From: Amphiscolops sp. MND2022
Taxonomy: Eukaryota
Reading direction: 5' to 3'
Assembly (NCBI GenBank): GCA_964187785.1
Contig: OZ076415.1
Span: 33,480,001 to 33,544,000, forward strand
DNA: 64,000 nucleotides
In this document: positions 1 to 64,000 of the stretch, piece after piece
Layout of the letters: every line of letters begins with the position of its first letter
Position numbering within the stretch: the first letter of the stretch is position 1
Notes under the pieces: model-generated
The model's database searches: none
What the model was told of the DNA's origin: nothing
The model's input: only the letters and a program-made list of their open reading frames with translations
Position numbers and translations under genes: made by a program

Positions 1-45
1 GCCAGATCGTGCAAAATTCTAAACCTGCTTACAACTATCAAGGAG

Positions 46-1839
46 ATGACAAGTATAGATCAATTAGATTACGAGGAAAATGTGTTTAGGTCAAGACGTT
101 TTGACAAAATTTACCGCTATATCAAAGAAATCAAATCACCTGACAGACTCCCCTCAGTTATGCACTATAGAGACAAGCAAGTCCAAACTGATACTGACAA
201 AGCGAATTTATTTAACAATTGGTTCGCAAGTGTGTATAACATTGCTACCCAATTGTTGGAATCCGATGATTTGGTAAATACTGAACCAAGGATTATAACC
301 AGCAGTATACACTTCAGCGTGCGCGATATTGTTAAAATACTGTCTAATTTAAACGTGAACAAATCACGTGGACCAGACAATATTCCGAATATTTTCCTGA
401 AAAAGTGTGCCGAATCTTTAGCCCCGTCAATTTACCTACTCCTGAGGACCGCTGCAAATAAGCACAAATTCCCGTCAGCATGGAAAGATGCCACAATAGT
501 TCCGCTGTTCAAAAAGGGTGATAAGAGCTGCGTTGAAATGTATCGCCCAGTGGCGCTCCTTTGCACGATATCGAAGGTCTACGAACGCATACTATACGAT
601 GCCATATATGCACACGTCAAGGATGATATAAATTCTTCTCAGTACGGCTTTTCTAGAAACAAATCTGCCGTTCTTCAACTTTTGGACTATGTGGACGATA
701 TCTACCGAGCTAGAGAAAATCAGGATATTTCTTACTTTGCGACAATATACATCGATTTCGAAAAAGCCTTTGATAAAATTTGCCACAACATCCTTTTACG
801 GAAGCTATGGTCAGCTGGGATTCAGGGGGGTCTACATGACATACTTAGGGATTACCTTAGTAACAGAAGGCAAAGAGTTAGAGTAAACAGCAGTTTGTCG
901 GATTACAAATACGCCACAAGTGGTGTCCCCCAAGGGTCGCTGCTGGGACCACTAATGTTTGTCATTTACATCAATGATGTAGTTAAAAACTTGAGCGTGG
1001 ATTCCAAATTATTCGCTGATGACCTAAAACTATATTCTGACGACCATCAAAATCTCCAATTATCCTTGAGACATATCCTTGAATGGTGTAATTCCAACAG
1101 AATGAGCGCCAATATTAGTAAATGCGGTTATCTGCTATTCAAGGGCAAAGACCAGGGACCCTTTTTGTTTGGAAATTCCGTTTTTGAGAGAAAACAATGT
1201 GAAAAGGACCTGGGAGTTATCATCTGTGACAATCTGAATTGGAGCGAACATATTAAAAGTAGAGTTTCTAAAGCCTATAGCATGTTTCACATGATCAGAA
1301 GAAATGTTTCCCCGAGAACATCCAAAGGAGCGAAAATGAACTTATATCGTGGTTTATTAGTCCCAATTTTAACTTATGGCATGCAAGTTAGCCATGCAAA
1401 TACCAATTCGCTTTCTGCTTTAGAATTGTTTCAGGCACGCGTTACGAAATGGATCGACCATGAGCCAGATTACAAAATGAGACTACACCGCCTGAATTTA
1501 TTACCAATCTCGCTATACATTGAGTTACATGATATCCTTCTTTTGAGTCGAATAGTCAATGACAAGTACAACTATGACTGGGAGCCGAAGGTACGTTTTC
1601 CCCCTTCAGATAAAAGAACGAGAGCTGCCGAGTCCGAATTATTTGTACTACCGAAACTGCGATTATCTTCAAGTAGACAAAATTTCTGGTACCGGTCTAT
1701 TGCGATTCACCAAGCGACCAAGAAAGACATTGACCTACTATCTCCCACAATTAAAGAAGATCTTACCAAAGTTTTCAAAGAATATTTTGCCAATTCCTAC
1801 AATTATCATATAAAGTCGACGTGGAAAATGACGAGTTAG
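46..1839 (+). CDS. Non-LTR reverse transcriptase (ORF2, 5'-partial)
   Basis: Motifs KSRGPDNIP, YRPVALL, QYGF, YIDFEKAFDKI, GVPQGSLLGPLMF, FADD, KDLGV. No stops or frameshifts. Confidence 0.92.
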   Translation: MTSIDQLDYEENVFRSRRFDKIYRYIKEIKSPDRLPSVMHYRDKQVQTDTDKANLFNNWFASVYNIATQLLESDDLVNTEPRIITSSIHFSVRDIVKILSNLNVNKSRGPDNIPNIFLKKCAESLAPSIYLLLRTAANKHKFPSAWKDATIVPLFKKGDKSCVEMYRPVALLCTISKVYERILYDAIYAHVKDDINSSQYGFSRNKSAVLQLLDYVDDIYRARENQDISYFATIYIDFEKAFDKICHNILLRKLWSAGIQGGLHDILRDYLSNRRQRVRVNSSLSDYKYATSGVPQGSLLGPLMFVIYINDVVKNLSVDSKLFADDLKLYSDDHQNLQLSLRHILEWCNSNRMSANISKCGYLLFKGKDQGPFLFGNSVFERKQCEKDLGVIICDNLNWSEHIKSRVSKAYSMFHMIRRNVSPRTSKGAKMNLYRGLLVPILTYGMQVSHANTNSLSALELFQARVTKWIDHEPDYKMRLHRLNLLPISLYIELHDILLLSRIVNDKYNYDWEPKVRFPPSDKRTRAAESELFVLPKLRLSSSRQNFWYRSIAIHQATKKDIDLLSPTIKEDLTKVFKEYFANSYNYHIKSTWKMTS

Positions 1840-1909
1840 GCGAAATCCGGACAACTTTAAGGAGAACCTGTGGAATTCTGGGACCCTGTCCCCTCCTTCG
1901 GGAAAAACC

Positions 1910-1910
<1 letters not shown>

Positions 1911-1942
<32 letters not shown>
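1911..1942 (+). repeat. (ATT)n LINE 3' tail
   Basis: About ten ATT units about 70 nt after the RT stop codon. Confidence 0.9.
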
Positions 1943-1943
<1 letters not shown>

Positions 1944-2140
1944 GTCCAAACAATTTAGAGAAATTTCAAGTAATTCTAGAATGTTTCTAAATCCATTGTT
2001 GTTTGAAGTTTTTTATTTGGAAATCTCTAATAAATCAGCACTCCAAGTGTCATCAATGTGTTTCACAATAGATTATTTTAGTTTCATAAATTTTATTAGG
2101 TGGTTTGAAGTACGTTTCATTGATGAATATTTTAGTTAAC
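1943..2140 (-). pseudogene. Maverick retroviral-like (rve) integrase, N-terminal part
   Basis: IFINETYFKPPNKIYETK / KHIDDTWSADLLEISK*KTSNNNGFRNIL resembles the Maverick integrase start (IDEIYSKPP..NY.T..HIDD.WS.D..NN.GYRY). Truncated by the LINE tail. Confidence 0.8.
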
Positions 2141-2164
2141 TCCTGTTTGATCAATTATATTACG

Positions 2165-2290
2165 AAGTTGGAAATCATTGTTTCGTCTGGAGCTTCGAAT
2201 TTTGCCTAGAAAACAATCTACATATCTTTTATTTACAAGCTGATTTTCATTCGTATGTGTTGTAGGGTTTTGAATATCAAAGCCCACCCC
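2165..2290 (-). pseudogene. Fibre-like repeat unit, copy 1
   Basis: IQNPTTHTNENQLVNKRYVDCFLGKIRSSRRNND, an NKxYVD-type motif. The DNA is a diverged duplicate of 3140-3199 joined to 4305-4360. Confidence 0.55.
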
Positions 2291-2299
2291 TTATGTTAA

Positions 2300-2500
2300 A
2301 TCAGCGATTGTACTTCTTTTGCCCTAAATACCGAACCTTCCAGTAAGTGCAGCAGATGACTAAAAAGCTCGTGCAGATTTGATAGCCAAACTAGCTCCTA
2401 AATTAGAAGTCTATCTGAAATGCTCTAGCAGTGTTTTCCAGTATTTTCTTCCCGACTTCTTTACCTATTGGTTATAATACTTTATTAAAAACGTTCTTAG
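2300..2500 (-). pseudogene. Small basic Maverick ORF remnant (PW/core-protein-like)
   Basis: PIGKEVGKKILENTARAFQI / NLGASLAIKSARAF*SSAALTGRFG resembles small conserved Maverick proteins (recalled pattern only). Confidence 0.4.
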
Positions 2501-2559
2501 AGGACTTTAAGATTTTCCTCCACCTTCATTATATAATTGAGCCTTTCTCTTTTTATCCA

Positions 2560-2965
2560 TTAAAAATTTCTCAAGAATTTTTTGATAGAGAAAACGTTGT
2601 CATAATTTTGTAACCTGTAAGATGTGTATACCCTCGTCTTGACTTTTCAAAATATTGTTTTGACAGCAGTCACACTGGCTAAAAATGAAGCACCTCTTGC
2701 ATAGGGGACACCGATACTAGCTCTCACACCTGTTATAGTTAAACTACTGCCTACAACTAATCCGATTACACCTGCAAGATTTCTCAAAAAAGTAAGGTAT
2801 ACATTTCTTCTGTTCAGACTTTTATACTTTTCCCCATAGCGTTCATTGTGTTTTTGAGGGATTTTGGTATGTTTTCGTGATTGTGTTTCTCTGTTTGGTA
2901 TTTCAATTCTCTTATTCGATAGTCTTTGGTGAGTAGATCTTCTGAATTAGGATATGTCTTTTGAC
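2560..2965 (-). pseudogene. Maverick hydrophobic (PM-like) protein remnant
   Basis: EDLLTKDYRIRELKYQTEKHNHENIPKSLK / NERYGEKYKSLNRR..LAGVIGLVVGSSLTITGV..IGVPYARGASFLASVT: charged N-terminal half followed by a Gly-rich hydrophobic hairpin. Confidence 0.6.
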
Positions 2966-3199
2966 ATGTAAAAAACTCCTCAACACCTTTTTCTGTGTCT
3001 GTATCTTTTCCAAAGCGCGAGATTTTATAAGGTTTATTTCATAATCTGTAAACCCAGTGTGTCTCAAATTCCTTTCGTCTGTTATTGATAAATGTAATAA
3101 TACCGATCATTCAAGTATAACATCTTCAAAACAACTCTCGACATCATTGTCTCGTCTGGAGCTTCGACTTTTGCCTAGAAAACTATAGTATATATCTAC

Positions 3200-4304
3200 T
3201 AAGAACCAAGCCATCTTGGAAGAAGTTATGCGACGCGTGCCGTTAACTACCCTCAAGCGCGCTGTTAATTACCCTCTTGAGTCGAGTCAACTTGTTGACA
3301 ACAGTTCGAGAGTCTCTTGGAGTGAGTGATGATGAAGAATAAACAAGCCATTTTCAAAGGAAGACGACAACTAATGGAATTCCATTCAGGAAAGTTTACG
3401 CCGACTTAGGACAATTAACCGGGGTTTTAGCCGCTAAATTGATGTAAATGTCTCGTATATGGAGTCGCACGGACTTAACTGTGACTGAAGATGTTGAAAT
3501 ATGATTTGTTCATTTTAGAACTACCGCGTTTGGGTGCTGTTCGTTTGACACGATGGTGACCTAGGTAGGACCTAGCTAGGACAGCCGTCTGAGCCGTGCC
3601 CTAACTTGCGAGGATCTTGATGAAGGAGCTACTCAAGTGTACATGTAGAGTGAGATGAAACATACGTCAGTTCATCCAGAAATTGTACAGGTGTGAACAC
3701 TTTCTGCTACTGCTTGCTATACAACAGGTGCAGCCCAGAAGGTAGTCTTATCCTTGTGAAGTTTGGACATTCGGTCCACTTGACAGCAACAACAAACTTG
3801 AATCACATATGTCGAACGAACTCTTAATCTTTGAATACGTGTACATTTTTATCTTCATCTATATTTGTTTTGCTGATGCTGTAAAAAACTTTCATTTGGA
3901 AATTTTCAGACTCTTTTTTCAATTTACTTTCAAGATTCAAGCATTTTCTTCCAAGTTACTCCTCTCAAGGTTCAGGCATTTTCTTCCAAGTTACTTCCAA
4001 GATCAGGCATTTTCTTCCAAGATACTTCCAAGATCAGACATTTTCTTCCAAGTTACTTCCAAGATCAGGCATTTTCTTCCAAGTTACTTCCAATATCAGA
4101 TATTTTCTTGCAAGATCTTGCAAGACCAGACATTTTCTTGCAAGATCTTGCAAGACCAGACATTTTCTTGTAAGATCTTGCAAGACCAGACATTATCTTT
4201 CAAGATCTTTCAAGATACCTGCAAGAATAATGCATTGTCTTCCAAGATCTTGGAAGTGAAATCTGACAGATTCTTGCAAGAAATGTATGGGAGTTCGACT
4301 GGGG
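3200..4304. mobile_element. Unclassified composite insertion in the fibre-like gene
   Basis: Flanked by TATCTAC at 3193-3199 and 4305-4311; the Maverick repeat resumes on both sides. Right end GTTCGACTGGGG; no matching left TIR. Confidence 0.5.
3940..4260. repeat. Degenerate ~30-bp tandem repeat
   Basis: Units such as TTCCAAGTTACTTCCAAGATCAGGCATTTTC grading into TTGCAAGATCTTGCAAGACCAGACATTTTC. Confidence 0.85.
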
Positions 4305-4830
4305 TATCTACATATCTTTTATTTACAAGCTAATTTTCATTCGTATGTGTTTTAGAGTTTACAATATTACCTCTTGTGTTACTAAATCTAACATTGTGTA
4401 AATCATTATCTCTATCTGATGCGACCAAATTAACGTTGAAAGTCGTTTATCAATTAAATTTTGGTGACGTTAAACTACTTTCGAGAGCTATACAAATTCC
4501 CCATCCAATTTCAATTTTGCATCTTCACGTGATCTTAGTACAGTTTTTCCATCAAATTTGGCTGTTATATAATCTGTTAATGAATCTGTAATCGATTTAG
4601 TACATTGTTCGAGTGGATGCTCTGGGTTTTCTGACATAACTACTGTCAAAACCAAACCAGTGAAAGTGGTGTTTTTGTATATGTTGTTTTTATTATTCCA
4701 AACGATTAGGTTAATATCAAGTTCACTAATTGTGACAAAACTGTTAGTGAGACTCTAAAAGTCTTTTCAGGATTGGGTAGATTTTCATTTTCATTTTTAT
4801 TTCTCTTCTCTATCTCGCGTTCCAAAAAAA
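4305..4830 (-). pseudogene. Fibre-like gene remnant, copy 2 region
   Basis: THTNEN*LVNKRYVD at 4305-4360, continuing into ..FLGKSRSSRRDND at 3140-3190 once the insertion is removed. Confidence 0.5.
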
Positions 4831-4919
4831 CTAGCATCAGGATTAACTTTTTGGGGCAATATTTGAATTTTTACTAGAACTCTTATCCGAATTTCCAGGT
4901 ATGCCTATTTTGTCATTCA

Positions 4920-5410
4920 TTTGAAATAATGAATAAAATCGCTTGTTGAAAACCAAAATTTTTATTTTTCATCAAATCGAGAAAGTATAAAAAATAGCTT
5001 TGACAATTTTATCATTTGTTTTGAATTGGATTTGAAAAAGTATAACATTTACATACATATTCTGGGAATTTGTCCGCGAAACGGTTAGATATTATCAGAG
5101 GTTCAACAAAAGATTATTTAAAGTTAAAATGTTTAGTTTGAAAAGCCACAAACCGAGTTCATGTTTTATGATTATCCACTTTTTTGATACGTTTTTTGGA
5201 TTTGGGTTCATCTGTTCTTATAAACCAAATCCAAAAAACGTATCAAAAAAGTGGATAATCATAAAACAAAGTGGACTAAAAGACTTTACCATATACATAT
5301 ATGTATATGGTAAAGTCTTTTAGTCCTATTCTATTGGCAATTTCGACTATTTTAGAGTTTTTCGTTGCTTCATTCCGTTACCCATGATCTTTTATAATAC
5401 TGTTTGAAAT
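4920..5410 (-). pseudogene. Maverick adenain-like cysteine protease
   Basis: With 5222-5299 removed, one frame reads IANRIGLKDFTIYIRTDEPKSKKRIKKVDNHKT*TRFVAF..FK*SFVEP..PIQNK**NCQSYFLYF. This matches the NLD..GTHWV / YFDS(F/Y)G.PP / IQ...C..YCLY pattern. Confidence 0.7.
5163..5326. repeat. Two adjacent perfect inverted repeats
   Basis: 43-bp arms at 5163-5205 and 5225-5267 with a 19-nt loop; 54-bp loopless palindrome at 5273-5326. Confidence 0.95.
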
Positions 5411-5424
5411 CAAATATATACTAA

Positions 5425-6856
5425 TTAATCGACGCTGACCATCGCTCGGTTCTGAGATACATTTTTGAGCTAAAACTAAAGCTGTTGCTTAATAATCTCC
5501 ATACCTGCGTCAAAACCAGCTCTGAATTTCAATTTATATTGAAATTGTTGAGCAGAAGGTTTATCTTTCTGTGTTCTCAGATCGCCTACCCAAAGAGGGT
5601 CAACTTCTTTAAAATAATTGAAAGATATGTAAGGGCTTTTTCCTTCACATTGAATAAAACATTTATAGAAACGTCTCACTTCGTTATATACATCATTGTA
5701 TCTGTTTCTTTTAAATTCTCTATGATATTAGTTCTCGGGATATCTGCCTGTACCTACTTTGCAAAATGCTTCAAAAAATCTAGTCTTTGGAATTAGAGTT
5801 AGTTTGTTCTTGATTTGGCAAAGTTTTCGCTTGGCTTTGGCACTCAACTATTACGTAAATTGGGAGATCAAAACCTGATTCAGTTCCAATTTCCATCATC
5901 CAATTGTCGTTAGAAGTGACTGTTTTGTGTAACTCTCCTTGAAACACATAAGTATTCTGTACTTATTCTGAGCTTCAATGATAATCGGTTACAGAGGAAA
6001 TATTTTCCTTGCTCAGTGTATCATGTCTCTTAAACAAACTATATTTTTAATTTCACTTCTCGTTATACCAGCGATTGTTCTATAGATAGAATTACCAGTG
6101 TCTGTTCTTTTTAATGTGAGTATGTACTCCATTGCATATTTAATTTCATAATGATGAAATTCAAGTGCAAAAACGTCCTACAAGTTAATTCTTATGAATA
6201 CAGATTTTTTTCCATCCGTATCGTTGAGTAGTCTGTTTCTCTTTTCGATATCAATAGCTGTCGTTGGTTGGTTGCATCATCCTTATAGAATGTCATCGTG
6301 TTGTCTTCTTTATCTCAACGGAATTCATACTTAGAAGATGCTTGGTAAACATTATCAACTCGATCAAGGTTCTTTGATCCGAAGGAAGATAGTGTCATCT
6401 CCCAGAACAAGGATCTTCCAAAAACGTTATTCGGTTGAAAATCATTTTCATCAGCATAGTGTATCATCATTTTGTCGAGGAGACATGTGCTTCAATTTAT
6501 AAAAAGGAGTCTTTGATGTTAATGAATACATCTTCGCTAAGATTTAATACTTTGGAAGGAACACTTCCATTCATACTAGTAGTGCTTGTGGGTCTATAAT
6601 GATCGAACTCTGTCTTTAATCAAGTTCGATTTTCTTTTCAGGTTCATCAAGTTGATAATGTTTTGTTTTGGTTGTTTCTACAGAGTTACCAGACTTTTAA
6701 AATATAAAAACGAGTTTCTCTCTTGTGGAGTGCCACAAACCTACCAGCTGTTAATCGTTTCAGTTTTTTTGTTTCTCTCTCTTAATTTTCTTTTGGGTTT
6801 TGATTTATTTTTAATAAATCACTGGTAACTGTTTTTTTCTTTGGATGAAACGTCAT
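5425..6856 (-). pseudogene. Maverick double-jelly-roll major capsid protein
   Basis: Fragments NNVFGRSLFWEMTLSSFGS, NDNWMMEIGTESGFDLPIYVIVECQSQ, FCKVGTGRYPEN, SPYISFNYFKEVDPLWVGDLRTQK follow the order of Maverick MCP motifs. ATG lies 6 nt from the LTR junction. Confidence 0.8.
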
Positions 6857-6862
6857 TTATAT

Positions 6863-7367
6863 TGTAGCAATGCGCTATTTCTAATTTAGTTCATTTTCCC
6901 AACAGAGGAAATTGACTCAGAGACATAATAATTTCCAAAGCGGAATTATTAGAGCATTTTAATTTCTAAGCGAATAGCAACGCGCTAAAAGGAAATTGCA
7001 ATTCCCAAATTCCTTTAATGCTCAGCCAATAGGAAAAAGCCACGCGACAGTAGAACTGTCCTGAGCTGGAAAGAGAAATACAGGTACCCATTCCAACGCG
7101 GAACACTGAGAATTCACTCGCTCTCTTCTCTTCTCTTTCTTTCCTTACTTTGCTCTCTGACTTAAAACTCTCCCTTAAATTCAGCTGACAAAGAGTCCTG
7201 AATTTTAACTTAGAAATATTCTAAAGTCTGAAATGCTCGACTTAGAAAATTATTCTATCTTATAAACACCCCACTTCTAATTTACCTTCACTTTATAACA
7301 ATTTTTTGAGACTTATTGCAAAGTTAGAAAGCGAGTCCTAAGTAACTAAAATCACCGGTTTACAACA
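6863..7367 (+). repeat. 5' LTR
   Basis: Identical to 18583-19087 except at 7048/18768 (C/T) and 7308/19028 (G/T). CCAAT box near 7026. Confidence 0.97.
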
Positions 7368-7369
7368 TC

Positions 7370-7381
7370 TGGTGCGACCAG
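7370..7381 (+). promoter_or_regulatory. Primer-binding site (PBS)
   Basis: TGGTGCGACCAG 2 nt after the 5' LTR, complementary to a tRNA CCA end. Primer tRNA not assigned. Confidence 0.75.
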
Positions 7382-8029
7382 AGCAAAGAACAAAATCACT
7401 CCGCAATTTGTACGACCATAAAACCGAGCGTACAAAATAAATCTCTTTTCCCTGTGGTGGGTCCTATTTTGCAAAACTGAAATATTTAAAGCAAATATTT
7501 TTGAGAAAATTCAAATTCTTGTTTTTGCAACACTTAGTATCTAAAGCAGATACTAAACAAAATTTCAATTTTTGCAACATTTAGTAATCCAAAGCAGATA
7601 CTAAACAAAATTCATACTCTTGGTACTGAGTCTAAACAGTATCAACTAACGCTAGCTTCGGTATTAGCGTGTGCGGGTTCCGTGGAAGAAATTTATTTCT
7701 GACACACGAGTGTTCCTTAAATTGCACGATCCCAGCGAGGTTTCGCAAGAAATTGGAAAGTCCATATTTCACCTCGCCTGCTGCCTTGGAATCTAGCATT
7801 TCGTGTTAAGGCTTAAATACGCAGAAACTGTCCGTTTCAAAGGAGCAACAAAACTCCAAAAATATATATTTGCCAAAGGATCAAAGAGATTCCTTTGTGA
7901 ACAATTTCTATATGTGTATTGGAGCAAAGAAACTTCTACACAAAAAACCAGTCTGTTATTGCCAGAAATAATAACAAAATTGTCAATTGTGAAAAAAAAG
8001 GAGCAAAATAAACGTGATTAAATAGACAA

Positions 8030-9132
8030 ATGGCAAACACTGTAGCGTACCCTGACTTAGCATTAGAAAAATTCATTGGAATTGACTCAAGTGAAGATCC
8101 AACTGCCTTTACTCGTTTGTTAGAAAAGAAAATCAGCTTCTCGCTAGGAAGTAGACCTACGGCAAATGAGAACGGCCAACAAACCGTTTATGACGACCGT
8201 AGAAAAGCACTTTTTGGATCAGTCCTACGCGGACCTGCGGCTGAGTGGTTTGATTCACTAGACGCTGCGTTAACATGGGAAGAATGAAAACACAGTTCAT
8301 AAACAGGTTCACGGACGGAAAAATGCAATATAGATTCCGAATTGAGGCCGAGAATCTGAAAAGACAGCCTGATGAAAATATAAAAAGTTACATCCACAGA
8401 ATAAAAACGTTGGTAGACAAAGGCTGGCCAACACCGTCAAATGCGAATCAAGAGGCTATCACAGCATGCGAAAATCAGAGAATTGGGAAGTACAAAGACT
8501 ACTTCATAAGAGGCTTAATGCCCCCGGGTCTTAAACAGAAAGCCCATCAAGCAATGATTGAAGATCCCAACAAATCATGGGACGCTTTACAGGCTCTTAT
8601 CATAAATAAAGATATGAGTTTAGTTGTGAGTGCCGAAATGTCCGGCTTGCAACCTTCAAGTTCCCAAACTTCAACAGGGACAATGGACGCCCGTTTCACT
8701 AACATAGAGAAAACATTGAATGAAATCACCAACATGGTGAAAAATCATCAAATCAATGCTACCTATGACCCGAACAACCCAAAAATGAAACAAGACTTTA
8801 CTAGATTTTGCAACTATTGCAAAAAATCCGGACACACAATCAAGTACTGTTGGACATTGAAAAAGAAGAAAGAAAACGAGGAAAAACCTCCTCCCCAACC
8901 AAAAGAAACATATGCGCAAAACTATCCAAGTCGACCCAAGTCTCCGAATAATAACACATCGCAATCGGACAATCGGTCCAACGGCCAAAGAGGCAGAAGT
9001 AATAGTCCTTATGTTTCAAATAGCTATCGAAGCAGAAGTAACAGCTACTCTGGAGCTGTTCGGTTCGAAGCAAGGCCTGACAAGGTGAATTCTTTGTATG
9101 ACACTCTGCAGTCATGCAATCCTTTAAACTAA
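8030..9132 (+). CDS. gag: Gag with one internal frameshift near 8283
   Basis: 8030-8287 (KFIGIDSSEDP..LRGPAAEWF) continues in the -1 frame (KTQFINRF..CNYCKKSGHTIKYC, a CCHC knuckle). Confidence 0.85.
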
Positions 9133-12100
9133 TCAAGTCTCCGAACCAACAAAGTGAGGAATCAAATGAAACCCCTCACATTCCAACTGCTGGAACGTCC
9201 GGCCAACATTTTTATATAGAATTATTCCAATACGCCGTCGGAGACAAAAATAAACATAATGGCCTTAGCACCCAATTTCTCATAGATACTGGCGCAACGT
9301 GCTCCATTATCAACCGTGAGACATTCACTGAGATTAACAAAATTCAGCCTTTAGTTGTAACGCCTCTCGAGAAATCGCCTTTAGCTGCTAATGGACACGC
9401 AATGCCCATGAAAGGGAAAACTATTATTCAGTCTGCGTTTGACGTAGAATATTCTTGTGTGATCGAACACACTGTTTATGTGTCTGATTCCCCCGAGGCG
9501 AGAATGAACATTCTTGGAATGGATTTTTTGGCAAATTTTGGTGAATTCATTAACTTGAGAAATCCAATGCTAATTTTAACGGTCTTCCCCGGCAAATGTG
9601 TTAAACTGTCGCCTTATTTAGACAAGCCTTTTCCCTACTTCTCCCAGGTTAATTCAGTAGAATTGACTCAAGACATTACAATTGCACCGTATTCGACCCG
9701 AGTTTTGAGTTTAATTGCTAGAGATGAAGATAAACATTTGTTCAAACAGGGAACAAGTTTCCGTTTACACCAAGACATTTTAGATACTGGCATTTACAGG
9801 TATCACGTGTATTGCTCACAAGACGAGTCGAAATATCCTTTAATGCTGAACAATCCGAACCCGAATAGTATTACTATTCGTAAAGGAATCCTTGGATACA
9901 CATTGCTCGACAGCGTCCAAGAGACCTCGCAATTGATGAGTGTCGTTGACAATGTCGCTTTCATTGAGTATCTCAAAACTTCTGAGTCTCAATGGAACAA
10001 GGATTTACACGTTTGTTCGACCGAACCGTATATTTATTCCTTAACGGAAATTGATTCACGGAAACAAATGGCCGAAAGCGCTATTTCGCAAAATGAACTG
10101 GCTACTGATTTCTCCAATGAGGTGAAATCATTACAGCCCAAAATTGCTTCCGATATTAAAAGGAAACAACTCGACGATGAATTTTACGCCGAGTTTAGTC
10201 CCGCCGAACGCAACTTTTTAGAAAAGTTCGACTTTTCTGAATCTGATATGAATGACCGTGAATTACAACATCTTCTCCGAGTTTTAGTTGAAAACAATGA
10301 CGTGTTTTCAAAATTTACTTATGATGTTGGAAAAATCACACAAACATTTCATGTACAATTGAAGAAAAACGCCGAATTACGAAAACAAAGGCCCTCAAAA
10401 GTCCCTCTGCACTACAGAGACCGACTTGAAATTCTTCTGAATGAACTGCAACGAGCTGGAATCATTCGAGAAATGGGAAATGATGTGGAAATGGGTTCCC
10501 TATTCACAAACCCTATCATCATTTTACCAAAAGGAGATACCGTGAAGCTTGTGATTGACGCACGTTATCTTAACTCAATCACTGACTTGACTAACTACTC
10601 ATGGCCCCTTGAACCAGTACAAATGTTACTGACACGACTTGATGGAGTTTATTACACAACGAGTGATTTAGCTTCCGCCTATAACCAAGTACCCCTCACC
10701 GAGGATACGAAGAAGTTGACAAGCTTTATTGTTGGTGGAAAACAGTACATGTTCGAACGAGGATTCTATGGTCTTTGCGGACTACCAAACTTCTTCAGTT
10801 GGATAATGACTATTCATTTCGCTGAAATGATAGCCAAGAAACAAGTGATAACATATATTGATGATGTTATCTTACAGGCAAAAACCAAACAAGAAATGTG
10901 GAATAATTTGGATTCATACTTCAAGTGCTTGAGATCATCAGGTCTGAAAGCTGCACCGAACAAAACAAAACTGTTCTTGAGGAAAGTTCAGTTTCTTGGA
11001 CACATTGTTTCCGACAAAGGAATCCAGCCAGTAGCCAAAAAGGTACAAGATTTGAAAAACCTGAAAAGCCCTGAGAACAAAAGAGATGTAATGCGCATCT
11101 TAGGAAGTTTAGGTTTCTACAGCACCTTCATCAAAAATCTACATGTAGATTCGAAACCTTTCTACGAACTTCTGAGAGATGACACTCCATTCAAATGGAC
11201 AAAAGAGCATGAGAACTTGTTCCAAGACATAAAAAATAGAATCAGCGAAGAAACCATCTTAGCTGTACCAAACCCAAAGTATCCGTTCCACATCCATGTC
11301 GACTCCTCCAGTATTGGTACGGGATCAATCTTAATTCAAGATTTTCCTTCCGGGAAACGTATAGTTTCCTTCAATTCGCGAGTCTTTACAAAGGATGAAC
11401 AAAAGATGTCAACGCTACATCGAGAACTGTGCGGAATCATTTCTGCTCTACAAACGTATGAGCATTTCATAATTGGATCTCGGCATCCCATCAAGGTATT
11501 CTGTGATCACAAGCCCCTCCTGTATCTATGGGCACGCAAAGGAAGATTATCTCATAGATTCTTCCGCTACCAAGTGATTATCACTCAGTTCACTAATTTG
11601 CAAATCATTTGGACCCCTGGAAAGAATTTAGCGTTTCCAGATTTGCTGAGCAGGAATGTGTCGTTGAAAGATCTCAACGGTCACCAATTACTTCACAAAG
11701 AAATTGCAAAAGATATAAAGTTCTTCAGCCAAAGTGGACACGAAGTTCAGTATCTGATAGACCACAACAGCCCTGCTGAAAGCGCCAATGATGATTTTTA
11801 CCCAATTGTTTGCACTCACCTGGGTGAAACCAAGAAGCTTCACCTGAAAAAAGATGGTACAGATCTTATTTGTACGGTATACGATCCAAACTCTCCGAAA
11901 GCGCTCTTTGATGTTTCTGACTCCTTCCGTGAAGGTAAGGACATCAACATTCGACGTAAATGGCAAACCCCACCAATGGTTGTGGAAGCCGAAGTTCAGG
12001 AAAATCATTATTCCGAAATTGACTCCGAAACTGACAATAGTGACAATGAGGCTTCTGACGAAGATCCTCTATTGAACACAGAGGTTGTAAATGCATCTAA

Positions 12101-14048
12101 AGAAGATGTTCCTTTCATCCTCTCCATTTTCACCATTCAAGACTCACTACAACCATTGAAACTCGTTACCGATAATCTAGATTTAAACAATATTTTGGCA
12201 AACCAACAGGATGACCCAGTCCTGAACACTGTTAAATCATGGATAATTAAAGGCAAAGTGCCGTCAAAAGATGTTGAGTCCCGACAATGCAAAGGATTAC
12301 TCGGTTATTCAAATCAATTTGAAAAATTGTTCATTGACGAAGAAACACACCTTGTTTGTAAAACTAGCAAGCATTCATCACGACAAATATGTCTGCCCCG
12401 CAACTGTTTCATTGAAGCTTTCAATGTTGCACACGATCATCGGCTTTCAGGACATCCAGGATGTGAAAAGACACTTTCGTCTCTGAAAAGACTTTTCTAT
12501 TGGCCTGGTATGTACAAATGGGTAAGGACTCTAACGAAGAGCTGCCTGATCTGCCGAAAAAATAAACAAATCAGAAAAGATCAAAACACCGCTCCCAACG
12601 AAAAATGGGGAGAAGAAATTCCTTATCCCTTCCACACTGTTCACATTGACCACAAAGGACCTTTGAATCCCATGAGTGACGGAAAACATCACTGTTTAGT
12701 TGTGATTGACGCATTCTCACGATTCATACAAGTTTACCCAGTCAAGTCGACTGATGCAAGTAATACTATTGAAGCCATGACTTCTTTCATTACTTCATTT
12801 GGTTTTCCTCAAAAACTTGTATATGATAGAGGTACGTCGTTCATGAGCACTGATTTCTCAACCTTTCTCTTGGATTTAGGCATAACGCATGCCCCAAGAA
12901 CTAAATGGTCCCCTTGGACTAACGGCAAGGTTGAAATCCAAAACAAACACCTCAGTCGATACTTTCGATGCTATCTTTCCGAAGCAGGAAATAATTGGGC
13001 CAAGCTGGCTCCTCAATTCGCCTTTGCTCATAACACTTCAGTGAACGCCAGTACAGGAGCAACTCCCTATGAAGTTGTTTTTGGATTTAAACCACAAATT
13101 CCGATTTCGTTGAAACTAGGTCTCGTAAGAGACGACAATGATTTGTGTCAATCCGAATTCTGTCAGTCTTTACCTGACCATTCACACATGAATAAAGACA
13201 CGAATCATTCTTGCATTGACTCCTTACTGACGTCAAAATGTTCGTTGGATTTGTTACACAGAGAAACACAATTCAAAAACATATACAGAAAAGTATATAC
13301 CAAAGTTCGTAAAGCGAATCATCGATCTCTGCCGTACCGAAACAAGTACAAACTCGCTAAACCATTGCGAGTTGGACAAAAAGTACTACTCGAAAATCAT
13401 CAAGTCCCATTCGGGAAATCACAAAAGTTGTGCGAGCTCCGAAGTGGACCGTACACTGTGACTAAAGTGATCGCGAAAGTGAACTACCAAGTCGCGCTCG
13501 ATTCGGATCCAACGAGGATTCAAGTCGTTCATCGTAATCATCTCGTTGAATTCTTCCCTCGTGACAATGATTTACCGACTTTATTGTCCAATTACGAAAA
13601 GCCTGTCAACGACGACAGAACCGAACATTTTTACAACGAGTATGCAAAGAATCGACTCTCCGAATTGAACAAACCAATTGAAGCGCTTGCTGAACGACAG
13701 CACGTACAAGAATACTTACCTATTTTTCCCGACGCTCCTGGTCCATCCAGGATGAACACGACTTATAGTTCGCCTGCTAAATGCGGCTCTGCTCATTCGA
13801 CACCGAATTTCTTAGCGAGCTCCCCCGACTCTGGCATCCCGCAGTCATCTCCTCAAACCCCTATTTCATTTCAAGGAGAATCGCCAGCAATAACCAGTCA
13901 GCCAATCACTCCTAGTCCTTTGCCTCGCACTTTTAGTACTAACCCAAACAATATTCCTTCAAATAGCACTGCCGCTGCTCCACGCTCAAGAAACACTGGA
14001 ACGTTACGAAACATTCCTAGAGAGTGGTACGGAAAGCCTTATTTCTAA
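9114..14048 (+). CDS. pol: Pol polyprotein PR-RT-RNase H-IN (1644 aa, intact)
   Basis: LIDTGA protease; DLASAYNQV and YIDD RT; VDSS / ELCGI / CDHKPL RNase H; HDH..GH..C..C zinc finger; HIDHKGP / YDRGTSF / VEIQNK DDE core; GPY motif. Domain order is Ty3/gypsy. Confidence 0.97.
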   Translation: MQSFKLIKSPNQQSEESNETPHIPTAGTSGQHFYIELFQYAVGDKNKHNGLSTQFLIDTGATCSIINRETFTEINKIQPLVVTPLEKSPLAANGHAMPMKGKTIIQSAFDVEYSCVIEHTVYVSDSPEARMNILGMDFLANFGEFINLRNPMLILTVFPGKCVKLSPYLDKPFPYFSQVNSVELTQDITIAPYSTRVLSLIARDEDKHLFKQGTSFRLHQDILDTGIYRYHVYCSQDESKYPLMLNNPNPNSITIRKGILGYTLLDSVQETSQLMSVVDNVAFIEYLKTSESQWNKDLHVCSTEPYIYSLTEIDSRKQMAESAISQNELATDFSNEVKSLQPKIASDIKRKQLDDEFYAEFSPAERNFLEKFDFSESDMNDRELQHLLRVLVENNDVFSKFTYDVGKITQTFHVQLKKNAELRKQRPSKVPLHYRDRLEILLNELQRAGIIREMGNDVEMGSLFTNPIIILPKGDTVKLVIDARYLNSITDLTNYSWPLEPVQMLLTRLDGVYYTTSDLASAYNQVPLTEDTKKLTSFIVGGKQYMFERGFYGLCGLPNFFSWIMTIHFAEMIAKKQVITYIDDVILQAKTKQEMWNNLDSYFKCLRSSGLKAAPNKTKLFLRKVQFLGHIVSDKGIQPVAKKVQDLKNLKSPENKRDVMRILGSLGFYSTFIKNLHVDSKPFYELLRDDTPFKWTKEHENLFQDIKNRISEETILAVPNPKYPFHIHVDSSSIGTGSILIQDFPSGKRIVSFNSRVFTKDEQKMSTLHRELCGIISALQTYEHFIIGSRHPIKVFCDHKPLLYLWARKGRLSHRFFRYQVIITQFTNLQIIWTPGKNLAFPDLLSRNVSLKDLNGHQLLHKEIAKDIKFFSQSGHEVQYLIDHNSPAESANDDFYPIVCTHLGETKKLHLKKDGTDLICTVYDPNSPKALFDVSDSFREGKDINIRRKWQTPPMVVEAEVQENHYSEIDSETDNSDNEASDEDPLLNTEVVNASKEDVPFILSIFTIQDSLQPLKLVTDNLDLNNILANQQDDPVLNTVKSWIIKGKVPSKDVESRQCKGLLGYSNQFEKLFIDEETHLVCKTSKHSSRQICLPRNCFIEAFNVAHDHRLSGHPGCEKTLSSLKRLFYWPGMYKWVRTLTKSCLICRKNKQIRKDQNTAPNEKWGEEIPYPFHTVHIDHKGPLNPMSDGKHHCLVVIDAFSRFIQVYPVKSTDASNTIEAMTSFITSFGFPQKLVYDRGTSFMSTDFSTFLLDLGITHAPRTKWSPWTNGKVEIQNKHLSRYFRCYLSEAGNNWAKLAPQFAFAHNTSVNASTGATPYEVVFGFKPQIPISLKLGLVRDDNDLCQSEFCQSLPDHSHMNKDTNHSCIDSLLTSKCSLDLLHRETQFKNIYRKVYTKVRKANHRSLPYRNKYKLAKPLRVGQKVLLENHQVPFGKSQKLCELRSGPYTVTKVIAKVNYQVALDSDPTRIQVVHRNHLVEFFPRDNDLPTLLSNYEKPVNDDRTEHFYNEYAKNRLSELNKPIEALAERQHVQEYLPIFPDAPGPSRMNTTYSSPAKCGSAHSTPNFLASSPDSGIPQSSPQTPISFQGESPAITSQPITPSPLPRTFSTNPNNIPSNSTAAAPRSRNTGTLRNIPREWYGKPYF
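9123..9129 (+). promoter_or_regulatory. -1 ribosomal frameshift slippery site U_UUA_AAC
   Basis: The gag frame ends CCT TTA AAC TAA. A -1 slip gives FKLIKSP, the pol frame. Confidence 0.8.
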
Positions 14049-14159
14049 TATTATTATAATTTCTCTTTTTCTACTCTCTCTCGCCAAATCATTCCCAACA
14101 AATCCTATGCAAAGCGCATTTGTATAACTTTCTACTGTTTCTATCTCTATTTATACAAG

Positions 14160-16514
14160 ATGTTTTATTTTATTCTTTTCCTTTTTCCTTTTTCTTGTGC
14201 AAGTGATGACTTTGACAATGTGTCAAAGAACTTGTTTGTATCTCATTACGATTGCACAAAAATGCAAGACAATCGAATGTACTCCCTGAATAAGGTAGCA
14301 GAATGCAAGATTACACCAGAAAACTTGTATGTCACGCCGGTTACTATCACACTTTATCAGAAGAACTACCGGACTGACCTGGCAGCAACAATGTGTTCTG
14401 TCAAGGCCCATGTCTTCCGCTACAATTGTGGAATGTTTTCGCATTCGTCCTACGTTCATACTCAAAATAGTATAACATATGACCTCATCGTTACCCCTGA
14501 AATGTGCCGACAGGCATCAAAGACAAACAAAATTAAAATTTCGTCTTTTAGCGAAAACTTCGATGCCCCAATTGAATTCGATACAAAGAAACAATCGAAT
14601 TTCAATGATAGACAATCAGTCCGCACAACCATTCATTGCTCAAGTGGTCAAGTACAGCACTATACCTTCGAGACGTTCATGCAACGTGTGAATTTGACAT
14701 TCGATTACGGAACCAAAGAGGTTTCCAATCCAAATAAACAAAAATTGCCATGTCTTTTAATGGAGGGTGGTTGCGAGACCACTACTTTAGACCCATTCGC
14801 TTACACGTGGGATACTCCCGAAAACTGCGTGATGACAAAAATCCTCACTCAGGAAGCAAAAATGCTTAAGTATCCATTGTCAACGAACAGAAACGAAAAC
14901 CAATTTTTCCTAATCAGCGAATATAATGAGACTGGCAAAGGAATGAACCTCAAAATCAAAGTCTTCCCTGAAAGCTATGAGCTATGTGGGAAACCTGAGC
15001 GATTGTTCGAAACAAATTTTGAGAGTCTATTTGTGACTTACCAAGGAGGTTTCGCAATGCCAGGTGGAGAACTACGAACTAAAGAACATGCTTTTAACGC
15101 CTACCAATTTTCCATTGACAACTCTAGCCAGGTCTCTTATTCGTCATTATCTTTCAGCAAATCAAATGGCCAATGGATTGGTGCACAGCCTTGGCATACC
15201 GTCGGCGCGGATGAAATTGATTATGAATTGCACTTGGGAACAAAGTTAGACTATATAATGTACTTCAATGCGAAGCAATTGAGGCATTCTGAAATGACAC
15301 TTCTGCAGAGTCAATGCGAACTCGAACGAACTCAAATGTTAACTATTTTAATGTTAGCAATGCAAAACACAAGACTTGCCGGTTACATGTTAACTGGAAA
15401 CATCTCTATGTTCCTTGACACCGATGGAAGTGTCGCACGGTTATACCATTGTCCGAAGTTTTTGTCGCCCTTGAAAGTGCTTGATAAATGTTATGATCGA
15501 ATCCCGATCATGTTTGAACGGTCTACGAAATTTGTAGATCCTATCACCCGTCAGACTTATGATTTTGCATCCGAGATACCCTGTTTGGGAGATTACACAA
15601 ATGTGTTTCAACTTGATCTCGAAAATGACAATTCCTGGTACCAACTTTTACCTGAGCCCATGCCTTTCAATAAACCTTTGTTGTTCAAGCCAACTGAACT
15701 TGGACATATTACTCAGTTTCCAACTTTCGACACCAGGCGTGCTGGAATGTACACCCCAAATCAAATGAAAAATTTTTGGGATAATGTAATCCACAACTCT
15801 TCTTCTGATACATTATTGAAGAAGCTTACTCGGACTATTTTGACTCGAGGTAACTCAGTTCGAATTTCCGAACCGGGAAACTTGGAACGTCTTTTGAGTC
15901 TAAATGATAGACTTCTGTTGGATCACTTGTTGACGCCTTCTTTTTTCGTCGATAAATTCAAGGAAACTTTTGGCGAATTGGGATATATTATTCAATGTTT
16001 AGGAAACTTTTTTGCTTGTTTCCTTTTGGTAAAGTTCGTTATTGATGTTGTTGTCATCGTCCTCCGAGGACTTGAAATTCGAAAAGTTTCTGGTGCCACT
16101 TTTGGTTTTGTCAGAACTATGTTAGGCGCAACTTTTAATTTATTTGTTCTCTCACTTCAGACTCCAATGTACGAAAATGAGGAAAATAAAAGGATTTCAA
16201 ATGGTTTCTCGCAGAACCCTGCAGGCAATAGACCTATAGCTGCACCAATGTACGAAGAAAATCCGACTCTTTTGTATCCTCAAGTACATCTCTTGAACAA
16301 TCCGATTGCGATTGGTTCTACTCTTAATGAAAGACAAAGAGCTGACTCAAATGTATTAAATCAAACAGGAAATGCTCCTAGTACATTAAATACCTTTTTA
16401 CAAAATAACAATGGCAATAACAGTTCTGGAAATGCTCCGTCTACTGTCAATGAAAATGCTCCTAGTACCTCAAATAACAACAGTAATGGAAATGCTCCAT
16501 TACCCCCACCATAA
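14160..16514 (+). CDS. env: Envelope glycoprotein, class III (chuvirus G / gB-type) fusogen-like
   Basis: N-terminal signal peptide; HYDC..YSLNKVAEC, CGMFSH, PEMC, CELER..LAGY, HC..KCYDRIP..FVDPITR..PC motifs; six N-x-S/T sequons; TM segment near 15995-16075; long N-rich tail. Confidence 0.8.
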   Translation: MFYFILFLFPFSCASDDFDNVSKNLFVSHYDCTKMQDNRMYSLNKVAECKITPENLYVTPVTITLYQKNYRTDLAATMCSVKAHVFRYNCGMFSHSSYVHTQNSITYDLIVTPEMCRQASKTNKIKISSFSENFDAPIEFDTKKQSNFNDRQSVRTTIHCSSGQVQHYTFETFMQRVNLTFDYGTKEVSNPNKQKLPCLLMEGGCETTTLDPFAYTWDTPENCVMTKILTQEAKMLKYPLSTNRNENQFFLISEYNETGKGMNLKIKVFPESYELCGKPERLFETNFESLFVTYQGGFAMPGGELRTKEHAFNAYQFSIDNSSQVSYSSLSFSKSNGQWIGAQPWHTVGADEIDYELHLGTKLDYIMYFNAKQLRHSEMTLLQSQCELERTQMLTILMLAMQNTRLAGYMLTGNISMFLDTDGSVARLYHCPKFLSPLKVLDKCYDRIPIMFERSTKFVDPITRQTYDFASEIPCLGDYTNVFQLDLENDNSWYQLLPEPMPFNKPLLFKPTELGHITQFPTFDTRRAGMYTPNQMKNFWDNVIHNSSSDTLLKKLTRTILTRGNSVRISEPGNLERLLSLNDRLLLDHLLTPSFFVDKFKETFGELGYIIQCLGNFFACFLLVKFVIDVVVIVLRGLEIRKVSGATFGFVRTMLGATFNLFVLSLQTPMYENEENKRISNGFSQNPAGNRPIAAPMYEENPTLLYPQVHLLNNPIAIGSTLNERQRADSNVLNQTGNAPSTLNTFLQNNNGNNSSGNAPSTVNENAPSTSNNNSNGNAPLPPP

Positions 16515-16808
16515 AGTTTACAAAAAACGTTTACTCTTTAGTGAAATTTCTCTTACTTAAAAGTGATAAGGCTTCTTGGAATAGATACCACTGTGATTGT
16601 TGATGTTTTTCTTCTGGTCACAAACATAATGACACCAGCACAAATTGACTTACAAACCCTATATAACTCGCTTTCTAAAATTTAGTACAGTCGCCAACTA
16701 CTTAACCTCAAGCCTAATACCAACTATTTATTCTCCAGTTACTCCACTTATCCAGTTCTCTTGCTTTTGATATTCACTTTTCATATTCAACTACAAATAT
16801 AATTTATA

Positions 16809-17339
16809 ATGTCGCATGCTATTAACTTGTTCGAACCTGAAGGTTTTATCCCCAACGACTTACGCCCTCCTAATGTCAACTTCCGATCACGAAAAACTAA
16901 GCGGGTAAAGCCCTGCTTCCCCAAACCCTTCAGGCAGGCTAACAAAAGAATAGCCTCTGAAGCTCCTGAGCCAAATTGGCCAAAAAAGACATCCAAATTG
17001 GAAAATGATATGAACTTAGACCCTAACCGCCTGTCAAAGAGACTCGGTGATGGGAAAATTAAAGGCCCCTCGTGCGTGTCAAGGAGACTCGACGACGGGT
17101 TACCCAAAGAAAAAAATTAGTTTCCAAGCCTTAAAGAAAGACTTGATATCCAAAAGTCCCGAGAGACAAATATAGATACAGACGACCCAAAATTCATTAA
17201 ATTCCTGAAGTATGGTATGAGGAAGGACCATAATGAATGGTTCCTTGCCACACCTAAACAAGGAAGTGAACTTGTTAACAAGAAGTTGAATTGTTCCATT
17301 GTCATTCCCCCTGAACGCTCCCCCGCTATAAACATTTAA
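16809..17339 (+). CDS. Accessory ORF4, basic/Pro-rich; in-frame TAG at 17118-17120
   Basis: 103 aa to the TAG, then 72 more open codons in the same frame to TAA at 17337-17339. Lies inside the LTR-bounded element. Confidence 0.55.
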
Positions 17340-17352
17340 TCTACCAAAGGAA

Positions 17353-18369
17353 ATGAATCAATGGAGACTAAAAGATCGTCTTCCCGAAGAAAGGAAGTAC
17401 GTAATCTACAACCATCAAATTGATTCTCTAATTAAAGCCCCCTTTGGTGTAATCACCGCGTTTCCTGACGACCCAAACCCCCTGTTTAACGACAACGCCA
17501 GTACTTGTAGCTCGTCAATCAGTACACCAGCTTCCAAGGAATCACATCATGATAATTCCCAAATCTCACACAACAAACAACCAACAGTCAATGCGACTAC
17601 ACAAACAAAAAATGAAGAGTGGATAGACACACCTGATACCAATCTTACCGCTGCACTCTGGAAAACTGAATTCGCAATTGCCGAATTTGAACAGCAAAAC
17701 CGTAGTCTGAATATCGAACTAGCCAACTTAAAGAATGCCCTCTGCTCTGCCAATCGATCACGAGCAATGGCTAAAGAGAATGCAACTCGAGCAGAATTTA
17801 AGTTAGAGATCTCCGAAAGAGTAACATCAGACCTTTTCGATGAGAACAAGGAACTGAAGAGCCAAATTGAAGAAGCGACCTCCAAAGCGGAGTCACTTCA
17901 AAGTCAACTCTTGGAGTCCATTAAAACAAACATTCTTCTCAAAGAAAAACTTGATGCCTTCGATGAGGCAAATAAACAGTTCAAGGAGATCCTTGATAAA
18001 AAGGACACCAGGCTCAAAGACCAAGCTAACATCGACAAATTGATCAAACAACTGCAAATAATGAGAGTCGAGATTGACATTCAACGTGCAGAGGCTATCC
18101 AGTTAATCCAAGCAGTAGATGGGAAACAATATGAAAAATTAGAAAAATGCCTACACGCCCTGTTAACCCATGCAGACCACTGGGATTGGCAACAGTATGA
18201 GAAGTATTCCATATTTAACCTAAAACGAGGAAATGTAAAAGCCAGACTATCAACTGTATACTACCCCATCGCCTATAACTTCGACAAGGATCCAGAATGG
18301 AAAACCAAATGCACTAGACTACCCTGGCCTGTCAACACGAAACAAGTCCCAACCGGAAAGAATCATTAA
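17353..18369 (+). CDS. Accessory ORF5, 338-aa coiled-coil protein of unknown function
   Basis: Intact ATG-to-stop ORF with a heptad-like E/K/Q/L-rich core and an aromatic C-terminal domain (HADHWDWQQYEKY..LPWP). Confidence 0.75.
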   Translation: MNQWRLKDRLPEERKYVIYNHQIDSLIKAPFGVITAFPDDPNPLFNDNASTCSSSISTPASKESHHDNSQISHNKQPTVNATTQTKNEEWIDTPDTNLTAALWKTEFAIAEFEQQNRSLNIELANLKNALCSANRSRAMAKENATRAEFKLEISERVTSDLFDENKELKSQIEEATSKAESLQSQLLESIKTNILLKEKLDAFDEANKQFKEILDKKDTRLKDQANIDKLIKQLQIMRVEIDIQRAEAIQLIQAVDGKQYEKLEKCLHALLTHADHWDWQQYEKYSIFNLKRGNVKARLSTVYYPIAYNFDKDPEWKTKCTRLPWPVNTKQVPTGKNH

Positions 18370-18570
18370 AAGCCCCTATAAACTGCTCTTCAACAAAAAC
18401 TGAAACTCTTTTAACATGATAATTTGCTTAAACATATTTAACTTTTAAAATTTCTTTACCTTAACGTAAACTTTACATAAAGCTTTACCCATTATTCATT
18501 ATATCCATTTTATAACCATTATACCCATTAATTGATTTTGGTATTACGACTAATGCAGTCTTCTCTGTCA

Positions 18571-18582
18571 ACTGGGGTGAGT
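18571..18582 (+). promoter_or_regulatory. Short polypurine-tract candidate (PPT)
   Basis: ACTGGGGTGAGT directly before the 3' LTR; atypically short. Confidence 0.45.
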
Positions 18583-19087
18583 TGTAGCAATGCGCTATTT
18601 CTAATTTAGTTCATTTTCCCAACAGAGGAAATTGACTCAGAGACATAATAATTTCCAAAGCGGAATTATTAGAGCATTTTAATTTCTAAGCGAATAGCAA
18701 CGCGCTAAAAGGAAATTGCAATTCCCAAATTCCTTTAATGCTCAGCCAATAGGAAAAAGCCACGCGATAGTAGAACTGTCCTGAGCTGGAAAGAGAAATA
18801 CAGGTACCCATTCCAACGCGGAACACTGAGAATTCACTCGCTCTCTTCTCTTCTCTTTCTTTCCTTACTTTGCTCTCTGACTTAAAACTCTCCCTTAAAT
18901 TCAGCTGACAAAGAGTCCTGAATTTTAACTTAGAAATATTCTAAAGTCTGAAATGCTCGACTTAGAAAATTATTCTATCTTATAAACACCCCACTTCTAA
19001 TTTACCTTCACTTTATAACAATTTTTTTAGACTTATTGCAAAGTTAGAAAGCGAGTCCTAAGTAACTAAAATCACCGGTTTACAACA
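18583..19087 (+). repeat. 3' LTR
   Basis: 503/505 identical to the 5' LTR; followed by TSD ATAT. Confidence 0.97.
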
Positions 19088-19091
19088 ATAT

Positions 19092-20249
19092 ATCAAGAAT
19101 CTTTTGATATGAGGAGTAAAACGAATGTGTTCATCATGAATATCAATCAATTAACCATAATCATCTTCGAACCAGAATTCGAGGAAATCAAAGTTTTCCT
19201 AAATATTATGTTTGTGTAAAACTATGGTGCGTTCACGAACCGTTTTTGCATCAGGAGGTTCATTTAAATTAATCAGAAACATTTTATTCGAAGGATGACT
19301 TTTTCGGGAAGATTCTATAATAGCATCAGAAGATATATGAATTCTACCAAGGTTAATAATGTTACTGTTTTGTCGAGAATAGTTTAAACCTCAGTAATAG
19401 ATAGGGCAACCGCGATTTGCCCTTTATTTTTTAAAATTTTGCCCTTTATTTGCCGCCCTTTATTTTAAAATTTGCCCCTTATTTGCCCTTTATCGGCACG
19501 CGTTTGAAAGCGAGAATTTAACAAAAAAGTCAAATTCGTTTATTAAAGTGAAATGTTACAATAAATGCAAATGTAATTCTCCAAATTTGTAACATCAAAA
19601 TTACGGTCCTTGGCTAGCATCTTGTTGAGTTTGCTAAATGGTTATTTCTGAGAAATTCCTGTACACAAACTCGTACGACTCGTATTTCTCAGAAAAGGGG
19701 TGATTATTTTCGAAAAAGTACAAGATTCGATATATTTTGCCTTTTTTGCCTTCTATTAAACTTTTTGCCCCTAACCCACATTTGTGCCCATTTGGCCCTT
19801 ATTGCCCTTTTGCCCTTTTTGGTTGCCCTAGTAATAGATTATCTCAGAGTTGAAATCCAATATGACTCTGTGTGTTTTGTTCTCAAGTTGAATTCCAAAG
19901 TGTCACCAAATAAAAGTTACCAATGCTGTGCAGTGTCCTTTCGTTAGCTGGTATTCGTATCGTTGATTTTGTGGAATCGTTCAAAGGAAGACTACTTGAC
20001 AATTGTCTGTATATTTGTTCATTTTTTGTGTGATTTTATTTGCTCCCTATGTCAGTGATGATACATGATTTAGTTTCACCCCAGTAATGGAGCATATTTG
20101 TTTTACTGGTTGAGTTTCATTTAGAGTTATATGTGGTAACAAATAGTTACTCCCATTTCATAACTTCCATCTGAAAGGTCGATAGAATCGTTTAAAGGCA
20201 TTTTGCACAAGTTTTCTCTAAATTTTACTTCCATTGCTATTTGGAACAT
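19092..20249 (-). pseudogene. Maverick minor capsid (penton), split by a hAT MITE
   Basis: N-terminus MPLNDSIDLSDGSYEMGV; C-terminus NIINLGRIHISSDAII..NLNEPPDAKTVRE..LEFWFEDDYG*LIDIHDEHIRFTPHIKR fits the penton end pattern. Confidence 0.75.
19402..19830. mobile_element. hAT-type MITE (429 bp)
   Basis: TIR TAGGGCAACC / GGTTGCCCTA; exact 8-bp TSD GTAATAGA (19394-19401, 19831-19838); subterminal TTGCCCT repeats. Confidence 0.92.
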
Positions 20250-20299
20250 TTGTCGTGTATTTTTTGTCCATTAGTTATTAATATTTTTCTTCTATTAGT

Positions 20300-20520
20300 T
20301 TATTGTTTATATTCATAGACGGTCAAAATTGTTCCGTATTTATTTCAGTTTGATTTGAGCGCTCTTTCAGAAAAAAAGCCTCTGGTTCATTGATTGAGAT
20401 TTTGATTCCGGCAAAAACATCACCTTTTAAATTTTCTGGTCGTTCAACTAAAACATTGGGGTCGATTCAAAGAAATACGAAAAGAGTTTCGTTTCGTTCT
20501 AATTTATTTTCCTCCAAGTA
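20300..20520 (-). pseudogene. Maverick PZ-like conserved C-terminal motif
   Basis: IDPNVLVERPENLKGDVFAG resembles DPNELVERL.LL...AGN; located just upstream of the penton. Confidence 0.45.
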
Positions 20521-21186
20521 GACTGTAGACGAAGTAAACTCGATTTACTATATAATCTCAATCTTCCAGCATTTTGCATAAACAAAAAGAGAGCTTTTTT
20601 GTTTTTCTCCAAACAAATTTTCTCCAATAACACTTATGGATAGTTTGAAAAATTATGATGTCACTTCAGATGATGCTGTCATCTGCTAATTGGATTTCAT
20701 CATCAGTGATCAGTGACTTCGAAAGGTCTATCATTTTTGTTATAGTTAATTATATAAGATGATGTGGATTGAGAACTTTGTGATGATATTATTCTGGTTA
20801 AGTAATAACTGCGATAGTAATTTTGTTGCTTATTGGTTGGGTACTTGAATCTAGGATATCATCTTCTATTGGTAAAGGAGTAGCAACGTCTGGCTCCTGC
20901 TCCTAATTGGCGAGCGGGATTAGCGAAAGTATCCACTACGTTAGAATGGTTTTCTTTAATGACATTTGTTTGTTTTTCTTTCTGATATTTTGTTTTTCAG
21001 GCATATTCTAATGTTTTCTTTTGAGTTTTCCCATTCAAATGTAGATTTTTAGATCTTCTTCTGTTTCACTAGATAATTTACGTTTTATTGAGCCTTTACA
21101 CAGTTGGGTGTAAAATATCGCAGATAAAAATCTGGAGTATGATTATTTAGAATCAAATTAGGTGTCTTTAAATCAATATTAGATGT

Positions 21187-22766
21187 TTAGTTGATTGGAT
21201 TACTCGCTGGAATATAAAGCGGATCAAGGTTCAATATTTATTTCCCTTTTCTGATTTTTGTAAGATCGAAAGTTATATTATGATAATCTGTTGCCCAAAC
21301 ATCATGACGAAAATTTTGAACACTTCAATTGTCATATCGGTGCTAGCTAATTGTCTTTGGATGCAATCCACATAGGAAACCCGGGTTTCCCTCCCATACA
21401 AAAACTGGTCAATCATACTCTGCCATCATACTCACAGTATGATTTCAGGCTGATCATACTCTGGACCATAATGGTTTATGGTTCCAGGCTGACCATACTC
21501 TGGACATATATGGTCCAGTCTATGATCAGCCTGGAACCATAAAAAAGCAAAGTGTATGGTTCCAGCCTGACCATATTCTGGGCCATATATGGTTCAGTCT
21601 ATGATCAGCCTGGAACCATAAACCTTTATGGCCCAGAGTATGGTCAGCCTGGAGCCATAAAAAGAAAATTAGGATAATGTAGTCAATTAACACGTACACT
21701 GATGAAATTACAAGATATTCCTCAACCAAAGGTCCAATACAATCACCAAATTGAAAACAAGGTAGCAATCATCAATTTTGGGCATCTTTTGCTGAATTAT
21801 TGGTAATTTTTCTAGAAATAATCGAAAATCATACTGCAAAGTGGGTACTGCTATAACAAAAGAGTTAGTTATTAACAAATGACTGGTTGAGAACAAATTG
21901 AGTTACTATAGTTTGTTTTTAACTCCGCTTAGAGCTTAACGGAGTTCTGACCTGCAATGTATCGTTCGCAGATACAAAAGGTCGAATGTGGCTCCACTGC
22001 CTTCAGCCTATAAAGCTGGCTGTTCTCAATATTTGAAAATTTTTGTTTGAAAATTGAAAATATATAAATTTTAAAAAATTATGATTCCAGGCTGGCCATA
22101 CTCTGAACCATATATGATTCCAGGCCGATCATATATGATTCCAGGCCGATCATACTCTGGACCATATATGATTCCAGGCCGATCATAGCAAGATCTAAGT
22201 AAGGAAATTTGTATGATTTCTATGGTGCTATAATATGGTCAGATTATGATCGGCCTGGTCGGGAAACCCGGGAAAACTCCTAGTCAAATTGGATGAATGG
22301 CTGATGAGTTTTCTCGAAATGTATCTTTTGGTAATTCGTAGAAACCATATGTAAAAACAAAAACACAAAAGTTATTATGGCGACCTGTTTTGAACTGCAT
22401 CAGTACTCCTTCATCATTCAGTTGTTCTTTGGTTCGATCATCGAGTAAAATCATTTTATGTTTATCGATAATCTTGTAGATTCTTTAGTTCATCAAAGTT
22501 TCAGCAGTGTTTCTGTCAGAATTTCATATATAATGTTTGGTGGTAAAAAAAACTTTGTCAGCATTTTACAATTTCGTGACAAGGTTCTTGATGAATTGTA
22601 TGAGAAGACATATAAATTTTGTCAAACTCATTATTAACTTCAAATATTATTTCGAAAAGCAAAGTTGACTTTCCGCTAGCACTTTTACCTGATATTATTC
22701 ATCTAATTGATGATTTGGTAGAAAATGTCCATTTAGGTTTTAAAACTTTGAACAACTTTTCTATAA
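21187..22766 (-). pseudogene. Maverick A32/FtsK-like packaging ATPase, split by an insertion
   Basis: IISGKSASGKSTLL (Walker A), FDKIY, ILLDD (Walker B), FKTGRHNN, FYELPKDTFREN; after the insertion LASTDMTIEVFK..ITFDLTK..LNLDPLYIP. Confidence 0.88.
21380..22272. mobile_element. Non-autonomous DNA transposon, CMC/EnSpm-like
   Basis: TIR CCCGGGTTTCCC / GGGAAACCCGGG; AA(A) on both flanks; subterminal arrays of GATCATACTCTGGACCATATATG(G/A)TTCCAGGC in both orientations. Confidence 0.75.
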
Positions 22767-22846
22767 CACTGCAAAAAATACACGTATACGGAACCAAACA
22801 TGGATACAATACACACTCATGGTTCAGGCGACTCAACGGAACCTAC

Positions 22847-25800
22847 TGTGACATGCAAAGGTCACACTCCCACAAAAAAGAGCAATTATAGCGTTGTTGA
22901 CTAACAAACTCAGAAGTACTTCAAATAGTCTGCTCTTTTTATGTTACAGTTCGCTATTACTTGACTGATTATAGATACAAAGTTAAAAGAGTACAGTTAA
23001 AGATTCGTGATACATCAATTGTCTCAACGTAGATTTAGCAATCTCAACATGGCGCAATCAGCAAGTTTTACTTTTTAACCCCAATCTTCTGACTTTTTAC
23101 CCTGAAACAAAAATTTCACAGACAAAACAATCAACAATGACAACTGCTAACAATAATATCCAACTACCGTACCGGATTGGACGGCAAGAAATGGAATCCG
23201 GCACTACATCAAAAAAGTCCACGATGTCAAGATCAAACGAACACTGTTGGGAAAAGCTGTACCCAGTGGTAAAAATGCAATGAAAATGAACCCGAAATCC
23301 GACAAGATCATCTGGGTCGCCAAACAATCAGCAATCGAGATAAGATAATCACAAAAGGTAAGTTCAACACGGACCCAGACAACATCAAGGTATTACAATT
23401 ATTCCGGCAACACTCTTTGCCCACTAGAGATACATACAAGCGCCGTGGAGATTTCTTTCGAGAGAAACAAGAAGAAAACGAAGCACCAGAGGAACACTAA
23501 AAAATGCTAATAACACTGAGAAAGAACTACAACTTCAAAGAAATAAAACAAGAGGATCTACTGCTATCAAAGTTCATAACCAGTAATACCAACAAAATTA
23601 CGAGAAAAACTACTACGCCAAAAAATTGAACAACAAAACAACTATAGAACTGATAACTCAAAACAGCTATGATCGACGACATGAACAATCCACGATACCC
23701 CTGCAGTAGCAAAAGACAAACAAAACCAAACAGTAACCGCTCCGAAAAATACAAAGGAGTCCAAACTGAGGCTATCCCCCCAAAAAAAAAACAAAATTAA
23801 TAACTACGGAAGTATGACACAAAAGAAAAGCAACTGTTGATTCCGCGGCCAGCAGAACTGGACCTCGAAAACATATGTCCGGCAAACGCTATGAAGTGCA
23901 ACAACTGTCAGACAATAGGACATTTCGCCAGGGTGTGTCGCAGCAAACAAAACAACAACGGCTCAAGAAGAATGAACTACACGGAAGATGCAAATTCAAA
24001 ATGATAAGAGGAAAGTGAGCCCAAAAATATCTGTCACATCCCACTATTAATTAAAGCATCACCAGATAACAATGATAACTGCGGCGTCGAAGTGGAAAAA
24101 AATGAAAAGAAACAGAAATTCAACATCAACACCGGCTATCCGGTTATGCCATGCACCCGAAACCTTAACAACACCAAAGACATCCAAATACTGAGAGAAA
24201 GATATCAAGATGTAAACCAGAACGAAAAGAAATTCTTGAACAAAAATTGGTTGAGAACGAAATACAACAACATTTCAGTGAAAATACTAGTACTAACTTT
24301 CAGAAGAAACGACATTACACCACGACTGGGTGTGCTTTGGCTGAAACAACTATCGCTTACCGTAAACAAAATCTCTTCGGACAACAGAACAGACCAACCA
24401 AAAAACTTTCATTGAAAGTTCCACAAACTTTTTCACGACAAATCACACAATCAAAAATAACGAAATGAGAATACAAAGGAACCGGGACATTCCCCAATAC
24501 AACCCCATTGAAGGCGGGACCGAAGCCGTACCATCTAAAAGACGACATAAAGAACGAGCTAGAACAACTAATTATTTCTGGACATCTGGAAAGACTGAGT
24601 ATTTTTGAAAAAGAATGTTCTGTATCTCCCGTAGTAATTACGGTGAAAAAAGACAACTTCGTCAAAATCGCACTGAACGCCCCCTGTCAACATACCTACG
24701 ACGTTTCAAGAGAAAACAGAGGGTGGACATCAAACGCCAAAGTGGCTAGACGACATAATCGTCGTAAACCGCGGCATAAAATAAGAACACACCCAATTGC
24801 TGGAAACGCTATTCACAAAACTAGCTAACAAAGGCTACAAAGGAAGCCAGAAAAATCAAAATTTTACCTAATAAAAACAATGTGACTGAAAAAAAATTGA
24901 AAAGAAAACACGGAACTGGAGAAAAATTACCGAGATTTCGTTATTACCGCCAGCATGCAACTAACCAACAGTAAATAGCCTCTTCGAGCGGATTTACAAC
25001 AAATCAGTCAATTCTACAACGCATGAAACGGCAGACATGTGTGGTAAGCGACGCTCGCAAACTGATACGCGCCGCTGCAAATCAAACGGTTGTCATACCA
25101 ATTCTCAATTGACCGGATGAAGAGGATCACAGAGCGATCAAACACATCGACCTCCGCTTGAAGAGGAAAGAAGAATGTTTGGATACGTTAACCTCGGTTG
25201 AGGATAATTTAAAGGTTTCGGAGACCCAATCTCACAAAAATCGGGAAAAATTGTGGAATCATCGATGGAGACCAGTAAAAAATCCGAATCGATGGTCTCA
25301 TCTACCCTCGAAGAGCCAGTGAATCATTTCCGGTGCAAGGTTTTTGTGACGGATCATAGACGAAATTGCCGTACACTACATCCGAATCCACCGAGTCAAA
25401 GAATACAAAGTTTTAAGAAATAAGAAACAAGAAGACAACGTGAGATTGGCTGAACTGAATTTATGCTTGACTCGGAAACTGACCAGTCTAAAAAATACCA
25501 TTTTAGTCGACCTCAAAGACCTCTCTGTTTTCATGACTCGGAACTTCACCGATGAGGTCACGGACCCCTTGCTGATGTCCAAGAAAAAAACAAGCCTCCT
25601 GAAATACACACGGGGATGACATTATCCCAAACGAAAATTTGCCTAGTACTGAAAGTACAAACAAAGTAACAACTATCCACTTACCTTTCTTGGAAAACCT
25701 AAAATGAGTGTTCCCTGGGTAGCAAATTTGACAAGAAACAGTAAGAAGCGGGAATTGATCATGCGAGACGATGGACCTGGACGTAAGCATCATCTGGGAT

Positions 25801-26425
25801 GATGATTCCAACTGCTACAACACCAGCAAGAGAAGACCAGTTCACATGAATATAGAAGCTGAACTGCAAATCCACCAAAAAGAAACTTACCTTATTCTCG
25901 AATCAGGTATAAACTACAATAAAACACCAATTGAACAGACTGTATCCGTAAGAAAGTCAAACAGTTTACCATTTGCGAGACAGATCGAAAAACTAGAGAG
26001 TGTCTCGTACTTTACAAAAAATGATAAGAAGAAAACAAAAATCTACGGGTGATTTATTACAGGAAAACCAGAACAGACCACAGAAGGACAGTGAGGAGAA
26101 AGAAAATCGTCATATGCGGACAATCTCCAGCAAATACAGAGTCAACCGTGAACTACGGAACTCTCACTATCATACACCTTACATCGTCCATTATGCGAGG
26201 AGGAGGGGATCGTGACATGCGAAAGTTACGCTACCACAAAGAACAGCAATTATGGAGTTGTTAGCTGAGAAACTCAGAATGATTCTAATTAGACTGCTCT
26301 GTTTATGTTCAGGTATTGTACTATGTTCGTCATTATCTGACCCATTATAGATACAAAGTTAAAAGAATACAGTTAAAGATTCGTGATACATCAATTGTTT
26401 TTACGTAGATCTAGCAATCTTAACA
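22847..26425 (+). mobile_element. Old, internally deleted Mag-like gypsy element
   Basis: Diverged LTRs at 22847-23049 and 26211-26425; PBS TGGCGCAATC at 23050; PPT GAGGAGGAGGGGA; TSD CCTAC/CTTAC; knuckle CNNCQTIGHFARVC; RT fragment SPVVITVKKD. Confidence 0.8.
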
Positions 26426-27177
26426 CTTACTTTGCTGAATTACGCAGAAGTATCTCACTGTCCCGGATAACAAGACGACACTGGCATGTTACTCCCCATT
26501 GGTTATCGCCAATAAGAAGGTGGTGGGAATGATGCAATAGAGCTGAAATAAATGCAATCAATGAGCCTCATGCTACACCATTACCTGCCATTTTGTTGGT
26601 TTTTCATACATGTTTGGAATACTCAATGTAAACGTTAGTTGGACGAAAACATGTATCATGTTACATTCTTTCATCGTGAGAGATGAAACCAGAAACCTTG
26701 GTATTTTCCGCCCACATATAATGGGGAAGGAAGATCATAATCTGTTTTGCGTTTTTCTCCCAAATTTTCCCAAATCTCCACTTTGTTACTCCATTTAGTA
26801 AATTCTAGTCACCATGGCGCAGTAGGTTCGAACCCGTGCTGATGCGTTACATTTTTAGCGGAAAGTATCCCGGTGATTAGCGGGCGTCTTGTTAACTGTG
26901 GAATGTTTTTTCACCTCGGCTAATAATCATCGTGCACGGGTTTTTCAATTTGGAACCTGAATTTGGAAACGAAATGAATCTCTTCGTTTCATAAGCGGTG
27001 AGAACCACGAAGATTGTGGCCATAAACTTTTGTCTTATTTTCCGTTCAAGACTTATAGCCATTCTTCAAGTTGATGAAAGTGTTTCAAGGCAATTTTTGA
27101 TCTGCACTTTGAAATGAATCGCTTTTTGACTAAACTTTCCTTCCACCCATGTTTTATACGAAAACAATCGACGAATA

Positions 27178-29315
27178 ACAATACTTCGCCTTCTTTGTTT
27201 TAGTTTACTATCTCCGCAATATTTTCCACTAAGTTCTCCAAATTGGGCATTCGGTGTTTACTTTTCAGAATGGCATTATTCAGCGATCTGGCATCTAGCG
27301 CAATCTTGACACTTCTGTCTTTTTTGAACGTGATTACCACTGGTTGGATGATCATTTCGTCAGATATTTTGTCGACTCTTCTGATGTGTCCTGCTTCTAG
27401 TAGACTCTAGATTTCTGCGTCCACTGCCTTCTGGAGTTGAAGCAGTACTCGGCGTCCCTTTTGTTGAGTTATCTTCGCCCCTTCTTTAAATTCAATTTTT
27501 ATGTTATGACCTGAAATTTTTCCTTGCCTTTCGAAGAGTTTTGGAAATTTGTTTTTCATTTGTTTTAGTTCTGGTGATAATTCAACGTGATTTACATGAT
27601 TTAAAATGTTGTTTTACTCACTTTCTGGTTTTGCTTCTGCTACATGAAAGTTTAGTTGTGTTAGCCAGTGGCGACCAATCAAAGACCTTTTCCCGTCTCT
27701 TGCAATTACCAGCCTTGCTTTCTTGAAGTTTCGTTTCCCCACCTGCACGTCAACTGTAAAGAAACCAAGTAAGTTTAACGGTTTTCCGTTATAATCTACA
27801 AATTGTTCATTTTTCGATAGGGGCCTGGTAAAAACCAAATCTGACTTTAATATGTTGCGTAAGTCTTCTTTTGTAAAGATCTTAGTTGGTGATCCCGAAT
27901 CGATCATAGTTGAAAATGGCTGTTTGTTTATTTTGCCTTTCAACATGATAGGCGGCGTGCCACATTTGTGCGTGGGTTTCTTCTGCGGCCATCTATCGCG
28001 TACACTGTTTCTTTTTAGTCGGCGCTTTTCTAGGGAAAAGTGCCCGACTCCTACAGTGGCTAGTTTTTTTTTTCGTCAGACTACAATCTCACTCTGATTG
28101 GGCTACTTTTCTTACAATCGAAACTACTAAAACTTCTAGCATAAGAGGCCAAGTCCGGTCAGCGGAAATTAGTGCAAAAGGGTCCCCCCTTTCATTTTTT
28201 ACCTTTTTTACGTAACCTACAAAACCGGAAGAGACCAAAGGGTCCCCCCTTTCAATTTTTTTCGGCACTGTGCAAAATTTTTTCGAAAATTTTTTAAGGT
28301 CTCAAAAGAGTCCCCCCTTTGAGTTTTTTGATATTTTGCAACAAAATGTATGTTAATAAATCCCAAAGGGTCCCCCCTTTTCATTTTTCGGCACTATGCG
28401 ACATTTTCGAAGTTTTTTCAAAAAAAAAATTTCCAAAAAATTTTCAAATTTTATTTTGTTCCCAGTCGGGAAACAGTGATTTTCCAGTCATATAGAGCAT
28501 GAAAGGCACACTTTGGGTGTCTCCAAAGTGTTTTCAAAGCTTTTCATGAATACGTCCTGAGCATATTTAGAAAACTTTGCGCTTCTTGAGCCTTAGATAT
28601 AGCGCCGACTTTAGACGTTCCCGTCTTGTTTTTTTGTACTGCCACCCGTGTAGTTTTGTTGTTGTGCAATTCCTTCTCCAAAGGTAATAGCGAATCGTAA
28701 CGCTTCCTGCGGTTGATTTTTCGGATCAGTGCACAAGCGTTCTTGCACTGTTTTATTGTGCATGTTTTGAATGAATGCGTCCATGATCAATCCTTCCGTC
28801 TGTTGATCAAATTCACAACGTGCTGCTAGGCCTGTCAGTGCGTTCCAGAACTGTCGAAGTGACTCATTAGGTTGATGCTTTCGTGAAAAGAACTTGAAAC
28901 GGTCTAATGTTCTGTTTCTTGGTCTTTGGAACGTTTCCTCGCAGTTTGTTTTAATTTCATTTAGTGACGCTGTTGCAACTGTCATATTCGGATATTTGTC
29001 CGTTAGATTCTTTCGTGCAGCTGTTACCAGAGACAAGAACAAAATGCTTACTATTTTGCGTTCTGCGCGGCCTGTTCGTTGATGTTGTTCAGTAAAGCCG
29101 CCTGCCGTGGTTGGTTTTGTGTGGGTCTTCGCAGTAATTCGTGAACGGAGATAGAATGTTTGGCATTAACTGCTACTATGAAGATGTCCCACAGTTTTTT
29201 CTATTCTGTTTTAGGTGGAGTCTCGTGATGATCCCAGAATGATGGCAGTCCCGCCAGAGCTGACGGACTCCTTGATGATGTGCTTTCGTTCGCGTCATGA
29301 TGTCTCGCAGCGCCA
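27178..29315 (-). pseudogene. Truncated second internal region of the Mag-like element (gag, PR, start of RT)
   Basis: Near-copy of 32805-34579, with its own PBS next to 29316, a deletion of the zinc knuckles, and an insertion at 28017-28630. Confidence 0.85.
28017..28630 (-). mobile_element. DINE-1/HINE-like non-autonomous Helentron element
   Basis: Inserted in a T run. One end reads AACAAGACGGGAACGTCTAAAGTCGGCGCT. The other is a hairpin AGTCGGCGCTTTTC-TAGG-GAAAAGTGCCCGACT that carries the complementary sub-TIR. Internal GGGTCCCCCCTTT repeats. Confidence 0.6.
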
Positions 29316-29512
29316 TGTAATAGCTATCTGTAGCTGAGATAATTACAGAACACTGGTGAACAAGCAATACTGCATTCTCGTTAGACCTTGTGGCAACTGG
29401 ACGTATTTTTATTCAAGTTTTACATGGTTTTTGTATGTAAGCAACTTGTTCAATTAATTATTTTAGACTGCTCTTTTTTTTATTGAGTTCAGCTCGAGAT
29501 TGCTCTCTCACA
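29316..29512 (-). repeat. Shared LTR (3' LTR of the right copy, 5' LTR of the left copy)
   Basis: On the minus strand it is preceded by a PPT and followed by a PBS and gag. Confidence 0.85.
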
Positions 29513-29730
29513 AGCCCCTTTTTAAAGGTAAGTTATACCGATAATAAATGTACGTAATACTGCTGATTTAACAAACAAATATGTATGTATTGGTGAGCAA
29601 CAATTGCCAGAAATGGATAATTTTGTATACAGTAAACACCGTGGAGTTTTTAAAGTTTTTGAAGTTATGATTTCTGGAAGGCTGTTTTAGTTTTCTTCAA
29701 TTGGCTGTGGTTCGTCTAGTTTTGTAATCA

Positions 29731-31230
29731 TCACATTTGTCCGAAGAAGTCTGTCTTCATTCGGTGGCTCTCTCCTCTTCGTATTTCCTTTTGTGAAGTT
29801 TGTATTGTGTCACGTCGCGGGGGCATGTCATTTTCTTGTTTGATTTTTGTGGTTTGGGCATCGTCCCGTACCATCTCCTCCTCCTCTTCGGAATCTGACA
29901 GGTTAATTGTGGATGGTGTTTCCAGAATTGGCGATAGTTTTGGTTTTATGTTCCGTTTTTGTTGTCTTCGTGCTTTTTCGTTTAGTTGTTCAATTACTGT
30001 CTTCTTCTTCTTGATTTTTGTTTTTTGTTGCGTTTCATTTGTTTTCACTATGTCTCTTTCGGTTTCTTGTTCTATTTCGTTATTCTCAATTGTTGTCTGT
30101 GGCGGTTCTGGTATGTCGTTAAAAAATGGCAGTTCTGCTGTTTTTAGTATTTCCAATAGATCTGCCATTTCGCGTTGAGTTTCCAACAATCGGCGATCGG
30201 CTTCTTTTGAGCTACATGGTTGGTCATTTTGATTTGCCAAATCTCTTTTGGAGATTACTGTCTTTTGATTGGAGACTGCGGTTAAAAAAGTGATTGTGTG
30301 CTCCGATTGGTCCATGAGTTTGCCTTTCCTCTTTTTGTATACACTTTCCAATTTGCTGCCCTTGACACGTTCTCGCACTAAACTTCTCGAGTCTTGAACT
30401 GACTCGAAGTCCGACGTTGACAGTTTAACTTCTACTGGGTCTGAAATAGTTGTTGAACGATTGATCAGTAGTTTTTTAATTGTATTTGGTTTATTTCCCA
30501 CATAACGTTCGTATGGTGATTTCATTGATTTGGACGGATACATGCGTAGTGCAAACAGAATTTCAGAGAGGCCTGTGTGATCTTTTGTTCGAACATGTTG
30601 TTTGTTAGTTCTCAACCTTTCGTTGATGGTTCGAATTAATCTTTCGATTATTTCAGTTTCCGCGGGATCTTTATTGGGGCATTCAATATGTCTGATTTGT
30701 CTATTTGCGCAAAAGGCTTTGAAGCGTTTACTACGAAAAATAGTTGCTGGATCAGTACGAATGTTTTGGGGAATTCCGTGTCTAGCTATATAATTTTTGA
30801 GAATTTCTATTACTTTTTCTGTAGTCGGTTTTCTTAGAAATTTTGCTTCTGACCACCCTGTTAAGTGGTCAACGGAAACTAAAAGGTATTGTTTTGCTTT
30901 TGGGGCGTTTTGAAATGGTCCTGCGAAATCAATCGCTATTTCTTGGATTGATTTCCGATGGTTTTGGTAGTTTTCCAAATTGTTTTTGTGTTAGAATAGG
31001 TTTAAGGCTCCTACCTGAGTATTGGCACTGGTGGCAAGTTTTAGCTAACGAGATAACCTCGCGGAGCAGTCGCGGCCACCAGATGTTTGAAACTGTGGCT
31101 AACATCGTGTCGCGGCTTGGGTGGCCGTAGTGTAACGAGCGAATATTGATTGGGCGTAATGCCTTTGGTATTACGAGTCTTTCGTCCATGGACATGAATT
31201 TGTTTTGATCCAGGCTTAGACATCTAAAAT
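29731..31230 (-). pseudogene. Integrase of the Mag-like element
   Basis: LHYGHP..WWP..C..C zinc finger; IDFAGP, VDHLTGW, TDPATIF, IERLIRT. Confidence 0.88.
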
Positions 31231-31630
31231 TCTATCTCCAAGGCGTTGGGATACTCTTAATTTTTGCGCTGTTGGGTTTTTGAATTAATGTTACTATTTT
31301 TTGGATGAATTCATCAGTTTCGTATAGGGAAGCAAGAGTATAGTTTCCCAACATGTGAAGGACTTCTATCTGATTTACGCTGTAACATATAGGCGTTTTT
31401 ATTGGTGGCTGATTTGCCGAGTAGTTGAATTCTTCACTCATCGTGTTGTTTTCACTCAAATTGTCTGTCTCACTGGATTGAACAGCGTTTACGATATCTT
31501 TGATTGTTTGTTTATTTGCTAATTCGTTCGCACTTGTCACGCCGCGCGTGCTTGGCATTGCGCTCTCGCTTGCCATTCCGCTCTCGCTTGTCATTCCGTT
31601 CTCACTTGCCATATCTTTGCGACTGTGTGA

Positions 31631-33590
31631 TTAATTGTTCTTTTCTGAATGTTTTGCCATAGGTTGAGTTTCCGCGATGTGCTTCTGTTGGTTTTCTGAA
31701 ACAAATTTATTACAGGTTGTTCCATTTACCGTGAACCAGTTGCTCCACATTTCTTCTGCTTTAATTTTGTGTATGTTATTATTATTTTCTAATGGGTGAC
31801 GGGATAGCCAATCTGCTATCCCTATTGTGCCACCTGGGAACATATACTACTGTAAATTGGAATGGTAGTAGGCGGTCTACCCTTGTTAGTCTAGAGGAAA
31901 ATGTTTTGTTCGATCTGTTTGTTTTTAATATTGATGCTAATGCCTTATGATCAGATATGACTTCGAATTCTGTACCACATACGAAATTTCTAAAATTTTC
32001 TATAGACCATACTACAGCTAATAATTCTAGTTCGTTAATAGAGTATTTCTTTTTAAATTTGGTCAAGAATCTAGATGCGTAGTGAGTTGTTTCCCATTCC
32101 GTGTTCTGTTTTCGTTGAAGTACTGCCCCTAGTCCTTCTTTGCTAGCGTCGCAGATGATTCTTGTTGGAACATCTCTTTCAAATGTATTATTTCTGTTAA
32201 TTTCTTGATTGCGTCTTTGATTCGTTTAAGTGCTTCTTCTTGCTCTTTATCCCATTTCCGTTCGTTATCCTTGCATAGTAGTGGTCTTAGTGGGGCGCAT
32301 AAATGAGCTAGACCAGGAATGAATCTATTCATTTGAATGATGGCTCCGATGAAAGATCGTAAGTCTTTCAGATTCTCTGGGCGCAGTCTATCCGTGATGG
32401 CTTGCACTTTTTCATCTATTGGTTCGACTCCGGCTGCTGAAAATTCATAGCCCACTCATTCTGTTTCCCTTTTTGCTGATTTACACTTTTCTATTTTCAA
32501 ACTTATTCCTGCTTTATCTAATACAGTTAAAACTTCTTCGACTTTTTTCATGTGTGACTATTTAGTTCCTTTTGTGACTATTAAAATGTCATCAAGAAAT
32601 ACAAACGTGTTCTTTGTTGATGGTAAGATGTTACCCATGATCTTTTGGAACTCTGGGGGCATTATTGGTAATTCATAATAACCTGTGTTGAATGCATATG
32701 TTCCGGTTGACTCGCCTCCCAGAATCTGGCAATTGCAATGCTCTGCTGTGTCCGGGTGGAGCAGTGTTTGTCCATATGCATATAGCATATCCAATGATGA
32801 GAACATTACTTCGCCTTCTTTGTTTTCGTTTACTATCTCCGCAATGTTTTCCATTAAGTTCTCCAAATTGGGCATTCGGTGTTTACTTTTCAGAATGGCA
32901 TTATTCAGCGATCTGGCATCTAGCGCAATCTTGACACTTCTGTCTTTTTTGAATGTGATTACCACCGGTTGGATGAACATTTCGTCAGATATTTTGTCGA
33001 CTCTTCTGATGTGTCCTGCGTCTAGTAGACTCTTGAATTCTGCGTCCACTGCCTTCTGGAGTTGAAGTAGTACTCGGCGTCCCTTTTGTTGAGTTATCTT
33101 CGCCCCTTCTTTAAATTCAATTTTTATGTTATGACCTGAAATTTTTCCTTGCCTTTCGAAGAGTTTTGGAAATTTGTTTTTCATTTGTTTTAGTTCTGGT
33201 GATAATTCAACGTGATTTACATGATTTAAAATGTTGTTTTACTCACTTTCTGGTTTTGCTTCTGCTACATGAAAGTTTAGTTGTGTTAGCCAGTGGCGAC
33301 CAATCAAAGACCTTTTCCCGTCTCTTGCAATTACCAGCCTTTCTTTCTTGAAGTTTCGTTTCCCCACCTGCACGTCAACTGTAAAAAAACCAAGTAAGGT
33401 TAACGGTTTTCCGTTATAATCTACAAATTGTTCTTTTTTCGATAGGGGCCTGGTAAAAACCAAATCTGACTTTAATATTTTGCGTAAGTCTTCTTTTGTA
33501 AAGATCTTAGTTGGTGATCCCGAATCGATCTTTGTTGTGAATGGTTGTTTGTTTTATTTTGCCTTTCAACATGAAAGGTGACGTGCCATT
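31631..33590 (-). pseudogene. PR-RT-RNase H of the Mag-like element, frameshifted
   Basis: IDSGSP, QPVVITFKKDRSVKIALDAR, FLDDIL, ELELLAVVW, SDHKAL. Confidence 0.88.
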
Positions 33591-33598
33591 TCCTCCTT

Positions 33599-34564
33599 CT
33601 AACTGCAACCCTTTTTTAAATCTTCGTCTACTTCTGAGCTGTCCTCTGATTTGTCCGCTGTTTGTCCAATAGGATTAACTCTTCTTATTCCGCCGCGATT
33701 TGCAAATTTGGCATTTCCTCCGAAGTTGGCAACTTTGGGTCTTTTGCACATTCGCATGAAATGTCCAATTACGCCACAATTGCGACATTTCTCTCCTTTT
33801 GCTTTGCACACAGATAAGTGGTTTTGATTAAACTCCAGACCACATCTTGTGCACGGGTTTTTTCCGCGGCCATCTATCGCGTATACTGTTTCTTTTTTAT
33901 TGTACTGCCACCCGTGAAGTTTTGTTGTTGTGCAATTCCTTCTCCAAAGGTAACAGCGAATCGTAACGCTTCCTGCGGTTGATTTTTTCGAATCAGTGCA
34001 CAAGCGTTCTTGCACTGTTTTATTGTGCATGTTTTGAATGAATGCGTCCATGATCAATCCTTCCGTCTGTTGATCAAATTCACAACGTGCTGCTAGGCCT
34101 GTCAGTGCGTTCCAGAACTGTCGAAGTGACTCATTAGGTTGTTGCTTTCGTGAAAAGAACTTGAAACGGTCTAATGTTCTGTTTCTTGGTCTTTGGAACG
34201 TTTCCTCGCAGTTTATTTTAATTTCATTTAGTGACGCTGTTGCAACTGTCATATTCGGATATTTGTCCGTTAGATTCTTTCGTGCAGCTGTTACCAGAGA
34301 CAAGAACAAAATGCTTACTATTTTGCGTTCTGCGGCAAGTTCGTTGATGTTGTTCAGTAAAGCCGCCTGCCGTGGTTGGCTTTGTGTGGGTGTTCGTAGT
34401 AATTCGTGATCGGAGATAGAATGTTTGGCATTAACTGCTACTATGAAGATGTCCCACCATTTTTCCCATTCAGTTTGAGGTGGGGTCTCGTGATGATCCC
34501 AGAATGATGGCAGTCCCGCCAGAGCTGACGGACCGCTTGATGATGTGCTTTCGCTCGAGTCCAT
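33599..34564 (-). pseudogene. gag: Gag of the Mag-like element
   Basis: WEKW..F, RFKFFSRKQQPNES, and CTRCG..H..C plus CRNCGVIGHFMRMC knuckles. Confidence 0.85.
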
Positions 34565-34579
34565 GATGTCGCAGCGCCA

Positions 34580-34772
34580 TGTAATAGCTATCTGTAGCTG
34601 AGATGTTTAGAGAAAACTCGTGAACAAGCAATACTGTATTCTCGTTAGACCTTGTGGCAAACGGCCGTATTTTTACACAAGTTTTATACAGTTTTTGTAT
34701 GTAAACAACTTGTTCAATTAATTATTTTAGACTGCTTTTTTATTGAGTTCAGTTCGAGATTGCTCTCTCACA
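34580..34772 (-). repeat. 5' LTR of the Mag-like element
   Basis: TGTGAGAG..TATTACA, followed by the PBS. Confidence 0.88.
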
Positions 34773-34780
34773 TGACTAGA

Positions 34781-35037
34781 ATCATTTTCGAAGAGAAGCT
34801 GATTTGACAATCAAGTTGATTTGACATCATTTGATCGTTCGAACCGTCAAGTTTTAAAAAAACACTCCTTGAAATAACCCATTCCGTCTTGAATTAATTC
34901 AAGACGGAAAGAGTTATATCAAAGCAGGGTTTTTTCAAAACTTGATTGTTTGAACCATCAAAATGATGTCAAATCAACTTCTCTTCGAAAATGATACGAG
35001 ATCTCGTATCATTTTCGAAGAGAAGCTGATTTGACAT
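34781..35037. repeat. Foldback/MITE-like palindromic element
   Basis: ATCATTTTCGAAGAGAAG(C/T)TGATTTGACA occurs three times in alternating orientation; palindromes at 34882-34909 and 34966-35037. Confidence 0.8.
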
Positions 35038-36459
35038 GGATTGTTTCAACTTGAACAATCTCAAATCTGTTTTACAAAATTATTCAAGAAATCGTGAAAA
35101 AAATTGGCTTAACTCAGGCATTCTCAATGTTTGGGCAGGCAATCAGTTAGAAAATTCAAAAGCAACAGTTTAAAATAATTACCATTCAATAACCTGGTAG
35201 TACAAATGAAAATCCAAAAAAATGACTATTCAAAAGATTAATGTACTCAAAACATTGACTATATGACTCGGCCTTCCTCCTTCGGGGCGTTCCGCGCCTC
35301 TCCAGGTCGGCCTTCGTCAAAACCAGCCGCTGGATCAGCAGTGGCACGTCGATCTGCTTCGCTTCGCTCCTGCATTTATGGCACTATTGGTATGTGAATG
35401 AAGCTGAAAATCTAAATAAAATTTTATTTAGATTTCCAGCTAAATTTTAGTAGTCAGTAATTTCGTCCTCATTTGAAGACAAGCATGTTTATTACCAATG
35501 ACAGTGACTTTATCAACAAAAAATTATTGGTATGGCCTAAAGGTGGTTCTTGGCAGAAAACAACCCCAGCCAGTTTTCTGGAGGTGCAATTATCAGCATC
35601 AAAGCTTCAATACTTGAATGTCATGCCATAATTGGAAAAGCGTCTGCAGGACTAATTTTCATTTCACCGACTATGTATCTGTTGGAATTTTTAATTCATA
35701 TAATCAGTGAGTGCTACGCAACAAATTCATGAAATTCATAAAACAAATAGCTACTACTTTCAGCTAGTTTGATATGCACGTCAACAGGCTTAAAAGCGTT
35801 TGTGTGGTTTTTAATTTTGATACATAAAACTGGCTGCTCGATGTAGCAAGAGATTGTCACATGCTACACAAGAAACAACCGCATTGCGTTGGTTTCAGAT
35901 ATATTGTACAGCGTATACGATATACTCACTGATATACAATTCGTTTGACGAAAATTGTACAAAAACTGAAACACACGCTCTTATGTCGTCTTGTATCGTC
36001 TCGCAGAGTTGCAAAATATGAATGAAAGTTTCCTTGCTGCTTTCCAAAATCCACCAAGATTTACTATGTTGGTCCGACTGGGTTACGATGTTGGTACAGA
36101 AACATCTGGACTACATTTTTATTTTGCGAACTTTCATCAATAGAAAAACTAACGAATTTTAGCTATTACAGATTATTTTTAGCTGTTACATCGACCAAAC
36201 CATACTTTAACCGAATCAAATCATTGAATTTGAACACATTAGCTTTCAATTGCATTGAACGCAGCTGGCCAATAAGAACCGAATATTTCTGCTATAAAAT
36301 CAGCAAATTTCAAAATCATTCGGGTGTACAGCCTATCGCCAGATTTGCTACCTATCACCGTCATTTTGATGATGAAAATTAAAATCACCAAACAACCCGC
36401 GCAATTTTTCAACCCTCGTAATCTCTCCGATTGCCTCTAAAAGTCCGTTCACATGGTTG

Positions 36460-36481
36460 TGACGTCATACCAGTGACGTCA
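36460..36481 (+). promoter_or_regulatory. Two CRE/ATF palindromes (TGACGTCA)
   Basis: Exact sites at 36460-36467 and 36474-36481, 20-40 nt upstream of GCCAACATGG. Confidence 0.6.
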
Positions 36482-36501
36482 TCGAACTGCAAGTAGCCAA
36501 C

Positions 36502-37051
36502 ATGGCGGATTTGAGTGACGAAGTAAGACGTCTAACTGTTCTGCCATCACCACCTAAAGCCCTGGAAGGAGATCAAGCAGTTCTAGAACAACTCGGCCAT
36601 AAAAAAGCTTTGCACTTGTTGAGTAAAAATGGCGTTGATGTAAATACTGGATATCTCATCAACAAGCTCAGAACATCAGAGATTTCGTTCTTGAGTGAGT
36701 TTTTTTCGATTTTTTAAAATTTTTCTGATAAATTTATTCAGTTGGTATCCGATAAAACTGATTAATCGCATAGGTGCAATTAATGGAACCCTGGAGTTTT
36801 ACTCAGTGCAATTTTCAATCAAAATACTTGCAGGTTTTGAGATATTTTGTTGTTTTTTGAACGAAATGATGGAAGCACAAACAGGGATTGCTTTCTGAAT
36901 ATACTCGGCTGATTTCTCGTCTTCATTAAAATCGAGTATTTATTAATTGTTTCTTCCAGTAGCAACAAGCTGGGAACAATCAAAGTTTGCGCCCAGCCTA
37001 AAACTTGAAGGGAGCAAAAATCTCATGAACATGCTGAAGAAAAGATATTGA
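36502..37051 (+). CDS. Candidate two-exon gene, 94-aa protein of unknown function
   Basis: Exon 36502-36694, donor GTGAGT, acceptor TTCTTCCAG (36959), exon 36960-37051. Phases match, giving ..SEISFLIATSWEQSKFAPSLKLEGSKNLMNMLKKRY*. Confidence 0.55.
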
Positions 37052-37090
37052 AAGTGATTAAAAGTTTTAAAATATGGGCTCTTAACGATT

Positions 37091-37390
37091 AAAAAAGACG
37101 GAAACGTCTAAAATCGGCGCTGTACTTGAAGCTCAAAAAGCGCAAAGTTTTTAAAATATGTTCAGGTCTATGGTTAAAATTTAATCAGTTTTACAGTGCC
37201 GAAAATACTAGAATAAGCACAAGATTCGAAAACCACTTTCCCCCAAATGGAACCAACAAAAAAACCAATTATCCTGGAAAAAAATCGAATTTTCGTTTTC
37301 GGAAAAAGACTCATAGTACCGAAAAACCCAAAAGGAGACCTATTAAATTCGCAAAACACTTTTTAAAGCCAACATTTTGGCTTTAGCACA
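37091..37390 (+). mobile_element. Diverged HINE-like copy, one end only
   Basis: AAAAAAGACGGAAACGTCTAAAATCGGCGCTGTACTTGAAGCTC resembles the terminus of 28017-28630. Confidence 0.45.
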
Positions 37391-37399
37391 ATCATTGAG

Positions 37400-40300
37400 A
37401 GAACTCCCATCAGTCCCACAGGTCTAAAAAATAATTATGACTGCGTGAAAAGCAGTCGGTTGCATGCGCTGAATTGATTATTGAATTACGTAATATTCAA
37501 CGCCGCTACATGAAAATGGGTCTTTCCAATGAAATAAAGTGCATTGAAAACACAAATTTGTCCACAATTCTTGCCAAATTATACGCATTAATACTGGAAA
37601 AAGATAGTGAAATCTTGGAATTACGGCACAAAGTTACCAATTTGGAAGAACGAATTACTGAGCAGGAGATTTATTCGTCCAAAGACTCAATTAATATTGA
37701 AAACTTACCTTTAATTCACAGTAAGGAATCACTATCGAAACAGGTATGTCTCTTCTTTGAAAAATTTTTGGGCTACAAAACAATCCCGAGTCGCTTCAAA
37801 GCATGTCATCAGCTGGGACCGGGCTCAAGCAACAAACCAGCGGCAGTCATCGTGAAGTTTATTTTCTTCGACGAAAAAAATGAAATATATGGCCGAAAAT
37901 CATGGTTAGCAGATCAAAAAAACCCAATCAATGGGTGAAAAATTTTTTTGAGAGAACGTTTTCCACCATGTCAGAAAGAGATACTGACCATGCTTTGAAA
38001 GAAAATCCTATTACTTCAACAATCAATTGTCAAATCAAAGTCTTTCGAAAAGATGAGGAGGGAAAGATCAAAAGTTTTACTTGTAAAATCAAAAAAAGCA
38101 GTAGACGACATCAAGCAAGTTGCTGTCAAGAAGGTACATCGTCAACAACCTATTACAACAAACGCGAGTGGCAAGACGCCCTTACCAGAATCAAGTGTAC
38201 AAACACCCGATTCAGCTATCAAATGTTCCGAAAAAAATTATCATGCCGTCTTGAAACGACTTCGAGAATCTCCGGGTGATGGTTTCAATGTTCTAAAAAA
38301 TTTCTGTATGGACTCCAGTGCTGTTACATCAAACGATGATTTCCAAGAAACGGATCCAACGTTTAGCGGTCAAAACAAATAATACGAAAAAACAAATCAA
38401 TTGCGTTAGCACCATAATTTACTTTAATATCACATTGTTTGACTGCTAAACGAGGTAATAACACACCTAAACTCAACCTTTTTGTTTGTATTATTCATGA
38501 ATAAAGAGAATCAAACAAAGGCGCCACTCGGTACCGAAAAAATTCCTTTTGTAAAGTGCACAAATATTCAATCGCTACGCTGCCATCGTCATGACCTAAG
38601 AGATGAACTAGAAAACTACGAAAACAAACCAGCAATAATAGCGCTAACGGAAACGTGGTTAACAGAGAATGACGACCTTGAAAACGACTATAACATGGAA
38701 AAATATCAACCAATCGAATCGAAGCCAAGAACCTCAGGTCAGGAACGTGGAGGTGTTGCTTTTTATGTCCAGGACGATATTAAAAACAAAGTTATTGAAT
38801 TTCAAAGTGCAATTGAATGCCTGATCATACAAACAAATTTTGATACAAAAACAATCCGAAACTTTTGCGTTATATAGAGACCACACAGCCACAAAACCCC
38901 TAGGTTTTTGCAAGAGTTCGAACAGTTACTCGAGTTTTTACGGCGATTGAAAACTGACACTATTTTGTGCGGTGACTTCAACATTGACACAATTAAAGAA
39001 TCAAAGGACAAATCGGATTATGAGAAACTGCTTCTAGCACTTGATTTCAAACGGCAAAATTTTGAACCTACTAGAGTAACACCAACATTCGCAACCTGCC
39101 TCGATCATGTTGTAACAAATTATCAAATAATTACTGAAACTATCAAAACAACAATCAGTGATCATTACACTGTCTTAGGAGAGATCCCTGGTGTTATCGT
39201 GAAAGAAGCTGAGAATAGAGAGATGAAACAACTGTCGCGGGACCTACGCAAAATTAAAGGTGGGAACGCATTGAACTTTTTGTTCCTCCTAGATCAAACA
39301 CGCAAAAAGCTCGAACCATTAAAACAAAAAGACCTTGAAAAGATAGCAGAGATTATTATGCTTTGTGTAGATAAATTTGCACCAGTAAAAGAATCAACAG
39401 TGAAAAAATTGTCGAATGACTGGATTAACAACAAATTGAAGAACGAAATCACTGAAAGAAACAAACTGTTTAAAAATTGGGTAAAATGTCCAATTGAACA
39501 AAAAAGTATTTATAAAAACCAAAGGACCATCGTGACAAAATTAATAAAAAATGCCAAACGCCAAAGCAATTATGATGAGCTGGAAGAAAATCCAAGCGCA
39601 AAAATGATTTATCGAAACATGAAAAGTTACCGAAGGCATGATCAACCCGCTGTAAATCTTCCTAAACTAGAGAAAATTAACCAATTTTTCACAGCCACTG
39701 GTCCAAAATTGGCCTCGTCTATTCCTTCTGCGCAACACAAATATGACGTTGACAAAATTGAGAACTCGATGGTCTTGAATTACACAAATGAATTGGAAGT
39801 TTCTAAAATAATTGCGAGTTTAAAAAACAAGAAAAGCAGTGGTAACGATGGCATCGGAAACGAAATTTTAAAACGTTGTTCACCAATAATCGAAAAATAT
39901 TTGGTGGGAAGTTTTAATTACTGTATTGAAAAACAGTTTTTTCCTGGATGTCTGAAAATTGCCAAGGTGTTACCTTTATTCAAAAAGGGTGACTAAAGTC
40001 TACCATGTAACTACCGTCCAAAAGGTCTTCTGAGCTCCCTTAGTAAAGTTTTTGAGAAAGTTTTGTACAAGCGAATAGTCAAATTTTTTCACAAAAACAA
40101 TTTCTTTACCCCAGCGCAGAATGGTTTCAGACCAAAATATTCATGCGCTCATGCAATTGCCGAAATAACTGACTTCATAAGAGATGAAATTGATAAAAAA
40201 TCAAATGGAATAGCCTGTTTTTTTATCTATAGAAAGCTTTTGACTCGTTAAATCATAAAATACTGTTAGCGAAACTGAATAATTATGGATTCAGAGGCCC

Positions 40301-41340
40301 CGTATATAATATATTGGTTGACTATCTTTCAACCAGATCACAGTATGTATTTGTGAATGGGAATCGGAGTGATGTTGCTGAAATTGTTACGGGAGTTCCC
40401 CAAGGTCAGTTCTCGGTCCCTTGTTGTTCCTGGTATATATCAATGACTTTCCACAGACCTTTCAGTATGATAATAAAATTGCACTTTTCGCAGATGACAA
40501 ATTCATCATTAAAACTTCAAAAGGGAGTTGTAACATGCAAAATGACTTAGATAAAATTTGTGATTGGTTTAATTACAAATAACAAATTGTCTATCAACAC
40601 CACAAAATGTGAGACTATGTCTTTTGGTAGCAACTACCAAAATTCGCTAACTGTTCATAATGAAGTTATTTCACGAAACTCATGTTGTAAGTATTTGGGT
40701 GTGTATAAAGACTCTAATTTAACATTCAGAGACCATATTAATCACGTAGTAAAAAAACTCAATAAATTTTGCGGCCTGATCTATAGAGTTGGGGATATTT
40801 ATCCAATAAATGGTTTAATGTCGTTTTACAATGCGTATGCTAGGAGTGTAATTTGCTATGGCCTATTGATTTATGGGTGCGCAGCGAGAACAAACCTTGA
40901 AAAAATTGAAATGGCACAAAGGCGAATTATTAGAGCTATTCTATTCAAAAAAAGTATGACAGTTTACAAGATATTCTGCGGCAAACCAAGCCCAATACAG
41001 TTTTTGAATTGAATGTTTTGGATGTTTTCCGAGAAATCTTTAATCGACTGAGAACTAATGGAACAACGAAATTTTCAGAACTGGTTGCTGAAAAAAACAT
41101 CAAAAAACGAGAAGATCAAAAAAAGGTATCTTGCCAATACCCTATAGCCGAACAAAAAGTAAACCAAAATCGGTTGAACATACACTAATCAGAAGATATA
41201 ATTGGTTGCTGAAATTGAACTTAATACCTGTTGGTATCGAAACCATGTCACAGGCGCAAATCAAAACTTACCTGAAAGACATAAATAGGCTTTATATAAC
41301 AGATAGTAGTGACCTTTTTGCATTATTCTTCCAATGAAAA
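37400..41340 (+). mobile_element. Near full-length degenerate CR1/L2-group LINE
   Basis: Coiled-coil/RRM-type ORF1 (HQLGP..AVIVKF). ORF2 has APE motifs (LTETWL, GGVAFYV, CGDFNID, CLDHV, SDHY) and RT motifs (GVPQG, FADD), with many frameshifts. Confidence 0.9.
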
Positions 41341-42330
41341 AGTTGGTCGCTGTTCTTGAGACACTGCTGGATCTATAACATTAACTAATGAATTAACGAT
41401 GTTTCTTTTTCGCGTAAACTTAGTGGTGACTGTGAATAACAAATGAATCAGTTTGAGTTGGTCTGAATTTGGTTCTCTAATGTCCAGGGCAGAAACTCGA
41501 AGGGCTGATTATGCTCCTTGTCTGTCCTGCTTGGACGTTTTTGTTACTTTAATTTTTTTTGATAATTGTCATTTTGTAATATGCATACGTTCAAGAAACA
41601 TGAAACTTCAAACTTCAATTAGAGGTTACCCTTAAAACTGGGAAAGCGGTTTTGCTCAACCGAAAAATTCTCGAAAAAATTTTCGAAAAATGTCTCCGGT
41701 AAGTCGCATAGTGTCGAAAACAACAAGGAGTCCTCTTTGTTCGGAAAACGTTTGGTTTCTGGTAAAAATCCCGGCGGAGGACTTCGATAAAAACAAATTA
41801 CAAAAAACTCGCGTAGTATCGAAAAAAAACGCCGGTCTTAAAAAAACAAAGTTCGGATATAGCGCTATATTTTCGAACCTCAGCATCCTCCGTAGTGAAA
41901 CGCAACTTACTTCGGATAAAATGTCAAAAGCTCGGATATAGCGTGCTGGGCCACTGGGAGAACCTAAAATTAAAACGGAAAATGGTCATTTTGAAAATTC
42001 TTACAATGCCAAAAATGTAAAGGGGCTTTTTTAACATCCAATTTGGTGCAAAATATCGAAACTTTCAGGGGACCTTCGGAGGCATCTGAAAAGTTTTGAA
42101 AAAAGTCTTTCGGATTTGTTGTGAAGAGCAAGCAGCTGGGTTCCATTTTTCTGAAGCAGAGTAGAGTTTGCAATTTTTAGTAAATTACCTGCATGCCGGG
42201 AGTGTAATTATCGTCCTCGACTTCAAGTCGAGCTCGACGATTATTGTAGTGAGTAGTTTTTCTCAAATGTTTCAGTTCTCAGTCGACAAAATACTTACGC
42301 CGATTCATTTTAATTACCTGATGTCTTTTT

Positions 42331-42785
42331 AGTCGGCGCTTTTTTTAATAAAAGAGCCCGACTATTACAGTCACTGGTTTTTTCTTTTTTCAAAAGACAG
42401 ACTCGAAGCGACGAACGTTAACGTTCAACTAAAGGAAACTAAACGAATAACCGAGAAACGCATCTAAGTTATTCCAAAGGGTCCTCCTTTGGTTTTTTAC
42501 TTTTTATACGTAGCCTACAAAACCGGATGAGTGTAAAGGGTCCCCCTTTTTTTCGGCACTGCGACTTTTTCTCGTTTAATTTTTCAAGGAAATCTACAAA
42601 ACCGGACTTGCCTTAAGGGTCCCCTGTGAATTTTTTTCGGCATTGTGACTTTTTTTCGAAAATTTTTTTAATGTCCCCAAAGGGTACCGCTTCGAGGTTT
42701 TTGATATTTTGCAACAGAATGTATGTGAATGAATCCAGGAGGGTCCCCTTTTACACTTTTCGGCACTATGTGACAATTGTTTCAG
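42331..42785 (-). mobile_element. HINE-like copy (hairpin end)
   Basis: Hairpin AGTCGGCGCTTTT..AAAGAGCCCGACT after a T run; GGGTCCCC repeats as in 28017-28630. Confidence 0.55.
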
Positions 42786-42789
42786 CTAA

Positions 42790-43575
42790 GTCTAGTTATA
42801 ATTTTGTGACGGTACTGTAGTATATACAGAATTACTACGCTTCAAACCAAATCGAACTGATATAACTAAAAAGTAATGAACTGGAAAAATATTAATGGAA
42901 TTGTCGAAAAACAAGATGCGCATTATGTTCTGTTTATGTCGAAAAATTGCTTTAGTCTGCCAAAGTTGTTGTACTGTTTGAGAACCAGCAAATGTTTTAA
43001 TCATCCGGCTCTCTTGGAAACGTATGACAAAACCGTACGCGACGGACTTTCCAATGTGTGTAACGTAAACTTCGACGATATTTAAAGTTCTCAGTTGGCT
43101 CTGCGAGCTGAAATGGGTGGTCTTGGGGTTCATCCGCATCATTATTAGCACTTTCCGTCTTATTGGCCTCAGTTTTTGGTGCGAGTGGCTTTCTCACGAC
43201 GCTTTTATCGGAAATTTTCGAAAATGTTTCGTTCACAAAAGCCCTTGAGAAATGGTTGAGTTTGACAAAAGAACAGGAAAGTTCTCTCGATGGAACTCAG
43301 AAAAATTGGACACAAACTGTCTACGTCAAAACCGCCCAAGATTTGATTTCTAGAATGGATGACAAAGGTTCTCATGGAGGCTTAGGGTTCTTTAGGTGAG
43401 AGCAGTGAAGTTTTCATCATGCGTCTCAGTAAAATGCTCTGTCGTTCGCACGACGATCAACGAGATGGCAGCGTCTTGAAGCAACGGGTCTCAATGGTTC
43501 TTCAAATTGCCAAAGCGGCCTGTGTTCTAGAAACTGTGAGCGACAGAGATGGGTTCGAAGAAATTTATTACAAAC
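42790..43575 (+). pseudogene. CRE-like (REL-endonuclease) non-LTR retrotransposon, 3' fragment with internal deletion
   Basis: FSLPKLLYCLRTS, EMGGLGV, ALPSYLASV, then GSLGESSEVF..LKQRVSMVLQIAKAACVL. The zinc finger and REL core are missing. Confidence 0.7.
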
Positions 43576-43996
43576 CGTGGTTTTTTTAACCTGCATATCA
43601 TTGCAGCTTTTTGAAAAAAAATTGTTTCTACCGGTCGACTGAGATAGTGGCTTGTATGAGTAGTTTGCTAGTTGTTTTTTGTTGTTACTGGTCTACTGCC
43701 ATAGTGGCTGGTATGGGTTTTCATTTTTCGTTTCAGACCACGTGGGTGTTTCTTCTCCCCCAAAATGGTGAAACACATGGCACTTGATGGATGACGAAGG
43801 TCCATGATATCTGATAGAAAAAAATATATGAATCAGATTCTAATGAGTTTTCAAAGGGATATAAATGATTTTCTTTCTTTTTTTAAAAAAAAGATCCATT
43901 TCAAAGTATCAATTACCTTTTGACATTCAAATCAATTTCGTAATTCAGCACGCGGAAACAAAATACAAGTTTTTCACACACATTTTCAATTCCCAG

Positions 43997-46900
43997 GTTG
44001 TATTCTTTGGTTTTTAAGTATCGTCCTATTGCAAACTTCCAGTCTTTACACCGTGTGTTGTCCAACAAATTGTTATACAAACAAATCGGAAATTTTGTAC
44101 AACAGACTGGTGAATGGTCTTGCTCTGATAACATAAAAATGAATATAATTGAATCAATTAAAAATGTCAATCGGTGTTATCGAATTTTGTTGTTTGATTT
44201 ATATCCGATTCAAATCATTGCTTTAAATCGAGTTGATTCAAATCAGACAAAACTGCTTTAAACTTTATAAAATGAAAAACGTTTATTAAAGTGTTTTCTA
44301 GTTTTTTTTCCGATACGGTGGAAGTGGTCGTAAAAATTCAACAAATTGTCAAATTGATTGAAAAGACCCTCGTTTTCAAATTTTGACATTTATACGGATT
44401 GAAAACCGAGAGTCGAGGTTTTTTTAACACTGTGTGACTTTCTAAAAAAAACTTTATCAGGCACAGTCGACTTCTTTTGGCAGTTAGATTGAATTTCTAA
44501 AAATGATTTCTTGACGCATCGCTGTTTGACCCTTAAGTGGGGTTCCCGACTTGTTGAATTGTATTGGATCTTAGTGTGTATATTTAAGGCGGTCGCTCTC
44601 CAGAAGTTGATGCTATGATTAACGAAAGGCAATCTTACACGGGCGACACAACCGAATGCTGTTTCTATATTCCAGATTTGAGGTCTTCAACCATTTTTGG
44701 CTTTAAGTGGGCTGATGGAAGAAGCACATCCACAAAAAACGTTACCGTGGCAAGTATTTTGAAACAATTGGGCCTGATTCATACAATCGTTGAGCCCCTA
44801 GCTACAGAATCGTCCGCTAAAATTACCATAATTTATTTCCTCTTTGTTGACTACCTTTGCCCAGAACTTGGACCTAAAAGTGATTCTATGATTCAACAAA
44901 TGGTAGCTGAAATCGAAGCTGAATGCCGTTCATTTGTCAACCTGGACGTAAACATTAGGGCTACAGCTTCGACAAATGCTACAGAATTTGTTGGAATTCA
45001 TTTGAAAATAACACTGGACTCCTTACAAAGCCAGCAACCTAACGAATTGGCTCGTTCTGTAATAACAAACTCTGTTCTTGAATATGACTTGGGCGTCACG
45101 AAAAATTCACTGCACTTCGAGGATACAAATTTAACACCAGTGAAAATTGACAAGCAAGGTATGGAAAGATTGACAGAAACTTATTTTGGGAATATCGGAA
45201 CGAAAATGATTTACATCCCTGATATGGATCGTATTGACTTCACCAAGTTATACGCAACTGGTGAAGTTCCAGGAGGAATTCCAGATCACGTCGTGAAACA
45301 ATTCGAAGGAGAATTGGTTTTGTTCAGACGGGAATTGACAAGGTGGCTCTCGGAGGACAAAAGTGGTCTTCTGTTGTACAGCTACAGTGCAAAGGAGCTC
45401 AAAAACATTGTGCATAGCCAAGTTCAGAATCAATTCGAGTTCGATTGGCTGCTGTTCCGGAAGTCTCAGATAGTTGCAATTGAAGTTACCGCATCTGGAA
45501 ACATCAGACAAGCAGTGCACGATAAATTAGAGCAAGTAATGACTAAAACAATACCAATGATGAAAATATTGATTTGGTTCTTCTTAGCAAATGATACGGA
45601 AAATTTTTCCTGGATTTTGGAAAAAAATGTCTTCGAAGAATTCATGAGAAAACATTTGAAAATCATAGTGTTCGTAGCATCAGCTAGCTCTGAAGACATC
45701 AAAACTGCAATGACTTCGGTTTTGAGTGAGAATTTCCAAGAAGAGAGCAACCTAAAGCTGAAATTTGAAAAATCCTCCATTAGTACATATTTTGTTGGTG
45801 GACAGGACTACGGACCAAATGAAAGACCGAAATTCTTACAGTTCTTACTCAACCAAGAAAGCAAAAATGTTGAAATAAAAGTATCCGATAAGTCTCCTTT
45901 GATAACCAACTCGCAAAAAACATCTTCAAGCAACGAGTTAGAAACTATCAAATTCTTAGCAGGTACTTTTACAGTGGGTTATCTCTGCCATGATTCCGAC
46001 AAAATTTGTCGATTGAAAAGTGATGCGCTGGATCCCGATGTTAGATTTCTAGAATCACAGAAGAAATTCGTTGACAAATTGGTCAGAAAGGCGACCAAAA
46101 AATTGGAAAAGTACGTGCATATATCTGAAAAACTGACAGTGATTCTAAGTCCGCAGCAGATGAAAATCCTGGAAGAGGATCCAAATTATTTACTTGTGAG
46201 AGGTGAGCCAGGTGCTGGAAAAACAGTTCTTTTGCTGGCCAAGGCTTTGGAATGCAGTCTGGACGAAAAAGTGAGATATATCTATTTCTGTTTGCCTCAT
46301 ACAAAACAGCATCTGAAAGTTTTCATAGAAAAATTCCGTGATTTTCATACCGATACACTAGGTGGGAAATTCCGCATTTTATCAGATGCTTCTTCAGATT
46401 TCATCGAACTGAGCAAAAAACCGTTCAAAGAACTGCATGACTCTGTACTACTAATTGATGAATTTTATTTTGACTGCAGTGAAAAAATGAGAATTACATC
46501 TTTTTTATTCCACCAAATAAGCGCTTCCATATTTCCTCATATGAAGAACGTTTGGATGACCAGCGTAGCCATAGCATTCTTTGAACCCTCGATGGATCTC
46601 ATGAAAGAATATCTTCCACTTGAGTTATTTTGCATCAAACCGCTGAACGTGAACTTTCGGAACTCCGTTCACATTGCAACTTTTTGTACCAATTACCATC
46701 ATAGAGGCGGGGTTAGAGCTTTTGCCAGCTCCTACGTGCCGGGAGTTTTCACGTCGTCTGAAATCGAGATACAACTTTCTACATTCAAAGACAAAATAGA
46801 CATCTCGTTTGAAAATCTCAGCTGCAAGTTCAGAAAAAGCAGATGGGTAATTATTTTCTGTGATGAACTTCATTTTGGTTCATGGCATACTTTTTTGGCC

Positions 46901-48700
46901 AATAGAGAAAGCGAATTCAGTGACTCTTTTGTCATTCAAACAAACGGGAGCCCAACAATGTGCGATTTCAGTGGCGCAGAAGTGCATTCAGTTGTGTTAA
47001 TCGTTGACCCTTTCTTCACGAAAAACCAAAAAGAGGTGGAGATTAGCGAAGCTATGTACAAATTGGCAGCATCCAGGGCACAATATGAGCTCGTATTGTT
47101 TGTTCACCAAGACATGAAGACAGTACTAAACGACTTCTCACAGAGCCGAAATTTCCAGCTCGACATTAATCCGGAGCAAGTCCGCATTTTAGCCACAGAT
47201 GACCCAGATGGGTCGAAATTTGTGGATACCCTGTACAACTTGGCCAGAGGGTATCTTTCGCGGGAAAGACTACAGTCCTTTATTGAAGCACGTTACCCTG
47301 GTTTGAATCCCAAGTTATTTCATGATTACGTTGCCGAGGAAAAGAATCGACGGGTTTTTATCCTGTTGTTGAAACACATGGGCCAAGGTATAATCAAATT
47401 TTTCCTGCAATGTTCTCGGGTTTTGACTAGTGGAGAGGAGATTTGTGGTATCAGATTCCAAGAAACAGATGAAGAATATTATCGGGACATCATCAAAGGT
47501 ATAAACGTTACTTTTTTCTTTTTAAAAACGTGCGTAAACAAAGCTAGTACAGATTGTTGCGTTATTTTTTGTTCAGAAGTTATAACTATAGCATTTAATC
47601 AAAAAACAACAGCGAGTCTTTTCCGGCTACTAAAAAGTGCGGTCTTAACTCGAGGCAGCTATAAAATATCAAAACGAGCCTAAATGCGGCTCTAATTAGA
47701 AGGAGTTGGTTAAATTCACATTGAAATAAAGAAATAGAGGTTGTCCCTTTAAAGTTGGATACAATTCCTCCACAGAAAAATTGTTCTGAGAATTGATTTA
47801 AAGAGGTTTTGAAAGTTACAGTTGCGGACTTACCCAAATTAACTACGATAACTACATTATATATTTCTCAAACATTGCTATCAGCAAAATGCTTCAATTG
47901 AACTGGATATTCCAGCTGGAGATTGACCAATTTAATCAGTCTTTTGCCAGGAATACAAAGTGAGATTCAGTGAAAATTGGCGCGGAAGACAAGTCATCAA
48001 TCTGGGCTAAAAAGGCGCGTAAATTCCTGGTGACTACGGCCTGACACTGAAAGTATCACGCAAGAAACTTAGATCTAAGATAAATCATTCAGCTCTTAAT
48101 TTTTAAACCTTTCTTATTCCACGTGTTAATCATGATTGAAATACGATACTGAGCTTTCTGTTTTTAGATATTGTCAATCACGCACTCCTGATGAACAGTA
48201 CCCCAACTTTCGACTGGATTTCCAGATTGATAGACCAAACGCAGATGCAACGAGCTCTTCAAGGGAACCCCACTCAGATTCTAAGTTACTCTTGTTTTAG
48301 ACCGGCACTGATGAAAAAGTGTTGGAATAAAATGAAGTCTTGGAATCTCCTAGAACCGGGATTGGAATCGAGGGCTAAACTATGGAACCAAGAATGTGGA
48401 ATTCTTACACTAATGTGCTATGCAAACTGTGCCATACAAGATGAGAACTGGATTCCGAAAACGTTCTGGGGCGACAAACTTCAGAACAAGAATGCTTTAC
48501 AATATGCCATTGAACACGGGAATATGAAGACAGTGAGAAAACTAGTAGGAACCAAAGAATCGGCCTGGATTTTTCTGAACCCTGAAACCTCGTATGATGG
48601 GAAAACTGCTGTTCAGTTTGCTCGCGATAATCAGTTTGACGATATTGCTGATATTTTGAGCAAAAAGAAAGTTAAACGGATCGCTGACGACAAAGAGTAA
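43997..48700 (+). CDS. NERD-like nuclease + SF1 helicase + ankyrin-repeat protein (Schlafen-like layout); 5' end unresolved
   Basis: Phase-compatible exons 43997-44109, 44676-47498 and 48168-48700. EFDWLL..IVAIEV; Q motif SPQQ; GEPGAGKT; LLIDE; LNVNFRNS; FSGAE; AASRA; ankyrin-like NALQYAIEHGN..V..L and GKTAVQFA..IADIL. Confidence 0.8.
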
Positions 48701-51059
48701 TTTGGACATTCAGCTACTTTCTGGAGAGGCTTGAAAACGTAGCAATTTGCAAAGAGAACCTTCATTGCTTATTTACAACCATATTCAATGAAATCGCGAT
48801 AGTTTGTAAAATTTTTCATTTTCTGATAGCTGTCAATTTTAGAATTTACAAAATTTTTCAATAAAAAAACTATGATTGATCAAATTGACTAGATTATCGA
48901 CAAAAACGAAAGAGAATTTACTATGAGCTAACTTGAAGCGTGGGACACAGACGAATCTTAGATTTTTTCCATTCATTTTTTTTCGAGAAGCAAACATTTA
49001 TTCGGTTCCAAAAAATATCGTTGTAATTCTGGTCAAAACCAGAACGAGTTGCGTCAAATTCAATTCTGTTCATTAGCTGTCTTGAGTATTTTAGTATCAC
49101 TGTGTATCAGTGAATTGCCTCGTACTCATACTGATTCATTTATTATCCGCAGTCACTAATTATTACACAGTAAAATTTCCATTATTTATAGTTTGGTTAA
49201 TGTGAAAGATCCAGCAGTATTTTAAGAACGGCCACCAACCTCTCTATCGGAAAAGATCTGTATCTAATACAAGCAATCATCGTATACGATACCGTGTACC
49301 GACTGTTTTCGAAGATGAATGAACTTTAAACAATCTTCTCCAAATTCATCGGTAAAAACTTGTTTCGACTCTCAGCAAATCTCAAATTACAAACAGAGAA
49401 CATCCTTTCTACTGATCCAGAACTAGCCGGAATTGGCACAGAACTAAATTTTGATCCCTTGACCCATTTGCTTTTCTCGCCAGAAGGCCGGATGTCGGTT
49501 TTTGGAACGTCAGCTTTTCCCTGGAACTTTTCATTTTTTATTCCTATCCCAGGTATTTTTGTGTCCGAGTAAATACCGAATAACTTTTATACCAATTTCG
49601 GAAGCCAACGAAATTACTTCATTGTCTCGGGTAAGCTGTACATTTTGAGGAAATTGTGTAAATATGTAGTTCGTGTAGACGTACAAGAAAATTCGTGTAT
49701 TCTGGTACTGTAAATGTACCGACGACAATTCACTGTTGTGTATCATTAGCAAATAACGAACAGAATGTCTGGTTCGAAATGTATTGGGGAGTTTGCTTTA
49801 CACATTTTTATACATGTGATATTTTGTCTTTATGGTATGTTCCCTGCGTAGTATTTTGTCATCTGACCTTTTCATCAGTAACCATTTTCAATGAACATTT
49901 CAGAGAATATTTTGGGTGAGTTTTTACGACAACGAATTCGCATCAAGAAAAGATTTTTCGTAAATCTCAAATGTTATCGTTGCAGCATAAATGCAACGAA
50001 TCAAATTCTCCTACATACAACTCGAAAGTTTGAATAGTTTAAAATATTTGTCGCAATTTCAATTCAAAGTGCCTTTGAAGATAGAATTTGTTCAATGGGG
50101 CTCAAAATATAAATAAATACACGATAGCAGTGTGTTGTTCGATACTGAAACGACCTGGTATCACGTACTTTGGTATCTTTCAATTTATTAACATGTATTC
50201 AATTTATTACCACTGCGTTTATGTATTTGCCTTGATTTATTGGTCTTTAAAAAATTCTCAAAAACGATTTAATTTCGCATTTTATAATCTGCATGCCAAA
50301 TCTATAGTTATTTTCCGACCCCACATTTTAAATGGGAGGAAAATCACTTAGCTTAGAGGGGGAATAATATCTAAAGTCAAAAAAGGGGTTAAGATCTAAA
50401 GGTAATAATATCTAAAACTTCAGGAAGGGAATAAGATCTAAAAGGAATAAGATCTAAAATCACTAAATTTTAGATCTTATTCTTTAGATCCTATTCCCCC
50501 CTCCCAAAATAGCTATGGCTCAGTTGGTGAAGGCGAAGAGGGCGGAAAATATCCCTTTGCTTAGCGGACGTCTTGTTCATTTTTGTCTGAAATGGGAGAA
50601 ACTTTGCCAAAAAAGTTTCTTGTCAATTTTTACTTGACTCAGAATTGTTATTGAACCAATGGTACGAAAAATAAGGGAAGTAACCTTTTGGAGTTTCTTT
50701 TCTGGCCATCTGATGATATTTAGGCCTATCATGTATTTCGTGTATCGCAGGAAACTTTCGATAATCATGTGTATTTTGAACGGAACTCCCAATTAGGATG
50801 AGGAATGAGCTCTTCGGGGCCCTGCCATTCAAAATGAATTGGCGATTAAAGGAAAATTGAACCATTTCACCAGCGTCGATGATAGTTTCAAAACAAACTC
50901 ACATTGAATAATTTTCCAATTCATTTTCTCATTATAGTAAAAGTGACATTTTCCAGGAAACCGGTTAGAATATCTATCAATACTATAAGGACACGTAAAA
51001 ACACTGCCAGATTAGGAGCACAAGTGTGATTTCATTTTAAAAACATTCAAACGGAGCGT

Positions 51060-54000
51060 TCATTCTAAGTCTTCATCTTCTATCACAGATAAACAAGAGT
51101 TCGAGGAATTGAGTTCCGAAACAAGGTCATCGAAAGTAACAGGTCCCAAGGCCCCGTCTCCACTTTCAATGGTCAAATTCATCTGCTTAATGACTGCTTG
51201 TCGACACACTTCTTTAATTTCGCTACCAGACAAACCTTCAGACAATTTTCCCAGTTGGTCGTAATCGATTGAGTCTGAAATGTTTTCACTCGCGAGAATT
51301 TTCTGGAAAATGAGAGACCTTTGGTTTGCAGTGGGCAGGGGTATGTGAAATTTGAGAGGCATTCGACGAAGCACTGCAGGATCAATGTCATTCGGTCGAT
51401 TGGTGGCACCTATTAGAATAATTTGCGCGCTGGAATCCGTAGTTAAACCATCCCAGAGAGCCATCACTTCGGCCTGCAAAAACAGAAACGTTCATAATTT
51501 GAACGCTTTTCAGTATTTCGGTACACAGTTGGGAAATCTGCACTTGAGTAAAAATAAAATCTGATGGGATCCAAGGAACCGGCAAAAGGGACACCACTAA
51601 TGAGAAAAGTTCGTCTATCATTTCCACACAAGTTTTCGGGATAGAATCAATTGATACAAAAGTTTGACTGAATGCATACAATTGATACAAGAGTTTAATT
51701 TTTGACCGAATGCATGCAAATCTTTGACTACAAGCTTTTTTTTACTTGAACAAAGGAAATTATGGTGTCCGGAAATTACGCCCAAATGGAAATTACGCCC
51801 AAACGTAAATTACGCCCGAGGAAATTACGATAATGTAATCAGCTATGCTCACATACTTCTAGTGCCCTAAATGCAGGGGCGAAGCCATATGGCAATGCCA
51901 CAATGTTGCTACTTGGCGAAGGGAGCGAAGCGACCGAGCCATACAACAAACATGCTAACCTCTTCAAATAATAACCTTAAAATAATCGCTGCTTTTCGCT
52001 TTGAATAGCTTAATTTCCTTGGGCGTAATTTCCGTTTGGGCGTAATTTCCTTGGGTGTAATTTCCTTGGGCGTAATTTCCTAGAACCGGAAATTATTACA
52101 AGTAAACAGCAATAACCCTATACATTCCTAACAGGATTTTACGTGATCAAGTCATGAAGCAAACAATAACTTAGATAACATAAATGGAGTTTTCAAAAAT
52201 CCCATTCAAATCCCGCCTCATTAAACAAGGCAAGGCAAGGCAAATTGAAATACAAGGCTTCAATAACCAACGGATGCTTTTACCTTCATCATGGCGGTTG
52301 CTTCGTGATCTGTTGAGTCACGGTTGCGCAAAAAGCTGTCAATTTCGTCAATGAAGATGACTGCAGGTTGGAGTTTGCGGGCTAGACTGAATATTGCAGC
52401 AGTGTACTTCTGAGACTCCCCGTACCATTTGTTGAGCAGGAACGACATCTGCAGGTTGATGAAGCGGAAACCTGATTGGCTGGCTATGCCACGAGCTATC
52501 ATTGTTTTACCACAGCCTGAAACACATGAATTATTTTCCACCCATGTTAACAACTATCACCCATGAACAATTTAATTTAATTCCACAACTGGCGTTTTAT
52601 AAACAATCACCTCGCAATGTTTTGGGCCATTGAAACAAAGTTGGTAAACGCTCAATAATATTTCTCCAGATGCATGCCATAAAATTGTTGGTATAAAAAA
52701 CGAAATTTTGTAGAAATAAATCTTTCAACCCCAGGCAGATTTTCCACTGCAGTCCTAAATTAAAGTTTCAAAGAAAGCGTTCAAATGGATTTTAAGCTTA
52801 AGATTTGGTAGAAGAAGAAGAAGAAGATTTAATTAATTTGATGCCCGAAGGCGTACAAACTATAAACTTGAATATATTTGATTGTCACCAGTTATGGAAG
52901 CACTAGCCTTGTAGATAATTCTGCACAAAACAGAATTGTTATTCAAGTTATCAATTTTCATGGTATTCATCAGCTGGTCTAGTTTTATCAAGTTCGGTTA
53001 GTTACAGAAATACTGCGACAGGAGTCTTTCACGGTCAGTTTGAAAAATTTACAGACTAGTAGTAGTAGGTGGTATTCGTCGGCTTTACATTTTTCTCGGC
53101 AGAACGGACATGTATCGCTTTCGTTCTCTAGGATCTTGTCTTTTACAGTTGGTAAAGTTATAGGTGCACATCTGAAATGGGTCAGTCCTATCCTTTCTTT
53201 AAAATTGATTTTGCAAAAAATATACTGGTATACCGGTACAAAAACGAGAAGAGGAGCAGTAGCACGCGATATTTTTTTGTATATTCTACTGATATCTGTT
53301 TAGAAAGAAAATAAGACTTCTTTAGGAGGATTTGAGTCATTGCCAAAAATGGAAATAGAATTTTTTGAACTGGAAAACGTCCCGAATAGAGTCTTTTAGT
53401 TTTTCGACCTTCGCGACTATTTTACTTCTTTTCATGTTTCAAACGCTGAAAGGTCCTTCCTTTGAGTGTTTCGATATTTTGTAACAACGTGGAAATGAAG
53501 AGCCTTAAGGCTCAACATATTCGTTTATTCGTTGTGAAAAACTTTACGCTATTCGAACCTAAAGCGGGGCGCACCAACTTGTGCTATTTTCGGCTTATCA
53601 CTTCCAAAGAAGTCATTATTAGTCCACTTTCAAAATTCTTTTAAACTGAAAATCCAACGACACCTTCGAAAAGCAATACAGCTAAAAAAGCAGGCAAAAT
53701 CTAAATGTTTCCAACATCGGTTCATGTTAAGAATTTCAAGATGCATGAAAAAATTAATGTAAAAACTAGCTCAGTTCCGAAAAGTATGAACTAGAAATAA
53801 TGTACAGGAGGATGAAAAAACTGCACTAATGATGAGCGCAAAACAGTTGATACTATTAACAATTCATGCTTTTTTGTAGATGATGGAATGTGTTTCTGGC
53901 CCAATATGAAAGAGACCCCCAATATGAAAGAGACCGCGGAACTCTCAGGGGTCTAAAAATTTCTGAACTGGAATCGAGTTAAATGTATCTTCAGATGAAA

Positions 54001-55519
54001 TCTTTTTTCTGAACAACTGCCATCGAGTTTGCGTCTTTGGTAAACTTTTTCTTCAATATATGGAATACAAACAAAACCTGGAATTTTTCAGCTACCATGT
54101 AAACTCATACATGGACACTCGATAACAGAAAATATTCATCTAGCTATGTGAACTTGCAGTACAGACCATATCACAACTATTCTATTTTATTTTGCATAAT
54201 ATATCTTCATCTCCGACTCTAAGTCTAGCTTGCGTCGTCTTTTTTTGTTCTAGATTCTTTCTTCCCAGCAGTAATTTTCCTATGAACTCGGCGGGGGAAT
54301 AATTACCATGTATGGAGACACTTTTACCTGGTGGTCCATAGAATAGCGCCCCCTTGGGAGCGGAAGCTAGTCTACTGTGCTTGAAGACATCTGAATGGAG
54401 CAGTGGATTGATCATTTTCCGTTTCACGTCTAACAGTATTTCGTCCAGGCCTCCAATGTCGTCCCACGTATTTTGGCACTTCTTGGTCTCGGGTAATACA
54501 AGCTGAGCCGCAATTACAAGTTCATAGTCGGTCAGATTCGTCTGTGGGTTGATGCCCAGCTGCTTCAGAATTTTCATTCCCGTTCCTGTCTAAAGCATTC
54601 AAATGAAAGAATCTGACATTTGTTCAAAACTACTTGTTTAGTACTAGAAATCAGCGCAAAAATTATTCATGATGCCCGCTAAATTTGCCATTGTCTGAAA
54701 ACGGGTATCTTAATAATTTTATTGGTGGAAAAATTTCGAGAAACAATAATTAGACCCGTCGAAATGAGCAACCCGGATAATGACAGATGTCTTATTCAAA
54801 AACTAACGTGTCAAAAATATATTTAGCTTGCAATAATTCACAGCATTTTTAGTAAATTTAGACCTTTTGGGAATCTTAGAAAATGTCCAAGTCTATGCTT
54901 TATACTAAAATGCCGTGATTAACGAATTGGCAACTTCTTAGGCAGGCCGAAAGTAAAAAAGAACGTTGAAGTACTCAAGTTTGTTTGTTCAGGAAACTAG
55001 ATGTTCATAATGTAGAAATAGATTAACGTCTCTGAATTTGTAAGTTACGAATTGACGTCAGCAAGGAATTACTCGAGTTTTCCAAGTCGAATTGTATTAC
55101 TGGGAGGGGATTTTACAGAATTTTGTTATGCGTTGAAAATTAGTGACCAAATACATGAGATCCAAGCGCAAAATGTTGGGACTTTCTCAATGACCATTTA
55201 AATGATCTTTCAATTTGGACATAGAATTTTAAACTCGTAGACAAGTAAGCAGCTTCAGGAGAGTCAAATCCACCAAATGAAACCTTGGAAAAGTGACAGA
55301 CCTGAAAGTCATGTCAGGTGCAGGTTGAATAGAAACATGTCTAATGAGTCGTGCGTAGTGAATTCTCACCTTGTTTTTGTTGTCTTCGTTGTCGGTGGCT
55401 GACTCGAGCAGGGGAAGTATTTTGCGGGCGATGAACCAGCTGGTGGCCATCAGACTGGCTAGTCCGGCTGCCCTCAACACCATCTCCACCTTCCATTGCG
55501 TCTCCAGACTGGATGACAT
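51060..55519 (-). CDS. ATAD1: ATAD1/Msp1 AAA+ ATPase, 4 exons, 352 aa
   Basis: Exons 55370-55519, 54328-54589, 52284-52516, 51060-51473 with GT-AG junctions and matching phases. N-terminal [42 protein letters not shown]. Confidence 0.93.
51764..52087. mobile_element. Mutator-like MITE in ATAD1 intron 3
   Basis: GG..CC ends, inverted arrays of GGAAATTACGCCC(A), 9-bp TSD GGAAATTAT (51755-51763, 52088-52096). Confidence 0.75.
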
Positions 55520-55827
55520 GCTCGTTAATTTACTCACTCTGCTTCCTACACGTTCAAATACATAGTCACTGAAAAGGGCACACAAACTGTGGTACCTCAT
55601 CATCATGTTTGGGCACATAAGTCAATTGGTAATAATAAATAAACGTTATCGTGAACATCGAAAATTTACACAGTCAACATATGAAGAATGAAAAAGTATA
55701 AATGCACATCAAAACCAATTATGCCACTTTTTGACTTGAAGACTCAATAAATACTTATAAATTTTTTGAGAAATCACAGGTTGCATATTCAAAATTGAAT
55801 AAGTCCAAATTTTCAATTTTAATCAAT

Positions 55828-57444
55828 TCATAATTCTTTCAAAATACTCATAACGCCATATAAAAATGGTGCCAAGACCAGATTGTCTATTTGTTGCGTG
55901 CTGTATTCTAGAAACATTGTGGCACTGACAGCCACTATATACCGATCCCATGATAAATCCAACACCAAACTTCCAGATGCTTGCAAAGCTACGGAAACGC
56001 CCAATATACTCAAAATAGCAACAAATGTGGCATCCAAGCTCTTCGGGTTGCCTTTTAGTTTCACTTTTCCAAATTTGGACCCATAAACTGATGCAATTGT
56101 ATCGCCTACCCCAATTGAAAGGATCCCTGCGTACAAAAGTACGTTGCGATCATTCACATTGTTGGGGTATATCCAAATGGGGACACACATGCTGACTAGA
56201 AGGTAAATTGGGGTTAGTAACAAATAACCACTGTCTTGTTTATCAGCAAAAACCGACAGTTTTTCAGATAATATTTTGCCAAAAGGAGGCAACTGAAAAG
56301 CGCGAATGAATTCAATTCCGACAAAAAGGAATAAACATAGAGATGAGGCGACCGACAGTACACGTCCGTTGATGGTTATACCTGAGTGAAATACTGCAAC
56401 TACAAATAAATGGTAGACCTTGCGCAATCTTGTTTTTGCGCGGGAATCTGTAGAAAGTTTTGAGCTCATTGAAGACACAATCACAGTGAAGCCAAATGCA
56501 GCTAACAACAAGACCGCCCAAAATATAAAGAGTTCAGTTGATTTTCGCATTTGACTGAGGAAACGGAATAACCATTGAATCGGCTCTTTTTCCAAAGAGT
56601 AGTAAAGAAATATATATGAGAGTGATAAAGCTATGAATAGTTGTAAATATAAACAAAATATAGAGAAATGCTTTGAAAAAGAATCATTTGGTCTGACTTG
56701 ACTTTGCCATTGGAAATGCACCATCCATGGTAAGAGAATAAACGTGAACAACACTGCGCTTAACCACCAACAGTCAAGATCAAGAATGCTTTCTTTTGCC
56801 AACGAAAAGGAAGCTATCTTTTCCATATTTAGAGTGAACATGAGACTTATCATTAGAGCTTCGCCTATAGAAAACGACTTGGCAACTCTGTAAAGCAGAA
56901 AAACGGATAAAACTAAGAAAAATGCAAGTCTACAGTAAAGAGATGAGTCGAATACATTCTGTCTTTGAAAAGGATGATGAAATGATATGTACGGCACAAG
57001 GTATTTTTCAAGCTTCAGGATAAAGTTGGAAGAAATAACACATAAAGCAATACCAATGGAAAATAGTTTCAAACGGGAACCGCTGAATCCAACACCCTTT
57101 AGAAGGGCTTCGGCTGGAAATACAAGAATCAGGAAAACATTAGACAGAAGAGCCGTCATAAAAAAAGCTTTCGCATAGGAATCAACCACGGGTAATAACA
57201 AAATAGCAGGGAGAATACATTGAAGGGTCAACCCATGGTCAACACATGACCTTCCGACCCCAAAGCTGCTTTTTTTGATGACCGTTAAGAAAAGGTAGTA
57301 ATTTAAGGGTGAGAACAATAAAACAAAGAACGAGAGAAGCAAAAGTTGACCCAATGATGTGTATAAGTAAAGGATGATCAAAGTAATGAAGAGTGTAGCA
57401 CCTTCCAAGAAATTTGTTGCAGAAACTTCCATTTTTGTTAGCAT
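55828..57444 (-). CDS. DOLK: Dolichol kinase, intronless CDS
   Basis: Multi-TM protein with RKVYHL, DKQDSG.LLLTPIYLL..C..P.W, GILSIGVGDT.AS..G...G and IDNLVL. Start placed at ATG 57444 (alternative 57432). Confidence 0.92.
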   Translation of the reverse strand: MLTKMEVSATNFLEGATLFITLIILYLYTSLGQLLLLSFFVLLFSPLNYYLFLTVIKKSSFGVGRSCVDHGLTLQCILPAILLLPVVDSYAKAFFMTALLSNVFLILVFPAEALLKGVGFSGSRLKLFSIGIALCVISSNFILKLEKYLVPYISFHHPFQRQNVFDSSLYCRLAFFLVLSVFLLYRVAKSFSIGEALMISLMFTLNMEKIASFSLAKESILDLDCWWLSAVLFTFILLPWMVHFQWQSQVRPNDSFSKHFSIFCLYLQLFIALSLSYIFLYYSLEKEPIQWLFRFLSQMRKSTELFIFWAVLLLAAFGFTVIVSSMSSKLSTDSRAKTRLRKVYHLFVVAVFHSGITINGRVLSVASSLCLFLFVGIEFIRAFQLPPFGKILSEKLSVFADKQDSGYLLLTPIYLLVSMCVPIWIYPNNVNDRNVLLYAGILSIGVGDTIASVYGSKFGKVKLKGNPKSLDATFVAILSILGVSVALQASGSLVLDLSWDRYIVAVSATMFLEYSTQQIDNLVLAPFLYGVMSILKEL

Positions 57445-59974
57445 ATCATTTAAGAGACTAGTCTGAAATATGAACAAAAATTCAAGTAAAATTGACTTTC
57501 CGCTTTTAATCCTTTGAATGCAGTTCAAACCCTCCAGCAACCAATCAATTTAAAAAAACCACTTGCTCGCTTTCTGTCATTAATGAACTTGGCCGTTCTG
57601 TCGGTATATTCAAATATTTACTTTTAGGAATGAAGACCTAACTTCAGCGTTCTCATAATCATCGGTCTCACGCAGAAATATGAAGTCGGGACGACTTGAA
57701 ACTTCATCTGAGAATTTTATGAATTTTGGCGAGTCACTTTTTAATCTCGCAATGAGTAAAAACAAAACATAGATTATCAATTATGCACGGCAGCGGAGCT
57801 ATTTGCAAAATATGATAGAAACAAAATTTCCCAGAATTTTTGTATAGTTTACATTTAATTTTTGAAGTCTTATCACCCGTGTGAAACAGTTTTTACATGT
57901 AATAATTGGAAATCTAGCTTCAGTCTAAATTAAGAGCAGAAGGTAGTCGTTTACTTTTTGATATTGATCAAGATGTCTATTGACAAATTACACTCGAAAA
58001 CTTTGAGCTCCTCATTGTGTACAAGTAAAAGATAATCACAAACCCGAGGTCTTAAATCTATACCCAATTTTTTTTACCGGAATTAATTTAGTGGAATTGT
58101 CCGTATTCTTTGGATGTAGTAAACACTAATGGCCAGTGGTCCTTAAAGTTTGACAGTGGTTAGCGGACAGCGATGAATCGGAAGATAATGACCCAAACGA
58201 AACTTTATAAACTACGTAAGAATCAAAAATTTAGATCGCACACAATCATTCCGCTATATTTGTCATGATAGTTTCCTATTATCAAATTATCAATCTCTTT
58301 TGATTTTATAGTCGTTTTATAGATACGAACAGAGAAAGTGTTTTGAAAAATTTGAGATTTCATTTTCTAGTAGGCGCTTTCGATAGACGCAGACTAAAAG
58401 TGGCTTTTTTAAAGACAAGCGATCTGACATTTCTATAAATTCTATAAATTGTAACTAACTTGCTTCCGCTTTTTGGCCAAGCAGCCACCGCGGGTGTAAA
58501 AGCGGCTTACTCTTGCGTGCGACTTTTCTTTAATTTTTAAATCGAAGACTAAATTTTTTCTCATATTTTCTACAAAACTGTTTTTGAGGTTATTTGTTAA
58601 GGAAAACCGTTTTCCAAGTCTTAAGGGTGACCACCTTGGTTCTATTTGGTCATGTGGGATTGATGAGTTTTCTCGAAAATTTTGCGACTTTCAAAAAATA
58701 GGTCCCTGTGGGGCACACAATTTCTGCTTTAGGCTACAAAAATAATTAATTTCCAAGTTCATTAATAAAAACATACAATGTTTTAAAAAGTTCACACTCC
58801 GGTCAATTCTTTATAAAACACATAATCAATCACGCGTATATGACGTTTCGCATTCGCATTTTAATACAGACAATGCTCTCGGCGTACGAATAATTAATAC
58901 TCATTCCATCAACTCGGCGTAAGAATAATTGACACTCATTTGCGTTATCTCAATGAACTCAGTGGACGAATGTATAATTACGAACAATCGCTCGCTTTAT
59001 CGCACGAGAATTGAACAAAATAACTATCGTCGCAAAGGTGAACAAAAATCTGAAAATAAACGTGGCATCTTTCAGATTTCAATATTATTCATCCTAATAA
59101 AAGTTAGTTAAACGGGTACCCGCTTCACTTTTCTGTAAATTTTCGTCAGGGATAGACAGTTTTGCGAACTTGAGGGGTCTTTGAGTTTTCCGGCATGTTT
59201 CCGAATATGTTTTCAAAATCTGGGCTTTTTGACGTTTCGATTTAGGGAAAAAGTGGCTTCCGAGTCTCATGGATATCCCTTCGCACCGTAAATTTGCTGA
59301 AAATGTTCACAATAATGCCCTTTTGCTTAGTTAAAATACAATACTATGTTTGAACCTTGAGTGAGGCGCCGAATTAGGCAGTTCCTGGTTGCTTTGTTTA
59401 TCACAGGACCAACAATTTTTAAACGTTTTTCTTCGGCTCAAAATCGGCTACTGTAGTGGAATAGTAATAGCGAGTGCTACGCTTTACCTTTTCACTGTCC
59501 TTTAGAATCGGCTGTTTTGTCCATTTTCAAAATTGTCCCGTTTAGGTCATTTTAAACCTATTCTACAAGCAGTGTTGTGCTACTCCTGCTACTTTGAAAG
59601 TTACAACTAAAAAATATTCCGATGAAAAAAGAAAGGATCTGTTTATAGGACGTTTTACGACAGGCCTCGAATTCTATGAAGGAATGAATATCCATTTACA
59701 AAAGAATTCTCACTTGTTATTGCCTGCTGGAGTAAAATTTTTTTCTAAAAATATAGATATTTAAATTCAATCCATTATTTTCAAATAGAGCTCTGAGGTT
59801 TTTATATAAGTATCTTTGTTTTATTATAGAAGTCAATCAATTTCAACACATTAGGATTTTTAGCACTATATTTTTAAAACAAAAGGTTACAAACACAAAT
59901 ACAAGGTTTTAAAAATCCAAAAACACAATCTCTCTAGAATGCATGGTTCGATCATCGGACGAATATTCAAGAGC

Positions 59975-62536
59975 CTAAGAAGCACCAACTTGTATTTTCT
60001 TCACAATTTTTCTTTTGTGGACAGCTATTGCGAACATGGGATACATTTGGTTGTGGTCAAATATTACAAATTGCGGTGGCATTGTTTTATCACCCACGCA
60101 CGAGTCGTACAAATCCTCGCTGTTTGGTTTGACAGGGGGTCTTTTGTCGTAAGGCTTCCCGAGACACGATTCACCACATAGTACAAGGGCAACCATTATT
60201 ACATCTAGTGAGTATTCGCGGTGAGTAGCATTAGCCCATTTGAAAGCGTAGTTGAACTCGGGTGTGAAGTAAGTGCCGTGGCCGAAGTAAGTTCCAAATT
60301 GGTCTCCGGCCAGTCTAAAATCAAAGTTACTTTCAGCTATTTTCCTAGCATTGTCCGGATGTGTACCGTGGAAGAGCAGAGCTTCGTTCAGTTTAGATTT
60401 GCCCAATCTTTTCAGCATGCTTTGACGCTTCACGCAATAATGTTTCCACAAGTTGTGGTTCTCAATTCTGCGAATTTCAATTTGAGGAGTCTGGGGCATC
60501 TTCGACAACACAAAGTTTGCTATAATGCGGTACTCATGGGAGGTTTCCGGGAAAATAGGCCAAGCACGGTAACCAGATTTTGTAACCCAGCTTTCAGGTA
60601 TTGAAACATATCGAGCTTTGGATAACTCTGATTTAATATCTTCAGTCGCTGCTGGCCGTCTACACAGTAATGCAATCTTCCCGGTCGACGATTTAATATT
60701 CATTGCACTGAAGTTGATTCTTTCATTTCCATTGGAGTTTGTCAACAAAAATTGACGATAAAGTTTCTCAATGTTCGCATTTTTGCTGATATATTGATTA
60801 CCTGGGTGAAAGTCGATCCACAAATCATCATTAAGACGGCTGAAAAGCTTAGAAGCAATTTCAGGAAACGCGGATACTTTTGACACACAAGATGCAGTTT
60901 CAGTGTTTTCTCTTCTTAGAAACCATTTCCATTCTTCAGAGTCATAACAGAGTCGTTCAACGCGGATTTCCGGATTTTCATACGCACAAACAGTTCCCTT
61001 CCTGGTGAAATGAAGAGGGTAGTCGCACTCATCGAAGTTGATGGAAGCTGAACATATATGAGGATCGGAGAACAATACTTCAAGGTTTCTTGCTACATCA
61101 ACAGGCAACAATGACCATTTTGGGTCCCCCAGTTTACACGCAACCCACATATATGGCCCTTTAAAGCCAAACATAGGGCATTCTTTTCTGACACATGGAA
61201 AAGTTGAATGAGTAGAGCATGTATCAGGCCACTCCTTCCGTAGCGAATTGTGCTTCTCAGAAAGTTCCAAGCGTTTTGGTCGTCTACACACACGAGTGAT
61301 TGAACCACTGGGACCTTCTTGAGAAAAGGGGAACTCATCATACATGGAACTTTTGCTGATGTTCAAAATAAAGCCTATCTTCGAGCCAACATCAAATTCA
61401 ATATTTTCCGAAGAGTCCGTTTGCATTTTGCTATAAACGGCTTCAATATCAGCGGATTTGATTGTACTTTTAACACCGGCAGTTAGCGTCCCGTAAGGTA
61501 CCCATTGAGGGGGCTTAGTATCTCGTAACCAATACCATACCCAATTTCTTTCGTCACCTTCGTTCAAACTGAGTCGATACAATTGGGCATCTCTGATTGG
61601 TCCCGAAATAGATTCGGCAACCACTTCATTTGCAAAGAGAATACGAACGTTAACTTTCACACCTTTTGAATCAAGAAGACTAAAGTTTAAGATCTCGTTG
61701 GTATACGGGTCATTGTAAGCAGATTCGAGACTAATTTCGGACTTCTCATCGAGACCCGACCATTCAAGTTCGTCGTCAAACCTGTAAACCCATTGATAGA
61801 TTTTCTTACTTCTAGGGTGATGGAATTTACACTTGGTTCCCAGTTCACAATTATTGTTTATGTAATTAACACAAATCTGCCAATGCATATTCTTTTCATA
61901 AACATTGGGATTTTTAATTATTTTCGGCGAAGCTGACCTTTGTCTCGGAGCGGGTACATCCAAAGCTCTTTCAACTTTATGGGGTGAAATGGTCCGCGTG
62001 GGGCCAGTCGGCAAAACCGAAAGTTTATTTTCAAAATTCTTTCGAGGTGACTTCGATCGGGAACTGCTCGCACGCATCACTCCATAAGCAGAACGTTCTT
62101 TACTATATTGAAAACTTCTCACAGTTTTTTCTTCCCACACAGAACCAGTAGTTCGGTTTCTCCTTTGCACTATTCTAAATATTCTCAAATCCATGTCTTG
62201 GCCACTTTGACTAACAACTGCTGAATTAAGACTTTCGGATAAACTTGACGTACAGAAACTGTCATCATAGAAAGATGAATCCATGCTCTCATCCAACACA
62301 GTATTTTGGTAAGTCAAGTGAAATTGTCGCAATAAATTCAACAATTTTGGAGTGTACTGAGTCAACCCATAACTCCTCAGGGACTCAAGGTCTTTCGGAG
62401 CTAGCGTATGGTTAAAATCACAACCTAATGCATCACAGATGCCTCGGAAAACAAGTCGTCTACATAAGTGAATCTTCGGGCATCTTTTATCATCACACAC
62501 TCTATTGTTGTATTCAATGCATATGGTAGGATACAT
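59975..62536 (-). CDS. PARP12/ZAP/TiPARP-family CCCH-WWE mono-ADP-ribosyltransferase
   Basis: Two N-terminal CCCH fingers, a third CCCH plus WWE pairs, and a PARP domain with LFHGT, FGHGTYF, LYDSCV, QFVIFD..QMYP. Start uncertain (ATG 62536 used). Confidence 0.88.
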   Translation of the reverse strand: MYPTICIEYNNRVCDDKRCPKIHLCRRLVFRGICDALGCDFNHTLAPKDLESLRSYGLTQYTPKLLNLLRQFHLTYQNTVLDESMDSSFYDDSFCTSSLSESLNSAVVSQSGQDMDLRIFRIVQRRNRTTGSVWEEKTVRSFQYSKERSAYGVMRASSSRSKSPRKNFENKLSVLPTGPTRTISPHKVERALDVPAPRQRSASPKIIKNPNVYEKNMHWQICVNYINNNCELGTKCKFHHPRSKKIYQWVYRFDDELEWSGLDEKSEISLESAYNDPYTNEILNFSLLDSKGVKVNVRILFANEVVAESISGPIRDAQLYRLSLNEGDERNWVWYWLRDTKPPQWVPYGTLTAGVKSTIKSADIEAVYSKMQTDSSENIEFDVGSKIGFILNISKSSMYDEFPFSQEGPSGSITRVCRRPKRLELSEKHNSLRKEWPDTCSTHSTFPCVRKECPMFGFKGPYMWVACKLGDPKWSLLPVDVARNLEVLFSDPHICSASINFDECDYPLHFTRKGTVCAYENPEIRVERLCYDSEEWKWFLRRENTETASCVSKVSAFPEIASKLFSRLNDDLWIDFHPGNQYISKNANIEKLYRQFLLTNSNGNERINFSAMNIKSSTGKIALLCRRPAATEDIKSELSKARYVSIPESWVTKSGYRAWPIFPETSHEYRIIANFVLSKMPQTPQIEIRRIENHNLWKHYCVKRQSMLKRLGKSKLNEALLFHGTHPDNARKIAESNFDFRLAGDQFGTYFGHGTYFTPEFNYAFKWANATHREYSLDVIMVALVLCGESCLGKPYDKRPPVKPNSEDLYDSCVGDKTMPPQFVIFDHNQMYPMFAIAVHKRKIVKKIQVGAS

Positions 62537-64000
62537 GATAATGGTGGTGTTTTCGTAGGATTTTGCGATTCGAACAAAACAAAGGCTCAAACACAAATAG
62601 ACAACTGAAATACATAGCAACATCAACAAAAATTGAGCGTGGTTTCAAAACTAAACGTCCTCAACTACTTCGTTGTTACAAAGTTTTTAGTTACCCGTGG
62701 ATTCATCCATAGAGAACAACCTTTCACGAAATCTAGTGTGCCAAATAAACCCTTGAATCAATTTGAAATTTGCACCAACTCCAAACTCTCCGTATTATTC
62801 TCAACAAAACTAATCGACTGTCAGATTATGGACGTTCTTTCAGAACTTTGAGCCCATATTCAAAAATACCCGAGGTTAACAATGGATCAAACATGCGCAA
62901 AATGTTGAGAGAGGGCAGTGATTCAAGAACAGAATAAAAGCGCCTGCGATTATATTTGGAAAAATTGGCCAATTCGGGTCAGTATTCAGTAATATTTATG
63001 CAACTACAAATAATTTGCAAATAATGCCAATAAGTTCATCTAATATTTCCACATTTTTTGGGATGAAATTCTGAAAAATTGCAGGAGTACATCTTCCGAT
63101 TTCAAACAGAAAAAAAAGCTGATTCTTCTCAAAAAAAATTCAGTCGCCTCTTTCGATACGAAAAGCAGACCCTTAGTGACTTTTCAAGAAAACACGGACA
63201 GATTTATGAAATAAATTTTATAAGTTTCATTGTTACGCCACTTTACCCAGTGGATTCCCTCGTTTTAACTGCTTGAACGTTTTACATGTTTTTGAAGGTT
63301 GCCAGCAACTTTTACCATGATTTTCAAAAATTCTCAGATTTGATGCACCAAAATTTCCGTGTAATCAGCGTTTATCAACTGCTTGAAAGAATTGTTCAAC
63401 GATCGGCGGCAAATTTAGGCTTTGAAAATGTTCAGGTTTCGTTATGCATAAGTACTAGTTTTAAATGCAGTTGGGACCTTATCAATGTTTCCGCCATCTG
63501 AATGCAAATTAACTTTAGTCACCTAATGAACTGCCAACAAGCGTCACATTCAGCGTCCAATTTGGGAAGCGGCGATTACATCAGATGAGCAGTTTTGAAA
63601 ATGAAGTGCGAAAACAACGTCATTGTAGCCGGCAAGGAAGACGGAAGTATTTTCGATTTCAAATGTGGAAATTGCAGTTTGGCCTTTCAAAATTTCCACA
63701 AGAAGCTTACTGAAACTTCTAGGTCTTACTAAAATTCCCTGCATGCACCCTGCAGCATGCAAATAGTTCCAGTAGTCTCGAGTGGAGGTGATGACTAGGA
63801 AGCAAGGTACTTGGGTTCGAATCAGAGGCTGGACTAATTATACTCTACTTTGGAAGAGGTAAACGAGACCACAGGGTCTCTCCCTTCGCGTTTTTTTCCG
63901 GGACTGCGATTTTTTGAAAATTTTGATTTCACTAAAGGGTCAATATATATTTTTGATAATTTCGGCTCAGAAAAAGCGTTTTTCGAGTCACAATGGTGGC

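Follow-up and report, generated by a model that had tools for sequence, protein, structure and literature searches.

Remnants of a Maverick/Polinton virion module in an Amphiscolops sp. contig, interrupted by younger insertions

A Maverick/Polinton fossil on six AT-rich stretches

The 64,000-nucleotide stretch of DNA analysed here (the window) carries, from position 1943 to about 22770, collinear minus-strand remnants of Maverick/Polinton genes on six AT-rich stretches. They very probably belong to an old Maverick/Polinton copy (a polintovirus of the adintovirus type) that integrated into an animal-type genome and has become a neutral fossil; five later insertions have disrupted it, and it is truncated at both ends. 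On one strand, the remnants follow the order ATPase, PZ-like (questionable), penton, capsid, protease, fibre-like (questionable), PM-like and integrase. Because stops or frameshifts occur in every gene, this copy is a dead fossil that makes none of its proteins now; we counted 26 stops in 1,095 matched codons, and frame changes in four genes.

The six stretches have a GC content of 0.297-0.333; the insertions range from 0.357 to 0.402 (four of the five, excluding one of 78 nt), and the window beyond 26425 has a value of 0.378. The initial annotation, which gave the coordinates and strand correctly, estimated a reassembled length of about 6 kb, in agreement with the 6,082 nt to which the stretches sum. 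Profiles built from relatives only gave 35 domain rows that reached 8 bits or more within these stretches, every one of them on the minus strand, and the gene pieces follow the order of the models (Spearman between -0.99 and -1.0 where a gene has at least three pieces, as four genes do). Profile scores on the plus strand and in the reversed sequence do not exceed 5.6.

As a control, we compared the best minus-strand profile score of each gene with the maximum of 40 shuffles. Six genes scored clearly above all shuffles: capsid (82.4 versus 10.8), PM-like (61.8 versus 5.4, using the protein of the related locus L008), penton (42.0 versus 7.4), ATPase (22.7 versus 9.0), integrase (19.5 versus 6.9) and protease (17.1 versus 6.7). 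The other two of the eight genes called initially fared less well, the PZ-like call being weak and the fibre-like one suggestive only. The Maverick/Polinton reading itself is supported, with significant matches to capsid, ATPase and integrase that lie in order on one strand, and the "near-complete virion module" first described is present as pseudogene remnants and as those alone. Further regularities include the penton and protease spans, which deviate by at most 12 nt from model length once insertion lengths are subtracted, and DNA collinearity with L008 in four blocks at 62-69%.

From what is known of the family, the capsid trimers and pentons of the ancestor would have formed an icosahedral particle, with the ATPase packing its DNA and the protease maturing the particle, and its rve integrase would have given it entry to the germ line. 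A protein-primed DNA polymerase, encoded outside the surviving part, would have copied it. Transposons have since used the copy as a landing site.

Capsid and penton genes

The double jelly-roll major capsid protein gene spans 5426..6681 on the minus strand as a full-span pseudogene. Four intact relatives match it over its full span in tblastn (E 1e-63 to 3e-66), and the Pfam double jelly-roll domain PF21738 was found in one of 18 minus-strand frames (E 3.5e-5; 23.6 bits, below the curated cut-off of 27). The gene span of 1,253 nt compares with 1,248 nt expected; gaps between the pieces are at most 23 nt, and six frame changes and eight stops fall within the matched pieces. The capsid profile is partly circular because it was seeded with the window's own fragment; the Pfam match and those of the neighbouring genes are independent of that seed. 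A sequence alignment of the capsid against the PDB gave no match, so that a fold search was needed. The intact capsid relative P0141 is predicted to fold like the PBCV-1 capsid (E 1e-12) and also like the Sputnik and mavirus capsids. A viral structure library yielded distant capsids only (at most 16% identical), and a word-based search for homologues of the frame at the capsid 3' end returned nothing.

The penton gene (minor capsid, single jelly-roll; 19100..20285, minus strand) is a pseudogene split by the insertion at 19402-19838. Its three pieces, of 11.7, 12.3 and 40.5 bits, cover model positions 10-262 of 263, and an intact relative (L001:1012-1818) is predicted to fold like the mavirus penton (E 2.6e-12). 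The structural identity of both proteins is thus supported through the modelled folds of intact relatives. After subtraction of the LTR element described below, the penton gene and the capsid gene downstream of it are 170 nt apart, compared with 211 nt in L002 and 268 nt in L001. The small basic ORF that occupies the penton-capsid interval in five relatives was not detected in this one, its best scores lying elsewhere (at most 4.7 bits).

ATPase, protease and integrase genes

The A32/FtsK-type packaging ATPase pseudogene (21205..22713, minus strand) is split by the insertion at 21380-22272 and consists of three ordered pieces with profile scores of 22.2, 19.2 and 5.6 bits. Its 5' end shows weak Pfam P-loop matches (best E 0.003), and the ATPase relative L013:3713-4492 matches Pox_A32 (E 2e-6). 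The adenain-like maturation protease (4919..5407, minus strand) is likewise a pseudogene, matched by the L008 protease in tblastn (E 1.4e-23). Against the PDB, the protease family finds ASFV S273R (E 4.9e-5) and the adenovirus protease (E 8e-4). We regard a stray protease-profile match at 63276 (9.6 bits) as chance.

Of the rve integrase, the 5' end survives as a pseudogene at 1943..2130 on the minus strand (profile score 17.9 bits at 2078-1962); the Pfam rve model by itself does not see it. In BLASTP comparisons of the remnant, Polinton-type integrases score as high as 41 bits, and the two Gypsy integrases of the window 14-16 bits. It is best classified as Polinton-type and not Gypsy-type, judging from about 43 residues of sequence.

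PM-like, fibre-like and PZ-like genes

The names PM and PZ are presumptive labels for these genes. The PM-like membrane protein pseudogene (2549..2954, minus strand) scores 62.5 bits with L008:2530-3048, and its region matches L008 over 373 nt at 62%. The PM-like protein of L008 also shows a weak likeness (pairwise E 0.002) to the ORF that precedes PZ in L020.

The segment at 3140..4830 (minus strand), split by the insertion at 3200-4304, may represent a fibre-like repeat gene. Its position matches that of the fibre-like ORF in L008, and tblastn gives a sum E of 0.049 at 4825-4620, which is suggestive only, as the two profile scores of 4.8 (reached by one of 40 shuffles) and 3.2 (reached by 10 of 40) do not rise above shuffles. 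A 107-nt unit in this region has a second, unbroken copy at 2171..2277 (minus strand), which is 88-92% identical to 3140-3197 and 4306-4367 and shows a weak match of 66 nt to the fibre-like gene of L008 (67%, E 0.077).

The PZ-like assignment of 20341..21200 (minus strand) is weak, with the C-terminal motif alone matched: at 20475-20344, a 46-aa stretch reaches 41% in comparison with L001:100-933. This single relative gives 7.5 bits, above all 40 shuffles (maximum 5.6), and an 8-sequence profile gives 1.2 bits, a value reached by 18 of 40 shuffles. The available space of 890 nt fits the 834-nt ORF of L001 plus a gap.

Younger insertions

All five insertion boundaries proposed in the initial annotation are supported, with the correction that 5222-5299 is a fold-back of its own flanks and not a transposon. 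The insertions are later than the Maverick, since target duplications accompany them and relatives are continuous across the sites. The largest is a young, envelope-bearing Ty3/gypsy LTR element on the plus strand at 6863..19091, between the penton and capsid genes. It ends at 19087, followed by the target duplication, a perfect one of 4 nt; its 505-nt LTRs have two differences (99.6% identical), and it encodes pol domains and a Monjiviricetes fusion protein (E 4e-41). The insertion at 3200..4304 contains 31-nt tandem repeats, has a GC content of 0.40 and a 7-nt flanking duplication, and splits the unit that is continuous at 2171-2277. A small inverted-repeat element at 19402..19838 has an 8-nt target duplication, by the length of which we take it to be hAT-like. 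Another inverted-repeat element, at 21380..22272, has 12-nt terminal inverted repeats, internal repeats and a GC content of 0.386. The 78-nt fold-back insertion (5222..5299) carries inverted copies of both flanks: 5222-5268 is the reverse complement of 5162-5208 with one mismatch, and 5273-5299 that of 5300-5326; L008 is continuous across this site.

The 3' part of a younger LINE retrotransposon (1..1942, plus strand; 612-aa open frame, RVT_1 E 6.7e-30) forms one border of the element. Its (ATT)n tail at about 1911-1942 abuts the integrase remnant and cuts it off. At the other border, the element gives way to unrelated sequence near 22800; a Pfam search of 26424-27180, past the next LTR-like element, gave no match. 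The nesting of transposons at this locus is clear enough for the relative ages of the layers to be worked out.

Alternative explanations

No polymerase match of at least 8 bits was found in the 64 kb with two profile classes (best 5.0 bits). This would fit an ancestor with a virion module and an integrase that never had a protein-primed polymerase, be it a Polinton-like virus or a non-autonomous element, and that relied on another replicase or a helper. The ten near relatives (L001-L009 and L011, at most 3.6 kb) reach neither ATPase, integrase nor polymerase and are thus too short to show one. Yet the missing polymerase says little because both ends of the element are visibly cut, at the LINE tail (1942) and where the sequence type changes near 22800, and a third polymerase class could escape because the two profiles do not detect each other's class. 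Moreover, the gene set is the standard Polinton one of rve integrase, ATPase, protease, penton and capsid (PMC4028283), and we consider an ancestor that lacked the polymerase improbable. With both ends of the element truncated, the window likewise shows no terminal inverted repeat joining the two ends, and neither an AG/AGT end motif at either border nor a 6-nt target duplication, so that polymerase and termini, two hallmarks of the family, are both unseen.

It is less probable still that two or more Maverick fragments were joined by the 12-kb LTR element or by a rearrangement, in which case the apparent gene order would not belong to a single element. In favour of this, 12 kb separate the ATPase-PZ-penton block from the capsid-to-integrase block, none of the fetched relatives covers the entire order, the second copy of the 107-nt unit, ahead of the integrase, might be the trace of a rearrangement, and a 133-aa ORF of L008 is missing here. 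Against this, the LTR element inserted cleanly, as its target duplication and near-identical LTRs attest, the residual penton-capsid gap is comparable with those of L002 and L001, and both blocks share strand and GC content. A living, spliced or domesticated gene set, whose breaks are introns or of which the host keeps one gene, was rejected as very improbable on the capsid span and the in-frame stops. Although a public contig has a 67-aa product called from the 3' part of the capsid gene (P0001), a span so near expectation with such small gaps leaves no room for introns in the capsid gene, and every gene is broken by stops or frameshifts. A single integrated Maverick/Polinton copy, since decayed, therefore remains the preferred reading.

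Comparison with known elements and relatives

Decayed Maverick/Polinton fossils are common in animal genomes, and in this degraded copy the gene order and the lineage alone are mildly unusual. According to the excerpted text of the respective studies, 96% of vertebrate Maverick loci are degraded (PMC8097293) and Mavericks account for 4.5% of the genome of one acoel (PMC6451197). As far as the same excerpts describe them, vertebrate Mavericks (Barreat and Katzourakis, 2021; PMC8097293) share with the present locus the ATPase, minor and major capsid, protease and integrase genes, probable PM and PZ genes, the run of minor capsid, short gap, major capsid and protease, and their degradation. They differ in carrying two modules, polymerase-atp-pm-pz and int-mcp-pw-Mcp-pro, on opposite strands (on the same strand in Xenopus); this architecture does not recur here, where one strand is used throughout. 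In vertebrates the integrase stands first in the capsid module and pm is flanked by atp and pz, whereas here the integrase comes last and the PM-like gene follows the fibre-like one; polymerase and termini are not preserved here. Profiles for PW-like proteins and for the L008 133-aa ORF found nothing above chance.

The Alpha and Beta adintoviruses, as outlined in the excerpted preprint (Starrett et al, bioRxiv 10.1101/697771), have in common with this element a hexon-like capsid, a penton, an adenain-like protease, an FtsK-type ATPase, an rve integrase and degraded copies in animal germ lines. Their Alpha marker PLA2X reaches at most 3.2 bits in the window, with a profile made from five ORFs that were grouped by visual inspection, and may have been in the lost part; the Beta markers are GasderminX and cupiennin.

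Two short marine-type metagenome contigs with intact genes, L008 and L001, between them repeat most of the gene order. L008 has capsid, protease, fibre-like and PM-like genes as here, with its 133-aa ORF before the PM-like gene, and L001 has PZ-like, penton, small basic ORF, capsid and the start of the protease. In L009, unlike in the present locus, an additional ORF follows the capsid gene. Over 84 aa, the capsid is 52-60% identical to P0069 and P0121, each of which belongs to a protein cluster, and to the capsids of L008 and L009, and 40% to those of L001 and L002. Its capsid group is separate from the other fetched Polinton loci (support 100/98; 15-23% identity over 87 aa). Five other Polinton loci (L013, L014, L019, L020 and L022) each have a different gene order, so that order is a weak classifier and will not by itself place the element among Maverick groups, as had been proposed. 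Viral contig scans found no relatives of the capsid or integrase and four loci for the ATPase; a prokaryote genome scan found no relatives.

We tentatively raise the possibility, which we think rather doubtful, that the locus is a fossil of a large undescribed marine-invertebrate Maverick/adintovirus lineage, with its own capsid group, its own one-strand gene order and recently active sisters whose replicase is unseen. In the order of such a lineage, a fibre-like gene and a gene for a membrane protein would come last but for the integrase at the end. For this capsid lineage, the locus records in one place an order that the short metagenome contigs give piecemeal. The nearest intact capsid protein (60% identical) falls in a cluster of 83 members encoded on long contigs; this cluster and one of 21 represent multi-copy sister families with full-length capsid genes, in which an animal Polinton lineage of recent activity could be studied. 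Under the same tentative reading, sister families would comprise tens to more than 100 near-identical capsid genes, many of them full length, on host-sized contigs.

A degraded Maverick on the minus strand

The initial annotation had described AT-rich sequence between younger insertions, spanning 1943 to about 22770, as collinear minus-strand remnants of Maverick genes. In a six-frame scan of the 64 kb with fifteen profiles made from relatives, every match of at least 8 bits within the six stretches (35 of 35) fell on the minus strand and in model order, in agreement with this description. Outside the stretches, such scores came only from the pair of Gypsy integrases and from an isolated protease match (9.6 bits). 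Controls comprised 40 shuffles of the six stretches together with their plus strand and their reversed sequence, and neither of the last two scored above 5.6. The integrase (1943–2130), PM-like (2549–2954), protease (4919–5407), capsid (5426–6681), penton (19100–20285), and ATPase (21205–22713) calls each exceeded 40 of 40 shuffles by at least 10 bits, including the collinear capsid, ATPase, and integrase matches on which the proposal had been staked. Gene detection by eye was accurate. The six stretches total 6,082 nt.

Two calls are weaker. The PZ-like call (20341–21200) scores above 40 of 40 shuffles with the profile of one relative (7.5 versus 5.6), but the family profile was equaled by 18 of 40 shuffles. 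The fibre-like call is based on position and a tblastn sum E of 0.049, whereas its two profiles did not rise above the shuffles of the stretches, 1 of 40 and 10 of 40 of which scored as high. The labels PM, PZ, PW, hAT-like, and fibre-like are presumptive or positional.

Because the window's own fragment seeded the capsid profile, that profile is partly circular; every other gene was recognized solely as a neighbor of capsid relatives and thus provides independent evidence. The integrase fragment matched 121 of 124 targets, with a median of 32.7 and a best score of 41.2 bits for the Polinton type versus 16.2 and 14.2 bits for the window's two Gypsy integrases; judged by sequence, it is of Polinton type. 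At the DNA level, the metagenome contig L008 aligns with the window in four collinear blocks (62–69%).

Identification of the genes through relatives

Pfam searches of 18 minus-strand frames returned the double jelly-roll family PF21738 in one (E 3.5e-5, under the curated cut-off) and weak P-loop matches in one. Searching 1.84 billion proteins with a 105-residue capsid fragment gave 24 matches (best non-self E 8.5e-22); 13 of these 24 were built into a profile that retrieved 263, and PF21738 was present in all of the best 120 of the 263. A capsid alignment of 14 led to 18 metagenome loci and an ATPase alignment to four viral loci. The model of P0141, an intact capsid relative (pLDDT 66), resembles the capsids of PBCV-1, iridovirus, Sputnik, and mavirus (best E 1.1e-12), and a model of the ORF that lies upstream of the capsid gene in contig L001 (pLDDT 80) resembles the penton of mavirus (E 2.6e-12) and the penton bases of adenoviruses. 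The family of the ORF downstream of the capsid matches ASFV S273R and adenovirus protease, while in two other Polinton loci the ATPase (L013) matches Pox_A32 and the integrase (L014) matches rve plus a chromodomain. Independent support for penton–capsid adjacency comes from P0004, a protein predicted on a different decayed copy, which matches both window genes.

Insertions and decay

The six stretches (GC 0.297–0.333) alternate with five insertions, which are genuine and later than the Maverick remnant. The largest is a Ty3/gypsy element (6863–19087, plus strand) with 505-nt LTRs that differ at two positions, a 4-nt target duplication, and gag-like, pol (1,648 aa), and envelope (821 aa) ORFs; its LTRs diverge by 0.4%, its reading frames are long and open, and it is far younger than the remnant. 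Its envelope matches the Monjiviricetes fusion family in Pfam (E 4e-41), and gypsy elements with gB-type envelopes are described across animals (PMC13524379). Two more ORFs lie ahead of the 3′ LTR, 16803–17120 (105 aa) and 17332–18369 (345 aa; no clear Pfam match). Inverted ends mark the insertion at 19402–19838, which also has an 8-nt duplication, and that at 21380–22272, where they are 12 nt long. A further insertion (3200–4304, 7-nt duplication) interrupts a 107-nt unit in the fibre-like region (3140–4367), whose second copy, just before the integrase (2171–2277), stays continuous; the repeat represents either a local duplication or an additional short gene of the fibre-like type. The 78-nt insertion at 5222–5299 repeats its own flanks in inverted form, L008 being uninterrupted across the site, and resembles a scar of template switching at a DNA break. 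It left an inverted repeat of 47 nt and a 54-nt palindrome without mismatches (5162–5326).

The matched pieces carry 26 stops in 1,095 codons, and this 2.4%, compared with 8% for random sequence of the same composition, is a low estimate because the pieces were chosen by alignment. Frame changes occur in the ATPase, penton, capsid, and PM-like genes, and the integrase is cut off by the LINE tail. The penton and protease spans fall within 12 nt of their models once insertion lengths are subtracted, and the ATPase is 95 nt short. Introns are excluded, since the capsid gene measures 1,253 nt where the relatives P0133 and P0098 predict 1,248, with no gap above 23 nt. Two polymerase profiles, each blind to the other's class, found no polymerase in the window, where no terminal repeat joins the remnant's ends either. 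The copy is now inert.

Which genes were present, and that they have decayed, is directly evident; the ancestor's mode of life is extrapolated from accounts of the family (PMC4028283; PMC11161782). Capsid and penton would form the shell, the ATPase would pack DNA, the protease would mature the particle, and the integrase would insert the genome, which a protein-primed polymerase, here lost or beyond the window, would copy.

Gene order and lineage

On one strand, the window reads ATPase, possible PZ-like, penton, short gap, capsid, protease, possible fibre-like, PM-like, and integrase. L001 carries PZ-like, penton, a small basic ORF, capsid, and the protease start, and L008 carries capsid, protease, fibre-like, a 133-aa ORF, and PM-like. 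The L008 PM-like protein weakly resembles the ORF before PZ-like in Polinton locus L020 (E 0.002) and, barely, L019 (E 0.012). In vertebrate Mavericks the genes instead fall into two modules, polymerase-atp-pm-pz and int-mcp-pw-Mcp-pro (PMC8097293), and the Polinton loci L013, L014, L019, L020, and L022 each show a further, different order. Gene order thus marks close kin and is too fluid for classification, contrary to the suggestion that it could place the element among Maverick groups.

In a midpoint-rooted tree of a capsid segment (101 columns; 38 rows, comprising the window fragment, its relatives, and Polinton loci), the window fragment clusters with P0069 (60% over 84 aa), L008, L009, P0121, and other fragments, with moderate support (89/93, not starred). 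The 29-row group that includes the window is split from nine Polinton loci (15–23% identity) at 100/98, a split that carries a long-branch warning. The cluster of P0069 numbers 83 proteins and that of P0121 21, encoded on ENA contigs of up to 811 and 963 kb, respectively, which suggests multi-copy families within host chromosomes; among the best 15 of the 83 and 15 of the 21, three and 12, respectively, reach at least 425 aa. In L009 the capsid gene is followed by an ORF of about 220 aa (537–1208) that is HNH-endonuclease-like by eye, with no Pfam match at E 0.01, and L008 retains only its 3′ end (615–800); a putative homing endonuclease was possibly gained and lost in this lineage.

Degraded copies are the rule, at 96% of vertebrate Maverick loci (PMC8097293), and include ancient placental ones (PMC9683012; 10.1101/697771); Mavericks make up 4.5% of one acoel assembly (PMC6451197). 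The window remnant adds another member to these known degraded Mavericks. A thin literature search found no description of its order or lineage, which the supplementary maps of the adintovirus preprint may show, and we consider it rather unlikely that the remnant belongs to an undescribed lineage that was active recently and has a gene order of its own.

Genomic surroundings

The window has the look of animal DNA rich in transposons, with a LINE whose reverse transcriptase frame is open (1–1836), Gypsy-type elements, and single-exon genes. The latter include ORFs for a 1,031-aa NTPase (44588–47683, plus; weak Schlafen-helicase and STAND matches), followed by an ankyrin protein (48140–48700, plus), and a long PARP12-like ORF (889 aa; 59975–62644, minus); the NTPase and PARP12-like genes may have an antiviral role. 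A 573-aa membrane protein ORF (55828–57549, minus) is dolichol-kinase-like by eye, with no Pfam match. An older LTR-like element with 78.5% identical ends (22846–26423) adjoins the Maverick remnant, and tandem, partly duplicated Gypsy fragments lie nearby (27177–34772, minus). Two long palindromes of 88 and 72 nt stand side by side at 34852–35037.

Follow-up and report, generated by a model that had tools for sequence, protein, structure and literature searches.

The LTR element described here lies in a 64,000-nt stretch of the genome of the acoel Amphiscolops sp. (the whole stretch is hereafter called the window), and probably represents a recently amplified family of HSV/gB-type Ty3/gypsy elements with four genes (gag, pol, env and ORF4), an env gene anciently linked to its element, and an infectious cycle that we propose below. 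The copy present in the window is itself a decayed, defective insertion, incapable of replicating on its own. Gypsy elements with a gB-type env were already known; what is new is the host phylum, the evidence for selection on env and for its exchange, and the accessory-gene slot.

Structure and state of the window copy

The features of the element and its immediate flanks are the following (positions in the window):

6859..6862, + strand, left target-site duplication (TSD), ATAT
6863-19087, + strand, whole LTR element, Ty3/gypsy, with gag-pol-env-ORF4 layout
6863..7367, + strand, 5' LTR, 505 nt, TG...CA ends
7370..7381, + strand, primer-binding site (PBS), pairing with the 3'-terminal 12 nt, CCA included, of a host tRNA-Met(CAT)
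8030..8287, + strand, N-terminal piece of gag, 85 aa, ended by a frame change and then a stop
8254..9132, + strand, C-terminal piece of gag with a CxxC-x4-H-x4-C knuckle, as read from the translation
9102..14048, + strand, pol, one open frame encoding PR-RT-RNase H-integrase with a p58_C/SH3-like C-terminus
9123..9129, + strand, U UUA AAC slippery heptamer just 5' of the gag stop, where a -1 frameshift may give Gag-Pol
14158..14159, + strand, AG after a pyrimidine tract, directly 5' of the env ATG, possible acceptor in the splicing of a subgenomic env mRNA
14160..16514, + strand, env (ORF3), 784 aa, class III (gB / chuvirus G-like), with signal peptide, ectodomain, TM at ~606-641 and an Asn/Pro-rich tail
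16809..18369, + strand, ORF4, orphan accessory gene between env and the 3' LTR, 519 aa in siblings and broken in the window copy
18574..18581, + strand, weak PPT candidate, a short purine-rich tract just 5' of the 3' LTR
18583..19087, + strand, 3' LTR, 505 nt
19088..19091, + strand, right TSD, ATAT

The hallmarks of Ty3/gypsy elements are present, including paired LTRs with TG...CA termini, a TSD and a tRNA PBS. The two LTRs are identical at 503 of 505 positions and the TSD is exact, as the initial annotation of this DNA had claimed; the flank is AT-rich, yet a perfect 4-bp TSD also borders 18 of the 19 sibling copies that have two LTRs (the sibling set is described below). A tRNA scan of five loci returned a tRNA-Met at one, tRNA-Val genes at another and no call at the remaining three, and the host tRNA-Met that matches the PBS looks elongator-type, as read from the tRNA sequence.

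The pol frame is indeed uninterrupted, with its domains in the order PR-RT-RH-IN. Assignment to Ty3/gypsy holds as well, since the Pfam domains in pol are of gypsy type, the domain order agrees, and RT is nearest to Ty3 RT among solved structures (E 1e-35, followed by Pr125Pol at 7e-26 and by weaker matches), a comparison that measures resemblance to those structures and not position in a tree. A BEL/Pao identity was considered and rejected, none of the 12 Pfam families listed for pol being BEL-specific; the BEL-type families are, by name, Peptidase_A17, DUF1758/1759 and DUF5641.

Gag is split in the window copy into two frames that overlap near 8254-8287, a break that the initial annotation did not report, and is intact, with 371 codons in a single frame, in 14 of 20 siblings. 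A gag homologue from a related family matches Retrotrans_gag (E 3e-8). The U UUA AAC heptamer is kept in 17 of 20 siblings and in two distant families, and the AG preceding the env ATG is present in all 20 siblings.

Further lesions affect the 3' half of the window copy. ORF4 is cut by a stop codon (17118-17120) and shifts frame near 17330-17350, its remainder (17353-18369) being still open, and env departs from four columns that are at least 90% conserved, three of these four departures being found in 0-1 of 20 siblings, which is consistent with a decaying copy. With gag and ORF4 both broken, the suggestion that this copy is possibly still transmissible is not supported. It is highly improbable that the copy is active and that its breaks are assembly errors. 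Such a reading would agree with LTRs that differ at two sites only, and with the distribution of single-copy 1-bp indels among siblings, 10 of 21 of which fall in runs of at least four, against a background of 8%; indeed, some 1-bp breaks in homopolymers may be assembly errors or slippage. However, only three bases make up the run at the gag break, and the split gag, the stop plus frame change in ORF4 and the private env changes at conserved columns amount to several independent lesions.

ORF3 encodes a class III envelope glycoprotein

ORF3 is open over 784 aa and shows the hydrophobic, signal-like N-terminus, the Cys-rich ectodomain (14 Cys and six sequons) and the TM described in the initial annotation. 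The TM segment peaks at residue 617 and is followed by a tail of ~140 aa, and each of the 14 ectodomain Cys is conserved in 91-99% of the aligned homologues. The Cys-pattern motifs quoted in that annotation are present, but their spacing is longer in the sequence than was written. The protein matches Pfam family PF24664 Monjiviricetes_fusion (E 4e-41), and a sequence search of PDB gave no match. No canonical furin site (R-x-K/R-R) was found in a scan of the ORF3 translation, and an insect F-type env is ruled out by this absence together with the Pfam and fold matches to class III glycoproteins.

The env monomer was modelled with AlphaFold2 on 68 sequences (pLDDT 72, pTM 0.38). In a Foldseek search against PDB, the matches listed were all herpesvirus gB (best E 2e-11), and against the predicted viral proteins of BFVD the glycoproteins of chu-, xinmo- and qin-like viruses led (E 1e-27 to 1e-25), those of negative-strand RNA viruses being far ahead of gB, with identities to env of 13-18%. 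A wide structural search independent of Foldseek also placed gB at the top, with a Z of 9.1, modest by the tool's own note on values of about 9, and an rmsd of 27 over 387 residues; isolated gB domain IV reached Z 7.4 with an rmsd of 3.8 over 157 residues, followed by rhabdovirus G (Z 5.7) and thogotovirus GP (Z 5.5 and 5.2). Thus, three class III lineages (gB, rhabdovirus G and thogotovirus GP) all score above the coiled-coil background. The uncertain packing of domains in the monomer model keeps TM-scores for the whole chain low (0.2-0.33). At the level of domains, global packing being uncertain, the class III set is matched, comprising beta-rich fusion and PH domains, a long central helix and a crown domain. 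The class III assignment is sound at the domain level of the model, and the fold comparison proposed in the initial annotation bears out its view of a gB / chuvirus G-type env.

A young family made of two recombinant subfamilies

A search of the host genome with env, in which 57 of 8849 candidates were scored, returned at least 13 full-length matches at 98-100% identity (the window's own counted), plus older and more distant families. Twenty copies at distinct target sites were picked from the top env matches as the sibling set. Left out of the counts concerned were one of the 20 without a 5' LTR in the stretch taken, one missing most of gag-pol, and two with LTR deletions that inflate the LTR distance. 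In 17 of 19 copies, the two LTRs are 0-5 sites apart. The family is young and multi-copy, copy number having been proposed as a check in the initial annotation. Most copies are nevertheless broken: among the 20, the frame is open for gag in 14, for pol in five, for env in nine and for ORF4 in 11.

The copies fall into two subfamilies of nine and 11 members, whose RT and env diverge by only ~1%, against ~16% for the LTR and 18% for ORF4. Synonymous distances follow the same pattern: dS is lowest, at 0.02-0.05, across PR, RT and env, stands at 0.20 for IN and reaches 1.16 for ORF4, with a sharp step after env. Because synonymous distances are also low in RT and env, the similarity of the subfamilies in these genes reflects recombination and not constraint. 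The two subfamilies thus form a recombination mosaic of the kind that usually results from template switching between co-packaged genomes.

Selection on env

Variants common to several copies have passed through replication, whereas private ones arose mostly after insertion. In the env ectodomain, nonsynonymous and synonymous variants numbered 3 and 23 among the shared class versus 81 and 57 among the private class (p 8e-6). The shared variants of pol (25 and 123) gave a proportion from which env was not distinguishable (p 0.77). These figures come from simple counting without transition correction, and the shared variants go back to few events. Purifying selection acts on env as strongly as on pol. 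A dN/dS near 1, which the initial annotation had named as grounds for abandoning its proposal, was looked for and not observed, so env is not drifting neutrally.

Purifying selection means that env is useful to the element; membrane fusion is not thereby implied. Env could have been kept for a non-infectious benefit, for example by directing particles to membranes, by fusing cells locally or by excluding rival elements, with copying by ordinary retrotransposition in germ or stem cells. We judge this unlikely. Selection on env does leave its function unspecified, at least one copy with paired LTRs has lost env by deletion (L072), and the entry mechanism of gB-type elements has been called unknown, herpes gB itself needing partner proteins (PMC13524379). 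On the other hand, full ectodomain length, the 14 Cys, the signal peptide and the TM are kept in homologues down to ~30% identity, and env is retained in most of the young copies examined. We infer that the element family may be infectious, and a young acoel family with a selected env offers natural material for the question of how gB-type glycoproteins mediate entry.

Age and origin of env

Env homologues follow pol in several acoel families of the host genome (36-99% identity) and in one metagenome contig. Across 11 elements, which form about five groups and are not independent, env identity correlates with IN identity (rho 0.75). A search of IMG/VR with an env profile found no relative. The co-divergence of env and pol, the low identity to viral glycoproteins and the lack of a relative in IMG/VR make a recent capture unlikely. 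As far as sequence comparison goes, these data fit a long linkage of env to the pol lineage, with co-inheritance over a long time rather than recent acquisition.

An env captured recently from a chuvirus-like RNA virus, the element being an emerging virus that moves between animals, would explain why the best structural matches are glycoproteins of negative-strand RNA viruses, far above gB in the same library, and why the matching Pfam family is named for such viruses. An analogous event, the capture of a chuvirus glycoprotein, has been proposed for the mosquito BEL/Pao element Anakin (PMC7642597). Yet identity to viral glycoproteins reaches 18% at most (13-18%), IMG/VR holds no env relative among the profile matches, env stands beside pol in several acoel families in step with pol distance, and a published survey argues for an ancient association (PMC13524379), all of which leaves recent capture with very little probability. 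Of the derivation of env from an RNA virus put forward in the initial annotation, the ultimate kinship with negative-strand RNA virus glycoproteins is supported, but the recent date is not. Anakin shares with the acoel element the type of glycoprotein and its position as env of an LTR element, but has a BEL/Pao backbone and occurs in insects, whereas the acoel RT is nearest to Ty3 among solved structures and its pol carries gypsy-type Pfam domains (PMC7642597; PMC10084718).

ORF4 and the accessory-gene slot

The initial annotation did not report ORF4. Its product comprises a basic disordered N-terminus, a small alpha/beta domain, a coiled coil of ~160 aa and a helical C-terminus; the model (pLDDT 51) is confident only in a helix of ~160 residues, the flanks being of low confidence. 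No TM segment was found in it, no Pfam family scored above chance coiled-coil matches, Atlas gave no usable match, and a profile search of IMG/VR found no relative. Homologues number 111, many of them full length at 60-65% identity, and ORF4 sits after env even in families with env identities of just 45-55%. Between the two subfamilies, dN is 0.064 and dS 1.16, giving a dN/dS of 0.06; ORF4 is under purifying selection.

In a sister family with an env 36-39% identical, the slot occupied by ORF4 holds instead a short ORF and a TRAF-like coiled-coil-MATH ORF that resembles the C-terminal half of TRAFs. Both lie between the two LTRs, and neither is interrupted in any of 16 copies. The 169-aa ORF of the sister family, aligned with ORF4 residues 103-164, beats 200 shuffles, but its hhalign probability is 12%, which makes the similarity a lead only. 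From these sequences we read the slot after env as an accessory-gene position whose content would vary between sister families, and we hypothesize that its products may act against host signalling. Judging by the conserved ORF4 and its TRAF-like counterpart, these elements seem to have accessory genes in the manner of complex retroviruses.

Extra ORFs of this kind have precedents. Bdelloid LTR elements have accessory ORFs, named ORF3s, downstream of env (PMC5408684), and the planarian Burro carries a MATH_TRAF_C domain inside a gypsy element (PMC6431247). Unlike these cases, as described in the passages of those reports that deal with them, the acoel elements have their accessory slot behind a class III env and fill it differently in sister families, ORF4 being without Pfam or Atlas match.

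Proposed life cycle

In the cycle that we propose, genome RNA would be primed by tRNA-Met, Gag-Pol would be made through a -1 frameshift, and a spliced RNA would serve for the translation of env. Trimers of Env, carried by enveloped particles, are predicted to fuse with the target membrane through their fusion loops, with no need of furin cleavage. By analogy with Drosophila gypsy, these particles might carry the element from somatic or stem cells to germ cells of the same animal, a step to which we give about even chances. RT and env would be exchanged between the subfamilies by template switching in co-packaged genomes. The ORF4 product would most likely be a soluble oligomeric accessory protein, serving either as a scaffold when particles are assembled or transported or as a decoy against host defence. 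A more far-reaching version of this proposal sees the acoel gB-type errantiviruses as complex elements, still infectious from cell to cell, that trade env modules among subfamilies packaged together and keep an exchangeable slot behind env, filled by ORF4 in some lineages and by a captured TRAF-like coiled-coil-MATH decoy in another, both directed against innate signalling; we advance it tentatively and consider it rather doubtful.

The Drosophila errantiviruses gypsy and ZAM are the model for soma-to-germline infection. The acoel element has in common with them three retroviral genes, a candidate frameshift and a putatively spliced env, but their env is of the F-type (class I) with a furin site, whereas that of the acoel element is of class III and lacks R-x-K/R-R.

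Relation to HSV/gB-type errantiviruses

The combination of a gypsy backbone with a gB-type env is not the novelty that the initial annotation had implied, but an established and widespread class. HSV/gB-type errantiviruses are env-carrying Ty3/gypsy elements found across invertebrate/animal phyla, whose env has been likened to chuvirus glycoproteins (Chary & Hayashi, eLife 2026, PMC13524379). The acoel element shares with them the GAG-POL-ENV order, a gB-like env with signal peptide and TM after a Ty3/gypsy pol, and the occurrence of several near-identical copies, at the >98% identity used as a criterion in that survey; its Methods also describe a chuvirus-like glycoprotein adjoining gypsy pol, as in the acoel element (PMC13524379). 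Under the survey's rule of intact gag, pol and env, the window copy would be left out, whereas the family qualifies gene by gene, each gene being open in some siblings. A conserved fourth ORF after env, as found here, is not described in the main text of the survey (PMC13524379). Among the literature matches listed, with few subscription papers covered, no gB-type errantivirus was found to have been assayed for fusion or infection.

Unlike the phyla of that set, Xenacoelomorpha is missing from its genome list, and acoel terms gave 0 matches in its text and seven supplements, against 18 for a control term (PMC13524379). Nor was any report of env-carrying elements in acoels found among the matches listed in a literature search that was thin on subscription journals and did not extend to Repbase. 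The case for a pre-Cambrian origin of env had a deep gap at Xenacoelomorpha, which the acoel family fills.

The host is an acoel (Xenacoelomorpha), presumably a convolutid. Its nad4 is 70% identical to that of Heterochaerus australis, and the next named matches, which likewise rank above those from other animals, come from further acoels (Symsagittifera, Baltalimania and Isodiametra). The host assembly has a size of 1.07 Gb, and its mitochondrial genes were read with table 5.

A gB-env gypsy sister family carries a candidate TRAF decoy

The host genome holds another gypsy family with a gB-type env, sister to the window element, in which the slot behind env is occupied by a TRAF-like gene at the following locus, and also at L073:
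L060:2781-3533 (host contig C5:2197380-2198129): TRAF-MATH locus of the sister family

The env of this family is 36-39% identical to that of the window element, and the primer-binding site is the same in both. Its LTRs measure ~2 kb (98.8-100% identical) and enclose, 3' of env, a 169-aa ORF and a 250-aa coiled-coil/TRAF-MATH ORF, both of which are open in 16/16 copies examined. The 250-aa ORF matches PF21355 (E 8e-22) and TRAF1 (E 4e-13), and ~34 MATH matches at 98-100% identity were found in the host genome. This ORF is a candidate captured TRAF decoy. The family also has a pol-env gap of ~4.7 kb (L059:3379-8060), in which lies an ORF of 210 codons that matched no Pfam family.

A second multi-copy MATH set in the same genome (~31% identity, e.g., C3:76615645-76616154), many members of which carry a single TGA at the same length, possibly represents another element family.

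Post-env ORFs in other loci

In a metagenome contig (L048:8049-10490) whose env is 46% identical to the window env, pol-env is followed by two ORFs, both weakly similar to ORF4, the accessory gene of the window element. At L052:2318-4060, a 581-codon ORF, for which no family was found, lies directly 3' of an env homologue.

Other features of the window

27100-34900, minus: decayed gypsy-type element (gag, protease, RT, and integrase remnants), partly duplicated or nested
38878-39996, plus: LINE-type endonuclease remnant
44588-47683, plus: 1031-codon frame with STAND/NACHT-like P-loop
55828-57549, minus: 573-codon frame, multi-pass membrane protein
59975-62644, minus: uninterrupted 889-codon frame, CCCH-like fingers and PARP domain

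Ankyrin repeats (48140-48700) lie downstream of the STAND/NACHT-like frame. The membrane protein had no match in Pfam or PDB; its motifs recall dolichol kinase. The PARP domain is nearest to PARP12 (E 3e-22), and the 889-codon frame is a candidate ZAP/PARP12-like antiviral gene.

Follow-up and report, generated by a model that had tools for sequence, protein, structure and literature searches.

ORF5, the reading frame between env and the 3' LTR of an LTR retroelement in Amphiscolops sp. MND2022, makes up the 3' two-thirds of one gene of 519 codons, which the copy studied here carries in broken form. In sister copies this post-env gene is, judged from the ratio of dN to dS, maintained under strong purifying selection. 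Profile comparisons indicate that the N-terminal domain of its product (N-domain) is homologous to a small ORF4 located behind env in three further families of the same genome (E, F, and G), and this homology across families points to a whole Ty3/gypsy clade with an accessory region resembling that of complex retroviruses. Positions refer to the window, i.e., the whole stretch of 64,000 nt that was analyzed, or to individual env loci of this genome (L numbers; Table 1).

A search of the 1.07 Gb assembly with ORF5 returned 106 matches, the best 30 of which were taken as loci. A post-env reading frame of at least 500 aa, typically 519, is present in 14 of these 30 loci. The initial annotation had described an intact 338-aa ORF5; an ATG-to-stop frame does exist at 17353-18369, but it is a fragment, as its Met is read through in 21 of the 30 loci by a single frame starting from the Met at 16809. 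In the window copy, an in-frame stop (17118-17120) lies within the frame that ends at 17339. It leaves an ATG-started 5' piece of 103 aa that ends 232 nt before ORF5, and not 13 nt as had been stated for ORF4. The open stretch before the ORF5 Met is shortest in the window copy, at 7 codons (29 loci scored). This Met is considered internal and not conserved because, of 135 database relatives examined, 85 carry the motif and 80 of these have a Leu at the position. ORF4 and ORF5 of the window are thus pieces of one gene over which siblings carry 519 codons. The element therefore has four genes, not the five, two of them accessory, that had been proposed; two breaks in a single copy produce the apparent five-ORF layout, and the window copy itself probably makes no full post-env protein.

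One further copy among the 30 loci is also split just 5' of the ORF5 ATG, and sister families do have two genes in that region. Together with the existence of the 338-aa ATG frame, this could suggest that ORF4 and ORF5 are separate genes, or that ORF5 is a functional truncated product in the window copy. Such a reading is highly improbable, since the start Met is unconserved, the end of the 5' piece recurs in none of the other loci among the 30, and the gene breaks at an ordinary rate. Of 21 whole copies, 12 have retained an unbroken gag, 5 an unbroken pol, 10 an unbroken env, and 12 an unbroken post-env gene. Breaks per 1000 codons amount to 1.08 for the post-env gene and 0.88-1.52 for gag, pol, and env, in loci chosen by ORF5 similarity, a choice that favors unbroken ORFs. 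The similar rates point to ordinary decay.

Table 1. Features of the window copy, and genes behind env in further loci of the same genome (L numbers).
Feature	Position	Strand	Remarks
Left target-site duplication	6859..6862		4 bp; right copy 19088-19091
5' LTR	6863..7367	+	505 nt, TG...CA; 2 mismatches vs 3' LTR
Primer-binding-site-like sequence	7370..7387	+	begins TGG, 2 nt past 5' LTR
gag	8030..9132	+	frameshifted in window copy near 8275-8287
Slippery-type heptamer (putative)	9123..9129	+	gag end; pol in -1 frame; from sequence
pol: protease, RT, RNase H, integrase with SH3-like end	9102..14048	+	Pfam
env, 784 aa, chuvirus/gB-type fusion glycoprotein	14160..16514	+	PF24664, E 3.9e-41
Conserved spacer block	16660..16690	+	TATA-like hexamer and TTTAG splice-acceptor-like site (16681-16685)
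Post-env gene, 5' fragment	16809..17120	+	ORF4 of the initial annotation; ends at premature stop
Post-env gene, middle fragment	17121..17339	+	helical part of N-domain; ended by frameshift near 17335-17340
ORF5, 338 aa	17353..18369	+	residues 182-519 of post-env gene; ATG-to-stop frame
N-domain, three-strand part	17353..17463	+	homologous to ORF4 end in families E, F, G
Coiled coil, residues 275-399	17632..18006	+	
Conserved helical C-terminal domain	18025..18339	+	fold not matched; not MATH
Short purine-rich plus-strand primer-like tract	18571..18582	+	precedes 3' LTR
3' LTR	18583..19087	+	
Coiled-coil + TRAF-MATH genes without RING	L081:5136-5906, L083:4981-5799, L086:5133-6179, L088:5294-6286, L089:5275-6255, L090:5298-6320, L096:5165-6328		
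Family G ATG-less ORF4 frames	L088:4773-5351, L089:4757-5356, L090:4639-5319, L096:4740-5225		

The order of the pol domains, protease-RT-RNase H-integrase, is that of Ty3/gypsy elements (Metaviridae; Pfam). In a PDB sequence search the RT-RNase H region was nearest to Ty3 (E 1.6e-36), ahead of foamy (1.4e-26) and MLV-type (3e-14) sequences. Further Ty3/gypsy traits are the TG...CA LTRs, the short target duplication, and the primer site. By these comparisons, the element is an env-carrying Ty3/gypsy element whose pol is Ty3-like rather than retroviral. We take the heptamer at the end of gag to belong to the slippery-type motif class, and a foamy-like spliced pol was dropped in view of it. The env follows pol and, as judged from its Pfam match to PF24664 (141 bits against a cut-off of 27), is related to chuvirus/gB glycoproteins, as in gB-type errantiviruses; an AG and a pyrimidine tract lie immediately 5' of its ATG. 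Sibling copies are likewise bounded by 4-bp duplications, and gag is a single 367-aa ORF in 12 of 21 copies. The first 9 nt of the primer-binding-site-like sequence are common to families B, G, and H, and a tract similar to the plus-strand primer-like tract was found in families B, E, F, and G. The distance from the end of ORF5 to the 3' LTR (about 213 nt) agrees with the 210 nt or so originally reported. The end of the pre-LTR tract (18576-18583) fits a splice-donor consensus in families A, B, E, and one copy of family G; another family G copy has a plain purine tract there. The window also contains a partly duplicated, strand-skewed region (27177-29480 and 32802-34744, about 5.3-5.6 kb apart), and, at 3899-4206 and 21438-22187, a tandem array of 30-31-nt units and a 54-nt repeat, some copies of which are inverted.

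A comparison of dN/dS between copies had been proposed as a check in the initial annotation. Between subfamilies A1 (the window type) and A2, the post-env gene exhibits a dS of 1.09, a dN of 0.077, and a dN/dS of 0.07 (21 pairs), indicating strong purifying selection. In one pair, dN/dS was 0.11 for residues 1-181 and 0.05 for residues 182-519 (bootstrap upper bounds 0.17 and 0.08, respectively), and the C-terminal domain (C-domain; 18025..18339) has a dN of 0.037 at saturated dS. As no region of the gene lies above a dN/dS of 0.16, there is no arms-race signal. Selection here is strongly purifying, and signs of positive selection are absent, which lends no support to a fast-evolving antagonist of host silencing; antagonists of silencing had been among the functions suggested.

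Elsewhere in the element, dS between A1 and A2 is far lower (env 0.03, pol 0.12, and gag 0.16), and it is therefore concluded that the post-env gene was swapped between the subfamilies as a cassette. The cassette boundary is sharp and lies within the env-ORF spacer. The LTR hardly varies in its 5' half and has two alleles in its 3' half. Strict co-inheritance of ORF allele and LTR allele was rejected, as the A1 LTR allele accompanies an ORF of non-A1 type in four loci. In addition, the LTRs of families A and B show no significant similarity to each other. Taken together, these two observations mean that no co-varying DNA target was found. Recombination boundaries between the subfamilies were observed at 16650-16750, 18450-18550, and 18840-19087, and the accessory gene and the 3' half of the LTR swap independently of one another.

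Protein database searches identified 111 relatives, 22 of them full-length at 60-65% identity, and distant relatives of 416, 418, and 587 aa (28-36% identity) keep both conserved domains. The term "orphan," used for ORF5 initially, is thus apt in that there is no Pfam or PDB match, but not in view of these relatives and of several families in the genome. For one of the 60-65% relatives, a search of this genome yielded no match above 65%, and this relative must therefore come from another assembly. An env sequence lies upstream on the same strand in all 11 divergent loci opened. One env-less copy keeps the post-env gene unbroken; this copy is young. In a profile search of a 5.8-billion sequence set, the best 120 of 259 matches were all of close family-A type. 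None of 12 pattern matches in IMG/VR was confirmed. Among metagenome contigs, 1 of 185 passed (E 1e-5) and was rejected, as it matched only a 9-residue motif on a contig without a retroelement-like ORF.

The genome is rich in genes for PF24664-type env proteins (68 scored out of 5,700 first-look candidates), and 20 env loci, chosen by eye to span env lengths, were opened. Coding sequence was found behind env in all 20, one of which carries a decayed relative of the post-env gene. In 13 loci, belonging to families E, F, and G, env is followed by an ORF4 of 150-230 codons and then by an ORF with a coiled coil and a MATH domain. Three related families from this genome thus do have the five-gene layout (gag, pol, env, ORF4, ORF5), with a TRAF-like ORF5. 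The remaining six loci represent family H and contain two other post-env ORFs. ORF4 of families E, F, and G has a dN/dS of 0.08-0.10, and values for ORF4 and the TRAF-like ORF range from 0.04 to 0.15 where dS is unsaturated, i.e., purifying. Family F ORF4 has more than 100 close matches in the genome. In families E, F, and G (L121-L128, L081-L096), pol and env lie 2-5 kb apart, and the interval contains additional ORFs of 130-180 codons that recur between copies; the elements of these families reach about 17 kb. The family H element (18.9 kb) has a single 2,637-codon gag-pol frame and a 923-aa env (L093; L130/L092), and its post-env ORFs of 495 and 298 aa (L093:5834-7321 and 7937-8860) show no Pfam match.

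The E/F/G ORF4s consist only of an acidic/Pro-rich leader, a basic patch, and a domain of the N-domain type. They align with the N-domain of the 519-aa protein in two collinear blocks separated by about 45 extra residues; the blocks score 35.5 and 38.5, whereas the maxima after column shuffling were 18.2 and 15.4. Reciprocal profile scores were 9-25 bits (shuffled maxima, 8), and hhalign gave a probability of 93% for the three-strand part of the N-domain with the end of ORF4. The corresponding score for family H ORF4 was 5 bits, within the shuffles. Env and RT trees place families E, F, and G together and apart from A and B, with H on a long branch; no order of events is claimed, because the trees are midpoint-rooted and have no outgroup.

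The full protein begins with a short acidic-hydrophobic stretch, followed by a basic disordered stretch, the N-domain (residues about 95-220), a Ser/Thr-rich linker, the coiled coil, and the conserved helical C-domain. The long coiled coil named in the initial annotation was recovered, with heptads over residues 277-437 and a helix at 275-399 in the AF2 model (pLDDT mostly 80-90; mean of the full model 50.6). So was the Trp/Tyr-rich C-terminal part, which is predicted to be helical at low model confidence; both N- and C-domain of the 519-aa protein fold poorly in their own AF2 model. Structure prediction and Foldseek, also suggested at the outset, thus provided a model of the coiled coil but no fold match beyond it. 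The same holds for Pfam, PDB sequences, and the ESM Atlas: PDB sequence searches returned coiled-coil noise only, or nothing, and the ESM Atlas contained no match of at least 0.9 for the full protein and no usable one for the N-domain of family B. A Foldseek comparison of the full model with viral structures returned nothing at E 0.001, and a VIA fold search gave generic coiled coils only (Z up to 7.5). Complex prediction with two copies of residues 270-519 scored 0.11 (mark 0.32).

Better modeled is the N-domain-type domain of family E, for which 23 sequences yielded a helix and three strands at a pLDDT of about 90. Fold searches with it returned only weak similarities, for the most part to Tudor, KOW, PWWP, chromo-barrel, and SH3 folds, none of them significant (Z up to 4.2; Foldseek E at least 0.6). 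The best was HypC (Z 4.2, rmsd 1.8, 37 aligned), and SMN Tudor reached Z 3.7 (rmsd 3.4, 42 aligned). With the family E domain as model, a small barrel weakly similar to SH3, Tudor, and KOW domains may be considered as a lead only. An origin of the barrel as a copy of the element's own integrase SH3 end was not supported (score 10-11, within shuffles).

A K-K/R-x-K/R motif is present in five of six proteins, immediately N-terminal to the N-domain in three divergent ones, and is missing from one 65% relative. The first 40 residues have a net charge of -5 to -9 in three divergent proteins and of +2 to +3 in family A, and the acidic patch of the latter is therefore short. No membrane or hydrophobic segment was detected in six of six proteins (maximal 19-residue hydropathy 0.83). 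Along with purifying selection and deep synteny, this supports the earlier proposal that a Ty3/gypsy element maintains an accessory gene in the interval from env to the 3' LTR. The missing membrane anchor and the basic import-like motifs also speak against a structural or assembly factor, such as a matrix-like linker of Gag to the gB-type Env or a trafficking adaptor. Such a role would suit a gene that always adjoins env, in an element with a short Gag (367 aa), that encodes a long coiled coil and has no host-like copy among the loci opened; it is nevertheless quite improbable, as the env-less copy, albeit young, retains the gene unbroken.

In the TRAF-like proteins of the sister families, too, a coiled coil precedes the C-terminal domain. 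All seven MATH ORFs tested exceed the PF21355 (TRAF-MATH) cut-off, their nearest solved structures are TRAFs (E 1e-15), and they represent the last gene before the 3' LTR in three env-carrying gypsy families. They carry no RING and are possibly TRAF decoys. The N-termini of family G TRAF-like proteins resemble PAM2 (PF07145, E 0.006-0.08, below cut-off; L088:5294-5400, L090:5298-5360, and L096:5165-5360), a possible link to poly(A)-binding protein. Relations of the C-domain to the ORFs of family H, or to a J-domain (a likeness by eye; there is no HPD and the helix is too short), were not supported. Nor was a degenerate MATH domain (hhalign P 0.48 to the sister-family ORFs; no Pfam MATH). The post-env protein might act as a host-signaling or immunity adaptor, a Nef-like decoy whose coiled coil and C-domain sequester a host signaling or silencing protein, as the TRAF-like genes likely do from the same slot in 13 of 20 env loci; exchange of the gene as a cassette would be in agreement with this. 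We consider this function rather unlikely, however, given that the C-domain is helical and unrelated to MATH, that an arms-race signal is absent, and that the N-domain is left unexplained.

Regarding expression, TTTAG occurs in 11 of 12 env-to-ORF spacers across families, 8 of them 25-53 nt, the 12 spacers coming from related families and not being independent of each other. The spacer block of the window is kept in six of six aligned copies. In family G, the ORF4 frame contains no ATG and starts directly after TTTAG in four of four loci, which points to splicing; an exon upstream of these frames was not found. The post-env protein is likely made from a spliced RNA via a putative acceptor. Because a TATA-like hexamer lies beside TTTAG, an internal promoter is possible instead; for some Tor elements, an internal env promoter has been mapped (PMC4402516). 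Acceptor-like sites before both env and the accessory ORF would imply an intron-containing genome RNA, and the post-env protein might be a Rev/Rex/CERV-like factor that binds this unspliced RNA via its basic helix and barrel, oligomerizes via the coiled coil, and licenses nuclear export. Barrels of the KOW/Tudor type are able to bind RNA. Moreover, the CERV protein of Cer1 is reported to be a spliced nuclear protein of 517 aa with a KRKK motif and a leucine zipper that is essential for export (PMC10309623). Nonetheless, an export function is on the unlikely side: neither a leucine-rich export signal nor an RNA element was identified, the likeness to CERV is one of description and not of sequence comparison, and the acidic/Pro-rich leader suits an activator better.

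In its minimal form, the gene encodes an acidic/Pro-rich leader, a basic patch, and a helix with a putative barrel, an organization like that of small nuclear activators. In the 519-aa protein, this form would be fused to an oligomerizing and partner-binding half that occupies the slot of the TRAF-like gene. Our tentative proposal, for which we see less than an even chance, is that the whole protein is a nuclear, oligomeric activator of the element's own expression, translated from spliced RNA. In this model, the acceptor in the env-ORF spacer would give rise to a sub-genomic RNA, and the basic patch would mediate import of the protein. The acidic-hydrophobic N-terminal patch would recruit the transcription machinery, while the helix and small beta-barrel domain would bind the LTR, LTR chromatin, or nascent RNA. 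Oligomerization would be mediated by the coiled coil, and the C-terminal helical domain would contact a host partner, in the slot that the sister families fill with their separate TRAF-like gene.

Regulatory genes of complex retroviruses include foamy tas/bel, HTLV tax/rex, and lentiviral nef (complex retroviruses are defined in PMC2238898). The present gene resembles them in being located between env and the 3' LTR, in its clade-wide conservation, and in its likely expression from a sub-genomic RNA. It differs in accompanying a Ty3-like pol and in lacking any sequence or fold match, and the likeness is at most a convergent layout. Neither an env in Ty3/gypsy elements nor the presence of extra ORFs in LTR retrotransposons is new. 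"Ancient errantiviruses" with gB-type env have been surveyed by Chary and Hayashi (PMC13524379) and share with the present element the gag-pol-env order, a Ty3/gypsy pol, a chuvirus/gB-like env, and many young copies. That survey annotates only gag, pol, and env, in regions of up to 10 kb; the terms "accessory," "downstream of env," and "coiled" are absent from its main text, as are TRAF and ORF4 from seven of its supplements.

Cer1 CERV of C. elegans is similar in its length of about 520 aa, its location toward the 3' LTR, its basic motif and coiled-coil segment, its several domains with flexible linkers, and its spliced expression. In contrast, it replaces env, shares gag exons, and contains a Cys ring and GTPase-like domains unseen here, and its function is demonstrated, whereas that of the post-env protein is only predicted (PMC10309623). 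Extra ORFs have been reported as bdelloid ORF3s (PMC5408684) and as sORF1/sORF2 of MDG1 (PMC11952523), and planarian Burro elements carry a TRAF MATH domain (MATH_TRAF_C) in a paper that mentions ORFs downstream of env in general terms (PMC6431247). Those extra ORFs replace env, precede gag, or sit in a polyprotein. The gene described here is conserved and non-enzymatic and is located behind a true env in at least seven families. A literature search of incomplete coverage returned no report of the post-env gene family, of a clade-wide region behind env, or of TRAF-like genes behind env, and the post-env gene appears to belong to a wider system that looks undescribed.

An accessory regulatory gene 3' of env is usually taken to mark a complex vertebrate retrovirus. 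In the env-carrying Ty3/gypsy clade studied here, each family sampled has genes in this position that, judged from their coding sequences, are strongly selected (20 of 20 loci, one of them decayed), and the largest survey of such elements left this region unannotated. It is conceivable, though at somewhat short of even odds, that this clade evolved the complex plan independently of retroviruses, combining a spliced, nuclear, Tat/Tas/Rev-like regulator, built on an undescribed domain of helix and small barrel, with a swappable host-manipulation module, which would be either a captured RING-less TRAF (three families) or, in the family of the window element, a new helical domain joined to the regulator by fusion. 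Judging by the TRAF-like genes, retroelements may interfere with TNF/Toll-type signaling, and the many young multi-copy families offer a direct way to test the function of such genes. If the N-domain protein is a transactivator or an export factor, the complex genome plan would have arisen at least twice.

Follow-up and report, generated by a model that had tools for sequence, protein, structure and literature searches.

A two-exon gene on the forward strand of the 64,000-nucleotide window analyzed here, from Amphiscolops sp. MND2022, joins a NERD-like nuclease-fold domain, a superfamily 1 (SF1) helicase and ankyrin repeats in one predicted protein. We put at roughly 60% the probability that this is a nuclease-helicase-ankyrin protein that moves along nucleic acid using ATP and cleaves it, a reading that fits a role in defense. 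Fusions of the NERD/DUF2075 nuclease-helicase type are an anti-phage theme of bacteria, and to our knowledge the Schlafens are their only well-studied animal relatives. An expanded animal family uniting a NERD-like domain that carries nuclease-type residues, a Schlafen/UvrD-like motor and ankyrin repeats would be a new instance among animals of a prokaryote-type immune architecture, and it offers a testable handle on the origin of the Schlafen SWADL-helicase module.

Gene Structure and Selection

The whole gene comprises 44615-47498 and 48168-48700 (+) and encodes a product of ~1138 amino acids (aa), in which a signal peptide was not evident. Its parts and the stretch upstream are as follows.

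43997..44614 (+): upstream non-coding stretch, in another frame than the main open reading frame (ORF), with an in-frame stop before 44615
44615..47498 (+): exon 1, open frame, codons 1-961 and base 1 of codon 962
47499..48167 (+): intron, phase 1, GT...AG, splice sites in the sequence
48168..48700 (+): exon 2, 176 codons and stop, predicted degenerate ankyrin-repeat domain
48476..48667 (+): clear ankyrin repeats within exon 2

The first-pass annotation had begun the gene at 43997, which lies 618 nt too far upstream. Translation is predicted to begin at the ATG at 44615, whose methionine is kept in the orthologue (L013) found in a second assembly, and similarity to the orthologue begins at Met1. 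Part of the stretch 43997-44614 is a high-copy repeat; up to ~44060 the depth of read contigs is very high, a sign of dispersed repeats. From 44615 the frame stays open for 1022 aa, to 47683 (+). The read-through portion 47499-47683 is not coding, and the corresponding read-through tails of family ORFs show no relation to one another.

The phase-matched intron leading to an ankyrin exon, as originally proposed, was borne out by comparison. The donor (AAAG/GTATAA, 47498/47499) and the acceptor (tttttag/AT, 48167/48168) form a phase-1 junction that leads into the frame of ORF 48191-48700. The orthologue has the identical donor position, acceptor position and phase, and in at least six paralogues both splice sites are likewise in phase 1, the acceptor being preceded by a polypyrimidine tract. 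Identity to the orthologue was 56% in the intron versus 68-70% in the exons; exon 2, counted from the acceptor on, was 64% identical. The intron is conserved among paralogues that are only ~30% identical, which lends no support to the earlier suggestion of retroposition or horizontal origin. Taken together with pN far below pS in both exons, the comparisons with orthologue and paralogues indicate that exon 1 is probably joined to the ankyrin exon by splicing, and the gene is presumably expressed. The run search placed the locus in four DNA runs only, all from one sample; because their contigs follow the genome collinearly through the intron, they are uninformative on splicing. Poly(A) signals in the sequence showed no excess over chance; one AATAAA, at 47725, might serve a short isoform that lacks the ankyrin repeats.

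The gene is intact and under purifying selection. Against the orthologue, pN and pS were 0.25 and 0.78 in exon 1 and 0.21 and 0.73 in exon 2; since synonymous sites are saturated in this comparison (pS 0.73-0.84), it can only be stated that pN is far below pS, and this held in every part of the gene. Within the sample, allelic pN/pS was ~0.21 in exon 1. In the orthologue, codon 106 is followed by an in-frame stop, and the second assembly holds several copies of the family, part of them in tandem.

The NERD-Like Domain and Its Putative Active Site

The product of exon 1 was divided into the following regions.

44615..45091 (+): N-terminal region, aa 1-159, the most variable part of the protein
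45092..46054 (+): NERD-like/SWADL-like PD-(D/E)xK-fold domain, aa 160-480, from the AlphaFold model
45311..45526 (+): putative active-site residues E233 (45311-45313), D277 (45443-45445), E290-V-T292 (45482-45490) and K304 (45524-45526)
46127..47164 (+): compact SF1 helicase (UvrD/Schlafen-group-III-like), two RecA lobes, aa ~505-850
46145-46159, 46202-46225 and 46457-46462 (+): helicase motif Q, Walker A and Walker B
46643-46675, 46967-46981 and 47069-47092 (+): helicase motifs IV, V and VI
47165..47497 (+): post-helicase tail, aa 851-961, running to the splice donor

Pfam matched neither aa 1-159 nor aa 851-961. The N-terminal region is 38% identical to the orthologue, gave an ESM feature score of 0.83, in the range of noise, and was found in some paralogues only, while the tail is kept in the orthologue and a few paralogues.

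The domain between aa 160 and 480 was confidently modeled by AlphaFold as a PD-(D/E)xK fold. The order of its secondary structure fits the restriction-endonuclease-like alpha-beta-beta-beta-alpha-beta core; in the model, helix 1 bears E233, strand 2 opens with D277, strand 3 carries E290 together with T292, and the helix after it contains K304. PD-(D/E)xK nucleases made up the majority of the best 50 structural matches, among which SWADL domains were also prominent; the nearest neighbors by shape were the NERD domains of bacteria and, in human SLFN14, SLFN11, SLFN12 and SLFN5, the SWADL/linker domain. Moreover, the nearest Atlas shapes were NERD clusters (TM up to 0.50), and language-model features gave a NERD score of 0.96, NERD being common to all ten best matches. 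Profile searches returned a different picture: Pfam NERD (PF08378) matched none of the 37 aligned nuclease-like domains at E <= 0.1 and nothing on the full ORF, the family profile of this domain met only noise in the PDB, and NCBIfam and PADLOC yielded nothing for it beyond P-loop-level matches. Because Pfam is blind to the domain, standard annotation would miss it.

The EFD...IEVT motif with threonine in place of lysine, noticed in the first-pass annotation, is present in ORF 44615-47683 (sequence NQFEFDWLLFRKSQIVAIEVTAS) and contributes D277 and E290-V-T292; the nuclease fold assigned to it is backed by the model. In an alignment of 37 sequences at ~25% identity, E233 was conserved in 36, D277 in all 37, E290 in 36 and K304 in all 37. 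Of the GE...D...ExK signature, the family keeps G232-E233, D277 and E290 with little or no variation, and the invariant K304 lies 14 residues past E290. The canonical lysine of ExK is missing family-wide, in all but 1 of the 37 sequences; the E+2 position holds glycine in 24, threonine in 5, serine in 5, alanine in 2 and lysine in 1. Since the other four residues are near-invariant though this lysine is lost, the alignment suggests an active site that is altered and probably live. Of the two states first offered for the nuclease, dead or altered, the second is the likelier and the first is not the best reading.

A nuclease fold without catalysis would give a quite different protein: a connector like the Schlafen SWADL/linker domain, within a nucleic-acid binder or scaffold, ATP-dependent or ATP-independent, whose ankyrin repeats recruit effectors. 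The SWADL domain has been described as a 'connector' of 'unknown function', catalysis being unreported for it (PMC8789055). The SWADL domains of SLFN14, SLFN11, SLFN12 and SLFN5 are among the best structural matches, the canonical lysine is missing, and the Schlafen helicases so far tested are inactive, all of which speaks for this view. Near-invariance of charged residues at the canonical PD-(D/E)xK positions, and of K304, across sequences so diverged is nevertheless hard to square with a pure scaffold, and we consider the connector unlikely, although it is the strongest competitor of the nuclease reading.

Helicase and Ankyrin Repeats

For aa 480-870 the AlphaFold model shows an SF1 helicase of two lobes, whose closest structural neighbors are UvrD, SLFN11 and SLFN14. 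The motif set had been called complete. Motifs Q (LSPQQ), I or Walker A (GEPGAGKT), II or Walker B (LLIDEF), IV (LNVNFRNSVHI), V (FSGAE) and VI (ASRAQYEL) were confirmed; they are conserved across the family, with the consensus LSPQQ, GEPGxGKT, DE, LNVxFRSxxHI, FSGxE and SRAQ[FY]EL, and align to HelD. On the other hand, no equivalent of motif III was recognised, and only the invariant W647 sits at that place. The helicase domains of human SLFN5 and SLFN14 were seen not to hydrolyze ATP or not to unwind (PMC8789055, PMC12135189), and an intact motif set is therefore no proof of motor activity.

Weak Pfam matches to NPHP3_N, nSTAND and AAA_16 occur around Walker A and could point to a STAND/NLR-like signaling NTPase with an ankyrin sensor instead of a helicase. 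The fold and motifs IV-VI led us to reject this proposal, to which we give hardly any weight.

Profile comparison places a degenerate ankyrin-repeat domain in exon 2. Ank_2 scored 24.3 bits against the exon of this gene, under the gathering score of 27.3, and matched 5 of 9 family exons (best E 8.7e-10); in the PDB, the exon-2 family profile matched KANK as well as designed ankyrin proteins (E 1.6e-5). The genome contains 17 paralogous copies of the ankyrin exon, of which at least 12 lie downstream of a helicase paralogue on the same strand.

Distribution and Expansion of the Family

The count of paralogues that the first-pass annotation had proposed returned at least 22 diverged loci in the genome, at 28-35% identity, of which ~9 have an intact frame ~1000 aa long. 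A single-copy housekeeping helicase is thereby excluded. The closest paralogue pairs include those of a tandem trio at C6:17.19-17.34 Mb. Searched exhaustively, 1.8 billion representatives gave 103 matches. A bacterial source was identified for none of them, the traced matches all came from two eukaryote-host ENA assemblies, and none of the matches checked bore a publicly sourced name; horizontal origin finds no more footing here than in the conserved intron. The word-indexed homologue search, whether queried by the single sequence or by the family profile, returned the allele and the orthologue and nothing else. Judged from these homology searches, the family appears to be lineage-restricted and expanded in an animal genome. 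Among named eukaryotic Atlas clusters, those nearest by language-model features were mostly molluscan.

The same data bear on a housekeeping function in DNA repair or replication, of the DNA2, HelB or Exo5 type. DNA2 has a nuclease-plus-SF1-helicase layout, and Dna2 and Exo5 were among the fold matches. Nevertheless, a conserved repair enzyme agrees poorly with 103 matches in so large a search, checked ones lacking a public-source name, or with the number of diverged copies, and the domain order and compact helicase are unlike DNA2. Such a function is highly improbable.

The neighboring sequence consists for the most part of transposon remnants, and a pair of 130-nt inverted repeats brackets the gene (41329-41458 and 49124-49252). 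These remnants and repeats, the many copies and the one long exon could mean that the gene is the cargo or a part of a mobile element and owes its copy number to transposition. The flanking repeat is, however, a dispersed element, present at least 40 times and bearing no relation to the paralogue loci, and transposon cargo was rejected on this ground. Moreover, the orthologue locus lacks the flanking inverted repeats, near-identical full-length copies are absent from the genome where the paralogues are so divergent, read-contig depth across the gene is at single-copy level, and both intron and ankyrin exon are conserved. We regard mobile-element origin of the copies as very improbable, about on a par with the housekeeping function.

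Possible Mechanism and Relation to Known Systems

Layout and gene-family dynamics would fit defense against viruses or mobile elements. From them and from the conserved residues we infer catalytic activity, a substrate and an immune role. In the mechanism that we propose for the nuclease-helicase-ankyrin protein, the SF1 motor would bind single-stranded nucleic acid and translocate along it using ATP. The nuclease-fold domain, upstream of the motor, would cut the bound nucleic acid with E233, D277 and E290, while K304 from the following helix might substitute for the canonical lysine. The ankyrin repeats may provide protein contacts, for example to sense a target, to keep the protein autoinhibited or to recruit partners. 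The antiviral or anti-element role would be analogous to that of bacterial Nhi and bacterial NERD-helicases.

NERD-helicases are enriched in defense islands (bioRxiv 10.64898/2026.09.30.754977), and Nhi, a PD-(D/E)xK nuclease fused to a DUF2075 helicase, has demonstrated anti-phage activity (bioRxiv 10.1101/776245). The bacterial fusions of PF08378 with UvrD-like, DUF2075/SLFN-g3 or Viral_helicase1 helicases share the domain order of our gene, a PD-(D/E)xK fold followed by a compact SF1 helicase, and they are its nearest neighbors, by predicted shape when each domain is taken alone and by language-model features when the protein is taken whole. In contrast, a sequence-level match to them is lacking, as is the ExK lysine in the protein described here, and the gene is an animal one, bears an intron and adds a 160-aa N-terminal region, insertions of ~110 aa, a C-terminal stretch and the ankyrin repeats. 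Nhi of Staphylococcus has the same layout in one polypeptide, an N-terminal PD-(D/E)xK nuclease and an SF1 helicase, and is the sole close layout with demonstrated antiviral function; it is bacterial and has no ankyrin repeats. The PADLOC match to Nhi was weak (E 3.1e-5), pairing residues 515-569 with profile positions 191-244 of 470; a full-length match to the Nhi profile was not found, the overlap being confined to 54 residues in the neighborhood of the Q motif and Walker A.

A Schlafen 11-type layout had been suggested for the protein. The resemblance to group III Schlafens (SLFN5, SLFN11, SLFN13 and SLFN14) holds, in predicted structure, for the SWADL linker and the helicase and not for the N-terminal RNase core: the Schlafen core (AlbA_2) had no Pfam match in the ORF, and aa 1-159 are too short for a core of ~340 aa. 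Unlike these Schlafens, the protein has no SWAVDL motif, its Schlafen Pfam match covers the P-loop only, and its nuclease-like domain retains nuclease-type acidic residues that are undescribed for SWADL.

A whole-genome search with PF08378 detected 10 other loci, none in the family of this gene. The same genome holds a second NERD-helicase family (family B), likewise multi-copy and with the shared layout of NERD, ~150 aa, then Q motif and Walker A. In contrast to the family described here, family B is recognized by the Pfam NERD profile, and its genes contain more introns. Similarity between the two families is limited to Walker A and a weak in-register profile-profile alignment of the NERD region (E 0.048).

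Gene Structure and Splicing

The window is eukaryotic, with a G+C content of 37% and many retroelements, and its source assembly comprises 1.07 Gb. The architecture proposed in the first-pass annotation, a nuclease-like domain followed by an SF1 helicase and ankyrin repeats, holds, and the predicted product is 1138 aa (961 + 1 + 176).

44615-47498, + strand: exon 1, within a 1022-aa frame (44615-47683, + strand)
47498/47499, + strand: donor AAAG/GTATAA, from sequence
47499-48167, + strand: intron
48167/48168, + strand: acceptor ctgtttttag/AT, from sequence
48168-48700, + strand: exon 2

Because the orthologue L013, from a second ENA assembly (ERZ26859043), begins at the same methionine (MINERQSYTGDTTECCFYIP vs. 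MVEARNTFLGETGDCCFYIR), the gene start is, by this comparison, 44615. The start at 43997 given previously was 618 nt too early, as 43997-44614 lies in a frame other than that of the ORF, is separated by stops and is partly a repeat of enormous read-contig depth. At 43700-44060 this depth is about 10,000-30,000, compared with 25-96 over the gene, which points to a repeat of very high copy number immediately before it.

Joining donor to acceptor is in phase 1 and leads into a frame running to a stop at 48698-48700. No RNA run was found to cover the locus; the four runs that do are all DNA, from a single sample, with the intron present in their contigs, so the splice was judged by comparison across loci, which lends it strong support at the sequence level. 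Exon 1 of L013 is 58% identical to that of the gene, and its donor (TTAAAG/GTAATA) and acceptor (tattttcag/AC) match those of the gene in position and phase; the proteins become similar again exactly at the acceptor (D-IVNHALLMNS vs. D-IVEHALLMNS), with 64% identity across exon 2. The genome contains 17 paralogous copies of exon 2, and in at least 12 cases the copy lies downstream of a helicase paralogue on the same strand. Among eight paralogue loci inspected, at least six had a consensus phase-1 donor at the end of the conserved tail and, directly before the conserved exon-2 start, a polypyrimidine tract with a phase-1 acceptor, and the read-through tails of family ORFs bore no relation to one another. 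The phase-matched intron noticed earlier is thus upheld by the orthologue and these paralogues. An AATAAA hexamer lies inside the intron (47725-47730), 45 nt past the read-through stop, and the sequence would allow a short isoform lacking the ankyrin repeats; across the window the hexamer shows no excess over chance.

Between the gene and L013, pN was well under pS throughout: 0.35 vs. 0.78 in the N-terminus, 0.25 vs. 0.78 in the remainder of exon 1, and 0.21 vs. 0.73 in exon 2. Within the sequenced individual, exon 1 carried five synonymous and four nonsynonymous differences (pN/pS ~0.21) and one in-frame 3-nt indel. In L013 (ERZ26859043, L013:5668-8667), codon 106 is followed by an in-frame stop, with the same frame open again beyond; a pseudogene, a polymorphism or an assembly error could each account for it.

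An Expanded Family

We found family members at at least 22 loci of the genome (28-35% identity), which supplies the paralogue count that the first-pass annotation had proposed; about nine have intact frames of about 1000 aa, and some are in tandem (e.g., contig C6, 17.19-17.34 Mb). A housekeeping repair enzyme is ruled out by the distribution and copy number of the family. HMMER, run exhaustively over 1.84 billion representatives, returned 103 matches and no more. The ten checked for source were all from ENA assemblies and carried no names. ERZ25074608 provided an allele of the gene, and ERZ26859043 provided L013 and further paralogues, some again in tandem. No bacterial member was identified among the 103 matches, ten of which had their sources checked. 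This result and the conserved intron argue against recent horizontal transfer or retroposition, and the earlier hint of such an origin is therefore unsupported.

A 43-aa fragment with 91% identity to aa 380-422 of the gene (contig C11:26625201-26625329, + strand) resembles a partial duplication of recent date or a remnant of gene conversion. The paralogue P0012 (contig C8:10194110-10196020) carries an insertion of ~25 tandem KDPVDDFPKGKLNE-like units that separates its N-terminal region from the nuclease-like domain.

Helicase and Ankyrin Exon

Pfam matches to the helicase (aa about 505-850) were restricted to the P-loop: SLFN-g3_helicase (25.6 bits; gathering score 24), AAA_22 and NPHP3_N. 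The family profile matched Bacillus HelD (6wvk; E 8.5e-5), in an alignment that takes in motifs II, IV, V, and VI, and SLFN5 (E 0.0019). Two RecA lobes are seen in the model (pLDDT 81), and a STAND NTPase, another reading considered, is ruled out by the fold. Foldseek ranked IGHMBP2 (6e-10) and then SLFN11 (1e-9) at the top, while by Z the order was UvrD (21.8 and 21.1), SLFN11 (20.2), SLFN14 (19.1), and HelD (18.5); the highest identities among the structural matches were those of Schlafens (15-18%). The closest Atlas shapes were compact bacterial UvrD-like helicases (TM 0.65-0.69), several of them NERD-fused or annotated DUF2075. Of the complete SF1 motif set first claimed, near-invariance across the family was found for Q, I, II, IV, V, and VI, but no motif III is recognizable.

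The C-terminal ankyrin exon was confirmed at the family level. Ank_2 matched five of nine family exons (best E 8.7e-10), the gene's own exon 2 falling slightly under threshold, and the exon-2 family profile matched KANK and designed ankyrin proteins. Of the repeats, the two at the C-terminus are clear, and the 100 residues upstream look like degenerate repeats.

Nuclease-Like Domain

For this domain (aa 160-480), Pfam gave no match over 37 family members, and the family profile found nothing among PDB sequences. AlphaFold modelled the domain with confidence (pLDDT 84, pTM 0.86), in the order helix, three strands, long helix, strand. Its closest ESM Atlas shapes are bacterial NERD clusters, some helicase-fused (TM 0.44-0.50, at most 220 residues aligned). 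By whole-protein language-model features, bacterial NERD-plus-SF1-helicase clusters and two mostly molluscan clusters, whose proteins are unnamed, scored 0.96, and the ten best matches carrying a family all share NERD.

Conservation in the nuclease-like domain (37 family sequences at ~25% identity)
G232, helix 1: 37/37
E233, helix 1: 36/37
F274, strand 2: 37/37
D277, strand 2: 37/37
W278, strand 2: 36/37
E290, strand 3: 36/37
E+2 residue (Thr in the gene): G 24, T 5, S 5, A 2, K 1
K304, next helix, K-[LI]-x-Q motif: invariant

The Thr in place of the usual Lys was read correctly. As to the suggested dead or altered nuclease, an altered site seems the better reading: the E+2 Lys is absent from 36 of 37 sequences, K304 is invariant, and across the family this suggests that the lysine has moved and not that the site has decayed. 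The serious alternative is that this nuclease-fold domain is a noncatalytic, SWADL-like connector. The Schlafen linker has been described as "of unknown function" (PMC8789055), and a literature search, with most subscription journals outside it, found no paper on a SWADL-NERD connection.

In a second multicopy family of the same genome (L014-L021), a Q motif and Walker A come after a Pfam-detectable NERD (27-32 bits, above cut-off).

L015:790-2085 and L017:532-2082, - strand: examples of second-family members

Its ORFs stop soon after the P-loop, presumably at introns. Apart from the NERD region, it resembles the gene's family at Walker A only; its NERD aligns weakly but in register with that family at the GE/D/ExK elements (E 0.048).

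Among known systems, Nhi, from Staphylococcus, joins PD-(D/E)xK to a DUF2075 helicase and has been shown to act against phages; its authors remarked on the DUF2075-Schlafen link (10.1101/776245). NERD-helicases have been described in association with defence islands (10.64898/2026.09.30.754977). No paper on animal NERD-helicase-ankyrin genes was found in the same search, again with most subscription journals outside it. By analogy, an effector role for the gene would be plausible. A tentative idea, which we put at roughly three chances in ten, is that the family connects the NERD-helicases of bacteria with the SWADL-helicase module of Schlafens.

Flanking Repeats and Neighbors

41320-41465 and 49124-49252: two inverted copies of a ~146-nt dispersed repeat, flanking the gene
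55828-57537, - strand: ORF of 569 aa, no Pfam match
59975-62626, - strand: ORF of 883 aa, PARP catalytic domain (E 1.8e-15)

At least 40 copies of the repeat occur across the genome (up to 95% identity), and no flanking inverted repeats occur at the orthologue. The inverted arrangement appears coincidental rather than marking element termini, and transposon cargo is unlikely given these dispersed flanks, their absence from the orthologue and the age of the paralogues. The 569-aa and PARP-domain ORFs lie 7-11 kb downstream of the gene.
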